From positions 32,001-96,000 of IMG/VR virus record IMGVR_UViG_3300009155_000048: a stretch of DNA of 64,000 bases; one strand, written 5' to 3'. This DNA is from a virus. The notes under the pieces were generated by a model. The model was given only the letters and a program-made list of their open reading frames with translations. It was not told the origin of the DNA and searched no databases. This document shows, piece after piece, positions 1 through 64,000 of the stretch. The first letter of the stretch is position 1; each line of letters starts with the position of its first letter. The position numbers were made by a program, and so were the translations under genes.

Positions 1-118
1 TACAAATGATACATTAAATAATATACACTTTATCATTGGTAGTAATATTGCCAAAATATTAGATGAAAAGTTGAAATAATAAAAATAATATATACATATA
101 TAAAATAACTCAATAACT

Positions 119-1102
119 ATGAGAAAAGACAATACACAAAACTATCAAACTCCAAACACTAGAATACAACATTTTAGTGATTTCACCGCAAATGCTGGTG
201 CTGAAAAGAAAGAGTTAGGTGATGTTAAACGTTCATTTATGGATAATGAGGATAATGTCCATAATTTACCAAATTTAACTAAGATGAAGTATAATAAAGT
301 TACACATAAAATGGACACCTTATCTAAAGATGAGGTAAATGATAAAATTGACTCACTAGGTGATGTTAAAGAACCATCTCATAAATTTAAAATTGCCGAT
401 GATGAAGTAAATCCTAATCATAAATTTCAAAACAACACAGAAGTTAAAGAATCAAAGATAATCAAATCATTTGAAGCTTTCGGAGCTGGTTTTGTTGATA
501 ATCCACAAATTCCACAATTAAATAAAAATATGGAAGTTGATACACCAATGGAAGATGAAATTGAAGGTGGGTGTGGATGTTGTGATGATTGTACTGGTGA
601 CATGGGATGTCCTTGTGGATGCGAAGATTGTACTTGTTCATCTGATGTTGATTATAGTGATGAAATGGTTAGTTATGAAAATAATGAAGATGTTAAATCA
701 TATATGTTTTTTGGTAATCTACAAACAGTTCATAGATTGTCTTGTGAATTATCAGAGTATCCAGAAGAACAAGTGAATAGTCTATTAAATGAAGGTCACA
801 ATTGGGCAGAAGACCATATATCAGTAACTAAAGAATTAGTTAGTCATGTTTATAACTTTTTAATGAATAAAGGGTTAAATGAACATTTAGATGTGAGTGG
901 TGTAGAGCACGGTGGTGGTAACAATTATATGTTCTTTGCTAATCTTAAAAACATTTCTAAGTGTTGTGAAGAAATACTTGAGATGGATAGAGATGTGATA
1001 GATGAACTATTAGAAAATGGACATGATTGGGCAGAAGATCATATGGCTGCTGCAAAAGAAGATATAAACCAAGTTTACGACTGGTTAAAAAGTGAAATTT
1101 AA
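119..1102 (+). CDS. Hypothetical protein with Cys-rich cluster and two tandem YMFFxNL...GHxWAEDH repeats; probable internal head protein
   Basis: 327-aa ORF behind TAATATATA (86-94); two ~56-aa C-terminal repeats; CGCCDDC...CPCGCEDCTC cluster. Confidence 0.6.
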   Translation: MRKDNTQNYQTPNTRIQHFSDFTANAGAEKKELGDVKRSFMDNEDNVHNLPNLTKMKYNKVTHKMDTLSKDEVNDKIDSLGDVKEPSHKFKIADDEVNPNHKFQNNTEVKESKIIKSFEAFGAGFVDNPQIPQLNKNMEVDTPMEDEIEGGCGCCDDCTGDMGCPCGCEDCTCSSDVDYSDEMVSYENNEDVKSYMFFGNLQTVHRLSCELSEYPEEQVNSLLNEGHNWAEDHISVTKELVSHVYNFLMNKGLNEHLDVSGVEHGGGNNYMFFANLKNISKCCEEILEMDRDVIDELLENGHDWAEDHMAAAKEDINQVYDWLKSEI

Positions 1103-1104
1103 AA

Positions 1105-2685
1105 ATGCTAAAGAAATATACAGACTTTTTATTTGAATCATTATTATTAGAATCTACTTTGATTTATTCTGATAAATTTAAGAATTTACTCAAAGAAATA
1201 GATTCTCCAATAGCTAAAGCTTTACAAGATATTGAAAGTAAAGACTTAACTGTAGCTAATAACTATATTGATGTATCTGATGATAAAGAACAAATTTCTT
1301 TTATACCGGATAGAAGAGCTCAACAAATATTAAGTCCTGAAAATTTAGAAAAATTTGCTATTTATAATGGTGATGGTGGTATACTAACTCATGGACCATC
1401 AAATACCGCAATCTTTGACTTATTAGATTATCAACCAACCGGTGATAGAATGTATAGACCAGAAGTAGGAACAAAAGGTGAAGTTTTATCAAAAGCAGTT
1501 GGACCATCATCTGGTAAAACATATCTTAAAATACAATTTCCAGATGGTATATCAGTTATCAACCAGGAAAAAATTAAATATGAAGATGTAAGTAAATTAC
1601 CATTTACACAAGGTCGTCAAAAAATCAGAATTGGTAGAGGAATTAAAGGTCTTCTAGCAGCAGGTGGCGCTACTTTTACTGATACCGAATTAGAAAAATT
1701 TGTAAATCTTTACAAAGCTGAAATTGAAAAGATGAATGATGTCTTTAGACATTTTGAGTTAGTGGAAGGTGATGATATTGCTAATTGGTATAATTATAAC
1801 AATTATGAATTAGGAAGAAATAAAGGGCCATTAAGTGGATCTTGTATGTGTTCAGTTCCATCAAGTTACTTTGAAATCTACACAAGTAATCAAAATAGTT
1901 GTGAGTTATTAATACTTAAAACAGAAGATGGTCAGAAAATAAAAGGTAGAGCATTAGTATGGAAATTAAAATCACCAGAAGGAATTACTTACATGGATAG
2001 AATCTATACACATAATGATTCTGATGTAGAGTTATTCAGACAATATGCTAAGAAGAATGGTTGGTATTATAAACCAAATAATAACCATATGACTAGTAAT
2101 GATATGGTATCACCTGATGGTTCAGTTGTTAGAATGGGAACATTAGTGGTTAAAGTTAAAAGAGGTGGATACGGAAGATATCCTTACTTAGATACACTTA
2201 AATATTATAACCCGGAAAATGGAACTTTATCCACTGAACAGATGGGTGATTGTTATACATTAGAAGACACAGGAGGTTCATATACAAATAATGATGATTG
2301 TGATTTTTGTGGTGGAGATGGTCGAGTAGATTGCCCGGATTGTGACGGAGATGGCGATTTTAGATGTTCAGAATGTGACGGAGATGGGGATATTGAATGT
2401 TCAGGATGTGATGGACATGGAAAAGTAGATTGCTCAAGTTGTGATGGAGAAGGAGAAGAAGAGTGCTCATCTTGTGATGGTACTGGAAAAGATGGTGATG
2501 ATGATTGCTCAGATTGTGATGGTAAGGGTAAAATTGAATGCTCAAGCTGTGATGGAGAAGGTAAGAAAGAATGTGATGAGTGTAGTGGCAATGGTACAAT
2601 TGGATGTGATAATTGTGGTGGAAATGGTAGAGAAGATTGCTCCAACTGCGATACTTCCGGAAGAGTAGATTGCCCAGAATGTTGA
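1105..2685 (+). CDS. Phage protein with SCM/GRALVW/MDRIY/YPYLDT domain and 12 C-terminal CxxC(xGxG) DnaJ-type zinc-finger repeats
   Basis: Motifs read from translation; 11 CxxCxGxG-like units plus terminal CPEC. Confidence 0.7.
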   Translation: MLKKYTDFLFESLLLESTLIYSDKFKNLLKEIDSPIAKALQDIESKDLTVANNYIDVSDDKEQISFIPDRRAQQILSPENLEKFAIYNGDGGILTHGPSNTAIFDLLDYQPTGDRMYRPEVGTKGEVLSKAVGPSSGKTYLKIQFPDGISVINQEKIKYEDVSKLPFTQGRQKIRIGRGIKGLLAAGGATFTDTELEKFVNLYKAEIEKMNDVFRHFELVEGDDIANWYNYNNYELGRNKGPLSGSCMCSVPSSYFEIYTSNQNSCELLILKTEDGQKIKGRALVWKLKSPEGITYMDRIYTHNDSDVELFRQYAKKNGWYYKPNNNHMTSNDMVSPDGSVVRMGTLVVKVKRGGYGRYPYLDTLKYYNPENGTLSTEQMGDCYTLEDTGGSYTNNDDCDFCGGDGRVDCPDCDGDGDFRCSECDGDGDIECSGCDGHGKVDCSSCDGEGEEECSSCDGTGKDGDDDCSDCDGKGKIECSSCDGEGKKECDECSGNGTIGCDNCGGNGREDCSNCDTSGRVDCPEC

Positions 2686-2695
2686 TAATAAAACT

Positions 2696-2875
2696 ATGGA
2701 AAATATTTTAACATATGAAGATTTTGTAACCGAGAGTTACAATAAACCAAGAAAGGGCATGAAAAGAAGATGGTCAACTAAATATAAGAAGGCCATCAAC
2801 TGTTCAAACCCCAAAGGCTTTTCTCAGAAACAATTTTGTAAAAGAAAAAGAAATGGTGGAAAATACAAATCTTAA
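2696..2875 (+). CDS. Small basic protein (59 aa; MENILTYEDFVTES...WSTKYKKAINCSNPKGFSQKQFC), absent from ORF track
   Basis: ATG 2696 to TAA 2875 translated by hand; fills the gap; N-terminal targeting-like peptide. Confidence 0.75.
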   Translation: MENILTYEDFVTESYNKPRKGMKRRWSTKYKKAINCSNPKGFSQKQFCKRKRNGGKYKS

Positions 2876-3309
2876 ATAGATATAGAAGGATTGATTTTAT
2901 CAACTCTTTTTTCATGCCTACCACCCTCAAATTCCGTGTCTAAAAATACCTCTACTATTCCAATTGCTTCTTCAATTGAAATAAATCTAGCAGGTAAACA
3001 CAAAACATTAGCATTATTATGTTGTCTAGCTAGTGAAGCAATCTCACTATTCCAACAAAGAGCAGCTCTAATATCTCTCCATTTATTCGCAGTCATACAA
3101 ATACCATTTCCGGTACCACAGATTAGAATACCAATAACAGATTCTTCATCTAAAATTGAAGCAGTAACAGCATGTGCATAATCTGGATAATCTACACTTT
3201 CAGTAGATTCAGGTCCAAAATCAATTACAGGGACTCCTTGTTCGGAAATCCAATTAATTAAGGCTTCTTTCATTTCATAACCAGCATGGTCAGATCCAAT
3301 TGCAATCAT
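2872..3309 (-). CDS. rpiB: Ribose-5-phosphate isomerase B
   Basis: IGSDHAG, DYPDYA, GILICGTGNG, ARQHNNANVL, FEGGRHEKRV. Confidence 0.95.
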   Translation of the reverse strand: MIAIGSDHAGYEMKEALINWISEQGVPVIDFGPESTESVDYPDYAHAVTASILDEESVIGILICGTGNGICMTANKWRDIRAALCWNSEIASLARQHNNANVLCLPARFISIEEAIGIVEVFLDTEFEGGRHEKRVDKINPSISI

Positions 3310-4004
3310 AATAATTCATCTAATTTTCTATCTCTATTAATTTGGACATATTTAGCATTATATTCATTCACATAGTGAAGATTAATAAAGTTATTTTTAT
3401 TTAAAACAATTTGATAATTTAATTGTGATATAAATTTCGGCCCACTCAACGAAGTGGTGTTAATATTTGAAGCCACCGGTTCATCAATTTCATAATTATA
3501 ATTAAATGAGTCTTCTTTACCACAAATGATTGTCTTATCATCCCATCGCTTGAAAGCATCTATATAAACAGATATACCTCCAATTTCACCTAATTTATAA
3601 AAAGTATTACTATTACTTACCTTATTTATAGATTCATTGTGGAATAAAACAGATTCTTGAGCAAACATTCCAATTTGAGATGAACAAATGATAAAATCAA
3701 AGTTATTTTCTTTTAGATAATGATAGAGTACACCCATACCATCCGATTCGGATAAATTCATAACATCTAAGAATTCCTCTGATGTAGATTTCATTTCCTT
3801 AAATATTTCTTTATGAAATGATTGAGACAATTCTTGTATCAATAAAGAATTATATTTCGCATCAATATCTAATTTTAGATTAAATGCGTTTTGAAGTGAT
3901 ACCATTTCATCTCTAGTGATAGACATAGATACTTGTATTTTCTGTGATACCGGGAGTCTTTTATCCAACACTCCTAATTTTAATAATTCTGAATTAATTT
4001 GCAT
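3306..4004 (-). CDS. Degenerate paralog of the C-terminal part of the major capsid protein with RDRKLDELL tail
   Basis: SLLIQELSQSFHKEI vs capsid SILVNELSQTISKQI; YKLGEIGGISVYIDAFKRWDDKTIICGK vs YPVGQIGDIQIYVDPYMKYNDNRIVIGR. Confidence 0.7.
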   Translation of the reverse strand: MQINSELLKLGVLDKRLPVSQKIQVSMSITRDEMVSLQNAFNLKLDIDAKYNSLLIQELSQSFHKEIFKEMKSTSEEFLDVMNLSESDGMGVLYHYLKENNFDFIICSSQIGMFAQESVLFHNESINKVSNSNTFYKLGEIGGISVYIDAFKRWDDKTIICGKEDSFNYNYEIDEPVASNINTTSLSGPKFISQLNYQIVLNKNNFINLHYVNEYNAKYVQINRDRKLDELL

Positions 4005-4200
4005 CTATTAAAGTAAATCTTTTTTCACCATCTTCTGATTCAGAATTCCAAATCTCATATGGTCTAACATACACCGAACCAAAGTTCAGTGACTTATACA
4101 CAACCAATCTTTCTTGTGTTTCTGTGTGTACTGCCATTGATATAATCTCATAGGTACCACCTTTGTAATGTTTATAAACTTGCCCCGGTAGTGGATACAT
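3994..4200 (-). CDS. DUF1653-family small protein
   Basis: YKHYKGGTYEI...HTETQERLVVYKSL...YVRP. Confidence 0.85.
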   Translation of the reverse strand: MYPLPGQVYKHYKGGTYEIISMAVHTETQERLVVYKSLNFGSVYVRPYEIWNSESEDGEKRFTLIDAN

Positions 4201-5152
4201 CTTTATTAGTTAATTTTTTACCAGTAGTTGGATCGTAATTTAGAATTAACATCTCAACACCTTTTGCTTGTTCTTTCTTTGTATCAGCGTTATTACCACC
4301 TTGTGCTGAACTTCTAAATACTTCTTTTTCAGTCCAAACATATTGGTCTCTTGGTAACAACTCTTCCAACAAAGGAAAATAATAATAAGAAAGCGACCAA
4401 CGACATTTAGTTGTTTTCAACAATTCCAACAATCTTCTATGAGAAGCTGGTCCAAATACACCTTCTTTATCAGCACCATACCAAAATAATCTCTTAGCAT
4501 CATCTTCACCTTTAGATTCATCAAATCGAGCATATGGTGGGTCTAAATACAAATAAGTATCTTCCGAGTCATACTTAGTAATCAATTCTTCAAAGTCAAT
4601 ATTATAAAACTCGGTGATTGATTGTAATTTTTGAGTATAAGTATTCTTCTTTAATTTAGAAATAAGAACTTCTAACTTCAAACGGTCTTTATCTTTTTTA
4701 TAACCGGAGAAACCACCACCTCTTGGGTACACGCTCGAAAAACTTGATGTAATTAAGAAGGCATAAATAGCAGCTTTTTCAAAATCACCAATTTCAAAAT
4801 TCATATTATCAAGAAATTCATTTTTTGTATATTCTTGATATACTTTTTTGTAAAAATCCCATTTTTTGATTGGATCAATTTCGTTTGTGTGTAACAAAGT
4901 ATTTTTAAGGTCCTCTAAATAAGGTAAAAATTTACCAGGTTCCGAACAACATTTATAAAGATTAACTTGATGACGATTTTTATCATTATAAATAACTGTA
5001 TCAAATTTCAAAGATTCATCATCCATATATGTGGCCATTGATCCAGAGAATGGTTCAATATATGTTTTTATTTCACTTTTTGGAATTTTTGAATTTATAA
5101 ATTCCTTAAATGCTGAGGAGCTTTTTCCTCCAAAATACCCATATAATGCCAT
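4172..5152 (-). CDS. Dam/D12-class DNA adenine methyltransferase
   Basis: YFGGKS, YIEPFSGS, YND, YLDPPY motifs. Confidence 0.9.
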   Translation of the reverse strand: MALYGYFGGKSSSAFKEFINSKIPKSEIKTYIEPFSGSMATYMDDESLKFDTVIYNDKNRHQVNLYKCCSEPGKFLPYLEDLKNTLLHTNEIDPIKKWDFYKKVYQEYTKNEFLDNMNFEIGDFEKAAIYAFLITSSFSSVYPRGGGFSGYKKDKDRLKLEVLISKLKKNTYTQKLQSITEFYNIDFEELITKYDSEDTYLYLDPPYARFDESKGEDDAKRLFWYGADKEGVFGPASHRRLLELLKTTKCRWSLSYYYFPLLEELLPRDQYVWTEKEVFRSSAQGGNNADTKKEQAKGVEMLILNYDPTTGKKLTNKDVSTTGASL

Positions 5153-5188
5153 GTTAATTTTATTTTATTTTTTATTTATATCAGAATC

Positions 5189-6100
5189 CTATAAGAAGTT
5201 TTTATATTCTTCTTTAATAAAATTTTTATATCTAGTCATCAATTTTATACAATCATCATCTATTTTGTTACCTCTTGATATATTAGTAATTTTTTCAAGT
5301 GGTCTTAAATTATCTAAAGAATTAGCAATATGAAATGGAGTATCATCTTTGAATAAGGAGACATGAACTATATGGTCAATTTGCCATTTTTTTCCATAAT
5401 TTTCCCAACTAAGATCATCATAAAATTTACTCTCTAAATTTGATTTTAGTTCATCAGGAGTGTATTTTAGTAAATTATACGTTTTGTCTATTTTAAATAA
5501 AGTTTTTCTATTCAAATAGTTTTTTAATACTTGTCTCCAAGCATGAATATGTATATTCTTTTTATAATTATTTTTATCTTTTTGTCTTCTATCCTCAATC
5601 CTTTTAGAATTTCTGATTTTCCTATCGATATCTCTACAAGATTTACAAATGTGCATATATCTTCCATTTTTAATCAAATAGTCCGACAATTCTCTGTTAA
5701 TATTACATTTTATACAATTTATGTAACCTCTTTCTTCTATTTCTTTTGTTATCTTATCATATTTTTCTTTTGTTTTTAACTTATTTTCTTCACTTCTATT
5801 GAATTTTTCATCACCATAGACTTCTTTAAGTGTTAGTTTATTTTTAAATTGAGCACAAGATGAATTACAAGTGTAGATATTATATCTTTTAATATTTTTA
5901 TTATATTTTTGGTAAGCCAAAAACTTCTCACTTCCACAAATATCACACTTAACATTTATTTTTAAATTTGACTCAACTGGTAGTTGATTTACTGGTATTT
6001 CAATTTTATGATTACACTTTATATCCTGATATCCTAAAGATTTATAATATTCTATATTTAGGTGTGATATTGTTGTTTTAATGTATTCATCCAGAATCAT
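5189..6100 (-). CDS. HNH homing endonuclease with zinc-ribbon N-terminus
   Basis: CDIC, CIKC, CKSC; WENYG..WQIDHI...NLRPL...N..RGNK. Confidence 0.8.
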   Translation of the reverse strand: MILDEYIKTTISHLNIEYYKSLGYQDIKCNHKIEIPVNQLPVESNLKINVKCDICGSEKFLAYQKYNKNIKRYNIYTCNSSCAQFKNKLTLKEVYGDEKFNRSEENKLKTKEKYDKITKEIEERGYINCIKCNINRELSDYLIKNGRYMHICKSCRDIDRKIRNSKRIEDRRQKDKNNYKKNIHIHAWRQVLKNYLNRKTLFKIDKTYNLLKYTPDELKSNLESKFYDDLSWENYGKKWQIDHIVHVSLFKDDTPFHIANSLDNLRPLEKITNISRGNKIDDDCIKLMTRYKNFIKEEYKNFL

Positions 6101-6152
6101 AACTTTATTTACATTTTTTATATAACTTATATATAAAAAATATCACTTCCTT

Positions 6153-6308
6153 ATGGAAAAATATAAACAAACAAAAAAGAAATATAACTCAGACAAAACT
6201 TTTGTTCAGATATCAAAGGATCTACACCAAAAGTTAAAAGATCATTGTAAGGAAAGTGGAATAAGTGTTAAAGACTTCTTGGAGAATTTAATTTCCAAAA
6301 ACATATAG
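6153..6308 (+). CDS. Small ribbon-helix-helix-like DNA-binding protein (51 aa), absent from ORF track
   Basis: TFVQISKDLHQKLKDHCKESGISVKDFLENLI pattern. Confidence 0.65.
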   Translation: MEKYKQTKKKYNSDKTFVQISKDLHQKLKDHCKESGISVKDFLENLISKNI

Positions 6309-6992
6309 TTACCACCAAAGCCAATTTGCGCTCTTGTAATTATCTACAAATTCTACATCTTTATCTTTATATAAAATATTATGTAAAGTTTGTTTTGATT
6401 TTGCTCTTTGAGAACGATTCAAAGTTTTTCTAAAGTGTTTAGGAGCATTGTGATAATTTCTTTTCTCATCATAAAAATTATGAAGAAGTTTAGATTCTAA
6501 TTCAGATTCCTCTTGTTGAAGAATTTCATCAATTAACTTAACTTTAGTTCTATACTCTTTAACATAGGTAATATCCCAATAAAAACTAGGAACAGTACAA
6601 TAGTACCAAATGCCCCATCTACGGGTGTATGGGTCTTCTTTGAAGTGTTTTTGTACTTGAGAAGGAAGTAAATCATAAGCATATTGACTGATACTTGAAA
6701 TGTGTGGCTTGTGATAAATTGAAAAAGTCTTCTTTTTATCCCAGTCAAATAACTCAATTCTACGAGCAAATGAAGTAGTACCAAAGTTATCACAGATAGT
6801 CCAAAAAACCCAATCATCTTGACGGTTTTGGATATCTTGACGTGGTTCAAGTTTGGCAATATAACCAATAAATTCTGGTTCTGGAAGTTCTATCCATCCA
6901 AGGTTACGTTGTGCGTTTCTATTTTCGAGCAACTCTTTTTTAAGGCGAAGGTATTCCTTCTCTTTAAGAAATTGTTTATTTCTCTTTTTCAT
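6309..6992 (-). CDS. Basic/aromatic hypothetical protein downstream of tmRNA
   Basis: 227-aa K/R/W-rich ORF preceded by a uORF and hairpin. Confidence 0.7.
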   Translation of the reverse strand: MKKRNKQFLKEKEYLRLKKELLENRNAQRNLGWIELPEPEFIGYIAKLEPRQDIQNRQDDWVFWTICDNFGTTSFARRIELFDWDKKKTFSIYHKPHISSISQYAYDLLPSQVQKHFKEDPYTRRWGIWYYCTVPSFYWDITYVKEYRTKVKLIDEILQQEESELESKLLHNFYDEKRNYHNAPKHFRKTLNRSQRAKSKQTLHNILYKDKDVEFVDNYKSANWLWW

Positions 6993-6995
6993 TAT

Positions 6996-7054
6996 GTTTT
7001 GTTAGTTTTTTACTAACAAAACTTCAATTCCTTATTGTAGATATATTTTTTCAT
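6996..7054 (-). promoter_or_regulatory. Leader peptide MKKYIYNKELKFC* (7054-7013) overlapping an 11-bp hairpin (6996-7022) that ends 3 nt before the ATG at 6992
   Basis: GTTTTGTTAGT-N5-ACTAACAAAAC perfect inverted repeat; uORF stop lies within the first arm. Confidence 0.5.
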
Positions 7055-7062
7055 AATGTATT

Positions 7063-7092
7063 AAAAAACCCACTTAATTTTTAAGTGGGTTT
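7063..7092 (-). terminator. Intrinsic terminator after tmRNA
   Basis: AAACCCACTTAA-TTT-TTAAGTGGGTTT hairpin followed by T-run on minus strand. Confidence 0.8.
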
Positions 7093-7098
7093 GATTTG

Positions 7099-7451
7099 TG
7101 GAGGTGTCGGTGACGAAACCGAGTCTTCCTTAGTTAACGCAAATTATTCATTCACAGGCTTAGAGAATTTTTCTAAATTCTTCAAAATATAAATTTTTAT
7201 TTTTACGAGTTTCAAACTTAAACTTTCTCGGAACTTTTACAGAGTTCTTACTGTTGGAAACCTATTAAGCTAATACAGCTACTTCGTTTGCCTTTAAGAT
7301 GTTGTTGCGTAGAGCAAATACTAAATCTTCTTTGCCTGCTACTTCAGTTGTTTTGCCGTTTAAAGCGTTTGATACCGTGATTTAATCGGTTAGATATCAT
7401 CCGATGCCTGCATAATTAACCTTACCCTACGAATCAATACTAATCACCCCC
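7099..7451 (-). ncRNA. ssrA: tmRNA
   Basis: 5' GGGGGTG pairs with 3' CACCTCC-A including G3.U wobble (Ala identity); T-arm TCGGT-TTCGTC-ACCGA; 353 nt; internal tag frame ending ...ANEVAVLA TAA TAG. Confidence 0.9.
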
Positions 7452-7467
7452 GTGTTAATTACTTTTA

Positions 7468-7475
7468 CAAAGATA
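7468..7475 (-). promoter_or_regulatory. Bacteroidota-type -7 promoter element TAnnTTTG (also 14692+, 15290+, 17243+, 39159+, 40062+, 46773-46780 minus)
   Basis: TATCTTTG/TATATTTG shortly upstream of seven non-structural genes. Confidence 0.7.
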
Positions 7476-7519
7476 TATATAATATCCTAAAAATCAAAAA
7501 AAGTTTAATTTTTTAAAAA

Positions 7520-8035
7520 TTAAAATGGAACATCATCTTTCTTAAATGAACCACTCTTTTTACTATCATAGTAAAAATCAACAGTTAATAATGGATGACC
7601 TTCTTTAGTTTCCCATAAATCCATTTCGGATTCATATTGAATAAGTGTATCAGTTGTTAACTTCTTCAAAAAACCCATAATTTTCATTAATTTATTAAAT
7701 CTCTCAGTTTTGTTCAAAACAAACTGAATACTTAAATCATAACCATCAGTAGTAACATAATAGTTTTCAATATTAGCTAACTTAATCATTTGTCTAATTA
7801 AAGATGCTAAATGTTCTAAAACATCATCGGATGTTGGATCATTGTCTCTACGATCGTAGTCTTCTTCATCTTCGTCATCATAATCATCATCATAGGGGTC
7901 ATCATACATAGATTCTTCATCTTCACCACCATAGTATTCACTATCACCAAAATCAGAGCTATCTGATGTATTATCAAATTCATCCTCTTCTCCGCGTTCT
8001 TCATTTAGAAGTTCTTTATAGTTTTTTAGTTTCAT
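7520..8035 (-). CDS. Acidic protein with targeting-like N-terminus and SSB-like C-terminal DDVPF
   Basis: MKLKNYKELLNEE, D/E tract, terminal DDVPF. Confidence 0.7.
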   Translation of the reverse strand: MKLKNYKELLNEERGEEDEFDNTSDSSDFGDSEYYGGEDEESMYDDPYDDDYDDEDEEDYDRRDNDPTSDDVLEHLASLIRQMIKLANIENYYVTTDGYDLSIQFVLNKTERFNKLMKIMGFLKKLTTDTLIQYESEMDLWETKEGHPLLTVDFYYDSKKSGSFKKDDVPF

Positions 8036-9678
8036 TATTCAAGTTCTATTTTTATATGATCATCGTAGAATTTAATATCTGGATCTAATTTATATGTAGT
8101 AAACAATTGTTGTAATTGTGTTAAGTCTTTATAGAAGTGATTAATATCATTATCATTTATTTCTAAATCAATAACTAATTTACCATTCTCACCTTTTATA
8201 CTATCAACATTATAGAAAATTGATTTCTTAAATTGCTTGATTAATCTATTATACTTTCTAGCAATTGCATCATCAAATCCGATCTTTCTTTTAACCTCTA
8301 ATTTATCCCAATTAGCTGCAACACAAGCTTGAGCCAATCTTTCTAAATAAGTAATATTTTGCAATTCATCATGTGTGTGTTCATTAAAATAACCAACCGA
8401 TACGTTAGTACACTCTCCAATCATATCAATAAAATTAGCAGAATCCGTAAATACACCAGTTGGATCTAAATTTAATTTCAATCCACTTTTATTTAATTCT
8501 TTACAAAGAGACTCTGCAAATTCATTAGAACAACAAGGAATACCCATCTGTGATGTGATTACCGAATAGTAATTTCTTCTATCAAAAGATACCATTTTCT
8601 TAATATCCTTCATAAATTCATACGAATCATAGTCCATTGCAACTTTACCAGAACCAACACCACCTCTTTCTTCACCATAGAAGAACCAATATACACCGGG
8701 TATTTGTTTATCAATCATATACATAAGAATAGCAACTCCTGATTTATCATCAGCTCCTAAGATAGAAGTACCATCCGTCATTATAAAATCTTGACCATCT
8801 TTTTTATATCCAACTAATCCAACTTTATCTTTTGTTCTAGAAGCAGTATCTAGGTGACAAGTAAAAGCGGTATCGGAGTTACCAATTATTGTGTAATAAT
8901 TACCATATTTATCTCTTGTTAATCCAGGTGTTATAAAAGGAACAACTTCTTCCTCATGTCCCATCGGATAAGTTTCGGTAACAAGTGAAATAAATGTTTC
9001 TCTAACATTACTTGGTTCGTACTTAAACTCTCTTGGTGTAATTAGGTTACCAACTTTAGACTCTTTACCCGATATTTTGCCAATAATTTTATTATAAGAT
9101 TGTGTAAATTTAAAAATTTGGTCTTGTGTAAACTTTTCTTTGAAGAAGTATCTAATAAACTGAGCCACTTTAATTTGACCAGGTTTAGATCCGGTCTTAA
9201 TATCAAAATACCATTCTTTATCCGAAATGTCTAATTCTGTAATACCCATTACATTTTTAATATCTGGGTTAGAATCCAAAGAGTATAAATCCCAAACAAT
9301 ATCACTACCAGGTCTTATCTTATCTAACATTTGCCAGAAATCATCAGTGAACTTAATTAAAGTTGGACCACTTTGTTGCTCTATTTGTTGGTTTTTGTAA
9401 AATCCCATTTCCTTTTTTGTTTCCTTTTTATTAGCCTTTTCATTGAAGATGTGTACAAATGCTTCTAAATCATCTTCATTCACATAATCATTTCCTAAAA
9501 CTTGCTTTAATAAATCAGAAGTCATATTTTCTTTTCCCAAAGTCACTCTTTGTGAAGAAGGAACATCACTTCTATTCATTGAAGCTTGAAGACCGTTTAT
9601 TATTTTTCTAAAGAAATGTGAATATCCCATTTCATCAAAAATATCTAATGCTCCTTTAGTCAAATAAACTGCCTTCAC
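8035..9678 (-). CDS. M28/M20-like zinc peptidase with N-terminal accessory domain
   Basis: CHLDT, LGADDKSG, GEERG, SFDRR, TDS, NEHT. Confidence 0.85.
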   Translation of the reverse strand: MKAVYLTKGALDIFDEMGYSHFFRKIINGLQASMNRSDVPSSQRVTLGKENMTSDLLKQVLGNDYVNEDDLEAFVHIFNEKANKKETKKEMGFYKNQQIEQQSGPTLIKFTDDFWQMLDKIRPGSDIVWDLYSLDSNPDIKNVMGITELDISDKEWYFDIKTGSKPGQIKVAQFIRYFFKEKFTQDQIFKFTQSYNKIIGKISGKESKVGNLITPREFKYEPSNVRETFISLVTETYPMGHEEEVVPFITPGLTRDKYGNYYTIIGNSDTAFTCHLDTASRTKDKVGLVGYKKDGQDFIMTDGTSILGADDKSGVAILMYMIDKQIPGVYWFFYGEERGGVGSGKVAMDYDSYEFMKDIKKMVSFDRRNYYSVITSQMGIPCCSNEFAESLCKELNKSGLKLNLDPTGVFTDSANFIDMIGECTNVSVGYFNEHTHDELQNITYLERLAQACVAANWDKLEVKRKIGFDDAIARKYNRLIKQFKKSIFYNVDSIKGENGKLVIDLEINDNDINHFYKDLTQLQQLFTTYKLDPDIKFYDDHIKIELE

Positions 9679-9687
9679 TTGTATATA

Positions 9688-10080
9688 TTATTTTTTAGAT
9701 ACGGTTATTTCATAAGCATTGTTATAATCAACCTTAACTTGTCCAGGATTCATACCTTGTTCTTTTTTAACAAACTTCTTTTTACAGTAAACAATAAGAA
9801 CATCTTCTTTATCCGACTTAGAATTCTTAGCAGATATTTGTGCTACCTTTTTAATAACTTCTTTTGTTGGTATCATATCTTTAACTTTAATTAAAACATG
9901 GCTTCCAGGAACACCTTTGGCATGAAACCAGTAATCCTCATCTGATGATAATTCAAATGTTACATAATCATTAGACTTAGCATCTTTACCTTGATAAACA
10001 ATAAACCCATCAACATCTAATTTCTTATAGTTTGGTTTATCTAATTTCTTAGACTCATTAAAATTCTTTAAGTATTTCAT
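9688..10080 (-). CDS. Stand-alone NFACT-R (DUF814) RNA-binding domain protein
   Basis: GKDAKSNDYVT...DYWFHAKGVPGSHV...KFVKK...PGQV. Confidence 0.88.
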   Translation of the reverse strand: MKYLKNFNESKKLDKPNYKKLDVDGFIVYQGKDAKSNDYVTFELSSDEDYWFHAKGVPGSHVLIKVKDMIPTKEVIKKVAQISAKNSKSDKEDVLIVYCKKKFVKKEQGMNPGQVKVDYNNAYEITVSKK

Positions 10081-10169
10081 TTGTTTATGACTTTATTTAA
10101 ATATGATAATCCGTTATCCTCAATGTCCCTGGATAACTCATCAATTTTTTTGATTTTGGCGTTCTTCAT
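10077..10169 (-). CDS. Possible 30-aa peptide coupled (ATGA) to the NFACT-R gene
   Basis: MKNAKIKKIDELSRDIEDNGLSYLNKVINK directly behind an AATATATA motif. Confidence 0.35.
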   Translation of the reverse strand: MKNAKIKKIDELSRDIEDNGLSYLNKVINK

Positions 10170-10211
10170 ATTTTATATATATTAAATTGAAGGACAATAA
10201 AAGTTACTTAA

Positions 10212-10238
10212 AAACAAAAATTTAACTTTCAACTATAA
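10212..10238 (+). promoter_or_regulatory. AAAC-N17/18-TATAA putative phage middle promoter (also 5176-5201-, 11811-11837+, 14644-14670-, 24380-24406+, 28955-28980+, 30751-30777-, 35371-35397+, 60470-60496+)
   Basis: Fixed spacing recurring immediately upstream of nine genes; the 24380 copy begins GAAC. Confidence 0.6.
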
Positions 10239-10243
10239 AGCTT

Positions 10244-11554
10244 ATGTCTAAACTAATGAAACTTAACGAAATTCAAGACGAGTCTGTATTAAATGATATC
10301 TTTAATAATGAGATAATAATATTTGAAGATATACAAGGTAGTAAAATATATGTAAACTGGAATGGTTCCAATTTTACAATTAAATCAAAATCATTATCAT
10401 CGGATCCTATCAATATGATTGATTTAGCTATGCAAAATTATTATAATAATGCTATTAGTTTTTTTAATAATCTTGATAACAGAGTTAAAGGATTGATTAA
10501 TAAAAAATGGTGGTTTTGTTTTGAATTTTTCCCAGATAATCAACCAGCAAATATTGAATACAATAGAGTTCCTAAAAATAATTTAGTCTTAACTTCTATC
10601 TACAAAGGTAACAAATTTGATTATACCATTGATGAATTAGAAGAATATGCTAGATTACTTGATGTTGATGTAATTCCGGTAATTTTCAAAGGCAAACTAA
10701 ATGAAAAAGTTATAGAAGCAATTAAATATTTCTTAAACACAAGTGAGTCAGACTTAGAATATGTATTTGGCGAGAAGTCATTTTCTTACTTCTTCTATAA
10801 AATATTAAGTCCACAAACTCAAAATTCATTTTTGATGAATGAAGACTTTCAAAAAAATGTTGAGAAGTTAATAATAAGAATTGATGGTAAAGATGTATCA
10901 TTTGAAATTTTGAATCCATTATATAAAAGAATATCGGACACAAACTCAACAGACTTTGTTGAAATTTACACACTTATATTAGTTAATTTCTTGAATTTCT
11001 GTCAATCAATAGACTTTAATCAAATTAAAGTAAAGGGAAATAAAAGAGATGAAGTTTATATCTATTTAATTTGTAAGTTATTCAATATGTACTTATCGGA
11101 AGTAAAAGATGATATTGCTAATTTTCAATTTACTGTACCCGAATTCTTTGATAAAGATAAATTTAGAATTAACACAGAGTTGATTCCAAATAAAATGACT
11201 AAACAATTCATTTCAGAGGATAAAAAGTTTGAATATATTTTCAAAGTAATTTTAGGTAGTTTCAATAAGAAGAGAAAGAAACCAATTGGCGTATTCACAG
11301 AAGGAACAATTAACATATTTAACAATTTTGTACAAATGATACAAGAAAAAATTGATGAATTCTTTAACAAAAAAAGTGAGATTGAATTAACCAGAAGTGG
11401 ACTAATTGACTTCTCACAATGGTTTGATGTTAAATATGATGTGGATGCGGAAGAAAATGTTTATCCAGATGTATATACCGAATTAGAAAAAGGTAAGGAA
11501 AAAGATAAAAAAGGAACAAAGGGTGGAAAGTTTGGAGAATATGAAAAGAAATAA
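10244..11554 (+). CDS. RNA-ligase-fold (Rnl2-like) protein, apparently lacking the catalytic Lys
   Basis: IFEDIQGS in place of ExKxxG; CFEF, VIPVIFKG, VEKLIIR in expected order. Confidence 0.5.
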   Translation: MSKLMKLNEIQDESVLNDIFNNEIIIFEDIQGSKIYVNWNGSNFTIKSKSLSSDPINMIDLAMQNYYNNAISFFNNLDNRVKGLINKKWWFCFEFFPDNQPANIEYNRVPKNNLVLTSIYKGNKFDYTIDELEEYARLLDVDVIPVIFKGKLNEKVIEAIKYFLNTSESDLEYVFGEKSFSYFFYKILSPQTQNSFLMNEDFQKNVEKLIIRIDGKDVSFEILNPLYKRISDTNSTDFVEIYTLILVNFLNFCQSIDFNQIKVKGNKRDEVYIYLICKLFNMYLSEVKDDIANFQFTVPEFFDKDKFRINTELIPNKMTKQFISEDKKFEYIFKVILGSFNKKRKKPIGVFTEGTINIFNNFVQMIQEKIDEFFNKKSEIELTRSGLIDFSQWFDVKYDVDAEENVYPDVYTELEKGKEKDKKGTKGGKFGEYEKK

Positions 11555-11714
11555 TATAGGTGGAGTATTTAAGGTTAATGCAACGGTAACAAAAACTATG
11601 ATTGAAGACTTAGAGAAACAACACGGGATTGATTTAGTCCAAAGATTGGAGAGTTTACTTGTTTTATTAACAGTTAGAAGACACCGAATTGAAAAAATAT
11701 TATCTAAAATTTAA
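11541..11714 (+). CDS. 57-aa capsid-fragment paralog with RRHRIEKIL tail
   Basis: VNATVTKTMIEDLEKQHGIDLVQRLESLLV vs capsid VSSALRRTEIEDIKANTGMDIVQKMESILV; ATG 11541 preferred over GTG 11523. Confidence 0.7.
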   Translation: MKRNNIGGVFKVNATVTKTMIEDLEKQHGIDLVQRLESLLVLLTVRRHRIEKILSKI

Positions 11715-11845
11715 TGCCATCTGCTCTTATATCAAAACCAAATAATTGGAGTATTTTATTGAAATATAAGAGAAGAGAAAAGTTGACTAAAATCTTAAAT
11801 AAAATATTAAAAACAATTTCGGTAAATTACATTATAATTGTATGA
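11714..11845 (+). CDS. 43-aa peptide with RREKLTKIL motif, absent from ORF track
   Basis: TAATG overlap upstream, ATGA overlap downstream. Confidence 0.5.
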   Translation: MPSALISKPNNWSILLKYKRREKLTKILNKILKTISVNYIIIV

Positions 11846-13065
11846 TCCAAGTAAAAGAGTATAAACCGAAATCTAAATACAACATAAGAAAAAAGTTAGA
11901 GTCAAAAAGATACAGTGTTCAATTTCTACCCGAACTTCTAATTCAAGAATCTCTTAATAAAAACTTCACATACAAAGAAACTAAGCTTAAAACAGCTTAT
12001 CTAATTGATATCACACACAATTTATTACTTAAATACTACTTCAAGAAAGATAACTTATTTAATCTATCATCAGTAGTTCTTAAAGAAAAATATGGTTATC
12101 TATATAACTATTATATGGACTATCTTGTTTCTAAAGACATTCTTAAACTAGTAAAAAATCACCAAAAAGGTAAAAATGCCAGAATCTATAAATTAAATGA
12201 AAAGATTATTAATGGTAAAATCACTCGATATAAAAATGAGGATTCAATCCTATTAAAGAAATACAAGAATGCTGTATCTTTAATTGAGAAACAAGATATA
12301 GACAGTAATACAATCAATCCAGATGTAAAGAGAAAATTAGTTGATGATTTATTTCATGTTCAAATTCAATTTGATAAGGCTATATTTTTCTTAGATTCAA
12401 CTCTACAAGATGTAGATATCTATAATAGAAATAAGTATAGTGTTGAATGTATAAATGATAAACACATATTCTATCACTTTGATAACTATGGCAGAATGCA
12501 CACAAATTTTACTATTTTAAAATCTTTTATTAGAAAAAATTGTCTTCTTATTAATGGAGAAGAAACCAGTGAAATTGATATCAAAAATAGTCAACCATTA
12601 TTTCTCTGTAAGTTAATAGAATCCGATGGTTTAATAATTGTCAATACTGATGAATTTGAACTTTTCAAATTTTTGACATATAATGGTAAGTTCTATCAAT
12701 ACTTAATGGATAATTCCAAGTATAGAGATAGAAAAAATGTTAAAGAAATGATTTATAAGGTTTTTTTTGGTAAGAACTTCAAAAGCAAAGGTGATGATTT
12801 ATTTAAATCATTATTTCCTACAATACATGAATTTATCAAAATCTACAAAAAAGAACATGGTGATTATAGAATTTTAGCACATGACCTTCAAAATTTAGAA
12901 AGCAATCTAATTTTTAACAAAATTGTAAAGGAGATCATGTATATATACCCTGAGGTAAATTTAATAACTATACATGATAGTATTATTTGTAATACAAAAT
13001 ATAGAGATGTGGTTGAAAAGATTTTCCACAAAAACTTAGAAAAAGAATTTCAAAAAATAATATAA
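11842..13065 (+). CDS. Family-A polymerase-like palm protein with N-terminal wHTH-like region
   Basis: GRMHT, EIDIKNSQP (motif A-like), LQNLES, TIHDS (motif C-like); no exonuclease domain. Confidence 0.6.
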   Translation: MIQVKEYKPKSKYNIRKKLESKRYSVQFLPELLIQESLNKNFTYKETKLKTAYLIDITHNLLLKYYFKKDNLFNLSSVVLKEKYGYLYNYYMDYLVSKDILKLVKNHQKGKNARIYKLNEKIINGKITRYKNEDSILLKKYKNAVSLIEKQDIDSNTINPDVKRKLVDDLFHVQIQFDKAIFFLDSTLQDVDIYNRNKYSVECINDKHIFYHFDNYGRMHTNFTILKSFIRKNCLLINGEETSEIDIKNSQPLFLCKLIESDGLIIVNTDEFELFKFLTYNGKFYQYLMDNSKYRDRKNVKEMIYKVFFGKNFKSKGDDLFKSLFPTIHEFIKIYKKEHGDYRILAHDLQNLESNLIFNKIVKEIMYIYPEVNLITIHDSIICNTKYRDVVEKIFHKNLEKEFQKII

Positions 13066-13069
13066 TATA

Positions 13070-13240
13070 ATGAAAAACTACGGGTTATACACAAAAGAAA
13101 GAGGAGATAGAGTTGTTGAGATAATTAATAGAGTTCAAGCGGAAACACTTGAAGAAGCTATTATAATCTTTTCTAAAATAAAGAAACTTACTAAGAAAAA
13201 TATCATAGATATTTTTGACGTTAAAGAGATAACCAAATAA
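13070..13240 (+). CDS. Hypothetical 56-aa protein, absent from ORF track
   Basis: MKNYGLYTKERG...DVKEITK fills the gap. Confidence 0.6.
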   Translation: MKNYGLYTKERGDRVVEIINRVQAETLEEAIIIFSKIKKLTKKNIIDIFDVKEITK

Positions 13241-13267
13241 GGTTATCTTTTTTAATATATACCTGAT

Positions 13268-13843
13268 ATGTTTAATCTATCAGATCCAAATATTTCCTAC
13301 TTACTCATATCACCAGAAAAAAGTGATAATCTACCTTCAGATAATAATTTAAATTGTGAGAAGGTTTGTAGTATTTTATACTCTAAAGATTATACCATAA
13401 TACCAGTAACCGGATATTATGAGAATAAATATGAAAAGTCTTTTATTGCAATAAGCTCTAATGATGATAATGATTCTCTAAGATTTGATGCGATTTATTT
13501 AATGGATAAATTTGACCAAGATGCTGTTATAGTTAAATATAAAGGCGATGAAATAGCAACAAAAGTAGAATCTACCGGAACAGAAAAACCAATGAGTGTT
13601 GCCATTTATGACTCCGACTTAAAAAATAAAACTTATCTATATAACGGTGTTTCTTTTTCATTTGTAGAAAAGAAAAGATACTTTTTCCCAAAGAAAAAAG
13701 AAGACCTAAAAAACGGAATGATTGTTGAGTTCTTTAATAATAATAAATGGATACAAAGACAAGTAATTAACATTGAATCGGAATATGAAAAAATGTTTAA
13801 ATTACTTATAAAATATGAGAAAATAAGAGTAGAATGTAAATAA
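13268..13843 (+). CDS. Hypothetical protein
   Basis: 191-aa ORF behind TAATATATA. Confidence 0.7.
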   Translation: MFNLSDPNISYLLISPEKSDNLPSDNNLNCEKVCSILYSKDYTIIPVTGYYENKYEKSFIAISSNDDNDSLRFDAIYLMDKFDQDAVIVKYKGDEIATKVESTGTEKPMSVAIYDSDLKNKTYLYNGVSFSFVEKKRYFFPKKKEDLKNGMIVEFFNNNKWIQRQVINIESEYEKMFKLLIKYEKIRVECK

Positions 13844-13876
13844 AAAAGAGAGTTAAATTAATTTAACTCTCTTTTT
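13843..13876. terminator. Bidirectional terminator between convergent genes
   Basis: AAAAAGAGAGTTAAAT-TA-ATTTAACTCTCTTTTT. Confidence 0.75.
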
Positions 13877-13879
13877 CTT

Positions 13880-14623
13880 TTATTGATATTTATTAATCAT
13901 TCCAATTTTTGGAACCATAATATTAATATGACCTTGTAATTTATTGACATCACCATCTTGATAGAAATCATAAATTTTTTTATTTCTTTCTTCAAGTGAA
14001 GTATCTAAGGGTTCCTTACTATGACCAAAGTGATACCCAGTAAACTCCATCTGTTTGTAGTTTAACATTTTCATTATTTTCATATCTTGAAATTTATTCT
14101 CATATCCAATTCCGATAAAATCTTCATTCCATCCACCAATTTTAAATATAGATTCTTTTTTGAAAAGAGATATACCATCAACCATGCTATTCTTAAACCC
14201 AGGTCTCTTAATATTCAAGATGTTATTTATATCAATAACAGATTCTTGTGGAGTTAAATTGATAATATTTGTAGTTGGAATAACACAATCACAATTATCC
14301 AAAGATTGTAATGAAGCAATTAAATCATTTGGGTTCATAATAAAATCAGCATCACCAAATATAACAACCGGCGACATCGCTCTTCTCAATCCAACATTGT
14401 AAGCCCAAGATTTATTAAATGGAACTTCACTCTCAATGAAAATATGAGAGGCTCTTAGATTTAGATTTTTAATTTTAGAATGTTTATCCTGTTCAACAAC
14501 AATAACATCCACACCTTGAAATCCAGAAAGCCAATCAATTACTCTTCTTAGAGAAATAATTCTATCAGGTCTATACTTAAATGGAATTATATATGTAAAC
14601 TTGGGGATATAAGTATTTTGCAT
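13880..14623 (-). CDS. Glycosyltransferase (GT2/GT7 galactosyltransferase-like)
   Basis: IIPF, VVEQ, FNKSWAYNVG, DAD, GGWNEDFIGIGYE. Confidence 0.85.
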   Translation of the reverse strand: MQNTYIPKFTYIIPFKYRPDRIISLRRVIDWLSGFQGVDVIVVEQDKHSKIKNLNLRASHIFIESEVPFNKSWAYNVGLRRAMSPVVIFGDADFIMNPNDLIASLQSLDNCDCVIPTTNIINLTPQESVIDINNILNIKRPGFKNSMVDGISLFKKESIFKIGGWNEDFIGIGYENKFQDMKIMKMLNYKQMEFTGYHFGHSKEPLDTSLEERNKKIYDFYQDGDVNKLQGHINIMVPKIGMINKYQ

Positions 14624-14717
14624 GCAATTTTTTTATTTTTTATTTATATAATGATATTTGAATTTTGTTTGATATATTCAAATAAATAACCTATATTTGC
14701 TGTTTATATATAATTAT

Positions 14718-15278
14718 ATGATTGATTTATCCAAAGGACTAAGTTTATTTATATCAAATGATAACCAAATTGAACTATGTTTATCCAGTCTGACTAACTT
14801 TTTATCAGAAGAATACACAGTTTTAACTTTCTCTTTTGGCAAAGATAAATTTGGATTATCACCAACAGAAGATAACTTTAAAGAACAAGTTAAAAAGAAT
14901 CTCTTTAGAGTTGAAATGCTAGTAGTTCACCTTAACTATAAATTAAAGAATTATACTGACTTTTTCAATTTTTTAACAAGTTTAAATCTTATAGTCTTTA
15001 TAGTGACACCACGATCTAAATCAGATATTTTGTTAGATAACTCCGGTAGTTACATTAGAAACTTCTATGAGGTTAAAGATAATCCAGATTATTTAACATC
15101 AAGTCTTAAAAGGTTTTCAAATCTAACAATTACAAATATTGATTTGGATTCTTTACCCGATAAATATTTAATCAAAAATATTAATACTGATGAAGAGTTC
15201 ACAGTAAGTCAATATAAGAAATCTTATATTAGAGATAAGAAAATTGACATTTTTTTAGATGATAATGACCAGGATTAA
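14718..15278 (+). CDS. Hypothetical protein, possibly degenerate RecA/DnaB fold, with RDKKIDIFL tail
   Basis: ATG 14718; GLSLFIS...TVLTFSF...EMLVVH pattern without Walker A. Confidence 0.5.
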   Translation: MIDLSKGLSLFISNDNQIELCLSSLTNFLSEEYTVLTFSFGKDKFGLSPTEDNFKEQVKKNLFRVEMLVVHLNYKLKNYTDFFNFLTSLNLIVFIVTPRSKSDILLDNSGSYIRNFYEVKDNPDYLTSSLKRFSNLTITNIDLDSLPDKYLIKNINTDEEFTVSQYKKSYIRDKKIDIFLDDNDQD

Positions 15279-15322
15279 AAAATTATCCTTATCTTTGTTT
15301 TATATACATAACAATTCTATAA

Positions 15323-16417
15323 ATGAGAGTTAGAAGAAAGTTCCTACAATTGACCAGTCAGACAGTTCCATATGGAACAGAATCTAAAATTAGAAAATTT
15401 CTACCAAAAGGAATAAGTAAAGACCAACATGGTAACTATTTTATGACAATTGGTGATAATTTCACCACTATGTTTACTTGCCACTTAGATACGGCTTGTA
15501 AATATGATAAGCCTGTTAAACACGTTCAAACAGATAATCTGATAATGACTGATGGCTCAACCATCTTAGGTGCTGATGATAAAGCCGGAATGACCGTTCT
15601 ACTCTATATGATTGAGAAAAAAGTACCAGGACTATATTATTTTTTTATAGGTGAGGAAGTTGGGTGTATTGGTAGCTCAAACTTATCAATGACTTTTGAT
15701 TGGACGAACATCACAAAAGTAGTCTCATTTGACCGAAGAGGCACCAAATCAATTATTACCGAACAGTTTTGTGGCAGATGTTGTTCAGATGAATTTGCTC
15801 AAGCATTAGCCGATGAACTAAATTCAACCGGTCTAGGATTAGAAATGGAACCAGATGATACTGGCATATTAACGGATTCAGCACAATTTGTTGATTTAGT
15901 TCATGAATGTACAAACATATCAGTTGGATATTGGAATGAACACACAACCAATGAGATACAAGATATTGAATTTTTATCTAGATTGTGTAGAGCCGTTGTT
16001 AAAATTGATTGGGAATCTCTTCCTATATTCAGACAACCAGGTGATGATGATTGTGGCATCTGGGAAGAAGATGAAGTTGAAGTTCTTGATGATGAATATA
16101 CAGAAAGTGTATTTACATATATCTCAGAAGATAGTGTTACTAAAAAAATGTATATATCTAAAACTTGGATAGAGTGTGAAAAAGACTTAATCAACAAGAT
16201 GTTGTTACAAAAAGGATATACACCAAAGTTAATAATTTGGGATGGCACTTCTTGTTATTGTCAAGAGCATGAGTCATATGATTTTATAGGAAATAGACAG
16301 GATTTAATAAATTTTATTCCCGAACTACAATATATACCATATTCACATTTGAAGTCTAATGTTAAATTAGGTAAAGACTATACAAAACTATCAAAAATCG
16401 CCGAATATGCAAACTAA
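15323..16417 (+). CDS. M28/M20-like zinc peptidase, paralog of 8035..9678
   Basis: CHLDT, LGADDKAG, GEEVG, SFDRRG, NISVGY, NEHT. Confidence 0.85.
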   Translation: MRVRRKFLQLTSQTVPYGTESKIRKFLPKGISKDQHGNYFMTIGDNFTTMFTCHLDTACKYDKPVKHVQTDNLIMTDGSTILGADDKAGMTVLLYMIEKKVPGLYYFFIGEEVGCIGSSNLSMTFDWTNITKVVSFDRRGTKSIITEQFCGRCCSDEFAQALADELNSTGLGLEMEPDDTGILTDSAQFVDLVHECTNISVGYWNEHTTNEIQDIEFLSRLCRAVVKIDWESLPIFRQPGDDDCGIWEEDEVEVLDDEYTESVFTYISEDSVTKKMYISKTWIECEKDLINKMLLQKGYTPKLIIWDGTSCYCQEHESYDFIGNRQDLINFIPELQYIPYSHLKSNVKLGKDYTKLSKIAEYAN

Positions 16418-16988
16418 ATCTATTATACTTGACTTATATGGTACTTTATTATACTCCGAGTATAAAGCTAGACCTTATCTAAACTTATTTAAGAATATAG
16501 GTCTAACCAAAGAAGAAATGAACTATTGGGCGGATAAAGTCATGACCAAAAATTATTCATATCTACAAGAGATTGTAGAAGAAATAAAACCAGGCCAATT
16601 TGTATATACATCACAATTAGAACATGATATAAAATTAGAAATTGAGTCAACACACTTATTTGATGATACTATTCAAGTATTAGAAACTCTTTCTAAAAGG
16701 TATAAACTCTATCTATTATCAAATATTGCTACTCCATATAAAGAGTGTGTGTTTAATTTAGGTATTGATAAATACTTTGATAAGATATTCTTTTCCTGTG
16801 ATATTGGATACAGAAAACCCCAACCCGAAGCCTTTGAAATGGTCATAAAACATAGCGGTTTACAACCTAAACAATTACTTATGATTGGGGATAGTCAGAG
16901 ATCTGATTATGAAGGTGCCTTAAATTCTGGAGTTAAAGCAGTACTTAAAAACAAGCCTCTCAATCTGATACTATCAGAGATTAACTAA
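16407..16988 (+). CDS. HAD-superfamily hydrolase
   Basis: DLYGTL, LSN, RKP, MIGDS..SD. Confidence 0.88.
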   Translation: MQTKSIILDLYGTLLYSEYKARPYLNLFKNIGLTKEEMNYWADKVMTKNYSYLQEIVEEIKPGQFVYTSQLEHDIKLEIESTHLFDDTIQVLETLSKRYKLYLLSNIATPYKECVFNLGIDKYFDKIFFSCDIGYRKPQPEAFEMVIKHSGLQPKQLLMIGDSQRSDYEGALNSGVKAVLKNKPLNLILSEIN

Positions 16989-17175
16989 GAATAATACCTG
17001 GATTTTTATATCCTTTTTGTTCTACAATCTCCAATAGTTGATTAGGACTTAAATTAGTTTTATCCCAACCTTTCTTTCTTGCATATTCGGAAATAAATTT
17101 CTCTCTCAACATATTAACATCATCAGTTGATAAATTGTTAGTTGATTTAATTAATTTTTCATTATCGCTTTGCAT
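16981..17175 (-). CDS. Hypothetical 64-aa protein
   Basis: ORF behind AATATATA. Confidence 0.6.
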   Translation of the reverse strand: MQSDNEKLIKSTNNLSTDDVNMLREKFISEYARKKGWDKTNLSPNQLLEIVEQKGYKNPGIILS

Positions 17176-17254
17176 ATTTACTTTTTATTTTTGTAAAAGT
17201 ATATATTAAGAGTTTAACCTTGGAAATTCCAAAAATTTTCCATATATTTGTAGT

Positions 17255-17776
17255 ATGGTTATCAAGATAAGAGGCATATTAGAATTTAGTCCAGAGGATG
17301 TGACCAGAAAACACAGAAATCAATCCTCTTGGAAAAGAGTTGCTATCATCAAAACTGATTGTGACTTAGACCGATACTATGCTTGGTTTTTAAAGAAAAG
17401 ATTCAATCTAGAATTAAATAAGAATCTTAGAGGTACTCACGTTACTTTTATCAATGATAAATTTGAAAAAGGTATATTTGACCAATTTGCTCCTCTTTTT
17501 AATGGTAAAGAAATAAATTTCTACATAGAAACCGAACCAAGATCTAATGGTGAGCATTGGTGGTTGAGAGTTCACTGTCCAGAAGCAGAGTCTATAAGAG
17601 AACTTATGGGTTTAAGTAGAGATCCATACTTTGGATTACACTTAACATTAGGACACGCTAATGAAAAATACATAGCTCACTCTGAATACATTACCGAACA
17701 ATGTAAGAGATTTGAGATAATTTCTAACGAACCTCGTAGACCACTCAATGAGCATGAAATAATAGAGTTCAAGTAA
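17255..17776 (+). CDS. 2H phosphoesterase-family protein
   Basis: Two HxT motifs: GTHVTF and GLHLTLG. Confidence 0.75.
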   Translation: MVIKIRGILEFSPEDVTRKHRNQSSWKRVAIIKTDCDLDRYYAWFLKKRFNLELNKNLRGTHVTFINDKFEKGIFDQFAPLFNGKEINFYIETEPRSNGEHWWLRVHCPEAESIRELMGLSRDPYFGLHLTLGHANEKYIAHSEYITEQCKRFEIISNEPRRPLNEHEIIEFK

Positions 17777-17806
17777 ACAAACTTGAACTCTTTTTATATC
17801 ATGACT

Positions 17807-18601
17807 ATGCCAGAGATTTCGGAAGTTAGAATAATGTCTGATTTTATTAATCAGAATTCCAAGAACAAATTTAATAAAGCCTTTCACGTTGAAAAAGGAA
17901 ATATTCCTACACAATTCCTTGATAAAGAATTTGATATAAAATCTGATTCTAGAGGAAAAGAACTATTACTATTCATTGATGATTTACCTATTCATGTCTT
18001 TATGGGAATGAGTGGCAATTGGAAATATACTCCAACTGAAAAATGGAATGAAACTAAATTCACTAGGCTTAGACTAGATGACGAAACCGGACACTCACTA
18101 TTATTATATGGTGGGTTTATGGGACCAAAATACTCGGTTGGTAAACCATTCACCGGAACCAAAAGAGGACCAGATCCAACTAAAGAGTTTGATGATTTCA
18201 AATCAAATATCTATAAGAATATAGACAATAAAGCTTTTGATAAACCTATCTGCGAAACTTTACTTAATCAAGAGTATTTTAATGGAATTGGCAACTATAT
18301 CAGAAGCACCTTAATATTCTATGCTGATGTGAATCCATTTGAAAAAGCAAGAACTATATTACAAAATTCTGATAGAGTACTTAATTTATGTAAGGATGTT
18401 CCTCTTAAATCTTATGAATTGAACGGTGGGCAACTCAAAGATTGGAAATCACCATTTGATACCGACTCTACTGAATTTAAGAAATGGGTATTTTATCAAA
18501 AGGGATTGGCTTGTACCGATAAAACCGGTAGAACATTCTGGTTTGATGAGAAATGGAAGGACTATTGTCCATATGAAATTAAGAAAAAACGTGGAAAATA
18601 A
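17807..18601 (+). CDS. Fpg/Nei DNA glycosylase, NEIL1-like
   Basis: N-terminal MPE, GMSG, GPD, LLNQEYFNGIGNY (H2TH), GRTFWF; start moved to the MPE ATG. Confidence 0.9.
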   Translation: MPEISEVRIMSDFINQNSKNKFNKAFHVEKGNIPTQFLDKEFDIKSDSRGKELLLFIDDLPIHVFMGMSGNWKYTPTEKWNETKFTRLRLDDETGHSLLLYGGFMGPKYSVGKPFTGTKRGPDPTKEFDDFKSNIYKNIDNKAFDKPICETLLNQEYFNGIGNYIRSTLIFYADVNPFEKARTILQNSDRVLNLCKDVPLKSYELNGGQLKDWKSPFDTDSTEFKKWVFYQKGLACTDKTGRTFWFDEKWKDYCPYEIKKKRGK

Positions 18602-19061
18602 CTTTATTTATAGTGATAGAGGTGAGGGTAAAACTGAATTTATAACAAGATTAGCCAATGATTTATATAGAAAAGGTGGTTATAAAATAGATTTTTATTC
18701 ACTAACATCAGAGAGTTTACCGAATTTAGAAAGAGGAATTTCATATGATATTTACCCAAATAATATTGTAAATAGAAATTACATTTTAGACCTCAAAAAA
18801 GAAAAGATAAAAGCAGGTAAACTAGATATTCTTTTCATAGATGATATAGATTACTTAGATAATTGGGATGATATATTATCACTAAATTGTGATAAATTTA
18901 TCACTGTTGATATATTGGAAGAAAGAAATTACCCAAAAAGAAGCTGTAATATGGTAAAATTAAAAGGAAACTATAATCTTTTTCACTTACCTGATATAGA
19001 ATATAATAGCTTCTTAAAACCTTATTTAAGAGAGAAAAAATTAGACATATTATTAAAATGA
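18573..19061 (+). CDS. Short RecA/DnaB-like P-loop protein with REKKLDILL tail
   Basis: RGEGKT, FYSL, ILFIDD; ATG 18573 preferred. Confidence 0.55.
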   Translation: MKLRKNVENNFIYSDRGEGKTEFITRLANDLYRKGGYKIDFYSLTSESLPNLERGISYDIYPNNIVNRNYILDLKKEKIKAGKLDILFIDDIDYLDNWDDILSLNCDKFITVDILEERNYPKRSCNMVKLKGNYNLFHLPDIEYNSFLKPYLREKKLDILLK

Positions 19062-19888
19062 TCAAAGCAGATAAATACTACATTCAGAATCTTGTAAATA
19101 TTATGAGTGATGGAACATTTGATGAAAACCCAAGACCAAAATGGTCTGATGGAAACCCAGCTCACTCAAGATTCATTACTCAAGTATTTGAGGAATATGA
19201 CTTATCAAAAGGTGAGTTTCCAATTACTACATTGAGAAATACTGCAATTAAAACCGGAATTAAAGAAATACTTTGGATTTATCAAAAACAATCAAATTCA
19301 TTAGAGGTTGCCAGAGAGATGGGCATTAATTGGTGGGATGAATGGAACATTGGGGATGGAACAATTGGTCAAAGATATGGCGCTACAATAAAAAGATATG
19401 ATTTGGTAAATAAAAGACTAACCTCATTAAAAGAAGATCCATTTTCAAGAAGACATATTATTAATATGTATCAAGAATCGGATATGGAAGAAACAAAAGG
19501 ATTACACCCCTGTGCATTTGAGACACATTGGTCAGTTAGGAAAATAGATGGTGACTTCTATTTAGATTTAACATTAATTCAAAGAAGTAATGATTATATA
19601 ATGGCTGGGTATATCAATAAGATTCAATATGTTGCATTACAAATGATGTTTGCATCCCACTTAGGATATAAAATTGGTAAATTCTGTCATTTTGTTCAAA
19701 ATCTTCATGTTTATGATAGACATTTTGAGGCATTAAATGAAATATTAGATAGACGTGGTCTAACTAATCAACCATATATTTCATTGAAATCTGATAAAAA
19801 CTTTTACGATTTCACAATAGATGACTTCGAGATACATAACATAGATGGTATTAAGAAGTTAAACTCTAATTTAGAAATAGCTGTTTAA
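19058..19888 (+). CDS. thyA: Thymidylate synthase
   Basis: EILW, SRRH, LHPC, QRSND...N, HVYDRH. Confidence 0.93.
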   Translation: MIKADKYYIQNLVNIMSDGTFDENPRPKWSDGNPAHSRFITQVFEEYDLSKGEFPITTLRNTAIKTGIKEILWIYQKQSNSLEVAREMGINWWDEWNIGDGTIGQRYGATIKRYDLVNKRLTSLKEDPFSRRHIINMYQESDMEETKGLHPCAFETHWSVRKIDGDFYLDLTLIQRSNDYIMAGYINKIQYVALQMMFASHLGYKIGKFCHFVQNLHVYDRHFEALNEILDRRGLTNQPYISLKSDKNFYDFTIDDFEIHNIDGIKKLNSNLEIAV

Positions 19889-19891
19889 AAC

Positions 19892-19920
19892 AAAAAAGTC
19901 CTTATATTATAAGGACTTTT
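19892..19920. terminator. Bidirectional terminator
   Basis: AAAAGTCCTTAT-ATT-ATAAGGACTTTT. Confidence 0.75.
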
Positions 19921-19929
19921 ATTCTAAAT

Positions 19930-20223
19930 TTAGAAAGTTACTGAATCTCCACTATCTGGGAAAATTCCGGTATTATAACCCAATTCTGGGAAACTAATAA
20001 CTAAATTTTTAGCACCAGATGGGGTACCGCCAATAGCAGTTCTTGAGAAAGTAACAGACTCAGTTCCATCTAATGTAGTTCCTAATATGGTAAAATTCAC
20101 ACTATTAGTAAGTCCACTAAGTGTAGCTGGTCCTCCTCCTCTTACGTGAAAAGCTTGGTAGTTCACAGTTAATACGTTCGCTGAATACGTAGCCGAAGTG
20201 ATGTGGATGTAAGGTCTTGACAT
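19930..20223 (-). CDS. Small S/T/G-rich beta protein after capsid gene; possible decoration protein
   Basis: ATG 20223 behind TAATATATA; composition and position. Confidence 0.45.
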   Translation of the reverse strand: MSRPYIHITSATYSANVLTVNYQAFHVRGGGPATLSGLTNSVNFTILGTTLDGTESVTFSRTAIGGTPSGAKNLVISFPELGYNTGIFPDSGDSVTF

Positions 20224-20294
20224 AATATTAAATATTTTTCTTTTATATATTAAAATAAAAAAGTGATTTCCTTCACTATTTGATTTTTTTAAAA

Positions 20295-20330
20295 AAAACA
20301 AACCCTCTCAATTGAGAGGGTTTGTTTTTT
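20295..20330 (-). terminator. Terminator after capsid gene
   Basis: AAAAACAAACCCTCTCAA-TTGAGAGGGTTTGTTTTT palindrome. Confidence 0.8.
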
Positions 20331-20344
20331 ATCATTACTATAGA

Positions 20345-22096
20345 TTAGTTAAGTAATCCAGGAGTATCAGACACTTTAATTGTCATATACTGCTTTTGAG
20401 GATACCAACCCACTTCAGCAACTGCGTATCTAGATCTTAACAACATACGTGGAGCGAATGTAGCTTCAGAGATGATACTGATTGACTGAGCCATTAAGTA
20501 AGGTACGAAGATGATACCTGGTTGATCAGGATTGTTCTTTCTACCAATAACGATACGGTTATCGTTATACTTCATGTAAGGGTCAACATAGATTTGGATA
20601 TCACCGATTTGACCAACTGGATACAATTGACCAGAACCGTTGATTTTAGATTTAGTTGGATTAATAGTATATCCAGCGACATCCATTAAAGCTGCAGCTA
20701 AACCTCCGTTAGTTACTGCGAATTGTGCAGGACCAACACGACCTTCTGTTGCAATATAGTTAGAAGCGTGAACCATCTTAGTGATCAACTTACGTTGAAC
20801 AGCGTGTGTAGTTTCACCACCAACTTGAGTTTGAGTGTAAAGAGTATCTAAGTCAAAAATAGTTGGACTAGAGATGTTATTGCTATAAGTAGCACCAGAT
20901 GCTGGAGCTGAAGATCTGTTCAAGTCACCCATTTCAAAGATTTTAGATACAATTTGTTTAGAAATTGTTTGAGACAATTCGTTAACAAGGATAGATTCCA
21001 TTTTTTGAACGATATCCATACCAGTGTTAGCTTTGATGTCTTCAATTTCAGTTCTTCTAAGAGCTGAAGATACTTCAATAGTACCAACCGCGATAGACTT
21101 AGTAGAAACTTTTGGTCCAATTACACCAGCATAAGTCAAATCATCTTCAGCACGACTCATTGGGTATCTACCATTCTGAGAGTTTGTAGAGAAGTTTGTA
21201 GAGAAACCTGGTAATTGATCTTCTAATGCAGAAATCATAGTAACAGTTAAGTTAGAAGTACTTGAGAAAGTAAGACCAGGAATAGCTGTTAATTGAGACT
21301 GGATTGTAGCAGAAGGAGTAAATGTATTTTGAGTTTGGTCAAAAGCTGCTGCTGCTGGGTTATAAACGTTAGCAATTGTTTGTGAACCAATAGTAGCATT
21401 TGCTTGTCTAAATGCTCTGAAGATAGGAAGACCATCGATACGAGAGTAACCTAAGAATTCAAGAACGTTAGCTTTAGAACCACTAATAGATGTACCTGTT
21501 GAAACAGATGCAGCATAGTTACCTAAAGTAAAGTAAGCCTTAGTACCAGTAGCACTTTGGAAACCACCAACTGTTAAAACGATATCAGTTGAAGAAATTG
21601 CAGTTGAAACTTTAGTACCAAACGCACCACTTTGTAACATACCAGCTGTATCAGTTGAGTTAGTTGATACGATTTTAAATACTTGAGGTGCACCATATGT
21701 AGTATCAACATCATCATATTGGAAGTCAATATACAATAAGTCTAATTTTGGACCTGGTGAAGGTTTTACAGCAACTAAATCTAAACCGATTGTTTGAGCT
21801 GCGATTTTCATAGCAACTGGTAATAAGTTTTGACCTAAGTCACCAGAACCAGCCGAACCTGAGTTACTTGACCAGTTAGTACCAAGTGTAGTACCTGATA
21901 AAGTTGATGGTTGAGGAGATGTAACTGCACCCATACCTTGGATTGTTGCGTTTACATACGCATTTTCATTGATAGAGTGGAACTCTGCGTATTCTGACAT
22001 CCAATCAAGTCTGTCTTCACCAGCAACGCCCATGTTCTCTAATACTGGAGACCACTTCTTCAATGCTTTTTGTTTGTCTATTCTAATGTGTGACAT
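20345..22096 (-). CDS. Major capsid protein (T4 gp23-like)
   Basis: KKWSPVLE, DLVAVKP, IEDIKA.TGMD, IYVDPY, FVPY, TFAPRMLLRSRY; follows protease gene. Confidence 0.92.
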   Translation of the reverse strand: MSHIRIDKQKALKKWSPVLENMGVAGEDRLDWMSEYAEFHSINENAYVNATIQGMGAVTSPQPSTLSGTTLGTNWSSNSGSAGSGDLGQNLLPVAMKIAAQTIGLDLVAVKPSPGPKLDLLYIDFQYDDVDTTYGAPQVFKIVSTNSTDTAGMLQSGAFGTKVSTAISSTDIVLTVGGFQSATGTKAYFTLGNYAASVSTGTSISGSKANVLEFLGYSRIDGLPIFRAFRQANATIGSQTIANVYNPAAAAFDQTQNTFTPSATIQSQLTAIPGLTFSSTSNLTVTMISALEDQLPGFSTNFSTNSQNGRYPMSRAEDDLTYAGVIGPKVSTKSIAVGTIEVSSALRRTEIEDIKANTGMDIVQKMESILVNELSQTISKQIVSKIFEMGDLNRSSAPASGATYSNNISSPTIFDLDTLYTQTQVGGETTHAVQRKLITKMVHASNYIATEGRVGPAQFAVTNGGLAAALMDVAGYTINPTKSKINGSGQLYPVGQIGDIQIYVDPYMKYNDNRIVIGRKNNPDQPGIIFVPYLMAQSISIISEATFAPRMLLRSRYAVAEVGWYPQKQYMTIKVSDTPGLLN

Positions 22097-22181
22097 AATT
22101 TTTTTTTATTTTTTTTGTTTTTCTTATATCTATATAGTATCCTATTTTTCCTTAATTTTTCAAGGGTGGATTTTTTATAGA

Positions 22182-24293
22182 TTAAAGATTTTTGAATCTC
22201 TCCATAATTGCAGTTACATCACCATCAGACAATTTGTCTTCTTGAATTAACGCATTATGTTCAACTAATTTTTTAGTTACAGATTCATTTTTCTTGAATG
22301 GTCTTGTTAACCAGAAATGTTCAACTTTTGATTCAGTTGTTAAGTCTGGGTACAATCTAGCTTGCGATAAGATAGACTTTTTAGAAGATTCATTCAATTG
22401 TGACCAGATTGGCTTAATGTTTTCAGGCATCAATCTAATCAATCTCTCTTCAAGAGATTCATTTTTAACAGATAACGCTTCTCCAATCATCTTTAACACA
22501 TCAGAACTAGTGAAATAACTCTTTTCGTTTATGTAAAGTTTTACTTGTTCTTGCTCCTCGTTTGTTAAGCTGTAATAGCTATCAACTTGGGACTTGTTTA
22601 AGAATTTTAAGAAATGTAAATCATTGGACTCAGAAACTTTACGTTTTTTAGCTTCTTCAATTAATTTATCAATTTGTTGAGATAATTCTGTATCAGAATT
22701 GCCTTCGAATTTAGATTCTTCTCCATAAGGATTTTCCTCTTCTTTTTCATGTGCCATTGGCATTCCCGGCATTCCTTCTTCTTCACCATATGTACCTTCT
22801 TCTGAAGCTACTAAGTGAGGCATACCTTCTTCTTCCTCTTCTTCATATGCCATTGGCATTCCTTCTTCTTCTGAAGCAATCATTTCAAATCCTACTTCTT
22901 CTAAAGTTGGGAATGAATTACCTTTACTTTCATTTAATTTATTACCATTTAATTTCTCAGCAATTAAACCCGCGTAAGAAACAGTTTTATCTAAGTTTTC
23001 AGCAATATACTCAGAGTAAGCGATGTTATCATCTAAGTGTTCAGCAATGTATTCAGAGTAAGCGATGTTACCTTCTACATGCTCAGCTAAATATTCAGAA
23101 TAAGCAATAGAGTTATCTACATGCTCAGCGATATACTCAGAGTAAGCAATATTCTTATCTAAGTTTTCAGCGATGTACTCAGAGTAAGCAATATTCTTAT
23201 CTAAGTTTTCAGCGATGTACTCAGAGTAAGCAATATTCTTATCTAAGTTCTCAGCTAAATATTCAGAATAAGTGATATTCTTATCAACATTCTCAGCTAA
23301 ATATTCAGAGTAAGAAATATTTTTGTCTAAGTTTTCAGCTAAGTACTCAGAATAAGTGATGTTCTTATCTAAGTTTTCAGCTAAGTATTCAGTGTAATTA
23401 ACAGCCTTTTCTAAGTTTTCAGCTAAATAATCATTGTGAGAGATCAACTTATCAGTAGTTGATTTCAATGATTTATTTTCATTAACCACAACTTGAACTT
23501 TTTCAGCTAAGTAATCTAAATACTTAACCATTTGAGAGTTAGTCTTATTAAGTTCTTCATAGTACTCAAGAAGTTGCTCTAATTTTTTCGGATTGATGTT
23601 ACCTGATTTAATAGCAGATTGTGCAGCTTTCTTAGTAGTAGCGATTTCATTAATCAAATACTTAGAATAGTCAGCTAATTGCTGTTTGGTAACGAAGTCA
23701 TTCTGGTTCATATTGAATAGTTCGTTTATTTTTGACTCATCGGACATTTCATATATCCTAAAGTTAGTTTTATTGGAAAACCCATATGATTCATTTATGG
23801 ATTTCATTCTAGCTGAAGCAAATCCTGGGTCAGCAACAATGTCGTAAGTAAACAATTTCTTTAAAGTAACAGTACCATCTGATTCAGTGATACCAGCAGC
23901 TCTTGAAGAAACGAATACAGGACAACCATCATCAACTAAAGATTTAGCTTCTTTACCCCAATAGGTATTCAATAATTTAATCTCACCCTCAACACGATTA
24001 GATTCTTTAACATAAGAAGCTTTTCTAATAATGTGTGAAGCGCGAGATAATGATGTATCAAATACATCTGGGTGATCGAATTCACCATAAACAACACCCA
24101 TATTTTGAATACGGTCATTAAGTTCTTCTAAACAAGGAATAAACTTATCTGCAGTGTAGATTCTTTCATTACGGTTTTTAACACCGAACTCAGTAAAAAT
24201 ACCACCTAAGATATAGTCTTTCTTGCCACCAGAAACTTGAACGCTCTCCTTTAATGGGTTTGAGTTGTTTTCAACGATTAAGATTGGTTTCAT
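22182..24293 (-). CDS. Prohead protease (gp21-like) fused to repeat/scaffold region
   Basis: KNRNERIY, GEFDHP, SHII, VSSRAAG, TYDIVADPGF. Confidence 0.9.
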   Translation of the reverse strand: MKPILIVENNSNPLKESVQVSGGKKDYILGGIFTEFGVKNRNERIYTADKFIPCLEELNDRIQNMGVVYGEFDHPDVFDTSLSRASHIIRKASYVKESNRVEGEIKLLNTYWGKEAKSLVDDGCPVFVSSRAAGITESDGTVTLKKLFTYDIVADPGFASARMKSINESYGFSNKTNFRIYEMSDESKINELFNMNQNDFVTKQQLADYSKYLINEIATTKKAAQSAIKSGNINPKKLEQLLEYYEELNKTNSQMVKYLDYLAEKVQVVVNENKSLKSTTDKLISHNDYLAENLEKAVNYTEYLAENLDKNITYSEYLAENLDKNISYSEYLAENVDKNITYSEYLAENLDKNIAYSEYIAENLDKNIAYSEYIAENLDKNIAYSEYIAEHVDNSIAYSEYLAEHVEGNIAYSEYIAEHLDDNIAYSEYIAENLDKTVSYAGLIAEKLNGNKLNESKGNSFPTLEEVGFEMIASEEEGMPMAYEEEEEEGMPHLVASEEGTYGEEEGMPGMPMAHEKEEENPYGEESKFEGNSDTELSQQIDKLIEEAKKRKVSESNDLHFLKFLNKSQVDSYYSLTNEEQEQVKLYINEKSYFTSSDVLKMIGEALSVKNESLEERLIRLMPENIKPIWSQLNESSKKSILSQARLYPDLTTESKVEHFWLTRPFKKNESVTKKLVEHNALIQEDKLSDGDVTAIMERFKNL
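22950..23438 (-). repeat. About 12 x 42-bp in-frame repeats encoding YSEY[LI]AE[NH][LV]DKNI[AST]
   Basis: Counted in the translation; synonymous variation between units. Confidence 0.9.
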
Positions 24294-24413
24294 TTATCGC
24301 AATTTATTTTTTATAACTGTATATATTGACCTTGAAAAACCGTCTTTTTTCTTAGAAGGATTTTTTATAGATACCTTTAGAACTTTATCCCATCTAAGTC
24401 ATATAAATTTCTA

Positions 24414-24863
24414 ATGAAAAGAGTAAAAGTTATAATTTTTCAAAAAAATGAAGATTCTTTGGATGAAATTGTTCAATTTTTATCTAAATCGGAAAACTCA
24501 AAAGAATTTTATTTAAAAATGAATAGAGATAAATTCATAAATGAAATTTTATCTATTTCCGATCCAATTCATCAATGGATGCCATTTTTAGAGTCACTAT
24601 CACCAATAAAACTATATGACAAATATGGATCCACTTATCAGTCAAAATATAGAGAAGTACTTAACATATCAACAATATCACACCATATTAAAAGTATAGT
24701 TGTAGAAAACAACACTCTATATGGAATTATTGATATACTAGACACACCAATAGGTGGACGAATTCAATCATTAGATGCAGAACAGATGGTACTAAATCCC
24801 ATATATAATACAGGTGAAATCATAACATTTGATATAGATTTTAATATAAGGGAAGCAGCATGA
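24414..24863 (+). CDS. Degenerate prohead-protease-like fragment with internal RDKFINEIL motif
   Basis: ISTISHHIKSI..ENNTLYGIIDILDTPIG vs protease LSRASHIIRKA..ESNRVEGEIKLLNTYWG. Confidence 0.6.
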   Translation: MKRVKVIIFQKNEDSLDEIVQFLSKSENSKEFYLKMNRDKFINEILSISDPIHQWMPFLESLSPIKLYDKYGSTYQSKYREVLNISTISHHIKSIVVENNTLYGIIDILDTPIGGRIQSLDAEQMVLNPIYNTGEIITFDIDFNIREAA

Positions 24864-25270
24864 TACTAACTAGAGAAATTATAGTAAAAATAAATGAGTC
24901 CAACTTTTCATATTATGAAGAGTTAGGATATGATGTTGCTATTGGAGAAGCTCTAATAATTCCAGTTGAATTATTATCAACAGGAAGCCACTATAAAATA
25001 GATTGTAAATGTGATGGATGTAGTATAGTTAAGGAAGTCATATTTAAGAATTATGTTAAATATGATAATAAATGGGGCGAGTACTATTGTAGAAAGTGTT
25101 CAGAGAAGAAAAGAAAAGAAACTCTTAAAGAAAATTATGGCGTTGAATATCCAATTCAAAACAAAGAAATAAAGAAAAGGATTAAGAAAACTATGATTGA
25201 TAAGTTTGGAGTAGATAACCCAACAAAATCAAAAGAAATTATTTCTAAAAGAAAAAAAGTCTCAAATTAA
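24860..25270 (+). CDS. Zinc-ribbon protein resembling homing-endonuclease DNA-binding modules, no nuclease domain
   Basis: N-terminus parallels 5189..6100; YGVEYP/FGVDNP repeats as in 54500..56188. Confidence 0.65.
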   Translation: MILTREIIVKINESNFSYYEELGYDVAIGEALIIPVELLSTGSHYKIDCKCDGCSIVKEVIFKNYVKYDNKWGEYYCRKCSEKKRKETLKENYGVEYPIQNKEIKKRIKKTMIDKFGVDNPTKSKEIISKRKKVSN

Positions 25271-25286
25271 TTTTTGAGACTTTTTT
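25252..25286. terminator. Bidirectional terminator
   Basis: AAAAAGTCTCAAA...TTTGAGACTTTTT between convergent genes. Confidence 0.75.
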
Positions 25287-25287
25287 A

Positions 25288-26994
25288 TTAGAATTCAAAT
25301 TCAGCACCTTCACCACCAGCTTCTCCGCCACCACCTTCACCACCCGGTTCTGGACCAGCCTCCGGAGTTGTTTGAGCTCCTCCTTCAGGGGCAGCTTGAG
25401 CACCACCTTCGGCACCAGGTTCACCACCTTCAGCACCAGCTTCAGCACCACCTTCTGGGCCAGCACCACCGCCTTTACCAGATTTAATCCAATAGGCTTT
25501 ATTTTCTTCTTTTTCTTCTGGTGTCAATTTCATAACTTTATCAATTAAATAATCAATATGGAAATATGGTTGGCCATCAGCAGTTTGAATTCCCAACATA
25601 GTGCCTAAAATACTAGCTCTCTTTTCAAAATTTGCCAACTTTTTCCACTCTTCAAATAATTGATTTGAATTAAAATTGATATCTACTTGGTTTAAGAATA
25701 TCTCATCATTTTTCAATTCTGGAAATTCCATACACATTTGTAATTTAAGTGGTTTAACAATTAATTCTTTATAGTTAGCTCTTAAACGGTTAATAAAGTT
25801 ATTAAATTTAACTTCATCTCTAGTCATCTCAGCCGCATCACTAAATACATTACCACCACCATTTTCTTTATCAAATCTTTGGAAAGGAATTTTAGATGCT
25901 CTTTTTAAGATATTAAAGAACCAAGTTAACATATCATTCTCATTTAAGTTGTGACCTTCCGGTGAGACTAATTCCATACCAGGTGTACCAGCATCTCCTT
26001 CTGGGAACCACACTTGTTTATTATATGGTAAATGTTTTCTACCATTTATAGTAACAGTACCCAATGTATCATCCCATTCAACTTCTTCCGAGTAATCAGC
26101 AATTAATTGACCAATTTGTTCTTCAGCACGTTGTCTAGGTAAACCTTTAATTGGAATAGTAAACTTTTGATAAACAGTAGCGTTGATAATATTGAACATA
26201 ATTTTAGTTTGTTCAAGAATCTTTAACTGATTATATGGTTTAATTAAACCCTCAAGATATGAAGTTTCAGAATAATCATTCTGTGTTGAATATGAAATAA
26301 ATACCAATTGAGAATCTAAGAAGATTCTTCTTAATTGTGGATCCTCTGGATATTGAATCCAAAGATTACCAATAGATGGCTCATATGCTGGAACTAATGT
26401 TTCGGGTCTTAGTCTATTAAAGTGAATAATATTTTTTTTCTTATCATCCCAAACAATTTCAATTGCAATATAACCATCAATTAAGAAGTCTTTCATCATA
26501 TTCCAAGCAGTGATATTATCACCAAATCCAAATCTATTATAAATAATTTCAAAATACTCTTGATACTTATCCTTAATATCTTGTGAGTAGTCATTTGATA
26601 AAGGTCTAGGTGAACAAAAATCATTCTCATTATAGATAATTGCCTCATCGGAAACCGATGAAACAAAATCTCTTAATTCATCCTTAATTGAATATTCTCT
26701 TAAAATTCTTCTCTTATCAGCATAACTTCTATCTAAATACGGAACCGACTTTCTATTAAGAACAGACGCAACCGCTTTGGATGAAAAGAAATCATACATC
26801 GAATTATTTTTCTGACTGTACGGATCCTCATTAATACCAACACCGACAGTGTTTCTGATAATCATATCATCATACTTCATACCGAAGTTTGATAAATTAC
26901 GAAGCAATCTATTAAAAAGACCCTTATTCTCAACCGCAGATGAGATATAAGTAGAATTTTGATTTTGTTGATTTAGCGGATTATAAGAAGCCAT
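25288..26994 (-). CDS. Portal protein (gp20-like)
   Basis: IDG, YLE..IKPYNQLKILE, G.LPRQRAE, ASKIP..R, TRDEVKF..FINRLR. Confidence 0.9.
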   Translation of the reverse strand: MASYNPLNQQNQNSTYISSAVENKGLFNRLLRNLSNFGMKYDDMIIRNTVGVGINEDPYSQKNNSMYDFFSSKAVASVLNRKSVPYLDRSYADKRRILREYSIKDELRDFVSSVSDEAIIYNENDFCSPRPLSNDYSQDIKDKYQEYFEIIYNRFGFGDNITAWNMMKDFLIDGYIAIEIVWDDKKKNIIHFNRLRPETLVPAYEPSIGNLWIQYPEDPQLRRIFLDSQLVFISYSTQNDYSETSYLEGLIKPYNQLKILEQTKIMFNIINATVYQKFTIPIKGLPRQRAEEQIGQLIADYSEEVEWDDTLGTVTINGRKHLPYNKQVWFPEGDAGTPGMELVSPEGHNLNENDMLTWFFNILKRASKIPFQRFDKENGGGNVFSDAAEMTRDEVKFNNFINRLRANYKELIVKPLKLQMCMEFPELKNDEIFLNQVDINFNSNQLFEEWKKLANFEKRASILGTMLGIQTADGQPYFHIDYLIDKVMKLTPEEKEENKAYWIKSGKGGGAGPEGGAEAGAEGGEPGAEGGAQAAPEGGAQTTPEAGPEPGGEGGGGEAGGEGAEFEF

Positions 26995-27051
26995 AAAATT
27001 TTAAAAATTTCTAGTATATATTAAAAACAGAGTTTCCCATATATATTAAGT

Positions 27052-27744
27052 TTAACGACCATATTTTTCAAGGCTTTTCTTGATTCTATCAGCATGTCCT
27101 TTTAATAGTTTGTAGTTTTCTTTTATATCATCTGAAATTTGATAAAAGTCTTTTATCAAAACTTTACTCATTTCAGCATCTCTATCAGCTCTATCGCCTA
27201 ACTTAGCACTCCAAATCTCATAGAGTTTTCTAGGGTCATATTTATTTTTAGGGTGACCAGAATATAAGAATCTAGGAACTGCTTCCATATTTATCTTATG
27301 GACTAGTTGAACTTGTTGAAGATTATATTCAACCAAAGCATACTCAAATCCATAATTCATCAATTCTCTATAAACTCCTTGAAAATCAACTTCTAATAAA
27401 TTATTGTTTTCAAAGTCTTCTTCTTTGATGTACTTATCAAATATACTCACCCGAACTTCAAGTGGGATAAAATTAAAATTAATACCTATTATAATTATAA
27501 GATTCTCAAATTTCTTAAAATCAACAGTGAAAATTGGAGAATATCTCATCCAATTAGAATCATCCATATAATGTAAGTGATAAAACCCACTCAATTGCAT
27601 CTGACCAACATTCATACTAGTAACTTCACTATCTGATTTACTAAACTTATTATAGAAATAAAGTGAGTTATTTTTATAATTCTCAGCAATTCCATTACCA
27701 TAAACCAAATTATTTAATTTAACTCTTTCTAATAATTCACCCAT
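27052..27744 (-). CDS. Possible DNA end-protector (gp2-like)
   Basis: FYHLHY...SPIF...IGINFNFIP..VR; adjacent to gp4-like gene. Confidence 0.5.
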   Translation of the reverse strand: MGELLERVKLNNLVYGNGIAENYKNNSLYFYNKFSKSDSEVTSMNVGQMQLSGFYHLHYMDDSNWMRYSPIFTVDFKKFENLIIIIGINFNFIPLEVRVSIFDKYIKEEDFENNNLLEVDFQGVYRELMNYGFEYALVEYNLQQVQLVHKINMEAVPRFLYSGHPKNKYDPRKLYEIWSAKLGDRADRDAEMSKVLIKDFYQISDDIKENYKLLKGHADRIKKSLEKYGR

Positions 27745-27788
27745 AGGATATTAATTTATAGATATATATTAAAAAATAACATTAAGGT

Positions 27789-28298
27789 ATGTTAAATAGT
27801 GCTCCAAAACAACCAGGTAAATATCACCAAGGATTGTTTACTCCAAGTAACAAAGACAAAGTAATTAAATTAAACTCACAAGGTGGATTATACTATCGTT
27901 CCGGATTAGAACAGAAAATGATGGTCTATCTAGACAATAATGAAAAGATTATCAATTGGGGATCAGAACATCTTAGAATACCCTACACTAAAACAGAATG
28001 GGTATCAGAAAATCAAGATTATAAAACATCAGAACATACTTACTATCCTGACTTTTATTATGAGTTAAAAAGAGAGGATGGATCAATTTCTAAAGTTGTT
28101 GCTGAAGTAAAGCCTTATTCAGAAACAATTGAACCTAAATTGAATCCAAATCCAACAGCTAAACAGATGAAGAACTTTGAATATGCTCTTAAAATGTATA
28201 ATAAAAATCTAAGTAAGTGGACTTACATGATTGAATATTGTCAAAGAAAAGGATTTGAATTTATTATTATTACTGAAAAAGTCCTTGGATCAAGATAA
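27789..28298 (+). CDS. Head completion nuclease (gp4-like)
   Basis: YRSGLE, WGSE...IPY, YYPDF, EVKP, IITE. Confidence 0.88.
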   Translation: MLNSAPKQPGKYHQGLFTPSNKDKVIKLNSQGGLYYRSGLEQKMMVYLDNNEKIINWGSEHLRIPYTKTEWVSENQDYKTSEHTYYPDFYYELKREDGSISKVVAEVKPYSETIEPKLNPNPTAKQMKNFEYALKMYNKNLSKWTYMIEYCQRKGFEFIIITEKVLGSR

Positions 28299-28632
28299 TA
28301 ATAAGAAAGAAAACACTCATAATAGTGTTTATACCATCATATAAATTTATAGCAATATTTCTCTTGGTTGATAAGATAACATACTTAAATAGACCAAGAA
28401 AAATAATACCAAAGAAATATATCCACAAATGTGAGAATAAACCAATCGGTAACCAAATTAAATAGAATATCTTAAATAGATAGAAAAATAAATTTGGGAT
28501 AGCACTTTTAATATCCAAATTTGGATCAAATTTAGCAAAAATTTTATTACGATTGGTTAGTTGATATACCTCAACCACAATAAAAACAAGTGAAAGAGCA
28601 TAGAAAAAATTAGACAAAAGGTTCATCTTCAA
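28270..28632 (-). CDS. Small membrane protein
   Basis: Three to four hydrophobic segments. Confidence 0.65.
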   Translation of the reverse strand: MKMNLLSNFFYALSLVFIVVEVYQLTNRNKIFAKFDPNLDIKSAIPNLFFYLFKIFYLIWLPIGLFSHLWIYFFGIIFLGLFKYVILSTKRNIAINLYDGINTIMSVFFLIIILIQGLFQ

Positions 28633-28924
28633 AAATAGTTTTTATTTCTCCTAGATTTTTTAAATTTGTGAGAGAATTTTGCATTAGTCTTATACTACCA
28701 GATTTACTTACTTCATTAAAAATCTCATCAGATACAGACACTTCAATCGGATCACCCACAATTCTGTCGTATTCATGAGGAATAGCATCTGAATCTCTAC
28801 TTTCATAAGTCTTTCTTATGTAAGATTTATATTCATCCTTTGTTAAATGTAGTGAACAACCATCAGGACGAATTCCCCATCCACGTTCAGACTCTTCCCA
28901 ATACTGTAAATAAACGCTTTTCAT
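28610..28924 (-). CDS. Hypothetical protein
   Basis: WEESERGWGIRPDGCSLH; 104-aa ORF. Confidence 0.7.
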   Translation of the reverse strand: MKSVYLQYWEESERGWGIRPDGCSLHLTKDEYKSYIRKTYESRDSDAIPHEYDRIVGDPIEVSVSDEIFNEVSKSGSIRLMQNSLTNLKNLGEIKTIFEDEPFV

Positions 28925-29001
28925 ACTTTTGTGATATTTATAGTGATATTAATTAAACTCTTAAAGTTTAGCAAATATAATAAATAAAAATTAATTATAC
29001 A

Positions 29002-30153
29002 ATGAGAAAAATAACATTTCATTTAGAGTATATTTGGTTAGACGGTAATTATCCTCAACAAATACGTTCAAAAACAAAAATAGTGGAGAAAGAAATCACC
29101 GACGATATTATTGAAGATATTCAAAATAGTGAAACCGGAGATGTACGCGAACCATTCTATAATGATTGGAAAAAAAATCCAAAATCATTACCAATGTGGA
29201 ACTTTGATGGATCTTCCACTGGCCAAGCCGAAACTTCTAAATCAGAATTGTTATTACATCCAGTAAATATTTTCATGGATCCAGTTAAACACAATGGATT
29301 TATAGTTATTTCTGAAGTATATAATACCGACATGACACCACATCATACTAATAAAAGAGCCAAAATGGTTGAAATGGTTGAAAAGTATGACCAAGAAACA
29401 ATGTGGGGATGGGAGGCTGAGTATTTCATTTATGATAAAAAAACTAATAAACCACTTGGATGGCCAACAGAAGGATATCCTAGACCACAAGGACCATTCT
29501 ATTGTGCAGTTGGTGGTAATAATGTTGATGGACGCGAATTTGTCGAAGAACACACAACATTATGTGAAATTACAGGTTTGAAAATTTCTGGAATCAATGC
29601 TGAAGTTGCTCTTGGTCAATGGGAATATCAAATTGGACCAGTTTATGCAATAGATGGTGCTGACCAAATGTGGATTTCTAGATTTTTATTACAAAGATTG
29701 TCTGAAAAATATGGATATTTTATTGAATTAGAACCTAAACCATATAAAGGAAATGATTGGAATGGATCGGGAATGCACGTTAACTTCTCAACTAAAGAAA
29801 TGAGAGATGATTTGAAAAACAAGAAAAAGTTAGTTATTGAAGCTTGTGAAAAATTAGGACAAAAAGTAGAAGAACATATTGCAGTATATGGACCAAACAA
29901 TGAAGCTCGTTTAACTGGATCAAATGAAACTTGTTCAATTAAAGAATTTAGATATGGAATTGGAGATAGAACAGCTTCAATTCGTATTCCTTCTTCAATT
30001 GAAGACAAAACAACTCCTGGATACTTAGAAGATAGAAGACCAGCTTCAAATGGTGATCCATATGAAATTGTAACTAGAATGGTCAAAACCATCTGTGGTG
30101 GAAAGTTAGATAAAAAATCTGATAAGAAAAAGAAGAAAGAACAAGAAGCATAA
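29002..30153 (+). CDS. glnA: Glutamine synthetase type II
   Basis: EYIWLDG, WNFDGSSTGQA, PQGPFYC, INAEV..GQWEYQIGP, DWNGSG.H, RLTG, YLEDRRPASN. Confidence 0.95.
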   Translation: MRKITFHLEYIWLDGNYPQQIRSKTKIVEKEITDDIIEDIQNSETGDVREPFYNDWKKNPKSLPMWNFDGSSTGQAETSKSELLLHPVNIFMDPVKHNGFIVISEVYNTDMTPHHTNKRAKMVEMVEKYDQETMWGWEAEYFIYDKKTNKPLGWPTEGYPRPQGPFYCAVGGNNVDGREFVEEHTTLCEITGLKISGINAEVALGQWEYQIGPVYAIDGADQMWISRFLLQRLSEKYGYFIELEPKPYKGNDWNGSGMHVNFSTKEMRDDLKNKKKLVIEACEKLGQKVEEHIAVYGPNNEARLTGSNETCSIKEFRYGIGDRTASIRIPSSIEDKTTPGYLEDRRPASNGDPYEIVTRMVKTICGGKLDKKSDKKKKKEQEA

Positions 30154-30157
30154 AAAG

Positions 30158-30187
30158 AAAAACCTCTCAAATTTGAGAGGTTTTTTT
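30158..30187. terminator. Bidirectional terminator
   Basis: AAAAACCTCTCAAA-TTTGAGAGGTTTTT. Confidence 0.75.
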
Positions 30188-30337
30188 AATTTTATTAAAT
30201 ATTTTATTTATTTTTCTAATTCTAACTTCTTGTTTTGTTTCATATTGAATACTAACTTTAGCATCAACAAAAGAAGGTTGTGATACAACATCTTGTATAA
30301 AGTCAGACCAATTATATTGTGCGAAGTTCTTGGACAT
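30167..30337 (-). CDS. 56-aa protein with RIRKINKIF motif, absent from ORF track
   Basis: TAATG overlap with sigma stop; MSKNFAQYNWSDFIQDVVSQPS...VRIRKINKIFNKIKKTSQI. Confidence 0.55.
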   Translation of the reverse strand: MSKNFAQYNWSDFIQDVVSQPSFVDAKVSIQYETKQEVRIRKINKIFNKIKKTSQI

Positions 30338-30702
30338 TAAATTGAGTGAAGACCCATTCCATCATTACTTGATTCAATACTAATCAATCTAATTTGATGG
30401 TCATTATCACCTTTCTTTTTATAAAGTTCATTATAACCTTTAGCAATACCACGTTTGAATACTTCTGTAAAGTAAGCGAAAGCATTATCAGATTTTTCCT
30501 CATTGAAGTTATACCAATTAGAAAACATATCTAACAGACCAGATTGATAACAATCCATTCTATCATCATTGTTATAATATCTCATTTTTTTAATTGTTCT
30601 TTTAGCAAGAATCTCTAACATCAATTTAGATTTGTTAGTTAATTTTCCTTGTGCTTTTGACACTATGATCTCGACAAAGAGATCTTTATTATGTAAGTAA
30701 AT
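30337..30702 (-). CDS. Late-transcription sigma factor (gp55-like), probable ATT start
   Basis: YLHNKDL..EI, D..DC, NFNEEKSDNAFAYFT; no in-frame ATG upstream of YLHNKDL. Confidence 0.75.
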   Translation of the reverse strand: MYLHNKDLFVEIIVSKAQGKLTNKSKLMLEILAKRTIKKMRYYNNDDRMDCYQSGLLDMFSNWYNFNEEKSDNAFAYFTEVFKRGIAKGYNELYKKKGDNDHQIRLISIESSNDGMGLHSI

Positions 30703-30784
30703 AGTAGTAGAATTATTTTTTATTATCAGTCCAACTGAAATGCTTTCATGTTATATAGAACATTAAAATAAAAGTTTATAAATA

Positions 30785-30815
30785 AAAAAAACTCTCAAAT
30801 TTCTTTGAGAGTTTT
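30785..30815 (-). terminator. Terminator
   Basis: AAAACTCTCAAA-TTTC-TTTGAGAGTTTT. Confidence 0.7.
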
Positions 30816-30833
30816 CATTAAATTTTATTTTAA

Positions 30834-32117
30834 TTAAGCCTTAACTCTTTCTTTATATTGTAATTCTTTAACAGATTGTAATTCGGTATTTAATACTTCT
30901 TTTCTCTTGTTTAAGTTATTTAATGCTACAGACAAAGCGTTTGATTCACCAATCATCTTTATAGAGCCATTTACTTTATCAATGTTAAATTGAACATCTT
31001 CAAGCTTTAATACAATTTCTCTTTCTTTATCTTCTAATCTTCTTTTTGTAATTAATTCTTTACCTAATTTATTCTCATAGAAGAATGTTAAATCATAGTT
31101 TAATTCATTTCTTACTTCATTTACCAATTCTAAAGCCGACTCATATTTAAAGAATGAATTGCCATATCTTTCATCACATCTGTATAAGAAAGTTGCATTT
31201 TTATAATTGAATGCAAATACTTCTAAATATGGATTAATTAAGTTATTAACTCTTTTAACCACATCCATTTCAACAAATTTATTTAAGTTATTTGAAGTTT
31301 CAAGTAAAATTGGATAGAATTGTTTGTTTACAATTGGAATAATTGGAGAAGCAAATAAACTTTCTAATGTAGTTTCTTTGTTCATTTCATCATCATTGAT
31401 GAAGATAACACCTTTTTTATTTACTGCTAAACCAATAGTTAAATTTTCAGAAATTCTGAAATTAACTCTATCTTCAGTGATAGTAGCATATCTCATACCA
31501 ATCTCAAGATTACGAAGAGTTCTTAACTTATCATTATCTGTTACATGAGTCTCTAAAAGAGTTTTCTCAACATTATTCTCAGAAAGTAAGAACCAAGAGT
31601 CCTTAACTAAACAAAGATAACCTTCTTCAACTTGTTCAACAATTGTGAACACTGATTCTGATTTACCACCAGAAAGAAGATTAGATTTTTGTTGAGGTGA
31701 TTTTGTTAAATTATGAACAAATAATTTAATTTCTGGAACCCAGTCATAAACTGCCAATTCATTAAGAACTTTAGACATTCTATCTTGATCTGATTCCAAG
31801 TTAATAGTTTGTAAAAGAACATTAATAGGCTGTCTGTAAATTTCACCTTGATTTTTACTATTTAAAACATTATACAAATGTTTTAATTCATATACCAATT
31901 GATACTCAGACACATCATCATTTAATGACTCTAATAAACCTTTAATTTCCTTGTCAAAAGTGTAAGCTTTTAGTTTCTCATTAAGAGACAAAACGATTGT
32001 CTTTTCAGACAAGTCATTGCAAGCATTAATGTGACCCTCAAGAATCACAGATACTTCCTCTTGATCAAGAGATAAATTTTTTCTAAAGTTGAATAACTCT
32101 AATTTGAGATTCTTCAT
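30834..32117 (-). CDS. Hypothetical late protein with C-terminal coiled coil
   Basis: 427 aa, late motif upstream, many LxE sites. Confidence 0.7.
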   Translation of the reverse strand: MKNLKLELFNFRKNLSLDQEEVSVILEGHINACNDLSEKTIVLSLNEKLKAYTFDKEIKGLLESLNDDVSEYQLVYELKHLYNVLNSKNQGEIYRQPINVLLQTINLESDQDRMSKVLNELAVYDWVPEIKLFVHNLTKSPQQKSNLLSGGKSESVFTIVEQVEEGYLCLVKDSWFLLSENNVEKTLLETHVTDNDKLRTLRNLEIGMRYATITEDRVNFRISENLTIGLAVNKKGVIFINDDEMNKETTLESLFASPIIPIVNKQFYPILLETSNNLNKFVEMDVVKRVNNLINPYLEVFAFNYKNATFLYRCDERYGNSFFKYESALELVNEVRNELNYDLTFFYENKLGKELITKRRLEDKEREIVLKLEDVQFNIDKVNGSIKMIGESNALSVALNNLNKRKEVLNTELQSVKELQYKERVKA

Positions 32118-32272
32118 AATAACAATTATTATTTTTTAATTTCTTTAATGTATATATTATAAACAAAAAGTCATTTTTTTCACTTTTTGTTTTAAATTCT
32201 TATTCATATCATTCTTTCCAATTTCTATACACACCATAGTATCTATATATAAATATTGGAATATTATTTTTT

Positions 32273-33103
32273 TCACTTTTGTGAGTTTATATCACGGTTG
32301 GAATTATCATTTGAACTTCTTGCTCTACTAGTTTCTCTACCTTTGATTATATCACTATACCATCTCGTTTTCTTAGGGTAAACCATCATATCTGGGTTTT
32401 CTCCATTTGAATCATAGTTATAAACATTAGACCACGCTTTATTCTTATCACCACCAGAACTTTGGTCTAATCTAGGTTTTCTATACGCAGGATAATAAGT
32501 TTGAACTTCAAATGAAACAGTTAATTTAATTTGATTATCCGAAGTCATATTCTTATCTCTATTTATTTCTACTTGATTACTATCCGGAATTAACATAACC
32601 GCATCAATGTTCATAAAATTATGTTCAAAATACATAAATCTATATAACCACAATGTATCCATAATTGCCTGACTACACTTAAATACATCTACTTCGGAAG
32701 CCAATAAAATACTCAAGTCATACTTAACTGAAACGGGAACCGCTCTAACTTTGGTTAAAACTTTTCTAATTTCTTCTTTATTCTCAATAACCATTTTTAA
32801 CCATACATTTGGATTAGCAAACTCATCAGAACGAATATCAAATCCAGTCAAAGTTAAATGTCCTCTTGGTATTATATCGGTATTTAACTCAACATATCTG
32901 TTATTTGAAACAACATCATCAGTAAATGAATCTAATAAGAATCTTTCATCACCAGTCATTGAGTAGTAAAATGGAACATTTACTTCTTTATCACCGGATG
33001 AAAATCTATTAGTCCATCTAATTTCACCTTCTAATGTATCTAAAACACAGATTGTTAAGTCGCGCATGAAACAATCTTCGTAGTTAAATCTATCTCCAAT
33101 CAT
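32273..33103 (-). CDS. Tail completion/sheath stabiliser (gp15-like)
   Basis: NVPFYY...ERFL...IPRG...VPVSVKYDLSI. Confidence 0.55.
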   Translation of the reverse strand: MIGDRFNYEDCFMRDLTICVLDTLEGEIRWTNRFSSGDKEVNVPFYYSMTGDERFLLDSFTDDVVSNNRYVELNTDIIPRGHLTLTGFDIRSDEFANPNVWLKMVIENKEEIRKVLTKVRAVPVSVKYDLSILLASEVDVFKCSQAIMDTLWLYRFMYFEHNFMNIDAVMLIPDSNQVEINRDKNMTSDNQIKLTVSFEVQTYYPAYRKPRLDQSSGGDKNKAWSNVYNYDSNGENPDMMVYPKKTRWYSDIIKGRETSRARSSNDNSNRDINSQK

Positions 33104-34008
33104 ATACTTTTAATTATTTTTTTATAATCGGATTCCCAAATTGATACAATACTATATCCTATCGACTTTAAATATTTCTCTCTTTCAATAGTTTTTTTAT
33201 ATAATTGACCAAATGTTAAGCCATTTACCGGATTGATATCATTCTTATTGTATTTATTCAAATTTCCATGCCAAAAATCACCATAGAATTCATAAATTGT
33301 ATTTGTTTTTTCATCAAGTCCATCAACAAAGAAGTTGAATATTTTTATTTGTCGATTTTTTTTCTCTATTTTGTATGAATCTAACCATTTATTTTCCAAT
33401 ATACTACCATTTCTATTACAACTCGGACATCCTCTACCCATCAAATGTGAGTTTGGTGTCATCTCAAAAAAACCATGTTTCTCACATTCAATAATTACTT
33501 TAGAATTGGATTTTTTATACAAAGTTTTTTTATAATTATATTTAACTCCATGTACTGAAATTGATTTTGAAATAAATTCCTCCTCTGATAATACACCCTT
33601 TCCTATTGAATTGCACTTTTTACATCCACCAGTGATCGAGTCTAAGTGCTTCAATGGTGATTGAAAAAAGAAAAAATCATGTTCTTTACATCTTATTTTA
33701 ACTTTATCTCTCATTTTTATGTATTTTACTTCTGAGTAATCATATTTATCAAAATGCTTTTCTCTAAATTTAATAATCAAATCTTCTATTCTATTCTTCC
33801 TACTCTCTGTCCTTTTTAATAAACCACATTCGGTACATCCGCTTCGGTAATGAACATTTGGCAATTGTCTAAACTCACCATGTGACGGACAGATAATTAA
33901 AACTGGTGTTCTATCATTAATATATTCCACCAAAGAGTAGTCATAATTATCATCATGTTTTACAATTGATTTTTTGATAAATTGTTCTTTTGTTAATCTT
34001 CTACTCAT
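33100..34008 (-). CDS. Homing endonuclease: three YDYS..Y..C..HG.F zinc repeats plus Vsr/PD-(D/E)xK domain
   Basis: VDG...IYEFYGDFWHG...IWESD. Confidence 0.8.
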   Translation of the reverse strand: MSRRLTKEQFIKKSIVKHDDNYDYSLVEYINDRTPVLIICPSHGEFRQLPNVHYRSGCTECGLLKRTESRKNRIEDLIIKFREKHFDKYDYSEVKYIKMRDKVKIRCKEHDFFFFQSPLKHLDSITGGCKKCNSIGKGVLSEEEFISKSISVHGVKYNYKKTLYKKSNSKVIIECEKHGFFEMTPNSHLMGRGCPSCNRNGSILENKWLDSYKIEKKNRQIKIFNFFVDGLDEKTNTIYEFYGDFWHGNLNKYNKNDINPVNGLTFGQLYKKTIEREKYLKSIGYSIVSIWESDYKKIIKSI

Positions 34009-34056
34009 ATTAGTATATATAATTTTTTATCTATCTCATATTTAATATATAGAATT

Positions 34057-34653
34057 ATGAAATATTTGAAAAGATTTTTAGAATCTAGATTTGAGTCAGA
34101 AGATGATATAACAGATTACCTATTAGAACTAGTTGATGATGGATTTTTGGAGTTCAAAAAAATAGATATCGAAAATAAAAAATTTGAATTTGTATATTCA
34201 ATATTGACTGATTTTTCTTCTATTTCTAATTTAAAAGATTTGAAATCATTTGAAGAAAAAATTTTAACTTTATATAATATATTAGGTAGATGGAATTTAG
34301 AATTTCGTATAAAATCTAAAGGGTATCATTCCAGTGAATTGTCTATTTATTCGGACGTGCCTGAATATATATCAGATTGTCTTAGAGATGTCGAGATGTA
34401 TCATTTGGATTATGATAAAACCGGAACTTATTTTGGTAAAGGAAATGATATTTACTTGGGTGGATTTATCAACAAATATCAAGAGGTTTTTCTTTCAATA
34501 CGAACTGAGAATAAAAAAGATAGTAAAATAAAAATTCAGAGTTATATTGATACCAAAAATAATTCAAAAAAATATCAATTAAAATTTGTAAAAAATATAC
34601 CGACCGGGGAATATATTTATCAAATCATTCCAAAAATAATTCCATCGGAATGA
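34057..34653 (+). CDS. Hypothetical protein with targeting-like N-terminus
   Basis: MKYLKRFLES. Confidence 0.7.
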   Translation: MKYLKRFLESRFESEDDITDYLLELVDDGFLEFKKIDIENKKFEFVYSILTDFSSISNLKDLKSFEEKILTLYNILGRWNLEFRIKSKGYHSSELSIYSDVPEYISDCLRDVEMYHLDYDKTGTYFGKGNDIYLGGFINKYQEVFLSIRTENKKDSKIKIQSYIDTKNNSKKYQLKFVKNIPTGEYIYQIIPKIIPSE

Positions 34654-35372
34654 AATATCTTAAATATTTTAAAGAATCACAATCCGAAATAACATTAAAG
34701 GATAAGCTAGAATCAATTGTTAATATGTATCAATATCTTTGGTCTAATCATATTGATCCAGACTCACTTGGTAACTTTACTGGTAAATGCTCAGTATTAT
34801 TTACTGGGTGTATGACTATTAATAGAGGATGGGACATTTCAAAGAAAGAAGGAAGACCATATGAGTTTGATGTCGATTGTTTATTAAAGAAACTAGAAAC
34901 CGATTATAGAAAAGAAGAGAAGCTTAAAAATATCGAAGAACTCTATAAGTCAAGTATTATACCAAGATTTAAGCATACCAAAGAGGAAATTGAACAATTT
35001 TTATCACCAGTATTAAATTTAGAAGTAACTGGAGATAAAATTATAAAATCATATGAAATAAATCCATATTTTAATGGTTGGAATAAAAAAGCATGCTTTA
35101 GTATAAAGTGTAAATTGAATGAGGAGTTTCTCACAATGGATGAGCAAGAAGTTGAAACTAAAAAAGGCAATGACAGAACTGTAAATTTTCCAGGATATTT
35201 TGATAGAAAATATTTCAAAGAAATTGAAGATGAATTTTATTCTTGTAAAAGACTAATAAAGTCAAAAATTGAAGAACTAGATTTACAAAAAGCTGGATTA
35301 GAATTTTCCATGGATGATAATACACACTTGGGTCTATACTTTAACTTCCACATTAGAATAGAGGAAATTTAA
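34650..35372 (+). CDS. Hypothetical protein with targeting-like N-terminus
   Basis: MKYLKYFKES. Confidence 0.7.
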   Translation: MKYLKYFKESQSEITLKDKLESIVNMYQYLWSNHIDPDSLGNFTGKCSVLFTGCMTINRGWDISKKEGRPYEFDVDCLLKKLETDYRKEEKLKNIEELYKSSIIPRFKHTKEEIEQFLSPVLNLEVTGDKIIKSYEINPYFNGWNKKACFSIKCKLNEEFLTMDEQEVETKKGNDRTVNFPGYFDRKYFKEIEDEFYSCKRLIKSKIEELDLQKAGLEFSMDDNTHLGLYFNFHIRIEEI

Positions 35373-35418
35373 ACTTTTGGAGGTATTCAACTTATAATTT
35401 ATCCGAATTATAAGTTAT

Positions 35419-36396
35419 ATGAAACAACTATTACTATCAGAGAAGTGGCGCCCTAAAACAATTGAGGACGTAATCCTTTTACCAAGAATCCGTAAAATAT
35501 TTGAGAACGGTCTCAACCAAAATGTTATTTTATATGGTCATTTTGGAACCGGCAAAACTACTATTGCTCGCATACTAGTAGGCAAGTATCTCAAGAATAC
35601 ACCACACATAGAATTAAATAGTTCATTCTACACATCTATCGACACACTTAGAAATAAGATTGATGACTTTTGTTCAAAAGTTTATATGGGGTTTGATATG
35701 AATGTAGATATATCAAATGATACAATCAAATATGTATTCTTGGATGAATTTGAAAGAACATCCATTCAATATCAAGATGCACTTAAAGCTTATATTGAAG
35801 AATTCTCAAAGAAAAATGTTAGATTTATCCTAACAACAAACCACATCAACAAAGTTTCACCAGGAATTCGATCTAGATTAATTGAAGTAAACTTTGATTG
35901 TCAATCTCCAGAAGAAGAGAAATATCTTAAAACAGAAATCTATAAAAAGATTAGTACCGTAATTGCTCCACAAGAAGAATTTGAAATTCCAAAAGAAGAG
36001 TTGATTAAGATAATAAATAAAAAGTTTCCAGACTTTAGGTCAATAATGATTGATGTTGATAACTTCAAACAAACTGGATTATCAAATGAATCTGGATGCA
36101 CAATCAATATTAAGTTAAGAAATGATTTATATGCAATTCTTTTTGATAAAAGTAAGACATATGATGAGATATATCATTTTTTAATGAATAATTTTGGACC
36201 AGAAAAGATTGATGAAATGATTTCTCTTTTTGGTAGACCATTTATTGAGTGGTCAATTAATGAAAAAAAATCTAATATTGAAAAGTTATTTCAAGTAAAC
36301 TATATTATCACCGAACACACAAAGTTATTAGAGACTAATACCGACCCGATTGTTTTGGGAATGACTGTTATTGGTAAGATTCGTGATATTTTTTAA
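35419..36396 (+). CDS. Clamp loader ATPase (gp44/RFC-like)
   Basis: EKWRP, GHFGTGKTT, LDEFE, IRSR, FPDFR. Confidence 0.92.
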   Translation: MKQLLLSEKWRPKTIEDVILLPRIRKIFENGLNQNVILYGHFGTGKTTIARILVGKYLKNTPHIELNSSFYTSIDTLRNKIDDFCSKVYMGFDMNVDISNDTIKYVFLDEFERTSIQYQDALKAYIEEFSKKNVRFILTTNHINKVSPGIRSRLIEVNFDCQSPEEEKYLKTEIYKKISTVIAPQEEFEIPKEELIKIINKKFPDFRSIMIDVDNFKQTGLSNESGCTINIKLRNDLYAILFDKSKTYDEIYHFLMNNFGPEKIDEMISLFGRPFIEWSINEKKSNIEKLFQVNYIITEHTKLLETNTDPIVLGMTVIGKIRDIF

Positions 36397-36448
36397 CAAC
36401 TAGCTGAAGTGAAGTAAATGTATATACTAGGATTTAATATATAAATTC

Positions 36449-36835
36449 ATGGCAGCAGTAGATTTTACCGATTTTTACATTTTATATAAAGACCACCCAA
36501 GATATGTTCCAAAAGAACTTATTGAAGATGAAGTTGTTAATGTTATTATACAGAAATATGAAATGATACTATTCACAAATAAAGGTGAAGTAATGGGTGA
36601 TCCAGAATTCGGTGCAAATCTATTGGAATTATTATATCAAACTAAAGTATCCGAATCATATGTTATTAGTACTATAGATGAGCAAATTGCTATTTATATA
36701 CCAGAATTAGCAAATACTAATTACACATTAAATGTTGTCTTTGTTCAAGATCCAGAAAACTACCAGGATATAATGTTTGTAAATCTTAAAATTGCTGACT
36801 ATAGCGTTTACGCACAAATAGGTAAGTTTAGCTAA
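36449..36835 (+). CDS. Baseplate gp25-like protein
   Basis: ILFTNKGEVMGDPEFGANL. Confidence 0.75.
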   Translation: MAAVDFTDFYILYKDHPRYVPKELIEDEVVNVIIQKYEMILFTNKGEVMGDPEFGANLLELLYQTKVSESYVISTIDEQIAIYIPELANTNYTLNVVFVQDPENYQDIMFVNLKIADYSVYAQIGKFS

Positions 36836-37442
36836 TAGAGCAATGATTGGCTGAGTAGATATATTTCCAATCTCTTTTAATATTAATACCTAAAGCTTCT
36901 GCTGTTGTAACAACATCTTCCAAACATTCCGAATCAGCACCACCAACAATAGTAACTTCTTTACCCTTTAACTTTTGAAATAAGTTATACAATTTAACAG
37001 GGCATTGAAACCACTGATGATTATTCCCAATAAATACTATAATAGTACCTTCTTCTGTTGGAAAATATTGACCTTTCTTTAGAGTTTTTTCTTGAGATTT
37101 AATCTGTTGATAAACTTCTTTACTTAGAATCTTTTTATAAAATTCAACATCAACATCATAATTATACCTCTTTTCGATTAAATCAACTTGATTAGGAAAT
37201 GTATATAAGTCTCCGTTTACTGGTATTTCAGGATTATCATCATACAAATAATCTTTATCTGGATTCTTACCATCAACATGGTTATCAAATATTTGATAAA
37301 CATTAGTAAAGTTATTACAATACTTTTTCAACTCATTCAAATACATTTCATTAAAGAACTTCTTAAATGACTTTTGAACATCAACAACCAATAGAGTAGA
37401 GTTATTTTTTTCAAAATTTTCAAATAGTTTAAGATATTTCAT
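36828..37442 (-). CDS. Isochorismatase/nicotinamidase-like cysteine hydrolase with targeting-like N-terminus
   Basis: LLVVDVQ, IEK, IVGGADSECL; MKYLKLFENF. Confidence 0.7.
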   Translation of the reverse strand: MKYLKLFENFEKNNSTLLVVDVQKSFKKFFNEMYLNELKKYCNNFTNVYQIFDNHVDGKNPDKDYLYDDNPEIPVNGDLYTFPNQVDLIEKRYNYDVDVEFYKKILSKEVYQQIKSQEKTLKKGQYFPTEEGTIIVFIGNNHQWFQCPVKLYNLFQKLKGKEVTIVGGADSECLEDVVTTAEALGINIKRDWKYIYSANHCSIS

Positions 37443-37467
37443 AGTGTATATATTAAAGTATGTGCAT

Positions 37468-37497
37468 AAAAAAACACCGAGTAATCGGTGTTTTTTA
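37468..37497 (-). terminator. Terminator
   Basis: AAAAAACACCGA-GTAA-TCGGTGTTTTTT. Confidence 0.75.
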
Positions 37498-37513
37498 TAA
37501 AGTGTTTTATAAA

Positions 37514-38098
37514 TTAAGCTGGTAATTCTTCTTCACCAGTTTCTTCCTCTTCTTCTTGAGTTTGTCCTTGACCTTGAGCCTCAGGTTGTGCTTGTGGTTG
37601 TGGTTGTGCTTGAACTGGTTGAGCTTCTCCTTGTGGAGCTACTTCCTCAAAACCTTCTCCACCAGTTTGAGCTTGTGCTTGTGGTTGAGCCTCGGTTTGA
37701 ACTTGAACCTGTGGTTGAGCTTGTGCTTGTGGATGAGCTTCAGGTTGTGCTTGTGGTTCAGTTTGAGCTTGTGGTTGAGCTTGTCCTTGAACAGGAGCTT
37801 GAGATTGACCTTGAACACCACCAACTAAAGCAGTTGCTGGAATTTTATCAGCATCAATACCTGCTTGAGCAACGTGTTTTACAATTTCTTCAGCAATATC
37901 CATATCACCAAAGAACTGACGTAAGTTCTTACCAGTATTATCTTTTACTTTCTTAACATAAGCATTAATTAATGATTGAGGAATATCAATCATACTTTTT
38001 ACTTTGTAAATATCGTTTACTTGAAAAACAGATTCTTTAATAATCTCTTCTCTTTTTCTTTCAACTCTATAAGATTCAAATTTTTTGATGTGTTTCAT
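37514..38098 (-). CDS. Q/P/A/E low-complexity protein with targeting-like N-terminus
   Basis: MKHIKKFESY..IIKES; AQPQ repeats. Confidence 0.75.
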   Translation of the reverse strand: MKHIKKFESYRVERKREEIIKESVFQVNDIYKVKSMIDIPQSLINAYVKKVKDNTGKNLRQFFGDMDIAEEIVKHVAQAGIDADKIPATALVGGVQGQSQAPVQGQAQPQAQTEPQAQPEAHPQAQAQPQVQVQTEAQPQAQAQTGGEGFEEVAPQGEAQPVQAQPQPQAQPEAQGQGQTQEEEEETGEEELPA

Positions 38099-38165
38099 CT
38101 TAAATCATTAATTTTTTAATTTCTTATTAGTATATATTATATCTAAAAAATCATTTTTTTCACTT

Positions 38166-38705
38166 TTAGTGAAAAGCAAAAAAGCCTATTAATATACCAA
38201 GTCCAACTCCAACAATCCCGGTTCCAATAGAATATGCTGCTCTTTGTAATTTCAATCCAGTTATTCTTTTTTCTTGATTAGTAATTATCTTATCTTTAAG
38301 TTTTAATTGATTTCCAGCTTTTTCTAGATCCAATTTATAATTTGCAATTTGTGTATTCAACTCTTTAATCTGGTCATCTTTCGCCTTGTTATTAGTTTCC
38401 AATGATTTAATCTTTGTCTCTAATATTGCAACTTGATTAGTATATTCATTAACCACAACAACATAAGCTTTGATTGTTGAGTCACAACTAATTTTCATTT
38501 TTTGAAATAAAGAATATAACTCTAAATCATTATCCAATGATTGAGCTTGATCAATACTTATAATTATACCTAATGTGTCACCACCAACAATATAGAAAGA
38601 TGGATAATCGATAGTCTTTGTAGAATCCACACTTAGTGTAGTTTGTTGAGCCATTACAGATACACTTAGTATCAAGCCAACCAATAGTGTTAATAAATGT
38701 TTCAT
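38166..38705 (-). CDS. Signal-peptide, coiled-coil, C-terminal TM protein; possible spanin component
   Basis: Hydrophobic N- and C-termini around a coiled coil. Confidence 0.45.
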   Translation of the reverse strand: MKHLLTLLVGLILSVSVMAQQTTLSVDSTKTIDYPSFYIVGGDTLGIIISIDQAQSLDNDLELYSLFQKMKISCDSTIKAYVVVVNEYTNQVAILETKIKSLETNNKAKDDQIKELNTQIANYKLDLEKAGNQLKLKDKIITNQEKRITGLKLQRAAYSIGTGIVGVGLGILIGFFAFH

Positions 38706-38708
38706 TTT

Positions 38709-39122
38709 TTATTTTAATTTTTTTCCTAAAGAGTTTAGTAAATCGACACCTTCTCTCTTAATAGGGGTTTCTTTAAGTTTTTTAATTTGTGCATTAATCT
38801 CGTCAACTTTGTGCCTTTCCTTATCCAAATCGACTTTAGCATTTGATAAGTCATTTTTAGATTTTAACAAATCTTTATTTAACTTATCAATTTTAGCCTT
38901 TTCAACATCAACAATTTGTTGAATACTATCAAATTTAACTTCTGATATTTTTCTAGCAGATGCCAATGAATCTCTTTCAGATTGAATTGAATTAACTTGT
39001 TCGGATAGTCTTTTATTTTCTTCCTTTAAATTTTTATCCTCAGTAGTTAACCATTTGTAAAGAAATATACCAGATGCGAGGAATAATACTATTATTATCC
39101 AACTTTTAGTATCAAGCTTCAT
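38709..39122 (-). CDS. N-terminal TM plus coiled coil; possible inner-membrane spanin
   Basis: Topology only. Confidence 0.45.
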   Translation of the reverse strand: MKLDTKSWIIIVLFLASGIFLYKWLTTEDKNLKEENKRLSEQVNSIQSERDSLASARKISEVKFDSIQQIVDVEKAKIDKLNKDLLKSKNDLSNAKVDLDKERHKVDEINAQIKKLKETPIKREGVDLLNSLGKKLK

Positions 39123-39212
39123 ATTAGTAAATATATTTTTTATAACGGAATAAATCCGTATCTTTGATATATATAAAAAATTAAATCTTTCTAAAATTAA
39201 ATAAAATTGTAT

Positions 39213-39719
39213 ATGTATAAAAGACTAGTTTGCTTTGACTTTGATGGTACCTTAATTCATACACCTACTCCCGAGGCTGGTAAACCAGAATGGGAAAAAC
39301 AAACCGGCCTTTCCTGGCAAGGTAGAGGATGGTGGGGTAATCCAGAATCACTTAATTTAAATGTATTCCAACCACCTGTAAATCAATGGGTATATAATCA
39401 CTACCTAAAAGAAACATCTGATCCAGATGCTTATGTCTTTTTAGCAACTGGTCGTTTATCTAAACTTGAAAAACAAGTGCTGGATGTATTGAAACTACAC
39501 GATATTAAATTTGATGATGTTTTTTGCAACACCGGTGGTGAGACATTTAAATTCAAGTGTTGGTTATTTGAAAGAATAATCAAACAAAATCCACACGCTA
39601 CTGAATTCACAATGTATGATGATCGTCACGAGCATTTGAAAGAATTTATACATTGGGCTAAACAACAACCTATCAAAGTAAATATTATTGATGTTGTAAA
39701 CAAAAAGCAAATTTTTTAA
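39213..39719 (+). CDS. HAD phosphatase of the 'Swiss Army Knife' RNA-repair type
   Basis: FDFDGTL..TP, WW..P.SL, TGR, TF.FK, YDDR..H. Confidence 0.75.
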   Translation: MYKRLVCFDFDGTLIHTPTPEAGKPEWEKQTGLSWQGRGWWGNPESLNLNVFQPPVNQWVYNHYLKETSDPDAYVFLATGRLSKLEKQVLDVLKLHDIKFDDVFCNTGGETFKFKCWLFERIIKQNPHATEFTMYDDRHEHLKEFIHWAKQQPIKVNIIDVVNKKQIF

Positions 39720-39731
39720 TATATACACATT

Positions 39732-40013
39732 ATGGCAACAATTACAAAAGAACAAGTAAGTGTACAAATAGAAGATATATTAGGACAACCTTATATACTA
39801 ATGTTACACAATGATGATCACAACACATTTGATTGGGTAATCGAATGTCTTATAAAAGTCTGTAAACATGACTTTGAACAGGCCTCACAATGTGCCCACT
39901 TAGTACATTTCACCGGTAAATGTGATGTTAAAAGAGGAGACCAAGAAACTATACAGAAAATGTATAACAAGCTTAAATCAGCCGGTCTTTCAGCAACTAT
40001 TGAGGAAGCTTAA
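39732..40013 (+). CDS. clpS: ClpS N-degron adaptor
   Basis: LHNDDHNTFDWVI..L...C.H..EQA.QCA..VH..GKC.VK. Confidence 0.9.
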   Translation: MATITKEQVSVQIEDILGQPYILMLHNDDHNTFDWVIECLIKVCKHDFEQASQCAHLVHFTGKCDVKRGDQETIQKMYNKLKSAGLSATIEEA

Positions 40014-40073
40014 TAATTAAAAAAAAATTGAATAAAATTTTTTTTATTCAATTTTTCTTTCTATATTTGTTAT

Positions 40074-40502
40074 ATGAAACATAACAAGTTATACTTAATC
40101 AAAACTCTTTCTGTTAAGAAAGGAGTAAATCTAACTGATGATTTACAAGAAATGATTCTTACTAAAATTGCTAATGTTTTAGATAAGAATGATGATAAAG
40201 ACATGATTGTTGAATCAATTGATGATAAAGAATTTATGTTTTTCAGACTTTCCTATATGAAAGTAATGAGAATCTGTAGTATCCTTGAATCATATATCAA
40301 CTACTCAGTTGATGAAATCAGCGATAAAGTTATTCTTGGTGATGTAGATGAATATGATTTCATCATTGATAATGATGATTTATCTAAGTTTTTTAATTCT
40401 TTCCGATTGGATAATGCTAGTGTGGATGATATTTTAGATAAAATTTTAGATAAAGGAATCAACTCTTTGGATGAAATTGATAAGTTAATCCTTGTGAAAT
40501 AA
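40074..40502 (+). CDS. Hypothetical protein with C-terminal DUF6576-like motif
   Basis: VDDILDKILDKGINSLDEIDKLIL. Confidence 0.65.
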   Translation: MKHNKLYLIKTLSVKKGVNLTDDLQEMILTKIANVLDKNDDKDMIVESIDDKEFMFFRLSYMKVMRICSILESYINYSVDEISDKVILGDVDEYDFIIDNDDLSKFFNSFRLDNASVDDILDKILDKGINSLDEIDKLILVK

Positions 40503-40532
40503 AAAAAAGACAACCAATTGGTTGTCTTTTTT
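40501..40532. terminator. Bidirectional terminator
   Basis: AAAAAAGACAACCAA-TTGGTTGTCTTTTTT. Confidence 0.75.
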
Positions 40533-40553
40533 ATTTTAGTAAACTTTTTTAAA

Positions 40554-40925
40554 TTATCCTAATGGATTAGCAGTTCTGTGAGATGCCCCACTAGCCAACG
40601 CTTGGAAGCCAGTAACACCTGTTTTGTAAATTACATAAATACCACCACTTCTACTGGATTGTACTCTTAATCCACCCTTAAAGTTATCTTCTTCTGCTTT
40701 TTCAATTAAGCTTTTCTTGGAAGCTTCCCAGTTTTTAGATTGTGGGTATTCATCTGGTTCAGCCATCAATTCTTTTTCGGCTTCTTCTAAAGCAACCATA
40801 AATTTATCTTTTGCTTCATCTTTTGCTGCACTAGATTCATGTCCAGTGAAGAACTTCTTAACACCACCTAAGATTTCTTCTTCTTCATTGATTGAGAAGC
40901 TTTCAAATGTTTTTAAATGTTTCAT
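40554..40925 (-). CDS. Hypothetical protein with targeting-like N-terminus
   Basis: MKHLKTFESFSINEE. Confidence 0.75.
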   Translation of the reverse strand: MKHLKTFESFSINEEEEILGGVKKFFTGHESSAAKDEAKDKFMVALEEAEKELMAEPDEYPQSKNWEASKKSLIEKAEEDNFKGGLRVQSSRSGGIYVIYKTGVTGFQALASGASHRTANPLG

Positions 40926-40972
40926 ATTCCTATGTTATTTTTTTTGTTTATTATATATATTAAATAAAAAAA

Positions 40973-41419
40973 CTACTTTTTTCTCACTTTATATTCTGGA
41001 TTATTAGCAATTCCAGATTTAGTCTTACTACCCCACCATCTACAGAAATATCTAATAGCAATATCAACGCCATTAAACTTCATTTGACCAGTAGCATATG
41101 GTTGTTCTTCTTGTCCTTCTATCTTTTCAGGTTGTTTATACTTATTTTGGTCTTTAGACACCTCACTATCATAATAGTAAAAAGTTAAAATCCATTTGAA
41201 TTTTTCTTCCTCTGGATTTAACTTAATTTTACCAACTAACTTTTTATGTTCATCAAGAATATCAATTTCTTGTTCAGAGTCATACATCTTAGTAGATAAT
41301 TTGTAAATATTTAAATACTTTTGATAGATAGTACTAAACTTTTTAGTAGGAGTAAAAGCTTTCTTTATCTTAGAAAAGAATCCCTCATTAAATTGCTCAA
41401 AGTTTTTAATATTTTTCAT
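40973..41419 (-). CDS. Hypothetical protein with targeting-like N-terminus
   Basis: ATG 41419 behind TAATATATA; MKNIKNFEQFNEG. Confidence 0.7.
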   Translation of the reverse strand: MKNIKNFEQFNEGFFSKIKKAFTPTKKFSTIYQKYLNIYKLSTKMYDSEQEIDILDEHKKLVGKIKLNPEEEKFKWILTFYYYDSEVSKDQNKYKQPEKIEGQEEQPYATGQMKFNGVDIAIRYFCRWWGSKTKSGIANNPEYKVRKK

Positions 41420-41429
41420 ATAGTATATA

Positions 41430-43577
41430 TTAAATTCCAAACCAATTTTTACCGCCACCATTCTGATTTTTGTATTGACTCATAAACTTTCTTTGTCTAT
41501 TAACATTTATAATAGAAGAATAATCAATACCATCTTTGTGATCTCCTCTTTTAAGTATTTCTTTCCAAGAATTTAATGTACCAGAATCAACAATTTTTGA
41601 TGCACAATCTTCTATCATTTCTCTAAAATCATATTTAGAAAAAACACTAGCAGCATTAACCAAGGTCATCACCGTATCATCATGTCCAATATCAGCAGCA
41701 TATCTAATATTACCAGATGATGTTATGTGTTTAACAAATGTTGTTATCTCTCTAATATTATTTTCATTTGTTATGATGAAATTCTTTTTATCCATTGCAT
41801 CTTGATAATCTTTTACCAACATATTCTTATTTTCACCAACCTTTAATCCAACTCTTTCTTCTGTAGAATCAGCTCTATGTTTATATCTAAAGAAAACACT
41901 AGATCCATAATTATTATTTCCATCAAATACATAAGGTAAGTGAGCCAAGAATTCATTACCATAGTTATTTAACTCTAAAACAACCTTAAAGTTCTCATAG
42001 TTAAAGTACTCAAATAATAATGTGTAGAATAGTTCAGCTAATTGCTTAACTGAAACAAAATTAGACCTGTAAATAGCAATTTGCTCTAAACAAAAGAAAT
42101 CAGATAGTTGTGTATAATTACCTTGTTGTATTTCAACAGTTTCTTGTGATTTTGGTGATATTTTAAATATATTAATAATTGAATAGTCTTGACCTAATCC
42201 TTCCGATATATCCACAGATATAACACCTTTAGCTGAGTTTCTCATAATTGGACTAAAAACATCATCATCATCAACCCAGTGTAAGTCATCATAAGAAAAT
42301 TTAAGACGTTTTGTTAATTCTGGTATTTCCTCATATACATAGTTCTTTTTATTATTAAGTAATTGTTCAATTAAATTCTCACTAAGTAAAGATCTGGTAG
42401 CGTTAACAAATCTCAATCCATACTCTTGATTGAATGCGTCTTCACCACCAATATCTTTGATAGCTTCTTCTTTCCAAGTTGTTACTTCTGACACCGCGTA
42501 AATTGGAAGTTCCATATCATCTTCTTTAACTATTTGAAACTCTTTAACTATTTTATCAGTACAAGCATCATTATTGTAGATATAAATAACATCTTTAATT
42601 AAATCTGGTATGAACTTCATCTCAACCTTAGTGTGTTCACCAAATTGTCTCTGAACCTGTTCAAAAATATATTCTTTTGTCAACCCATGTTCATACATTT
42701 TATGGTTATTTAATCTAAAGAATGTAACAAAACGACCAGGAACCTGATGCCAATAAACTCTCATTGGCTTATAGTTATTCTTCAATGGATCTCCATCCGG
42801 TCTTTCAGCATCACTTAGTAACCTATAAAATAGATTCATACCATTTGGGGTTGAAGTAATTACAATCTTAGAGTTCTCAATCGCAGAAACAGTTGGAAAG
42901 GCAGCAGTATAGTAAGGTTCGATGATATTACTCGGAATATGAGCAAACTCATCAAGATATAAGAAGTCAATAGTAAAACCAATCGCAGGAGTCTTACTTC
43001 GAGCTGATGATTTAATTCTACAACCATTATCAAAAATCATTGATTGTTGGTTTAGATTCTTAATACCAGCCTTTAGAAAGAAAGGTAATTGTGCATATAT
43101 GTTTCTTATCTTATCAATAATCTCAATTGTAGTACCTCTAATATTAGCAACAATCATAATATTCTTATCATTATTAAATGTAATGAAGTGTAACATTGTG
43201 ATAGCAGCATTGATAGTTTTACCAATCTGACGAGATCCACATAATATTGAAAATCTATTTTTAGTGTATAGGTCTAAAATATCCCTCTGATAATCTCTTA
43301 ATTTGATATTCTGAACAGAACCATCTTCTGTTTTAATTCTACAGTATTTTTCGGCAAAGTATTGAATATCTAATTTACACTTGATGTACTCTTGGATTTC
43401 ATCCTCGGTCATCATAAATGTTATACCAGCTCTTCGGTAACCAATTTCATTCTTAAACCAAGGATTCTGAAAACGCTTTACAACAACACCATCATTGATT
43501 TTCTCAGTTATATCATCAATTAGTTTACTAGTAAAAACAAATTTCTTTTCCTCGGTTGGTTTTTTAGCAACTGCCAT
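41430..43577 (-). CDS. Terminase large subunit (gp17-like)
   Basis: SRQIGKT, LDEFAH, TSTPNG, FNQEY, VDISEG.G.DYS, HDD.VM. Confidence 0.95.
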   Translation of the reverse strand: MAVAKKPTEEKKFVFTSKLIDDITEKINDGVVVKRFQNPWFKNEIGYRRAGITFMMTEDEIQEYIKCKLDIQYFAEKYCRIKTEDGSVQNIKLRDYQRDILDLYTKNRFSILCGSRQIGKTINAAITMLHFITFNNDKNIMIVANIRGTTIEIIDKIRNIYAQLPFFLKAGIKNLNQQSMIFDNGCRIKSSARSKTPAIGFTIDFLYLDEFAHIPSNIIEPYYTAAFPTVSAIENSKIVITSTPNGMNLFYRLLSDAERPDGDPLKNNYKPMRVYWHQVPGRFVTFFRLNNHKMYEHGLTKEYIFEQVQRQFGEHTKVEMKFIPDLIKDVIYIYNNDACTDKIVKEFQIVKEDDMELPIYAVSEVTTWKEEAIKDIGGEDAFNQEYGLRFVNATRSLLSENLIEQLLNNKKNYVYEEIPELTKRLKFSYDDLHWVDDDDVFSPIMRNSAKGVISVDISEGLGQDYSIINIFKISPKSQETVEIQQGNYTQLSDFFCLEQIAIYRSNFVSVKQLAELFYTLLFEYFNYENFKVVLELNNYGNEFLAHLPYVFDGNNNYGSSVFFRYKHRADSTEERVGLKVGENKNMLVKDYQDAMDKKNFIITNENNIREITTFVKHITSSGNIRYAADIGHDDTVMTLVNAASVFSKYDFREMIEDCASKIVDSGTLNSWKEILKRGDHKDGIDYSSIINVNRQRKFMSQYKNQNGGGKNWFGI

Positions 43578-43594
43578 AAGGAGTTAATATTTTT

Positions 43595-43605
43595 CAATAT
43601 ATATA
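43595..43605. promoter_or_regulatory. (T)AATATATA putative late promoter, a representative divergent copy
   Basis: Also at 86+, 9682-, 13253+, 17200-, 20244-, 24320-, 27015-, 27763, 32151-, 34043+, 36436+, 37447-, 38131-, 41424-, 45320-, 46842+, 54472+, 56318+, 60488+, 62802-. Confidence 0.75.
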
Positions 43606-43624
43606 AGAAACATTACTTTCCTAT

Positions 43625-44245
43625 ATGAGTAAGAAAGAAGAAAAGATAAATGACCTTCAAAATGAATTCAATAGAATTCAAGAAGAAAATAAAGATTTAG
43701 ATGTTAGTAAATATCTAGCAAAGAAAGAAGATTTACCAGATTTAGGTGAAATTCAAATCTATGATTATGATTCCGACTTAGAAGATTCTCAGAAATTAGC
43801 ATCCGAAGTTATGGAATCTTTAGTTGACCTATATTTAGGAGATAATCCAAGTATTGCACATCATGATTATGTTGTTAAGAAAATGAAGGAAGATGCTCAA
43901 GTATATGCAGATACTCTTTTTCTACAAAAGATGACAAGAAAGAATCTACTAACACAAATGAGACAAGTAGATAATGGTGACACATCAGCAAGAATGCACG
44001 AGGTGATAAATCAATCATTCTCTCAAATGAGAGATAACATTAAATTCTCACAAACACAAAAAACTGAACTAGAAAAGTTTTATAAAGAAATGAGAAGAGA
44101 TTTAGGTCTTAATGAGATATCGGAGTCAATGGAACAAAAGAATATTGAACAACAAACCGAAGATGTTAAAGAAGAAGGTAAAATTGTTGATTCTAGAAGT
44201 TTGAATAATATGATTGATTCATACTTAAAGAACAAGAAAGATTAA
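43625..44245 (+). CDS. Helical hypothetical protein divergent from terminase; small-terminase candidate
   Basis: Position and coiled-coil character only. Confidence 0.4.
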   Translation: MSKKEEKINDLQNEFNRIQEENKDLDVSKYLAKKEDLPDLGEIQIYDYDSDLEDSQKLASEVMESLVDLYLGDNPSIAHHDYVVKKMKEDAQVYADTLFLQKMTRKNLLTQMRQVDNGDTSARMHEVINQSFSQMRDNIKFSQTQKTELEKFYKEMRRDLGLNEISESMEQKNIEQQTEDVKEEGKIVDSRSLNNMIDSYLKNKKD

Positions 44246-45093
44246 AGTAACTTTCTAAATGACTCAAATGTTTTGATTAAGGTAGATAGTGATAATATTA
44301 CCTTTTTAGTTTCTGTTTTATTGTAATGGTTATCATTAATCTTATTAACAAGCAAAACTGGCTTATAGTCAATAATATTCTCTTTAATGACATCTTTAAG
44401 TCCTCTATCAGTATTTGATAATAAAACTTCTAAAAGACCATTGATATCATCAGTTACTTTTAATGTATCATAATTATTATCATAGAATGAAACTTGGTCA
44501 TATCTAGTTATCTCTTCATCAATGAATTTATTACCTTCTGTTTTATATCCAATCAAATGTTGTAATAATAATCTCATCTTTTTGAAATTAACTTCATCTT
44601 TATCTATATTAGAGAAGTTATCAGATATAAAGTAAAAATTCTTAATTTTAAGACCTTGTTCTTTTAATTTTTCTTCTAAATTATCAATAAGAGTTTGATA
44701 ATTTCTTTTTGTTTGTTTAGAACAGATAATATAAATATCATCAGTTTTATTTTTTAATTCAGATACAACTGATAAATTTAACTCAAAGTTCATTTCATCA
44801 ATGATATCTTTATTGAGAAACTCTTGTAAACTAATAGCCAAATTACTAAATTCAGTTTTATATGTTTTTGCTTTAATCTTTAATTTATTAACTAATTCGG
44901 TAGGTAACCAAAATGTTTTACCATTAAATTCTATTTTATTACCTTGTTTTCTATAAATACCACTTTGTATAAGATTAAAATCGGATTTAGATATTTTTAA
45001 AATAGGAATGTTAGGATTATTTTTATCAACAATCCAGGCTTGATTTTCAAACTTAATTAATGTGTCTATATCAAAAAAATGTGATTTCACCAT
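44242..45093 (-). CDS. Hypothetical protein, possibly degenerate HAD fold
   Basis: HFFDIDTL...IICS...FYDNN. Confidence 0.5.
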   Translation of the reverse strand: MVKSHFFDIDTLIKFENQAWIVDKNNPNIPILKISKSDFNLIQSGIYRKQGNKIEFNGKTFWLPTELVNKLKIKAKTYKTEFSNLAISLQEFLNKDIIDEMNFELNLSVVSELKNKTDDIYIICSKQTKRNYQTLIDNLEEKLKEQGLKIKNFYFISDNFSNIDKDEVNFKKMRLLLQHLIGYKTEGNKFIDEEITRYDQVSFYDNNYDTLKVTDDINGLLEVLLSNTDRGLKDVIKENIIDYKPVLLVNKINDNHYNKTETKKVILSLSTLIKTFESFRKLL

Positions 45094-45314
45094 AATTTTT
45101 TATTTTCTCCTGCTCTTTGTACATTGATAGAAATAGGATGTGCCTGACCATCAAATCTACTTCCCTCATATGTTTTATCTACCCAAGTCACCCCACCAGA
45201 TAATTCACCATCAAAGCTTCTACACTTTGGACAATACTTAGGCGCTTCTTCTTCCATATAAATAAAAGTTCCTCTGCACCAAGGACTTTGGCAAATTGCT
45301 TTTTTTTCTTCCAT
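45087..45314 (-). CDS. Small zinc-ribbon protein
   Basis: CQSPWC...CPKC. Confidence 0.65.
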   Translation of the reverse strand: MEEKKAICQSPWCRGTFIYMEEEAPKYCPKCRSFDGELSGGVTWVDKTYEGSRFDGQAHPISINVQRAGENKKLW

Positions 45315-45332
45315 AGTAGTATATATTAAATA

Positions 45333-45360
45333 AAAAACCCACCGTTTTGGTGGGTTTTTT
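45333..45360 (-). terminator. Terminator
   Basis: AAAAACCCACC-GTTTT-GGTGGGTTTTT. Confidence 0.75.
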
Positions 45361-45364
45361 ATTT

Positions 45365-45817
45365 TTATTTTATATATCCTTGACTTAGCGCAAATTCATA
45401 TAGAACTGGTAAGTTTAGATACCTCATAAATCCATTTTTAATATCCTCTAATGTTTTTGATTTTTTTAATATAGACATAATCATGAAACCAAATTCCTCT
45501 TGGAATTGCAAGTCACATTCTGACCAAGGTCTATTATAGTTTTGCAACGTCACCCATTCATTATCACCACCGGTTAACCAATATAAAGCTCTTCTAGGTT
45601 CTACTGTAGAAAAATCAAGTGGTAATTCTTTTTTCCAGATGGATTCATCCAAATTTGGATTTCTCATCATGATAGAAACAGCTTCTGCAATATCGGTGGT
45701 AATTTCATTACCAACCTCAAAAAACAATTCGCCGTTTACTTCTTTGCTGATTCTCACAAAGTTAGATTCTGTTAGTATTCTAACATTGTTATTTTTTGTG
45801 AAACGTTTTTTTCTCAT
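45365..45817 (-). CDS. Hypothetical protein
   Basis: 150-aa ORF. Confidence 0.7.
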   Translation of the reverse strand: MRKKRFTKNNNVRILTESNFVRISKEVNGELFFEVGNEITTDIAEAVSIMMRNPNLDESIWKKELPLDFSTVEPRRALYWLTGGDNEWVTLQNYNRPWSECDLQFQEEFGFMIMSILKKSKTLEDIKNGFMRYLNLPVLYEFALSQGYIK

Positions 45818-45834
45818 AAAAGAAAAATGATTTT

Positions 45835-46128
45835 TTATATCTCAATCAAATTTATTCCACTGACAAACTTTCCTTTGAATGTTCCTCCCTCAAAGATTCC
45901 ATTCTGAAAAGTTCCGTAGAACTCACCACTTTTAAAAATACCATAGTGCCAGTTACCAGAGTAGTAACTACCACCATACCAAATTAAAGTGTTGTTTTTG
46001 ATTTCGATTTGTGCATCCTCTACTTCCGAATCAATTAACCAATGAAAGTTTTCTTTCTCAAGGATGTTTAAGATTTTATTTTGATTTACTATCTTATTTT
46101 CATTATAAATCAGCTCATTAAAACGCAT
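45835..46128 (-). CDS. Hypothetical protein with Gx[FWY] short repeats
   Basis: GSY.SGNW..GIF.SGEF.GTF.NGIF.GGTF.GKF. Confidence 0.65.
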   Translation of the reverse strand: MRFNELIYNENKIVNQNKILNILEKENFHWLIDSEVEDAQIEIKNNTLIWYGGSYYSGNWHYGIFKSGEFYGTFQNGIFEGGTFKGKFVSGINLIEI

Positions 46129-46231
46129 ATTCTCTTATTAATTTAAATCATTATTACTTATTTATATATTTGATTGAAATCTCAACAAAACATCTATATC
46201 TAGAAATTTTGAGATTTTTTATGATTTAGCA

Positions 46232-46263
46232 TAAAAAAACCCACCAAGTTATTGGTGGGTTTG
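46232..46263 (-). terminator. Terminator
   Basis: AAACCCACCAA-GTTA-TTGGTGGGTTT. Confidence 0.75.
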
Positions 46264-46278
46264 ATAAGTAATTTTTTA

Positions 46279-46671
46279 TTAACTATTAGACTGACTTTTT
46301 AAGAAAGCTTTTTCTTTTCTTGTAAGAGATTCCATACCAGAAGTACTGATTTTCTCAAGAACAGTATCTACATCCATATCAGAAAAGTCATAAAATTTAG
46401 TAAATGTGATTGGCTTCATTGAAGCAAAGTATTCAGCAAGTTCATCAACATAAATAACTTCTGTTGTTCCTTTGTTAATATAGGCAATTATGTTGAATCT
46501 TGTAGAGTCACAGAAAAGAAAATCGGCTGTCTTTTTCATTTCCATAAGTTTTTTACCAGAAAACTTACTAACAGGAATACCATTATCATCACGAAGTCTT
46601 TCAAAATCAACAACAGAATTACACATTCTCAAGTCAATTTTGATGTATTTGTTATCGAAGTATTTAGACAT
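46279..46671 (-). CDS. Hypothetical protein with C-terminal DUF6576-like motif
   Basis: VDTVLEKISTSGMESLTRKEKAFL; ATG 46671 preferred, start uncertain. Confidence 0.65.
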   Translation of the reverse strand: MSKYFDNKYIKIDLRMCNSVVDFERLRDDNGIPVSKFSGKKLMEMKKTADFLFCDSTRFNIIAYINKGTTEVIYVDELAEYFASMKPITFTKFYDFSDMDVDTVLEKISTSGMESLTRKEKAFLKSQSNS

Positions 46672-46872
46672 TTTATTAAATATTAGATTGTGATTGTTTA
46701 TCAAAGATATGGAATAATTATTGAAATACAAAATTATTTTTACTATTTATTACTATTCTATCAATTGATAAACAAATATACGGAATAATTATTAGATTAT
46801 CAAACTTTATCAGTATTTAAGATTTTCCGGTGATATAAAATTAATATATAAGTAAAATTTTAGGCTTAAATT

Positions 46873-49839
46873 ATGAAATATTTAAAATATAGAGAAGATT
46901 TTCTACATAGAGAGATTAAACTTGATGAATCAAAAATTCAAGAACAAATTAAAAGTTCTGAAATGATTTCAGAAGCTTTTGAGAATGATATCACTTGGGG
47001 TGGATCTTTAATTGGAAGACTATTTAACTCTATATTAAGAAAAGGTAAAGTAATGATACAAACTGCTAGGATTGGATCATTAGTTAAATCTCTTAAAGAT
47101 GAACTAGATTCTTTATCTGGCGAAGTACAGATCGCATCCGATGAGAAAATAAAAAATAAAGTTTACTTACTTTCTATTAGATTTTTAGTAACTGAGATAT
47201 ATAATATTGTTGTTAGTAATAAAACTGTTGCCGAAAAGAAAGGAGAATTAGTAGGAGATGGATCTGAGGATGCTGGTCTTATACAAACAACTATTAAACA
47301 GGTTGAGGCTATACCAGATGAGTCACTTCCAAACAAAAAAGAACTTATTGAAAAGCTTAAAAGATTTAGAGAAGCATTACTTAAATTAGAAGTAAAAGCC
47401 GAACCATCAAAAGAAGAAGAGGAAGATGATGATAGCGAAACAAATTTCTATAATCAAACACTCAATCTATTGAAATCAATTGTAGCATTAAATGATGTTA
47501 TTCTTAATAAAAAGATTAAGAATGCAGAACAAACAAACAAATCAGTAGAAGTTGGTAAAGAATATACAAATAAGAATGGTAAGGTTTGTATGGTTGTTAG
47601 TTTAGATCACAAAGTAACCAGACCAAATAAAGATGCTGGTGGAGATGGTGTGTTTTTTACAAAAGATGACAAAAAGGGAGAAACATTAGCTCCAGGTTTA
47701 GCATTAGTTGTATATAGAGATGAAAAAACAAAAAAATATTTACCTAATTCACCAACACAAGCAATAAATAAGACGGAGCTTAAGCCATATACTGGAAATG
47801 ATACACTTAAAGATAAAGAGGGAAAACCTCTTCAATCACCATTAGATACCAAAACCGGCACTCCAAAAATTGGAGCAGGATCTGCACAAGGTCAAAAAGA
47901 AGGAGAAAAAGTAGAAAAAACAAATGATTCATACTATTATGAGAATGAGTCACTTCCTATCTTTGAAGATACAAAACTTGAAGATAATGAACTACATGCT
48001 AAAGCTGCTTGGAATAAAGTATTAAACACATGGAATAAAACTGGAATTTCAAAAATGGTTCCAAGAATACAAGAACTATTGAAAAAATCTGAGTCTGGAA
48101 GTAAATTAGAGAAAGGATGGATAATGGACTTAGGTAAGCAAATTATGTTAAATAAATCAACAGTAGGTGCAAATCCTATGAAATTTGATGATTTAATTAA
48201 AGAAGCAGAAGCTATTCCTACATCATATAATGATATACCTAAAGCAATATCTTTAGTTAGTAGAGTTATACTTTCATTTAAGGAAGATATGGGATTATTA
48301 GGAGCATTAGGTGATGCTAACCCACATATTAAATTATTTGTCAACTCATTTGATGAGATGAGTAAGATATATCCTAATCTAAAAGCAAAGAAAAAAGAAG
48401 AACCTAAGAAAGAAGAGGAAAAGACACCAGAAGCACAAAATGATTCACGTCTATTTAACTACTCTAAATTCTTATCAATAAATGAAGCAGATGATATTGT
48501 ACCTGAATTAGACTCTGAAACAGAAAAGTCCGAAAATGATGAGGTTAAAACTGCTTGGTCTAATGAGTTCAAAGAAGGTGAGGAGAAAGAGTGGAAAATA
48601 GAAGAGAAAGAAGCCAAAGAACTACAAAAAGAAACAGATGAGTTAGAGAATAAAGAAACTACATTTAAGGGTGATGACTATTATGATCACATCATAGCAA
48701 TTATTGAAATTTTCGGCAAGGCTTACAATCTATATGCAACTACTGTTATTCCATCTGGTAGACCAAATGGTAGAATTTCTCAAAAAACATTTAGAGAATA
48801 TGAATTTATTGGAGATGGTAAGAATCCGGGATGGAAAGAAGGAGAAGGACCAGAAGCTGGTCCATGGGCAGCAAAGCAAACATATCAAAAGTGGCAAGAT
48901 GGTGTTATGGGCATTCTTAAAGATCCTAAATATAGAAAAATATTAGCAAATGTTAAATTTGTATCAGAGGCCGAAAGTTCAACAGGAACACCATCCAAAG
49001 AAGGTTCAGGAAGATCTTTATTTACCTTCATCAATGACCTAACAACCGGAAATGGTGAATTTAGTAAGATTAAAAGAGAAATGATGAATAAGTATTTCAC
49101 AACAAAAGAAATGAAAACAAAGGGAGACAAGGAAACTCAAGGATTTGGGGGTAACCCAAGTCCTACTATTTCTGGAGATGATAAAGGTGAGACAAATAAA
49201 TATTATTTAACACTTGGTAAAGAGATTAGTGGTATATATGTATCACCAAGAATGTCTGATTATAAAAAATCAGATAAAGAAAATAGCTCATTTTTGAATA
49301 ATTTTACACTAGCTAAGTATAAAACAGATGATGCAAAAGAAGGAACTATTTTAGTTTATGTTAATAATTATTTTACAGTTGATGATAGTCCACACATTTT
49401 AGTAAAGTTTCAATTTATCAAGGAAGGAAGACAATCATTAATAAGTTCTTATTTAAAAAATAGTATTACAAATGACAAAATGGAATTACCCGAAGATATA
49501 AGAGAAGATTTAACAAAATCTATTTATGTAGGTGTTATCAAATTATCAGATGGTCATTTACTAACAGGAAGTACTCCAAATATAACATATATAGACGCAG
49601 TAGAACTAAACTCACCAACGGAACAAGGATTTAAAGAACTAAATATTAAATTGACACAGATTAAATATCTAACAAAACTTGTAGATACAAAAGATGGAAA
49701 TCAAAAAAGAATAGTAGTTAAGCCAAAAGACAATAAACCGGACGAGTTTACAAATAAAGATGTTAAAGACACACTTGGTAAAATTAAAAATAGTGACTCT
49801 TTGAAAAAGGGCCTTAAAATAGAAGGAAAAATAAAATGA
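46873..49839 (+). CDS. Large (988 aa) probable internal head/ejection protein
   Basis: MKYLKY.. start, internal RLFNYSKFLSINE, several [ILF]xE sites; late motif upstream. Confidence 0.6.
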   Translation: MKYLKYREDFLHREIKLDESKIQEQIKSSEMISEAFENDITWGGSLIGRLFNSILRKGKVMIQTARIGSLVKSLKDELDSLSGEVQIASDEKIKNKVYLLSIRFLVTEIYNIVVSNKTVAEKKGELVGDGSEDAGLIQTTIKQVEAIPDESLPNKKELIEKLKRFREALLKLEVKAEPSKEEEEDDDSETNFYNQTLNLLKSIVALNDVILNKKIKNAEQTNKSVEVGKEYTNKNGKVCMVVSLDHKVTRPNKDAGGDGVFFTKDDKKGETLAPGLALVVYRDEKTKKYLPNSPTQAINKTELKPYTGNDTLKDKEGKPLQSPLDTKTGTPKIGAGSAQGQKEGEKVEKTNDSYYYENESLPIFEDTKLEDNELHAKAAWNKVLNTWNKTGISKMVPRIQELLKKSESGSKLEKGWIMDLGKQIMLNKSTVGANPMKFDDLIKEAEAIPTSYNDIPKAISLVSRVILSFKEDMGLLGALGDANPHIKLFVNSFDEMSKIYPNLKAKKKEEPKKEEEKTPEAQNDSRLFNYSKFLSINEADDIVPELDSETEKSENDEVKTAWSNEFKEGEEKEWKIEEKEAKELQKETDELENKETTFKGDDYYDHIIAIIEIFGKAYNLYATTVIPSGRPNGRISQKTFREYEFIGDGKNPGWKEGEGPEAGPWAAKQTYQKWQDGVMGILKDPKYRKILANVKFVSEAESSTGTPSKEGSGRSLFTFINDLTTGNGEFSKIKREMMNKYFTTKEMKTKGDKETQGFGGNPSPTISGDDKGETNKYYLTLGKEISGIYVSPRMSDYKKSDKENSSFLNNFTLAKYKTDDAKEGTILVYVNNYFTVDDSPHILVKFQFIKEGRQSLISSYLKNSITNDKMELPEDIREDLTKSIYVGVIKLSDGHLLTGSTPNITYIDAVELNSPTEQGFKELNIKLTQIKYLTKLVDTKDGNQKRIVVKPKDNKPDEFTNKDVKDTLGKIKNSDSLKKGLKIEGKIK

Positions 49840-50411
49840 TTAAAAAATACTCAGAATTTATTTTAGAAAATTATTTTCCGGATAATACAGATTCTCCAGA
49901 GATTGCATCAGATATGAATGGATTTAATGATATTAGTGACCAGATTAAAGAATTTGATACTAAGAAAGTTACTATCAACAATATCTATATGACATACACC
50001 GATGAAAAAGATTTAATTAATAAATTGTCTTCTCAGAAATTTATTGATAATACTAGTGATAAAAAATCTATTAAATTTCATAATTCTATTTTAGGTATGT
50101 GGGCACAGTCTTGTGAGAAAAGAAGAGATTTAAAAGAAATAGATGACCAAATTAAAAAATGGGAAGAAGATATTAAAAATGAAGAGGATAATATTAAAAA
50201 TAATCCATCTTCAGAAGAATCAGTAAGAGCTAACATCAATTTAATAGAGGACAAGATAAAACAAAAAACACAAGATGTTTCAAAAAAACAACTAGAAATT
50301 GGTGACTTAGAAAAATTAGCAAAAGATAAATTAAAATCATTAAAAGATGAACTTAGTTTATCCAAGAAAAGATTAGATATGTATAGGGCTAATAAATTTG
50401 CCAAAAAGTGA
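49836..50411 (+). CDS. Coiled-coil protein with targeting-like N-terminus
   Basis: MIKKYSEFILE. Confidence 0.7.
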   Translation: MIKKYSEFILENYFPDNTDSPEIASDMNGFNDISDQIKEFDTKKVTINNIYMTYTDEKDLINKLSSQKFIDNTSDKKSIKFHNSILGMWAQSCEKRRDLKEIDDQIKKWEEDIKNEEDNIKNNPSSEESVRANINLIEDKIKQKTQDVSKKQLEIGDLEKLAKDKLKSLKDELSLSKKRLDMYRANKFAKK

Positions 50412-50466
50412 AAAAATATGTTTTTTGCTTTTTATATATACAGTAAATAAAAATTAATGAAATAAT

Positions 50467-53400
50467 ATGGCAATTCAAATTGGAAAATACAAAAGACCAG
50501 GTATCTTCATAGAAGAATTTGACAATTCAGTTATCTCAAGTCCAACCGTAACAGGTGTTAGTACTTTAGTAGCGGGTTTTTCAAGAAAAGGACCAGTTAA
50601 CACACCGGTTTTATTACAAACCGTTAATGATTTGGAGAAAATCTTTGGACCAATGGATAGAAACCTTGAAAGAAAAGGTTCTTACTTCCACAGAACAGTG
50701 GCTAAGATGCTTGAGTCAAGTCCGGTTTATGCAATGAATCTATTAGTTACATCAGATACATTGGATACAATTGAATACAAATCTGTATCTACATCTACAG
50801 ACAAAACAAATGATATAGTAAGAGACGGGTCATATAGAAGATTCTTTGACACCACTGGATTCTGGAAAAAGGATACTGATTCTTTCATTACATTAACAAA
50901 TGGTGACTTAGGTCATGCTGATAGACTTCTATCATTCACTAATATGTCTGATAAGTATATCACTGTATTTGTTTTTAAATCTAAATTAAAAGGATTTGAT
51001 AGAACATTACTTGAGTGGTATGGTTCAGCTGATAAAGTACCTTCTTATGTAAATCAATTAGACTATGCGTCTGATTATATGGTGGATGTATTAGTTGTTG
51101 GTGGTGATTGGTCAAACTATCAGCAGTTATCTGTTGATAACAAATGGTCTGCTTATTTCACAAGTCAAGGTCTCAAAAAAGACCAAGTTTATAATTTCTC
51201 AAATGATAGAAATGTTAATTTGTTAAATTTCTATGAGGGACTTTCATTAATTCCATTCTTTAGAGATGCCAATGGTAGAAATATTTTCATTGAAACAATT
51301 ATTAATAATGATACACAAAAAACTGGTTTATTCTGTGCATTTGATTCAGATAAACTTGAAAAAGATTATCCAACTGGAATGGTTGACTTAATTGGTAACA
51401 ACTTAGCTCAAAGTGATGGATTGGTTAATAATGGACAAGCATCACTTGAGTTTTTATCATATGATGTTACAATTACTGAAAGTTTGAATTTCACTGCAAC
51501 TCCACTTGATGTGGCTGGTGGTGTTGATGGTCAAAATGTAGTTGCTCTATTATCTTCTACTTCTTCAGTAGCTGCTATGAGAAGCATCTGGGGTGGTTCA
51601 GAAAGAACTTCGTTTTACTCAGAATCTTATATCAATGGTGTGAATTACGCAACTGCTTCTGAAAGTTTAGGAGGATCATCTACTCTTATTGTAGGATTTG
51701 ATATTTATGATGCTGATTTAGGAGCTGGAGCAACTGCTGCTCCATATGCAGTAATTAGTGGCACTAAAGTTATAGTAAATGAAGGCGTAAATCAGGGAAA
51801 AACATTTTCAGTAAGTGCTTCTGATTATCCAACATCTAATGCAACTGCAAGTTATACTTCAGTTGTTTATATTAATTCATCAACTGGAGCAATCGAAATT
51901 AGTAATAGTACTACTGCTGGATCTAATCCAATTTTAGGAACAAATGACTTAGCACTTGGTTACTTAAATTTCTGGATGTATAATGGATCTATATCACAAG
52001 TAGGTGGAACACCTAGTTACGTTCCTACTTGGACTCCTGTAGAAATTGATAATACAAATGGGTACAAATATAAAGAATTTACACACGGTGCATTAACTAC
52101 AAATGATTACTATGTATCTTCAGTGGGTGCAACATCTTCTGGTAAGATTCAAGTAACATTCTATGGAACATCTCAAACAGACTATACTAAAAATTATGGA
52201 GTTCATAGAAAAATTAGAATGTTTAATTTTTTAGTTAATATGTTACACTCCTCTAATCTCAATAAGATGTGTATGATTAAAGACTACACAACAAGAGAGA
52301 AGTTTTCATTAGCAAATGCTAGTATTTCAAGTATAGTTACTTCATCGTCATCTAATAAGTCATTTGTGTTAGATTTAGGAATTACTCCTACGCCACAACA
52401 TATATTAGATGGTAATTTAATATTCTATAAATATGATAATGAGTTCACTTTAGGAGCATATGGTGTAACCACACAAAATATCAAAGGTGGTACCTATGGT
52501 GTTGTTGGTAAACAATCTCCATTCTACTTAAACTTCTATAATGGACAAATAAATACTAGTGATTATTTCTACAGAAATATTCTAGATGTTGATAAAACTC
52601 CGAGAGTTGTATTACAAAACTCTGGTGGAGAAGGATATATTGTATTTAGTGAACTACCTTGGGCAACTTCAGCTAGTTGGCCATTCAGTTTTGTTGGAAC
52701 AGAACACATCATTTTACCAGACTCTACTTCTAACACAGGAATATTGATGTTAGCTGGTTCTACTGATGAGAGTGGCAACTTAGCTGATCCATCAACTGGT
52801 CTAACTTATAGTGGTACTTACGTAGCTTATAAATTGGAATCAACAGTTACATCAGAAGATATTACATCAATTTCTAAAATATATGATTCTTCTCAGAAAG
52901 TTTATTTACAAATGTACTTAGATAACTCTGGTAATTTAGTGACTAACTTCAAAGATGAACAACTATCAACTGCAGTGCCTATTGATATTGATTTAGATTC
53001 AACATTCAAAGTAATAAGTGATAAATCAAATTACAGACAATCTATTGAGATTGAATTACCAAGTGGTTATACACCAGTTGTTAATAAGATTCTTATTAAT
53101 GGACTTAGATATCCAGAGGTTAAAATTGGTGATTTCCTAGAAGCTTATGTTGATACTACACTTTTACAAAGTGGTGAGGTTCCAAGAAGATTAACTAGAA
53201 TATTAACTAAAAAAGTATATGCAGCTGATACATCACTAGTAGAGGTTACTTGTGACTCAGCAATTGAGAAAGTTGAATTTGGTAGTGATTATCAAACAAT
53301 GAGATACACATCTATTGATGATTATGTTTCTACTTATAAATCAATATCATTAAAAGGATTTAGAGTAAGAGAAGCTTCAATGCCGGATGGTACAGAAGAC

Positions 53401-54402
53401 AGACAAAGTTCTATTCTTAACTTATTAGCTAAAGGAACATCATTGTTCAAAGCTATAACTAACAAAGAAGCAATTGACTTTAGATATGTTGTTGACTCAT
53501 TTGGTCTTGGATTAATTGAACGTTCAAAACAACAATTAGTTGATATTTGTGGTGATAGATTAGATTGTCTTGGATTCATAAATATGCCTTCTATGAAGTC
53601 ATTCAAGAATTCAACATCACCTACATTTGTTGGAACTGATGAGACAAACTTGGATACATACGGAATTCTACAAACATCATATATCGCAACTGGTGGCAAC
53701 TTGGAATCAAGTCCAGCTTTCTTGTATTCATTTGGTGATGGTAGAGGATCAAGTTGTGTTGGTTATTTCTTACCTTATGTAACAGTAAATGATAATGGAA
53801 GACCAACAGATGTTCCACCAGCTATGTATGTGGCAACTACATATATGAGAAAACAAAACACTAATGTAACTTCAATTGTTCCTTGGACAATTGCAGCGGG
53901 TGTTACAAATGGTAAAGTTACAAATATTGCTGGTATTGAAATGGATTTCACACCAACTGATATTGAAAACTTAAATGGAGCTCAGATGAATCCGATTGTT
54001 TACAAGAGAAACAGAGGATTTGTAATTGAAACTGAAAATACAGCTCAAACTCTTTATAAGTCAGCACTTTCTTACCTACACGTTAGAGAGGTATTGATTG
54101 AACTTGAAAGAGAACTTTCAGCAATGTTGTTAGAATTCCAATGGAAATTTAACACAGCTGAAATCAGAGCCGAAATCAAGTTGAGAGCAGATGTTATTTG
54201 TGAGAAATATGTAAACAAAAATGGTTTATATAACTACTTCAACAAGTGTGATGAAGAAAACAACACTCCTACAATCATTGATAATCAAATTGGTGTTCTT
54301 GATACTTATGTTGAACCAATTCGCGGAATGGGTGTTATTGTAAATAACATTACAATCTTGAGAACAGGAGCAATTAACGCTGGTGGATTCATTAATCAAT
54401 AA
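50467..54402 (+). CDS. Contractile tail sheath protein with large central insertion
   Basis: PGIFIEEFD, GFSRKGPVNTP, IFG; C-terminal PWTIAAG, NPIV, SALSYLHVR, CDEENNTP..ID. Confidence 0.92.
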   Translation: MAIQIGKYKRPGIFIEEFDNSVISSPTVTGVSTLVAGFSRKGPVNTPVLLQTVNDLEKIFGPMDRNLERKGSYFHRTVAKMLESSPVYAMNLLVTSDTLDTIEYKSVSTSTDKTNDIVRDGSYRRFFDTTGFWKKDTDSFITLTNGDLGHADRLLSFTNMSDKYITVFVFKSKLKGFDRTLLEWYGSADKVPSYVNQLDYASDYMVDVLVVGGDWSNYQQLSVDNKWSAYFTSQGLKKDQVYNFSNDRNVNLLNFYEGLSLIPFFRDANGRNIFIETIINNDTQKTGLFCAFDSDKLEKDYPTGMVDLIGNNLAQSDGLVNNGQASLEFLSYDVTITESLNFTATPLDVAGGVDGQNVVALLSSTSSVAAMRSIWGGSERTSFYSESYINGVNYATASESLGGSSTLIVGFDIYDADLGAGATAAPYAVISGTKVIVNEGVNQGKTFSVSASDYPTSNATASYTSVVYINSSTGAIEISNSTTAGSNPILGTNDLALGYLNFWMYNGSISQVGGTPSYVPTWTPVEIDNTNGYKYKEFTHGALTTNDYYVSSVGATSSGKIQVTFYGTSQTDYTKNYGVHRKIRMFNFLVNMLHSSNLNKMCMIKDYTTREKFSLANASISSIVTSSSSNKSFVLDLGITPTPQHILDGNLIFYKYDNEFTLGAYGVTTQNIKGGTYGVVGKQSPFYLNFYNGQINTSDYFYRNILDVDKTPRVVLQNSGGEGYIVFSELPWATSASWPFSFVGTEHIILPDSTSNTGILMLAGSTDESGNLADPSTGLTYSGTYVAYKLESTVTSEDITSISKIYDSSQKVYLQMYLDNSGNLVTNFKDEQLSTAVPIDIDLDSTFKVISDKSNYRQSIEIELPSGYTPVVNKILINGLRYPEVKIGDFLEAYVDTTLLQSGEVPRRLTRILTKKVYAADTSLVEVTCDSAIEKVEFGSDYQTMRYTSIDDYVSTYKSISLKGFRVREASMPDGTEDRQSSILNLLAKGTSLFKAITNKEAIDFRYVVDSFGLGLIERSKQQLVDICGDRLDCLGFINMPSMKSFKNSTSPTFVGTDETNLDTYGILQTSYIATGGNLESSPAFLYSFGDGRGSSCVGYFLPYVTVNDNGRPTDVPPAMYVATTYMRKQNTNVTSIVPWTIAAGVTNGKVTNIAGIEMDFTPTDIENLNGAQMNPIVYKRNRGFVIETENTAQTLYKSALSYLHVREVLIELERELSAMLLEFQWKFNTAEIRAEIKLRADVICEKYVNKNGLYNYFNKCDEENNTPTIIDNQIGVLDTYVEPIRGMGVIVNNITILRTGAINAGGFINQ

Positions 54403-54416
54403 TCTATAAAAATTTA

Positions 54417-54449
54417 AAAAAAACCAGATAGAAATATCTGGTTTTTTTT
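54417..54449 (+). terminator. Terminator after sheath gene
   Basis: AAAAAAACCAGATA-GAAA-TATCTGGTTTTTTT. Confidence 0.8.
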
Positions 54450-54499
54450 ATTAAACATATATAGGAGTATTTAATATATATGTAAAATGGTTTGTTGTT

Positions 54500-56188
54500 A
54501 TGAATTTAGAAATATTTAATAATCCAGATCCATCTGGTAGAATGTCCAAAGAATCTTTTCTTTTTAAGAATTATAAAGATGAATATGATTATATAGTAGA
54601 ATACTGCCTAAGTAATAATATTGTAGAAATTTCCTTTAAGGAAAAGGTATATTTATGTTTAAATAATATTTCAAATATCCCAACTTGTCAAAACCCATCT
54701 TGTAAAAAAAGAGTGAGTTTTAAAAACTCAACATTGGGATATTTGAAATATTGTTCAAATAAATGTATATCATCAGATCCCAATATTAAAAAAATTAAAG
54801 AAGAAAAGTCTTTAGAGAAATTTGGAACAAAAACTCCTGCTGAATCCGAACAAGTAAAAAATAAGACAAAAAAAACAAATCAAGAAAGATATGGAGGCAA
54901 TTCCGCTATGTCATCAGAAGAAATACAAGAGAAATCTAAACAAACACTACTTAAAAATTGGGGAGTTGATAATCCGAATAAATCACCATATTTGACTGAA
55001 AAGAGAATAGAGTCCTTTAAATTGAGTAATTATAAAGAATCATTTAAAAAAACATCATTATTTAGGTATGGAGTTGATCACCCTTGGAAAAATAAAGATA
55101 TACATGATAAGAGTTCATTAGGCACATTTATTTCAAAAAATTTAAAGTTAAAAGAATCTATTCTAAAAAAATTAGAAACTCATTCAAATTATAAATTAAT
55201 ATCTATTGACTATGATAAATATAAAAGAGAAGTTACTATACATTGTGATATATGCAATAGTGATTTTTTTATAAATAGAGAGGATTTTCACATAAGACAT
55301 AAGAATAAGACTACCATATGTACTGTTTGTAATCCCATCGATACTAACCAATCTGGTACAGAAATGAAATTATATGAATTCATTAAGGATAATTTTGATG
55401 GAAATATACATACTAATATAAAATCCATAATAAAACCAAGTGAGTTAGATATTTATATTCCCGACTTAAAATTAGCATTTGAGTTTAATCGATTATATTG
55501 GCACTCCGAATCCCAAAAAGGTAAATATTATCATTATGATAAGACAAGAAAATGTAGGGATATAGGAATAGAACTCATACATATATGGGAGGATGATTGG
55601 GTATATAAAAATGATATTGTCAAGTCAATAATATTGAATAGAATTGGTAAAACGAAAAATAAAATATATGCTAGGAAATGTGAAATAAGAGAGGTTAATG
55701 ATATTGATTTAATAAAGTATTTTTTGGAAAATAATCATATATTAGGATATTGCTCATCAAGTATTAAATTAGGATTATACTATAATGATGATTTGGTTTC
55801 TTTGATGTGCTTTACTAAAAAAAATGGATTATACGAGTTGGTTAGATATTGTAACAAACTGAATAATTTAGTAACTGGTGGATCATCTAAATTGTTTAGA
55901 TACTTTATTAATAAATATAAAACAGATATTATTTCCTATTCTGACGAATCTATGTTTAGTGGTAATTTATATGAAAGTTTAGGATTTAAACACATAAGTA
56001 ACTCTGTTGTTAATTATAAATGGGTAATTGGTAAGAAAAGAGAACATAAATCAAAGTATAGAAAGGATAGGTTAGTCAAATCAGGATTTGATGTAAACAA
56101 AAGTGAGAATGATATAATGATAGATGATGTTGGCGCTTATAAAATATGGGACTGTGGGCTTAAAAAATGGATTTATAAATGTTCATAA
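54500..56188 (+). CDS. Homing endonuclease, PD-(D/E)xK type with GVDNP repeats
   Basis: ELDIYIP..KLAFEFN.LYWHS, IWEDDW, IYARKC, IWDCG. Confidence 0.8.
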   Translation: MNLEIFNNPDPSGRMSKESFLFKNYKDEYDYIVEYCLSNNIVEISFKEKVYLCLNNISNIPTCQNPSCKKRVSFKNSTLGYLKYCSNKCISSDPNIKKIKEEKSLEKFGTKTPAESEQVKNKTKKTNQERYGGNSAMSSEEIQEKSKQTLLKNWGVDNPNKSPYLTEKRIESFKLSNYKESFKKTSLFRYGVDHPWKNKDIHDKSSLGTFISKNLKLKESILKKLETHSNYKLISIDYDKYKREVTIHCDICNSDFFINREDFHIRHKNKTTICTVCNPIDTNQSGTEMKLYEFIKDNFDGNIHTNIKSIIKPSELDIYIPDLKLAFEFNRLYWHSESQKGKYYHYDKTRKCRDIGIELIHIWEDDWVYKNDIVKSIILNRIGKTKNKIYARKCEIREVNDIDLIKYFLENNHILGYCSSSIKLGLYYNDDLVSLMCFTKKNGLYELVRYCNKLNNLVTGGSSKLFRYFINKYKTDIISYSDESMFSGNLYESLGFKHISNSVVNYKWVIGKKREHKSKYRKDRLVKSGFDVNKSENDIMIDDVGAYKIWDCGLKKWIYKCS

Positions 56189-56268
56189 AAATAACCTAAA
56201 TGATATTTTGTAGATATGTCTGATTAAAATGAATCTAATCAATAAGAACTAAAATAAATTAAACAAAA

Positions 56269-56297
56269 GAACCTCTATAGAAATATAGAGGTTTTTT
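56269..56297 (+). terminator. Terminator
   Basis: AACCTCTATA-GAAA-TATAGAGGTTTTT. Confidence 0.75.
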
Positions 56298-56351
56298 ATT
56301 TGTTAACATTTTATTTTTAATATATACTGTTAATAATCCAAGTAATAAGAA

Positions 56352-59300
56352 ATGACAAAAATATTAAATAGTCTCAAAGTAACCGGTACCGGATCAAGTT
56401 CACAAGCATTGGGTGTAACCGGTGGATATGTTAGTATAAATGATAAGCTAAGAATAGGTGATTGGTCAACTCCAACCGCAACTGTTAATATTAATAGCAA
56501 AGGAACAACATCATCAACAAACGCATTTAAAATAACCACCGGATTTACAACAAATAATTTTTACCCATCACTAAATTATAGTGATGATGGTGTCTTAACA
56601 CTAGTTGGTGCTGGTCTTGGATATGGTGCAACAAATAGTGGTAGACCGATTGGTTCCGCAGATTTAGTCATAGGTAATAATTACTATGGTAGTATTGAAT
56701 TAGCAGGATATGGTATCTTCGGTAGAGACCAAGGTACCAGTGAAGGTCTAAGTTTCTACATAAGAAAAGTTGCTGGTGGTGCTGCTACATACTCAAGAGG
56801 ATTTAGATTTATAACAGCAACAGATAGACAATTTAATTTACAACCCGAAGCTGATGATACTTTTTCAATTAATTACCCAACATATAATAATGGATATATT
56901 AGACTAAGTTCATACAATGACTCCGGTAAATACTTTAGAATATCAACTGATAAATTCACATCAACACAACAGTCCGATAGATTTGGTATTCAAGGATTTT
57001 CAGATTGGGCATCTGTATTTTTTAGAAATATTAGTTCTTTACAGATAGATAACAACGCAATAGTTACAAGAAATATTGGCACAACAAGTAATAGTTTTCC
57101 AAATACTTTTATTATTGGTAGTTCACAAAGTAGTATTAATATAGGCACAACCTATGGCATTCCTACATCTTGGAACCAAGGTTCAATCATCATTGCTCCT
57201 AGCAATGCTATCAATATGACTGCTTCTCATTTTCCGGTCTCAGGTTTAACACACACCAATAATTCCAATATTATGATGGTTGCTCAAGTAAGTGTAATTC
57301 CTACTGGCAACTATAATGTAATGATAGGTGGTGGTTCTAAAATAACCACCGGATCCCAGAATGTCGGAATTGGTAATTATCTATATACAACTAACCCAGC
57401 ATTAGGTGAATTAACAACGGGATCCAGAAACACAGCAGTTGGTTCACAAGCATTGGGTAAACTAACAACTGGTAGTGATAATGTTGGATTAGGTGATAGG
57501 GCTCTTAGAGATTCATTAGTTTCATCATCTAATAATGTTGGTGTCGGTGTTCAAGCTGGCCAATCAGTTCAAAGTAGTAATAATATATTTATAGGTACGA
57601 ATGCTGGTAGAGCTTATAATGGAACCGGTGATTCGGTTTTATATCTTAGCACACATGACTTTACCTCTGCTGCTAGAGTCGAGGCTGCTGCTGCTCACTA
57701 CAGCTCTACATATGCAACCTGGTCCGGAACACCCCCAACTTGGGCAACATTAAATCCTTCATATGGAAATGTTGTAATTTTTGGCAATGAGTCAAGTGGT
57801 AGTAGAGAAAGTTCAACAATAAATAGTACTGGTACTTTTAGATCTTTATTTTTTGGTAAAGGTATGTGGCACCTATCTACCAATCTAAACACTTATGTTA
57901 TTTCTACTTCAATGCCAACCTTAATGACTTGGACAGCAAGTGGATCAATAACTCAAAATAATGATGCGGTTGGTTCTAGTTTAGAGTTAGTAGCAGGTGT
58001 TGGTCGTGGTGGTGGAACAGCTGGCGACCTTTATTTTTCAACTGGACAGTTGACTGCCTCAGGTACATCATCACTACAAGACAAGGTAGTTAGAATGACC
58101 ATAAAGGGTGGTAATGGATTCATTGGTGTTGGTACACAATCACCTTCTACACTTTTACATATTTATTCAACCCAATCTAACGCATTTAGATTAGTTGATG
58201 GTACACAAGGTGCTGGAAAGGCTCTTATATCAGATGCGAATGGTAATGCAAGTTGGGGAACAGCTAGTGGTGGAAGTGGTGTTAGTGGTGGTAGTGCTAG
58301 TTATATGGCACTATTCACAAGTGATACTAGTTTAACACCAAGTAATATTTACCAAGGAGCTTCTGGTTCCATATTAATTGGATACACATCTTCTTCATCT
58401 ACATATACAACAGACACAAATACACTTAGAGTAAATGGTAATGTTTATTTTGATAATTCTACTTCTACAAGTAAATTCTTTTTAAATGGCACAAATTTAT
58501 TTGATAATGTCAATAGAAACATCGCTCTTGGTGCAAGTGCGTTGGGTATAAATAACGGATCAGTTGGTACAAATAATGTTGCAATTGGTGAACAATCACT
58601 TAAATCAAATACTGGTGATAGAAATATTGCATTAGGATATCAAGCATTATTAAATAACTCAAATGGAACAGACAATATCTCAATTGGTGAACAATCACTT
58701 AAATCAAATACTGGTGCTGGTGGATCATATAACGTAGCAATAGGAACTAGTGCTCTAAATAAAAACACTTCAGGTTACAGAAACTTTGCCTTAGGTTATT
58801 ACTCATTATATAGTAATTTAACAGGTGATAATAATATTTCAATAGGACATAACTCTATGTTTTTTGGTATGTCTCAAAGTAATGTCGCAATAGGTGCCAA
58901 TTCTCTATACGGACTAAAGTATGGTAGTTATAATGTATCTATAGGTAAAAGTGCTGCTGCTGACTTAGGTGGTGCGACATCATCATTATCAACACCGAAT
59001 TGGCAAGATAACTATAACACATTCATTGGTACATTTGTTGCACCCGGATTGGTAAGAGGCAACTACAATACAATAATTAGCTCTAAATTGGGAGCTTCTG
59101 ATTTTATAGGATTCACACAGGGTAACTACAATACTTATGTTGGATATGGTATAACAGGAACATTTAGTTCGAATCAAAATAATACAGTGATTGGATCCAG
59201 AGTCACATTAGTAGGTGGTATTACAAACTCAATTATATTAGCAGATGGTTCTGGAAATCAAAGAATATTTGTTAATAGTTTAGGATATGTGGGTATAGGT

Positions 59301-60470
59301 ACACAATCCCCAACTGCTTTACTAACTTTAAACTCTCCAGGCACATATTCATTGAGATTGGTAGATGGTAATCAAGGATCAAATAAAGTATTAACATCTG
59401 ATTCATTCGGTAACGCAAGTTGGGCAACAGCTAGTGGAAATACATATTATGCAGGAAACGGATTAACACAAAGTGTTGGTAACACATTTTCTATACTACT
59501 ACAAACCGGATCAGGTCTTACAAGTAGTTCAAATGGGATATCATTAAATAGCCAAGTATCATCTAAGTCTGCTGATTTTATAGTTGATAATAATGAAAAT
59601 GGATACTTATATTATGTAACAACCGGAACATCACTAATTACTTGTACACCACCGAGTGTGAGCAATGGGTTTGAGTTCACCATCATGAAAGTTGATAATA
59701 CAAATGGTGTTATTCAAGTAACCGGTGTTTATGAGTATTCTGGATCTACCAATCTATCATATTTAACAAGACAGAATGAGACCATAACTTATAAATATAA
59801 TGGTTCTTCTTGGGTAGCTTATGTAGTTGATGATGGTGTTATACCACCATCAACCGTATTGGCTAATATGGGAGCCACATATGGACACGCCGAAGAGTTT
59901 CCGGTTTTAGATATAAATGATACTATACAAGGTGCGATTAATTACAATCAAGGTGGATGGAGTTATGATTGGTTGAGTGGTACTATTTTCTCAGCTTATT
60001 CTCCATTAACATTATCCAATGCAACAACAACATCTATGTTCAATACGGCTTCAAATAGTTTTATTGGACTAACATCAGCACCACTTACAATTAGTGCTTA
60101 TAGTTTAACATTAGGTAAGTCAATTAGAATTTTATTAACAGGTACCGCTTCTGGTAGTGGAGCATTATCTATTTACCCAAAAATAGGTTCACAAACATTC
60201 TCATCAACATCTATAACCACAGGAACTATATCAGATGCTCCGTGGAGAATAGAATATGAGTTTAAGGTACTTACTGTTGGATCATCTGGTAAATTACATG
60301 GTAGCGGATTTTGGATATCATCACAAGCGTCATCGCCATATCAGAATATAATGGGTACATCTAGTTACTACACAACAGTAGATACCACAATAGACAATAG
60401 AATAGACTTTTTACTAACATCATCTAGTTCTTATACAGTTATACATTCTACAATAGAAAGGTTAGCTTAA
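56352..60470 (+). CDS. Tail fibre/adhesin-like protein
   Basis: Two blocks of NxAxG..AL repeats; duplicated G[IV]GTQSP...RLVDG.QG..K.L.SD..GNASW module. Confidence 0.75.
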   Translation: MTKILNSLKVTGTGSSSQALGVTGGYVSINDKLRIGDWSTPTATVNINSKGTTSSTNAFKITTGFTTNNFYPSLNYSDDGVLTLVGAGLGYGATNSGRPIGSADLVIGNNYYGSIELAGYGIFGRDQGTSEGLSFYIRKVAGGAATYSRGFRFITATDRQFNLQPEADDTFSINYPTYNNGYIRLSSYNDSGKYFRISTDKFTSTQQSDRFGIQGFSDWASVFFRNISSLQIDNNAIVTRNIGTTSNSFPNTFIIGSSQSSINIGTTYGIPTSWNQGSIIIAPSNAINMTASHFPVSGLTHTNNSNIMMVAQVSVIPTGNYNVMIGGGSKITTGSQNVGIGNYLYTTNPALGELTTGSRNTAVGSQALGKLTTGSDNVGLGDRALRDSLVSSSNNVGVGVQAGQSVQSSNNIFIGTNAGRAYNGTGDSVLYLSTHDFTSAARVEAAAAHYSSTYATWSGTPPTWATLNPSYGNVVIFGNESSGSRESSTINSTGTFRSLFFGKGMWHLSTNLNTYVISTSMPTLMTWTASGSITQNNDAVGSSLELVAGVGRGGGTAGDLYFSTGQLTASGTSSLQDKVVRMTIKGGNGFIGVGTQSPSTLLHIYSTQSNAFRLVDGTQGAGKALISDANGNASWGTASGGSGVSGGSASYMALFTSDTSLTPSNIYQGASGSILIGYTSSSSTYTTDTNTLRVNGNVYFDNSTSTSKFFLNGTNLFDNVNRNIALGASALGINNGSVGTNNVAIGEQSLKSNTGDRNIALGYQALLNNSNGTDNISIGEQSLKSNTGAGGSYNVAIGTSALNKNTSGYRNFALGYYSLYSNLTGDNNISIGHNSMFFGMSQSNVAIGANSLYGLKYGSYNVSIGKSAAADLGGATSSLSTPNWQDNYNTFIGTFVAPGLVRGNYNTIISSKLGASDFIGFTQGNYNTYVGYGITGTFSSNQNNTVIGSRVTLVGGITNSIILADGSGNQRIFVNSLGYVGIGTQSPTALLTLNSPGTYSLRLVDGNQGSNKVLTSDSFGNASWATASGNTYYAGNGLTQSVGNTFSILLQTGSGLTSSSNGISLNSQVSSKSADFIVDNNENGYLYYVTTGTSLITCTPPSVSNGFEFTIMKVDNTNGVIQVTGVYEYSGSTNLSYLTRQNETITYKYNGSSWVAYVVDDGVIPPSTVLANMGATYGHAEEFPVLDINDTIQGAINYNQGGWSYDWLSGTIFSAYSPLTLSNATTTSMFNTASNSFIGLTSAPLTISAYSLTLGKSIRILLTGTASGSGALSIYPKIGSQTFSSTSITTGTISDAPWRIEYEFKVLTVGSSGKLHGSGFWISSQASSPYQNIMGTSSYYTTVDTTIDNRIDFLLTSSSSYTVIHSTIERLA

Positions 60471-60524
60471 AACATATCACATTTGATAATATATAACTAT
60501 AGATAAAAAAGAATTTATGATTTA

Positions 60525-62081
60525 ATGCCAATTTATACAGTATCCACGAATCCAAAAAATATACCAGGACTAAAATTCTGGTTAGATGCTGCTGACACAT
60601 CAACCCTATCTTTAACCAATACAACTAATGTTGGTACTTTTTCTGCTGTTTCTAACGGTGTAACTTATAGTGGTAACAACTCAGGACCAGGAGTAAATTG
60701 GAAAAATGGAACACCAATAGCCTCTGTTGGATACTTAACATATAGTGCAGTATTATCAACTACAACCATAGTATCAAGCATTAGAGATAAAGCAACTGGA
60801 GTAACACTATCTGCTGATATATCAGGAGTTATACCAACAACTGGGGTTGCTTATAGTGGAACACCAACGGTAAATGGACCAAGATATCTCTATAACAATA
60901 TAAATGATAAAAATACTATATTATTTAATTATGGAACAAATAGTGGTGGAGTATATGGACTAAAGGCGAGTACTATGTCCAACTTTATTAGTGCTACACA
61001 CTCATACTATGCGGTTTTTTCAAATGTATCCAGACAAACTAATCAATATGGACAGTATTTAATATCAATATTTAAACCATCTAGATTATTAACCAATGGT
61101 GGTTATCCAAATATCGCAACAGCTCTATATAGTACTAATACTCAATTGGTCGAGACTGCACAAACTACAACATCAGCACCATATTTATCTGTAGTTGCTC
61201 CTATAAATCCCACAACATCTTGGAAAAAAGTTAATATTATTTCAGCAAGATTTTTAGGAACATCATCAATGGGTAGATGGTCATTTAACAGTAAAGATAG
61301 AAACTATACAATCTATGGAAAGACAGCTTCTTCCAATCCAATACACATTGCTGGAGATAAACCACCAATTGGTGTAACAATATCAAATGCTAAAATGGTA
61401 TTAGGTGACTATTGGTTATCACCATATACCGTGGCTTCCACCACACCAATTCCACCAAATGTATATTTTTGTGAATTTTTATATTACGATAGACAATTAA
61501 CCGACCAGGAACATTATAAAGTTGTACAATACTTAGAAAATAAATGGATAAAGCCAGAAGAGGAAACAAAACCAATACAAGTATGTCAATTTTATAAAAA
61601 CTTCACATATGGAGCTGGTAGTTCACAGATACTAACTGGTACAACTTTAGGGATATCAAATACATATGAGGCAAATTTATACCACACAGCATCATATGAA
61701 GGTAGGTTCGCACTTGTTCAGATTGCTACAACTGGGGAAATACTTCCAACAGGAAGTAGTTTATATGGACAAAGATTATATTGTAGAGTAGATATACTAC
61801 CAACAACACAAAGTGATGGTACACCACCAAAGGGAACTCAGACGGGAATGGGATTTTGGCTTGGACAAGGAGGAGGATACTTTACACCAAATACAAGACC
61901 ACCTGATTTTTATATACCACCCGGGGCATCTGGATCATATGAAGGTGTGTGTACCTGGGGATCAACAGCAGTTAGTAATAGAATTTATATTCAAAATTCT
62001 AATGAATCAGTTGGTAAAACATGGAGCGGATGGGTTAAAATTAAAATAGGAACAGTGGGATGTGGATTAAATCCCTCTTGA
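60525..62081 (+). CDS. LamG/concanavalin-like virion protein
   Basis: GLKFWLDAAD...EFLYYDRQLT..E...V..YL..KW. Confidence 0.65.
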   Translation: MPIYTVSTNPKNIPGLKFWLDAADTSTLSLTNTTNVGTFSAVSNGVTYSGNNSGPGVNWKNGTPIASVGYLTYSAVLSTTTIVSSIRDKATGVTLSADISGVIPTTGVAYSGTPTVNGPRYLYNNINDKNTILFNYGTNSGGVYGLKASTMSNFISATHSYYAVFSNVSRQTNQYGQYLISIFKPSRLLTNGGYPNIATALYSTNTQLVETAQTTTSAPYLSVVAPINPTTSWKKVNIISARFLGTSSMGRWSFNSKDRNYTIYGKTASSNPIHIAGDKPPIGVTISNAKMVLGDYWLSPYTVASTTPIPPNVYFCEFLYYDRQLTDQEHYKVVQYLENKWIKPEEETKPIQVCQFYKNFTYGAGSSQILTGTTLGISNTYEANLYHTASYEGRFALVQIATTGEILPTGSSLYGQRLYCRVDILPTTQSDGTPPKGTQTGMGFWLGQGGGYFTPNTRPPDFYIPPGASGSYEGVCTWGSTAVSNRIYIQNSNESVGKTWSGWVKIKIGTVGCGLNPS

Positions 62082-62336
62082 TAAAATAATATCAAGATTC
62101 TTCTTGGTGAATCCATCCAATGGTCCACCACCATCTTTTAAATAACTTTGGTATAAATCTTGGTAATCATCATAAGTGTAAAACTCACCATCTTCACCCA
62201 TTAAAATTTGAGTATCGGATTGCGATAATGAAACAGGTAATTTTTGCTCAGGGTAATTTGGTCCCATAGTGTTTTGACCAATCAACTCCCAACCACTTAT
62301 AGATTCATTAAATTCATTAAAGTTTTTAATTCTCAT
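62067..62336 (-). CDS. Hypothetical protein with targeting-like N-terminus
   Basis: ATG 62336; MRIKNFNEFNES. Confidence 0.65.
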   Translation of the reverse strand: MRIKNFNEFNESISGWELIGQNTMGPNYPEQKLPVSLSQSDTQILMGEDGEFYTYDDYQDLYQSYLKDGGGPLDGFTKKNLDIILSRGI

Positions 62337-62790
62337 CCTCAACTGGAATTTTTTCAAAAAACTCATCTTGACTACTCAATGAGTATGTATCATGATTAAA
62401 ATCATACTTGATATTATATAGAAATCTATCGTGTAATTTTATTTCACCATGTTTTAGGAATAATAAACAGGTATCATCTTCAAAATCATTCTCAATAGAA
62501 ACTATTTCATCATTTATTTGACCATCTTTATCATAAAGATCACAGATAACTTTTCTACCATTATCCAATAATTCACTTACTTTATCAAAAGCTGTGTTCT
62601 TAGATAGATGAGACATATCGGTCAAATCTTTATCCATTATTTGATCATATTTACTCAAAAACTCTTCCTCTCTAGAGGTAAGTTTTTGATGAGATGATAT
62701 CTTATCAAGGATTCTATTCAACTCATCATCCTTTACTGATTCTCTCAATGTTAGGTATTTACTCCATTTTTCAAATTTCATGATTCTCAT
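62326..62790 (-). CDS. Hypothetical protein with DUF6576-like motif near N-terminus
   Basis: LNRILDKISSHQKLTSREEEFL. Confidence 0.65.
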   Translation of the reverse strand: MRIMKFEKWSKYLTLRESVKDDELNRILDKISSHQKLTSREEEFLSKYDQIMDKDLTDMSHLSKNTAFDKVSELLDNGRKVICDLYDKDGQINDEIVSIENDFEDDTCLLFLKHGEIKLHDRFLYNIKYDFNHDTYSLSSQDEFFEKIPVEDEN

Positions 62791-62857
62791 AAGTTATAAT
62801 GTATATATTAAAGACCTAAACTAATTTTATATATACTATAACAATTTATATTACTAA

Positions 62858-64000
62858 ATGGATAAGAAGTTATTAGACGCATTGAACAATTTATCTTACG
62901 CACTTGAAGAGATTGCCAACTCACTTAAAGACAATAAGGGTGGTAAGGAAAATAAGTCTGCAACAACTACTGCTTTACAAAGTGGAAAGTTGGATAAACA
63001 ATTACAATCCATCGATAAAGGTGTAAAACAATTACAATCCGATAATAAAAAGATCTTAAAGAATCAAGAAACAATAATTGCACTAAGTAAGAAAAAGCCA
63101 GCTGAAAAAGATCCACTTGATAAAGCAACCGACCCTAAGCAAAAAAATAAATTAAAAGATGGATTAGCATCTATTATGATGATTGCAGTTGGTGTATTGG
63201 CGATTGGGTTAGCATTCAAATTAATTGGGAAAGTTAACTTCTTATCCGTAATTGCCTTAGCAATTGCCTTACCATTAGTGGCAATGGCATTTGAGAAAAT
63301 CGCTAAGATGAAAGACTTAAAGTCTTCCGAAATTAAAAATATTGTTTTAGTTACAGTAGCAATGGCAGCCGCTATTGCTGCATCATCTTGGGTTTTACAA
63401 TTAGTTAAACCAGTTGGTATATTTAAGTTGTTTACTGCAATTATGATTGCGGCAGCTTTTGGCGCAATCTCTTATGGATTAGGAAATCTATTAACCGGAT
63501 TTAAGAAAGCTAACATCGATAAGAGTACAGCTCTAAAATTAAGTTGGCAATTACCATTGGTATTTATTGCACTAAGTGCCGCTATTGCCGCATCATCTTG
63601 GGTATTACAATTGGTTAAACCAGTTGGTATATTTAAGTTATTTACTGCAATTTTAATTGCGGCCGCCTTTGGTGCAATAGCTTATGGATTAGGTAACCTA
63701 TTAATCGGAGTTAAGAAAGCTAAGATTGATAAAAAAATGGCAATTGATTTAGCATGGCAACTACCATTAGTATTCATAGCATTAAGTGCCGCCATCGCCG
63801 TATCATCTTGGGTGTTACAATTAGTTAAACCAGTTGGTATATTTAAGTTGTTTACTGCAATCATGATTGCCGCCGCCTTTGCTGTAATTGCCTATGGATT
63901 GGGTAACTTATTAGTCGGATTCAAAAAGTCTAAGATTGATAAAAAAACAGCAACAGACTTAGCATGGCAATTACCATTAGTATTCATTGCGTTAAGTGCC
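62858..64000 (+). CDS. Tape-measure-like protein, 5' part (runs off window; absent from ORF track)
   Basis: MDKKLLDALNNL... open to window end; Ala-rich hydrophobic 70-aa repeats. Confidence 0.7.
   Translation, partial: MDKKLLDALNNLSYALEEIANSLKDNKGGKENKSATTTALQSGKLDKQLQSIDKGVKQLQSDNKKILKNQETIIALSKKKPAEKDPLDKATDPKQKNKLKDGLASIMMIAVGVLAIGLAFKLIGKVNFLSVIALAIALPLVAMAFEKIAKMKDLKSSEIKNIVLVTVAMAAAIAASSWVLQLVKPVGIFKLFTAIMIAAAFGAISYGLGNLLTGFKKANIDKSTALKLSWQLPLVFIALSAAIAASSWVLQLVKPVGIFKLFTAILIAAAFGAIAYGLGNLLIGVKKAKIDKKMAIDLAWQLPLVFIALSAAIAVSSWVLQLVKPVGIFKLFTAIMIAAAFAVIAYGLGNLLVGFKKSKIDKKTATDLAWQLPLVFIALSA
63368..64000 (+). repeat. At least three 210-bp in-frame tandem repeats
   Basis: ATCATCTTGGGT at 63382, 63592 and 63802; unit AAIAASSWVLQLVKPVGIFKLFTAI...WQLPLVFIALS. 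Confidence 0.9.

Follow-up and report, generated by a model that had tools for sequence, protein, structure and literature searches.

The window analyzed here, a 64,000-nucleotide stretch of viral DNA within a 107-kb record (G000; 19% of a genome by CheckV estimate), raises the question of why otherwise unrelated open reading frames (ORFs) share one short peptide, R-x-x-K-[IL]-x-x-[IL]-[LF]. A first-pass annotation had listed seven such ORFs. All seven peptides were recovered in them, but only four (RDRKLDELL, RREKLTKIL, REKKLDILL, and RIRKINKIF) fit the pattern; of the others, RRHRIEKIL departs from it by R at position 4, RDKKIDIFL by F at position 8, and RDKFINEIL by F at position 4. The last of these lies at residues 38-46 of 149 and is therefore not a C-terminal tail. 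Five of the ORFs (p232, p57, p186, p162, and p56) were retained as members, whereas the 43-aa ORF is a doubtful gene and p149 was excluded. Three further members, p157, p68, and p51, were found upstream of the window (Table 1).

Table 1. Carriers of the tail, the capsid parent, and doubtful or excluded ORFs (L001 positions lie upstream of the window)
Feature	Position	Strand	Description	Remarks
p157	L001:739-1212	-	157 aa, tail-tube/Hcp fold
p68	L001:1202-1408	-	68-aa capsid-like ORF	capsid 513-561, 35% identity, E 3e-12
p51	L001:6789-6944	-	51 aa, tiny carrier without recognizable body
p232	3306..4004	-	cut-down major capsid paralogue (~capsid residues 338-559), tail ..YVQINRDRKLDELL-end	tail codons 3309-3335
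p57	11541..11714	+	57-aa ORF, residues 8-41 copying capsid 338-371, basic tail variant RRHRIEKILSKI-end
43-aa ORF	11714..11845	+	doubtful gene, weak member; RREKLTKIL 15 residues before end	motif not terminal
p186	14718..15278	+	RecA/KaiC/DnaB-like domain without Walker A, end ..SYIRDKKIDIFLDDNDQD-end	tail codons 15231-15257
p162	18573..19061	+	minimal RecA/DnaB-type P-loop NTPase, end ..PYLREKKLDILLK-end	tail codons 19029-19055
major capsid protein	20345..22096	-	gp23-like, 583 aa	phrog_28442 E 1e-51; phrog_138 (major head protein) E 1e-25
p149	24414..24863	+	not a member; RDKFINEIL internal and off-pattern	upstream of homing-endonuclease-like gene 24860-25270
p56	30167..30337	-	56-aa ORF, basic tail variant RIRKINKIFNKIKKTSQI-end	followed by hairpin and T-run

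Frequency, placement, and spread of the tail

The possibility that the motif is no more frequent than chance would give was not borne out. Among the 110 proteins (33,744 aa) of the whole record, the strict pattern occurred 6 times against 0.32 expected and, in the last 20 residues, 5 times against 0.03; all six copies lay within the last 24. A narrower core, R-[DE]-x-K-[IL]-D-x-[LF]-L, occurred 4 times against 0.001 expected, the pattern having been set post hoc from the same data, and a loose version was present within the last 24 residues of only 9 of 596 six-frame ORFs of at least 30 aa. The tail consensus reads h-R-[DENQ]-x-[KQ]-[IL]-x-x-[IL]-L-(K)-end. Relatives were enriched too: in the last 16 residues, an extended pattern was observed versus expected 6 and 0.06 times in G000, 7 and 0.10 in G001, 35 and 0.32 in G003, and 10 and 0.17 in G007. 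Elsewhere in the same proteins its count was 8 against 10.1 expected in G003 and 2- to 3-fold over expectation in the smaller records. The motif ended 0 to 2 residues from the stop in 34 of 51 carriers, which formed 43 BLAST clusters.

K, I, L, N, D, and E are the commonest residues, as a composition effect of an AT-rich genome would have it, but the roughly 100-fold enrichment was confined to C-termini, and the tail was kept across diverged homologues. The enrichment counts already refute chance. A DNA-level signal read through as protein fares no better, with motif codons that differ between copies (CGT GAT GTA AAA ATA GAC ACT CTT CTA versus AGA GAT AGA AAA TTA GAT GAA TTA TTA), and either origin is vanishingly improbable. 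A Shine-Dalgarno or other DNA-level source was rejected because the codons vary and the R lies about 27 to 30 nt upstream of the stop. The codon variation noted in the first-pass annotation was confirmed, and the protein-level selection argued there was supported. Tails were conserved within the p232, p157, p186, and p162 families while body identity fell to 28-53%, and judged from these alignments they appear to be under purifying selection, retained as the bodies diverge.

A 465-kb, 98%-complete relative had about 35 to 50 tailed proteins of 559, and the published 642-kb huge phage LR756502.1 had 14 tailed ORFs of 114 in positions 1-50,000; genes of the relatives were called with a simple in-house ORF picker. 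Around the record ends of G003, 18 of 109 genes had the original pattern and several further ORFs ended in variants with Q at +3, and a run of about 15 to 20 small tailed genes was located at ~430.7-437.6 kb. The spread is patchy, with p186, p162, p57, p51, and p68 missing at the syntenic sites of G001. In a small 'MKVVCID..' family of G003 the tail belongs to a paralogous array, so some of the carrier count reflects common descent and not independent grafting. Alternatively, the tail could be part of a fold that was passed down in a single large family of small proteins and dispersed by recombination. When p162, p186, and one small G003 carrier were searched by tblastn against 50,697 phage records, none or one weak match was obtained. 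A tail-only profile recovered the same families alone from a large protein database, because the 40-residue minimum query pulled in family-specific flanks. From these comparisons, the tail appears to be a clade-wide portable module on dozens of mostly small accessory proteins of T4-related megaphages.

Bodies that carry the tail

Larger parents were found only for the capsid-like bodies when all bodies were compared by BLAST with four proteomes. The major capsid protein of the window is the parent of three of them, p232, p57, and p68. The p232 family aligned with the capsid family in hhalign (97.2%, E 4.5e-11, 174 columns), and p232 itself matched its own capsid protein by blastp (E 3e-9) and phrog_28442 (E 1e-5); its family profile gave no relevant match among PDB sequences. 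Its 232 residues correspond to the C-terminal ~40% of the capsid protein, with a deletion, and do not make a complete HK97 fold, as the N-terminal arm and the first ~337 residues are absent. The tail pattern was invariant in 15 full-length homologues with identity down to 51%. For p57, blastp gave 41% identity to the capsid protein over 34 aa (pairwise E 1e-8), with a weak Pfam Gp23 match (E 0.011), and the ORF is intact in the related record G002 with its tail almost unchanged. Neither p57 nor p68 is nearly long enough for a capsid fold. A tail copied from the C-terminus of the capsid protein was considered and dropped because G000 and G001 show no conservation there.

Two RecA/DnaB-type bodies were supported at the fold level. 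The structural neighbors of p186 in the ESM Atlas were RecA_N, RadA, KaiC, and DnaB_C (TM 0.59-0.62; fold level only), and about 17 members of its family keep SYIRDKKIDIFL while the acidic extension varies. The AF2 model of p162 (pLDDT 83) resembled RuvB-like helicase, RAD51 paralogues, KaiC, and DnaB (VIA Z 10-11), with weak AAA matches only in Pfam and PHROGs, and its tail was kept in 12 cluster representatives down to 28% identity. Since its Walker A (GEGKT) and Walker B (DILFIDD) motifs are both intact, p162 is not degenerate. In its AF2 model (pLDDT 82), p157 adopts a predicted beta-sandwich tail-tube/Hcp fold, an assignment at fold level with no sequence-level match; the closest entries were Hcp1 (8z7k; VIA Z 9.4) and the phage Pa193 tube (8.6), the top 50 were mostly tube or Hcp entries, and the ESM Atlas gave no usable match. 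Tails of p157 orthologues drift (RDVKIDTLLK, RQSKIERILK, and RNEKLNQLI) but retain the pattern.

The gene of p56 is coupled to a gp55-like late sigma gene by a TAATG overlap; no family match was found for it in PHROGs or Pfam, and it is absent beside gp55 in G003. Separately, TATAAATA was considered as a late-promoter marker and dropped because its count, 16 and 22 per strand, was close to a rough composition-based expectation of ~24 per strand. The basic tails of p51, p57, p56, and p68 match the consensus less closely and could be something else. PHROGs and Pfam searches of the carriers returned nothing informative beyond the weak matches to AAA (p162) and Gp23 (p57). For the 43-aa ORF, neither a homologue nor a family match was found by blastp and profile searches.

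The bodies are unrelated folds, comprising a partial HK97-type capsid protein, a tail tube/Hcp, and RecA-like domains. The eight credible carriers of the record consist of three capsid pieces, one tail-tube/Hcp fold, two RecA/DnaB-type domains, and two tiny body-less proteins. Of the likenesses proposed in the first-pass annotation, the capsid ones stand for p232 and p57, the third such body being the 68-aa ORF outside the window, and the two supposedly degenerate DnaB/RecA folds stand except for the degeneracy of p162. The prohead protease likeness of p149 failed, with an hhalign probability of 0.3%, no blastp match, and only a phrog_207 match of E 0.003 over 38 residues; its G003 homologue ends ..TFDIDFNIS and is tail-less. 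The modular picture was upheld, as one conserved peptide occupies the extreme C-terminus of unrelated folds, several of them cut-down virion or replisome relatives, and extends across related huge phages. The record also has SSB-Ct-like tails on other proteins (..KDDVPF-end and ..FFDIDF-end).

Candidate functions of the tail

The explanation we favor, at about even probability, is that the tail serves as a portable docking helix at the C-terminus and is recognized by one putative common partner. The module would be an amphipathic helix of ~12-20 residues with the core h-R-[DENQ]-x-[KQ]-[IL]-x-x-[IL]-L-(K)-COOH, acting as a short linear docking motif in which the free C-terminal end is probably important. 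A single phage-encoded or host protein would recognize it and so act as the hub to which all bodies are tethered, much as T4 polymerase, gp33, and gp55 are tethered to the clamp by a shared tail. That T4 docks unrelated proteins on gp45 through one C-terminal tail provides the precedent (PMC2988020). A published description of the present shared tail was not found in the literature. In both AF2 models the tail lies inside the terminal helix (residues 130-156 of p157 and 144-161 of p162), which would also suit tails that pair or bundle so that carriers form homo- or hetero-oligomers with no separate hub. Salt bridges between helices could form through the conserved charges, namely R at 0, K or Q at +3, and an acidic or amide residue at +1 and +5, and many carriers are tiny and lie in one tandem array. 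This self-association is nevertheless unlikely, as the conserved core of only ~9-12 residues is short for a stable coiled coil, and placement 0 to 2 residues from the C-terminus is typical of end-recognized docking peptides and needless for a bundle. A membrane-targeting helix was judged unlikely because the tail has conserved acidic positions.

Should the partner be a phage or host sliding clamp, the tail would be the counterpart, in this clade, of the PIP box or the T4 clamp-binding motif, hanging accessory proteins on the clamp. Its place at the extreme C-terminus agrees with the T4 motif, which sits there behind a linker, and its hydrophobic +4, +7, and +8 positions follow the Q-x-x-h-x-x-a-a spacing; most tails lack the Q and the paired aromatics of the PIP box Q-x-x-[ILM]-x-x-[FY]-[FY]. 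The K[IL]Dx[LF]L tails of G000 resemble T4 SLDFL[FY] (compare the p186 end KIDIFLDDNDQD with T4 gp55 SLDFLYEAND), a gp44-like clamp loader (35419-36396) and the gp55-like sigma are encoded, and p56 is located in the gp55 operon. In T4, polymerase, gp33, and gp55 bind the clamp with tails that are nearly the same and can replace one another (PMC2988020), but the DNA polymerase of this clade ends in a different, very conserved KRLSVV[LM]DIFGGF-end (most of 120 relatives listed). Under a matrix of the 51 tails, this end scored -9.6, rank 159 of 532 C-termini outside the training set, and the T4 gp43 and gp55 tails scored -12 and -14. Because the tail mismatches both the polymerase tail of its own clade and those of T4, the clamp is weakened as the hub and now appears improbable. 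Only 11 of the 51 tails have D at +5, 5 have Q at +1, and 5 have F at +8, the +7 and +8 residues being mostly I or L, and no canonical replisome enzyme has the tail. Pfam models PF02916 and PF09116, which can miss divergent clamps, detected no gp45-type clamp in G000, G001, G003, or G007. A 240-aa ORF upstream of the clamp loader was considered as the clamp but was not recognizably one and had no match in G003.

Bacterial immune sensors are known to recognize capsid protein and tail tube. The tail might tether baits to one hub that neutralizes, hides, or destroys captured targets, or tethered baits might poison the assembly of competing phages, a use we rate as improbable as clamp binding. The baits may then be the cut-down, assembly-incompetent capsid and tail-tube copies together with the RecA-like ATPase domains. 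Less probable still is a packaging signal, with the tail binding the scaffold or the inside of the capsid and the carriers being packaged and then injected in the manner of T4 internal proteins. In favor are the T4-type head genes, the likeness of some bodies to capsid or tube proteins, and the many G003 tails with an [LIV]-x-E triplet, the type of site cut by the T4 prohead protease, just before the R. The T4 capsid targeting sequence, however, is N-terminal and is cut off at L/I-x-E by the prohead protease, whereas the present tag is at the other end of the protein and L-x-E does not precede the R in any of the four strongest G000 tails. The carriers also sit among DNA-metabolism and other non-structural genes, and the C-terminus of the protease, which has a long C-terminal extension, is unlike the tail. 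A host or phage AAA+ protease might instead read the tail, timing carrier lifetimes or delivering bound targets for destruction. The ClpX recognition signals C-motif-2 of MuA (RRKKAI) and the XB tail of SspB are known, and the tail combines basic and hydrophobic residues at the very end of small accessory proteins; by this analogy such a role would be conceivable but very unlikely, since the conserved acidic +1 and +5 positions are not features of known ClpX C-motifs.

About 5-9% of the proteins in a clade of the largest known phages share one conserved terminal peptide, and a central partner organizing much of the uncharacterized accessory proteome is therefore implied. Its identification would open dozens of orphan genes to functional study together and show why truncated capsid and tube-like copies are retained, and the tail could serve as a ready-made affinity handle in pull-downs.

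Comparison with known systems

The T4 vertex protein gp24 is a paralogue of the capsid protein gp23, and p232 likewise duplicates, in diverged form, the capsid protein of its own phage; unlike gp24, it keeps only the C-terminal ~40%, carries the tail, and sits in the gene string Dam - small ORF - p232 - rpiB. SSB-Ct (DDDIPF) and the SspB XB tail for ClpX are terminal recognition peptides that recruit diverse proteins to one hub, but their sequences are unrelated to the tail. The T4 capsid targeting sequence (IPI-III and Alt) is a portable address peptide on unrelated accessory proteins of a T4-type phage; it differs in being N-terminal and cleaved, and the present carriers lie outside head-gene neighborhoods. 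Compared with the T4 clamp-binding motif of gp43, gp33, and gp55 (PMC2988020 and PMC7892883), the sequence differs (T4 SLDFL[FY]), the carriers number dozens instead of three, and none is a known clamp client, but both are a short terminal peptide of hydrophobic-plus-charged character that serves as a common handle on unrelated proteins, here in a T4-related phage that encodes a gp44-like clamp loader and a gp55-like sigma.

Tail motif and its carriers in the record

The strict pattern R-x-x-K-[IL]-x-x-[IL]-[LF] of the first-pass annotation (positions numbered from R = 0) was above chance, occurring six times in the 110 ORF-based proteins of the whole record (33,744 aa) against 0.32 expected. 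All six occurrences lay within the last 24 residues, and five were found in the last 20 residues, where 0.03 were expected. Of 596 six-frame ORFs, only 9 had a looser pattern within their last 24 residues. The copies use different codons, as had been claimed, so the motif is not a DNA repeat. No published description of the tail was found in literature searches.

All seven peptides originally listed were recovered in place, but only four fit the strict pattern. The 43-aa ORF 11714-11845 carries the motif but is doubtful, and 24414-24863, with an internal motif, was excluded as a tail member. Y-[LI]-R-[DE]-x-K-[IL]-D-x-[LF]-L is common to the four strong members, in which it lies at or adjoining the stop, and four small ORFs have more basic tail variants. 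The tail observation is real and extends beyond the first account, details of which need correction.

Carriers (named by residue length), T4-type modules and selected genes of the record; bare coordinates refer to the window, L001 and L002 to sequence upstream of it
Feature	Coordinates	Strand	Remark
p232	3306-4004		strong member
p186	14718-15278		strong member
p162	18573-19061		strong member
p157	L001:739-1212		strong member, outside window
p57	11541-11714		basic variant
p56	30167-30337		basic variant
p51	L001:6789-6944		basic variant, outside window
p68	L001:1202-1408		basic variant, outside window
gp23-like capsid protein	20345-22096	-	
Prohead protease	22182-24293	-	long C-terminal extension
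Homing-endonuclease-like gene	24860-25270	+	between protease and portal
Portal	25288-26994	-	
gp55-like late sigma	30337-30663	-	
Homing-endonuclease-like gene	33100-34008	-	near clamp loader
gp44-like clamp loader	35419-36396	+	
Large terminase	41430-43577	-	
Ribonucleotide reductase, DnaB-type helicase, N-terminal half of family-B DNA polymerase			upstream of window
Gene with other conserved terminal peptide	7520-8035	-	
Gene with other conserved terminal peptide	L002:12001-12525	-	
Gene with other conserved terminal peptide	L001:15893-16849	-	
Gene with other conserved terminal peptide	L001:16869-18200	-	

Spread and conservation in related megaphages

Related contigs numbered more than 80. 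Among the related records, taken whole, loose-pattern carriers numbered 5 to 7 in G001 (174 kb, syntenic), 27 in G003 (465 kb, 98% complete) and 11 in G007 (151 kb). With Q allowed at +3, the pattern was found in the last 16 residues of 35 of the 559 G003 proteins (0.32 expected), compared to 8 occurrences elsewhere in G003 proteins (10.1 expected). Roughly 20 further G003 C-termini scored >7 with a 51-tail matrix, and pattern and matrix together gave about 50 carriers, roughly 9% of the proteins. Around the G003 record ends, 18 of 109 genes had the original pattern and more had Q-at-+3 variants; among these genes is a cluster at G003:430672-437638, some 15-20 small genes of 57-118 aa that end, with few exceptions, in the tail. 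Several genes of this cluster start MK[VL]VCI, one of them (432222-432578) holds two copies of domain plus tail, and weak Pfam DUF6501 matches (E 0.001-0.005) occur in the cluster. In the published 642-kb genome LR756502.1, 14 of the 114 ORFs within the initial 50 kb were also carriers.

The tail consensus was [IVL] at -1, R at 0, D/E/N/Q at +1, K (or Q) at +3, I/L at +4, N/E/D/K at +5, L/I at +7 and L/I/F at +8, then K or stop. At +5 the tails of the record's own group are rich in D and those of the G003 group in N/E, the latter with Q at +3. In 34 of 51 carriers no more than 2 residues separate the motif from the stop. Every p232 homologue, at identities as low as 51%, ends ..NRD[RK]K[IL]DE[LI]L, and tails are also kept in the p157, p186 and p162 families, being still recognisable in p162 relatives at 28-35% identity (..RDKKIEKLI.., ..RNKKINDILL). 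The p157 orthologues of three genomes keep the pattern with changed letters (RDVKIDTLLK, RQSKIERILK and RNEKLNQLI). The distribution of several carriers is that of accessory genes: G001 lacks p186, p162, p57, p51 and p68 at its syntenic sites, and G003 has no p232. Both p68 and p57 are intact in one related record, and p68 in the related record has 15 amino-acid changes in the body versus 1 in the tail, just before the core. In P0069 (281 aa, metagenomic), a p162 relative, the final 125 residues, tail included, follow an N-terminal part of unrelated sequence, which could reflect either a natural fusion or a chimeric assembly.

Bodies of the carriers and genome setting

The 51 carriers formed 43 BLAST clusters, and the modular picture of a body plus a common tail was supported. 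The capsid likeness of listed bodies held for p232, which is truly homologous to capsid residues 338-559 (hhalign 97.2%, E 4.5e-11), and for p57, a copy of residues 338-371; p68 is a copy of capsid 513-561. BLAST found larger parents for the capsid-like bodies only, and the likeness of 24414-24863 to prohead protease failed with hhalign. Two bodies had been called degenerate DnaB/RecA folds; the fold likeness stood for p186 (neighbours RecA/RadA/KaiC/DnaB_C, TM about 0.6) and p162 (Z 10-11), but the latter keeps its Walker motifs intact and is a RecA/DnaB-type P-loop domain of minimal size. The predicted structure of p157 (pLDDT 82) has a beta body of tail-tube/Hcp fold, then a long terminal helix (VIA: Z 9.4, rmsd 3.4 over 110 residues to Hcp1 8z7k; Z 8.6 to phage tube); tube or Hcp entries made up most of the top 50 structural matches, and tube proteins in DSR2 complexes appeared in the Foldseek results. 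The gene adjoins a Dps-like gene, a fibre-like gene and a methyltransferase, with no tube-sheath module. The decoy or interference function proposed for the carriers is hypothetical. Defence systems that sense capsid or tube proteins include CapRel, Lit and DSR2.

The window covers bases 32,001-96,000 of a single IMG/VR virus record of 107,134 bp (GC ~30%) with T4-type modules, whose CheckV completeness of 19% indicates a fragment of a genome of about half a megabase. DNA-level match to published huge phages (LR745206, LR756502) was confined to the capsid-protease region (74-78% identity). The 276-aa gene at 32273-33103 corresponds to a single 657-aa gene in G003. A ResIII/DinG-like helicase N-part with a Hint/intein domain lies upstream of the window (L002:8861-9697 and L002:6752-8023, both -); in G003 a single 558-aa gene covers both helicase parts. 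The gp55-like late sigma (in 30167-30663, -) is short (about 108-112 aa), ends ..GMGLHSI in both the record and G003, and is without a T4-type clamp-binding tail; the tailed 56-aa p56 is translationally coupled to it by a TAATG overlap and followed by a hairpin terminator. Many proteins (34057-35372, 36828-38098, 40554-40925 and others) begin MK[YH][LI]K.FE..; this phage would then have two distinct tag systems.

Candidate readers of the tail

The C-terminal position of the tail and the gene neighbourhoods of its carriers speak against a capsid-addressing signal, as does a protease C-terminus unlike the tail. The tail may be a degron or adaptor signal, or carriers may pair tail to tail. Core genes of the replication-gene region have further conserved terminal peptides, the SSB-Ct-like ..KDDVPF and ..[FY][FY]DIDF as well as ..NKLN[HN]IDFL, and DnaB ends ..ENDVFLDSI. 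G001 and G003 also keep these ends, so these phages may have several docking tails side by side.

Docking of carriers on the sliding clamp, as in T4, appears possible but is weakened by poor scores of polymerase and T4 tails, by replisome enzymes, none of which carries the tail, and by the clamp search. With the 51-tail matrix, the polymerase tail of the clade scored -9.6 (rank 159 of 532) and the T4 gp43 and gp55 tails -12 and -14. No gp45-type clamp was matched by Pfam in the record, G001, G003 or G007, and divergent clamps can escape such models. In this clade two genes encode the family-B polymerase (L002:10416-11906, -, upstream of the window; G003:365414-366451), and they lie about 130 kb apart in the complete relative G003. 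For most of the 120 metagenomic relatives listed, the C-terminal half finishes with KRLSVV[LM]DIFGGF, a T4-like tail that is very conserved. The clamp reading draws on the T4 precedent, in which polymerase, gp33 and gp55 dock on the clamp by a common hydrophobic, acidic C-terminal tail that is swappable among them (PMC2988020). Read directly, the T4 tails are ..ASLDFLFG (gp43) and ..SLDFLYEAND (gp55), and p186 KIDIFLDDNDQD looks similar to them.

What the first reader, a model, noticed from the sequence alone, without database searches (positions are those of the whole stretch)
11541..11845. 57-aa mini-protein reproducing one capsid segment, followed by a tag-only peptide
About 30 residues match capsid IEDIKANTGMDIVQKMESILV (IEDLEKQHGIDLVQRLESLLV) and are followed directly by the tag. 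The same segment is also retained in 3306-4004. From memory of T4 gp23, it lies close to the gol-peptide region that activates the Lit defence protease; this needs alignment. The next coupled ORF is little more than the tag.
Basis: partly seen in the sequence, partly recalled or inferred. Interest (0 to 1): 0.7.

Follow-up and report, generated by a model that had tools for sequence, protein, structure and literature searches.

The report
Capsid-piece mini-gene plus decaying duplicate
A giant lake phage keeps a small, selected gene that copies only the best-conserved strand-and-helix piece of a T4-type head-shell protein and ends in a short docking helix shared with other small proteins; the tiny ORF behind it is a decaying leftover of a second copy, and the proposed link to the T4 Gol/Lit suicide switch does not hold.

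Summary
ORF 11541-11714 (57 aa) matches residues 338-371 of the phage's own gp23-type capsid protein (BLASTP E 1e-8). It belongs to a family found at the same place in 45 of 58 related megaphage loci. Over 100 clusters of 50-75 aa turn up in a search of 1.8 billion proteins. The family is under purifying selection (dN/dS 0.16-0.4). 27 of 29 members hit Pfam Gp23.

The copied piece corresponds to T4 gp23 residues about 248-298. Gol lies in the first quarter of gp23, so the Gol/Lit reading is not supported. Most family members resemble canonical T4-type gp23 more than the megaphage's own diverged capsid; this window's copy is an exception.

The 43-aa "tag-only" ORF occurs only in this lineage. 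Its tag and the spacer behind it are homologous in DNA to the 3' end of a sister phage's mini-gene. Its last 12 codons are read-through after a lost stop. A 5-nt deletion breaks it in near-identical strains from two other studies. It is a decaying relic.

The function is untested. My best guess is molecular mimicry of a conserved capsid element, with the tail docking to an unidentified reader.

This scan has already found the same class in other megaphage genomes. I found no published description.

The parts
11541..11714 (+). Mini-gene, 57 aa plus stop: capsid-derived strand and helix followed by a C-terminal docking helix
   Evidence: ORF. Present at the same position in 45 of 58 related loci. 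dN/dS is 0.16-0.4 in close pairs and 0.37 against L003. AF2 model: pLDDT 73.5, helices 18-27 and 32-56, N-terminus unstructured.
11562..11663 (+). Capsid-like segment (residues 8-41), equivalent to T4 gp23 about 257-290
   Evidence: BLASTP against own capsid E 1e-8. Pfam Gp23 profile positions 149-179, E 0.011 for this member; 27 of 29 family members hit, best 4.4e-15. Family profile against PDB: T4 gp23 257-302, E 1.7e-7. hhalign against T4 gp23: 94.7%.
11676..11711 (+). C-terminal tail R46-R-H-R-I-E-K-I-L-S-K-I (shared tag)
   Evidence: R46 is the only invariant column of the 29-member alignment. The tail consensus is R-K-x-x-I-x-K-I-F. C-terminal enrichment of the motif in this genome. Highest pLDDT (about 90) in the model.
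11714..11845 (+). 43-aa ORF: relic of a second tandem mini-gene (tag at 11771-11797; read-through of the former spacer from 11807)
   Evidence: Found only in the window and the near-identical L003. Window 11778-11846 matches L004 2937-3005 (3' end of that phage's mini-gene plus spacer) at 75.7% over 70 nt, E 1e-5. The L004 stop TAA aligns with TTA here. A 5-nt deletion at 11776 in DNA contigs of two studies cuts it to 23 aa without the tag.
20345..22096 (-). Major capsid protein gene, 583 aa, gp23 family; the copied segment lies at 20984-21085 (residues 338-371) and the Gol-equivalent stretch at about 21749-21826 (residues 91-116)
   Evidence: Pfam Gp23 E 1.8e-27. The segment is almost invariant in 48 related capsids. 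T4 gp23 1-120 aligns colinearly with capsid 7-116.
3306..4004 (-). 232-aa truncated capsid paralogue that begins with the same segment and ends in R-D-R-K-L-D-E-L-L
   Evidence: BLASTP against capsid 340-521, E 3e-9. Motif at the extreme C-terminus.
10244..11554 (+). Upstream gene of the operon, 436 aa, RNA-ligase-like; overlaps the mini-gene start
   Evidence: ORF. Protein-atlas neighbours carry PF09414 RNA_ligase (a lead only). Pfam and PHROGs find nothing.
11842..13065 (+). Downstream gene, 407 aa, family-A polymerase palm-like
   Evidence: ORF. Atlas cluster name 'DNA polymerase family A palm domain' (a lead only). 58 relatives in viral contigs.
13843..13877 (.). Bidirectional terminator-like hairpin that closes the operon 10244-13843
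   Evidence: Terminator scan; no terminator-like site lies inside the operon.

Best explanation
Shown: 11541-11714 is a genuine, selected micro-gene of a megaphage (a relative of the 634-735 kb LR7455xx/LR7565xx phages and the Lak phages). Its product is a stand-alone copy of the beta-strand, short helix and first half of the spine helix of a gp23-type (HK97-fold) major capsid protein, equivalent to T4 gp23 about 248-298. It ends in the short basic amphipathic helix R-x-x-[KR]-[IL]-x-x-[IL]-[LF], which several unrelated small proteins of this genome also carry at their C-termini. It sits in a non-structural operon between an RNA-ligase-like gene and a polymerase-A-like gene. Inferred mechanism: the body acts as a molecular mimic. 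It offers the most conserved gp23 surface or peptide to whatever normally binds that element, which could be a host sensor of capsid protein, or capsid subunits of this or a rival T4-type phage. The tail plugs the protein into one common, still unidentified reader. On its own the protein is a helix-turn-helix with a floppy N-terminal strand, so it probably folds only on a partner. The 43-aa ORF 11714-11845 is not a second working part. It is the decaying 3' remnant of a second, tandem mini-gene: the tag is kept, the capsid-like half is lost, and the stop is read through. A sister lineage (L004) shows the mirror image. My confidence is about 0.85 that the gene is real and capsid-derived, about 0.75 that the 43-aa ORF is a relic, and about 0.35 for mimicry as the function.
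For: Homology to capsid. Conservation and selection: and 1363 hits at E<=0.001 with over 100 representative clusters of 50-75 aa matching the whole profile. The mini-proteins keep the canonical gp23 residues (T-R-x-L-K-A-x-W-T-x-E-L-x-x-D-L-x-x-Y-H-G-x-D). 24 of 29 score higher against the T4 gp23 segment than against the megaphage capsid segment, so they are not recent debris of the resident capsid gene. Near-complete relatives hold one full capsid gene plus 2-5 small ORFs carrying different gp23 pieces. This contig holds a second tagged piece: 68 aa, capsid 513-561, E 3e-12, Pfam Gp23 25.7 bits. Non-structural context. A related class of gp23-piece proteins also sits among accessory genes (Mom, TROVE, glycosyltransferase, HNH). 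Major capsid proteins are known triggers of several bacterial defences (PMC9712102). Relic status of the 43-aa ORF. Contigs from an RNA library lie on 10716-11651 and cross the junction between the upstream gene and the mini-gene; this is weak, because DNA carry-over is not excluded.
Against: No partner is known for either the body or the tail. Five related loci have the two flanking genes abutting with no mini-gene, and 12 of 58 loci lack it altogether, so it is dispensable. This window's copy resembles its own capsid type (score 81) more than canonical gp23 (44), unlike most of the family. One target for the whole family is therefore not obvious. hhalign against the megaphage capsids runs through the tail as well (64 columns, 89%), so in this family the 'tag' might simply be the continuation of the spine helix and not a separate module. 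Translation is not shown. The evidence for a tandem duplication inside the window is weak on its own (DNA shuffle p 0.16, protein p 0.002).
Confidence: 0.5

Rival explanations
1. Gol-like peptide. The mini-protein carries or abuts the gp23 Gol determinant, binds EF-Tu, and activates or soaks up a Lit-type protease.
For: The Gol peptide shows that a short gp23 piece can act on its own on a host defence (PMC3014915; PMC9712102). In some metagenomic relatives the strand-helix piece is fused to the Gol-equivalent V-R-R-x-A-x-Q-x-I-x-x-D-L-V-x-V-Q-P piece (P0051, P0082, P0101, P0114, P0140). The two pieces may therefore be neighbours in the fold.
Against: The family maps to T4 gp23 248-302, not to the first quarter where Gol lies. 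It has no similarity to T4 gp23 1-131 or to the equivalent stretch of its own capsid. A free Gol-like peptide would trigger Lit, not block it. No Lit homologue or host is known here.
Confidence: 0.03
2. Assembly factor for the phage's own head. The fragment docks on the resident capsid protein by strand or helix complementation and delays, chaperones or caps assembly until late in infection.
For: This window's copy is closest to its own capsid type. The conserved residues are the ones conserved in capsid proteins themselves. The isolated protein is not globular.
Against: Most family members resemble canonical gp23, not the resident, nearly invariant megaphage segment. The gene lies in a non-structural operon and is missing from 12 of 58 related loci.
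Confidence: 0.17
3. Weapon against rival T4-type phages. The canonical-type fragments poison the capsid assembly of co-infecting phages, while the megaphage's own capsid has diverged at exactly this segment and is immune.
For: 24 of 29 members score higher against T4 gp23 than against the megaphage capsid. The resident segment is invariant within the clade but differs from the canonical motif. Several different gp23 pieces are kept per genome.
Against: The window's copy and L019's copy are of the resident type. There is no evidence of binding. The pattern is equally explained by an old origin followed by purifying selection.
Confidence: 0.13
4. The tail is what matters. It is a sliding-clamp (PIP-box or T4 gp45-tail-like) or other hub-binding peptide, and the capsid-like body is only an inert carrier inherited from an old gene fragment.
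For: The tail is C-terminal, basic and hydrophobic, with hydrophobic residues at i, i+3 and i+4. Variants such as K-L-D-I-L-L and K-I-D-I-F-L on other proteins of the contig resemble T4 S-L-D-F-L-F and the bacterial Q-L-D-L-F (recalled from memory; motif list). A clamp-loader-like gene lies at 35419-36396. The gene is coupled to a polymerase-like gene.
Against: No gp45-type or DnaN-type clamp was detected by Pfam in this contig or in five relatives, three of them 95-98% complete. The body is under selection for the gp23 motif, which an inert carrier would not need.
Confidence: 0.1
5. Non-functional debris or chance ORFs.
For: True for the 43-aa ORF in the sense of a decaying relic. The mini-gene is dispensable in some relatives and frameshifted in L050.
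Against: For the 57-aa gene: conserved position, conserved motif over 17-35% sequence identity, dN/dS well below 1, and a large metagenomic family.
Confidence: 0.03

Closest known systems
T4 gp23 major capsid protein and gp24 vertex protein (Pfam PF07068; PDB 6uzc, 5vf3, 8gmo, 1yue)
   Same: Clear sequence homology over the strand-plus-spine-helix element. T4 gp23 257-302, E 1.7e-7; gp24 167-213, E 0.012.
   Different: Only about 45 of roughly 450 fold residues are present. There is no A-domain, E-loop, N-arm or C-terminal strands. The protein carries an extra C-terminal tail and is encoded in a non-structural operon.
Gol peptide of T4 gp23 (activator of the e14 Lit protease through EF-Tu)
   Same: A short piece of gp23 that is active outside the capsid context (PMC3014915).
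   Different: Gol is a 29-residue part of the full-length protein in its first quarter. The mini-protein is a separately encoded copy of a different region, about 130-150 residues further on.
T4 alt.-1 / alt.-2 (small ORFs left by a partial duplication of a virion-protein gene)
   Same: Small ORFs that arose by partial duplication of a phage structural gene followed by a new stop, as the T4 record itself notes. This is a good analogue for the 43-aa relic and perhaps for the origin of the family.
   Different: Those lie next to their parent gene and have no shared tail. The mini-gene family is dispersed, widely conserved and tagged.
C-terminal sliding-clamp-binding tails of T4 gp43, gp33 and gp55; PIP-box peptides
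   Same: Short C-terminal hydrophobic/basic peptides that let many different proteins dock on one hub. The spacing of hydrophobic residues is similar.
   Different: The consensus differs (invariant Arg, no Q, few aromatics). No clamp gene was found. Binding is untested.
Tagged capsid-fragment mini-proteins noted earlier in this scan in other megaphage genomes (unpublished AI notes)
   Same: Same design: a gp23 piece plus the shared C-terminal helix, several per genome, function untested.
   Different: New here: the mapping against Gol, the resident-type spelling of this copy, and the relic nature of the adjacent tag-only ORF.

Membership tests
Pfam Gp23 (PF07068), T4-type major capsid protein | Significant match to the family profile | tested here: inconclusive
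   The window's member scores 15.6 bits, E 0.011, below the 24.4-bit cut-off. 27 of 29 family members match, best E 4.4e-15. The family profile hits T4 gp23 at E 1.7e-7. The protein is homologous to a piece of the family.
Pfam Gp23 (PF07068), T4-type major capsid protein | Complete HK97-type fold (N-arm, E-loop, P- and A-domains) able to form a shell | tested here: not met
   57 aa cover profile positions 149-179 of 376. The AF2 model shows two helices and a disordered N-terminus.
Gol peptide / Lit activator | Corresponds to the Gol region in the first quarter of gp23 | tested here: not met
   It aligns to T4 gp23 248-302. No similarity to gp23 1-131, p 0.23. Gol location from PMC3014915.
Gol peptide / Lit activator | Binds EF-Tu domains II/III and promotes Lit cleavage of EF-Tu | not testable with these tools
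   Needs biochemistry. No host or Lit homologue is known.
T4-type clamp-binding tail / PIP-box | C-terminal peptide with the hydrophobic docking pattern | tested here: inconclusive
   The tail is C-terminal, with I50, I53 and L54 after R46. It resembles but does not fit S-L-D-F-L-F or Q-x-x-L-x-x-F-F (consensus recalled from memory).
T4-type clamp-binding tail / PIP-box | A cognate sliding clamp encoded by the phage or host and bound by the tail | tested here: inconclusive
   No PF09116, PF02916 or PF02768 match in the contig. No PF09116 or PF02768 match in five relatives. Divergent clamps could be missed. A clamp-loader-like gene is present.
Megaphage tagged mini-proteins (class seen by this scan, not published) | Small protein ending in R-x-x-[KR]-[IL]-x-x-[IL]-[LF], conserved in relatives | tested here: met
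   R46 is invariant and the tail is conserved in 29 members. The motif is C-terminally enriched in this contig.
Functional gene (for the 43-aa ORF 11714-11845) | Conservation of the open frame in relatives | tested here: not met
   Absent from 56 other loci. Identical in L003, so that locus is uninformative. Frameshifted by a 5-nt deletion in contigs of two other studies.

The most novel reading that the evidence does not exclude
Megaphages carry a panel of address-tagged pieces of the canonical T4-type capsid protein (strand-helix piece, C-terminal strand piece, others). The panel would work as decoys or poisons in capsid-centred conflicts. The pieces would either blind host defences that sense conserved gp23 elements or sabotage head assembly of rival T4-type phages. 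The megaphage's own capsid has diverged at these very elements.
Probability: 0.3. Interest if true: 0.85.

Novelty: categorically new. Interest (0 to 1): 0.6.

Why it matters
Capsid proteins are among the commonest triggers of bacterial anti-phage systems. A separately encoded, selected and widespread copy of the most conserved capsid element would be a new kind of phage tool, whether decoy, competitor or assembly poison. It would also give a handle on what recognises gp23-type capsids. The shared tail points to a docking system that serves many small megaphage proteins and whose reader is unknown. The relic ORF next door shows how such genes turn over, through tandem copies and reciprocal decay. 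It also warns against counting every tag-bearing ORF as a working gene.

Tried and rejected
1. Co-fold of the capsid (alignment A4) with the mini-protein (A1): no verdict, score 0.00 against a mark of 0.32, and the partner's own fold was uncertain. This is not evidence either way.

2. tblastn of the 57-aa protein against 50,697 phage records found nothing, and PHROGs found nothing. The query is too short and too diverged.

3. Duplication inside the window. BLASTP of the 57-aa protein against the 43-aa ORF gives no alignment. DNA shuffle p is 0.16 and protein shuffle p is 0.002, but the score is only slightly above other small ORFs. I dropped this as stand-alone proof. The relic reading rests on the L004 DNA homology instead.

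4. Orthology of the L004 30-codon relic to the window's 57-aa tail. The relic matches both window tails about equally (36 against 34, p about 0.01), so the reciprocal-loss scenario stays an inference.

5. Clamp search with Pfam gp45 and DnaN models found none. The two ORFs upstream of the clamp-loader-like gene gave no Pfam clue.

6. Relatives of the 232-aa paralogue in viral contigs: only the near-identical contig was found.

7. Exact Gol coordinates: the primary paper is not held. My recollection of residues about 93-122 is unverified. I used the review's 'first 1/4 of gp23' instead.

8. RNA-library contigs do not cover 11658-11851, so nothing can be said about transcription of the 43-aa ORF.

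10. An alternative genetic code was considered and rejected. Stops of ORFs of 150 aa or more are TAA 64, TGA 12 and TAG 3, and the long genes are intact under table 11.
Full report
**What the window is**

The window lies in a 107-kb viral contig, estimated 19% complete, with about 30% G+C. Its 583-aa capsid protein (20345-22096, minus strand) belongs to Pfam Gp23 (E 1.8e-27). The closest capsids are those of the 634-735 kb 'uncultured phage' genomes LR756502 and LR745206 (64% identity); the Lak megaphages of Prevotella are more distant (30%). Table 11 fits: stops of long ORFs are TAA 64, TGA 12, TAG 3. The DNA occurs in freshwater and lake metagenomes from many studies.

**Checking the observation**

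- The 57-aa ORF 11541-11714 starts 14 nt before the stop of a 436-aa gene and ends in TAATG.
- The 43-aa ORF 11714-11845 ends in ATGA, which is the start of a 407-aa gene.
- There is no terminator-like site until 13843-13877, so these genes form one operon.
- Residues 8-41 of the mini-protein match capsid residues 338-371 (41% identity, 76% positives, E 1e-8).
- ORF 3306-4004 keeps the same segment and more of the capsid (E 3e-9).

**Is the mini-ORF a gene?**

I used the 407-aa downstream protein to fetch 58 related viral loci.

- A 53-73 aa ORF sits at the same place in 43 of them. L003 and a displaced copy in L021 bring the total to 45.
- It is split by a frameshift in L050.
- It is absent from 12 loci. 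In five of these the two flanking genes abut.
- The two annotated megaphage genomes also have it.
- The 29 distinct sequences share only 17-35% identity with the window's copy. They still keep the pattern strand, T-R-x-L-K-x-x-W-T-x-E-x-x-x-D-L-x-x-x-H-x-x-D, helix, and R-K-x-x-I-x-K-I-F. R46 is the single invariant column.
- Close pairs give dN/dS of 0.16-0.4, and window against L003 gives 0.37.
- A profile search of 1.84 billion representative proteins found 1363 hits at E<=0.001. Over 100 clusters of 50-75 aa match the whole profile.

The gene is real and selected, though dispensable.

**Is it capsid-derived, and from which part?**

- 27 of 29 members hit Pfam Gp23, best E 4.4e-15. The window's own member is weak (E 0.011).
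- The family profile hits solved T4 gp23 at residues 257-302 (E 1.7e-7) and gp24 at 167-213.
- hhalign against T4 gp23 gives 94.7% over residues 248-298.
- This region is the strand that enters the P-domain, a short helix, and the first half of the spine helix.
- AF2 predicts helices 18-27 and 32-56 and an unstructured N-terminus (pLDDT 73.5). That is what one expects of a piece that needs a partner to fold.

**Gol and Lit**

A review of T4 post-transcriptional control places Gol function in a 29-residue region, with stable EF-Tu binding by 100 residues, 'from the first 1/4 of gp23' (PMC3014915). The mini-protein maps about 130-150 residues further on.

- It shows no similarity to T4 gp23 1-131 (p 0.23).
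- It shows none to the colinear stretch of its own capsid, residues 80-135 (p 0.19).
- It is significantly similar to gp23 240-320.
- The Gol-equivalent stretch of this capsid, around residues 91-116, is not copied in the mini-gene.

The two elements may still be neighbours in the fold: some metagenomic relatives fuse the strand-helix piece directly to the Gol-equivalent piece. I could not measure distances.

**Resident or foreign type?**

Within 48 related megaphage capsids the copied segment is almost invariant, but it differs from the canonical gp23 motif.

- 24 of 29 mini-proteins score higher against the T4 gp23 segment than against the megaphage segment.
- The window's copy (81 against 44), L019, L015 and L004 are the reverse.
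- The family profile also scores T4 gp23 higher (34.6 bits) than the resident capsids (about 23 bits).
- The DNA of the window's copy and its capsid gene is only about 60% identical over the segment, so there has been no recent gene conversion.
- Five relatives, three of them 95-98% complete, hold one full capsid gene each plus 2-5 small ORFs carrying different gp23 pieces, and no second full-length canonical paralogue.
- This contig holds a second tagged piece 30 kb upstream of the window: 68 aa, capsid 513-561, E 3e-12, Pfam Gp23 above its cut-off, ending in R-R-S-K-K-I-K-K-V-L.

**The tail**

- In called genes of the contig, 6 of 7 motif hits lie within 16 residues of the C-terminus. Shuffles give a mean of 0.08.
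- Two caveats apply: the motif was defined after the fact, and wrong-frame ORFs carry it at a similar overall rate.
- Its conservation in the mini-protein family is the stronger argument.
- hhalign against the megaphage capsids runs through the tail, aligning it to the end of the spine helix (64 columns, 89%). In this family I cannot exclude that the tail descends from the capsid helix itself.
- It resembles clamp-binding tails, but no clamp was found.

**The 43-aa ORF**

- It occurs only here and in the near-identical L003, where the DNA is identical and therefore uninformative.
- An open frame of this length is unlikely by chance (0.8-1.9%), so it was recently coding.
- Its tag and the following spacer (11778-11846) are homologous in DNA to the 3' end of the mini-gene of sister phage L004 plus its spacer (75.7% over 70 nt, E 1e-5). 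Both lie at the same distance from the polymerase-like gene.
- The L004 stop TAA aligns with TTA here, so the last 12 codons are read-through.
- L004 shows the mirror arrangement: a 30-codon tag-only remnant, then an intact 62-aa mini-gene, behind a 1.8-kb insertion with an endonuclease-like gene. This suggests two tandem mini-genes in the common ancestor and reciprocal decay. The protein statistics for this are weak.
- DNA contigs from two other studies carry the L003-type mini-gene intact, but also a 5-nt deletion at 11776. That deletion truncates the 43-aa ORF to 23 residues and removes its tag.

It is a relic.

**Context and expression**

The upstream gene is RNA-ligase-like and the downstream one is family-A-polymerase-palm-like; these are protein-atlas leads only. 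Contigs from a lake metatranscriptome library lie on 10716-11651 and cross the junction into the mini-gene, but DNA carry-over cannot be excluded. A different class of gp23-piece proteins also sits among accessory genes (Mom, TROVE, glycosyltransferase, HNH) in viral contigs.

**Mechanism**

Shown:
- a selected, capsid-derived, non-globular micro-protein with a conserved tail;
- encoded in a non-structural operon;
- one of several gp23 pieces per genome.

Inferred: mimicry of a conserved capsid element, with the tail as a docking peptide. I could not decide between a decoy for host sensors, interference with rival phages, and control of the phage's own assembly. The one co-fold job gave no verdict.

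**Novelty**

Two literature searches found no description. Earlier notes of this scan report the same class in other megaphage genomes, also without a function or a reader.

Noticed in passing
L062:1202-1408 (- strand; contig C1, about 30.6 kb upstream of the window start): A second tagged capsid fragment of 68 aa. Residues 2-50 match capsid 513-561 (E 3e-12; Pfam Gp23 25.7 bits, profile 301-354), followed by R-R-S-K-K-I-K-K-V-L. It overlaps the start of a 157-aa ORF that ends in Y-L-R-D-V-K-I-D-T-L-L-K.
   Followed up: partly
P0051, P0082, P0101, P0097, P0114, P0140, P0087, P0145; L146:5001-5642: Metagenomic proteins of 115-280 aa join the strand-helix piece of gp23 directly to the N-terminal V-R-R-x-A-x-Q-x-I-x-x-D-L-V-x-V-Q-P piece (Gol-equivalent), that is, in permuted order. 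Some have repeated F-K-F-F-R-G-like ends. One class lies in viral contigs among Mom, TROVE, glycosyltransferase and HNH genes.
   Followed up: partly
window 34057, 34650, 36828, 37514, 40554, 46873, 9688 and others (N-termini): Many unrelated proteins start with M-K-[YH]-L-K-x-F-E-x-F. From memory this resembles the T4 capsid-targeting sequence of internal proteins (M-K-T-Y-Q-E-F-I-A-E). Not tested.
   Followed up: no
window 10244-11554: The RNA-ligase-like protein has E-D-I-Q-G-S-K where ligases have the K-x-D-G nucleotidyl-transfer motif. The change is conserved in relatives, so the enzyme may use another lysine or be inactive. Read by eye only.
   Followed up: no
window 11842-13065: A 407-aa minimal family-A-polymerase-like protein (G-R-M-H-T-N-F, I-D-I-K-N-S-Q-P, H-D-S motifs by eye; the atlas cluster name agrees). 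It has 58 relatives in viral contigs.
   Followed up: partly
L004:915-2715: In the sister phage a 1.8-kb cassette (a 319-aa endonuclease-like gene on the minus strand plus three small ORFs) is inserted between the RNA-ligase-like gene and the mini-genes. It cuts the first mini-gene down to a 30-codon tag-only remnant.
   Followed up: partly
L050:2743-2939: The mini-gene is split into two overlapping frames. This is a frameshift or an assembly error.
   Followed up: no
window 18426-19061, 14697-15278; L062:739-1212: Three otherwise unrelated proteins end in a longer shared motif, [SP]-Y-[LI]-R-[DE]-x-K-[IL]-D-x-[LF]-L. This is a sub-type of the tail and is closer to clamp-binding peptides than the mini-protein's tail is.
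   Followed up: no
window 22182-24293: The 703-aa protein upstream of the capsid gene has a weak N-terminal match to the prohead protease family Peptidase_S77 (E 6e-4). The T4-type portal is at 25288-26994 (E 1.9e-57).
   Followed up: no
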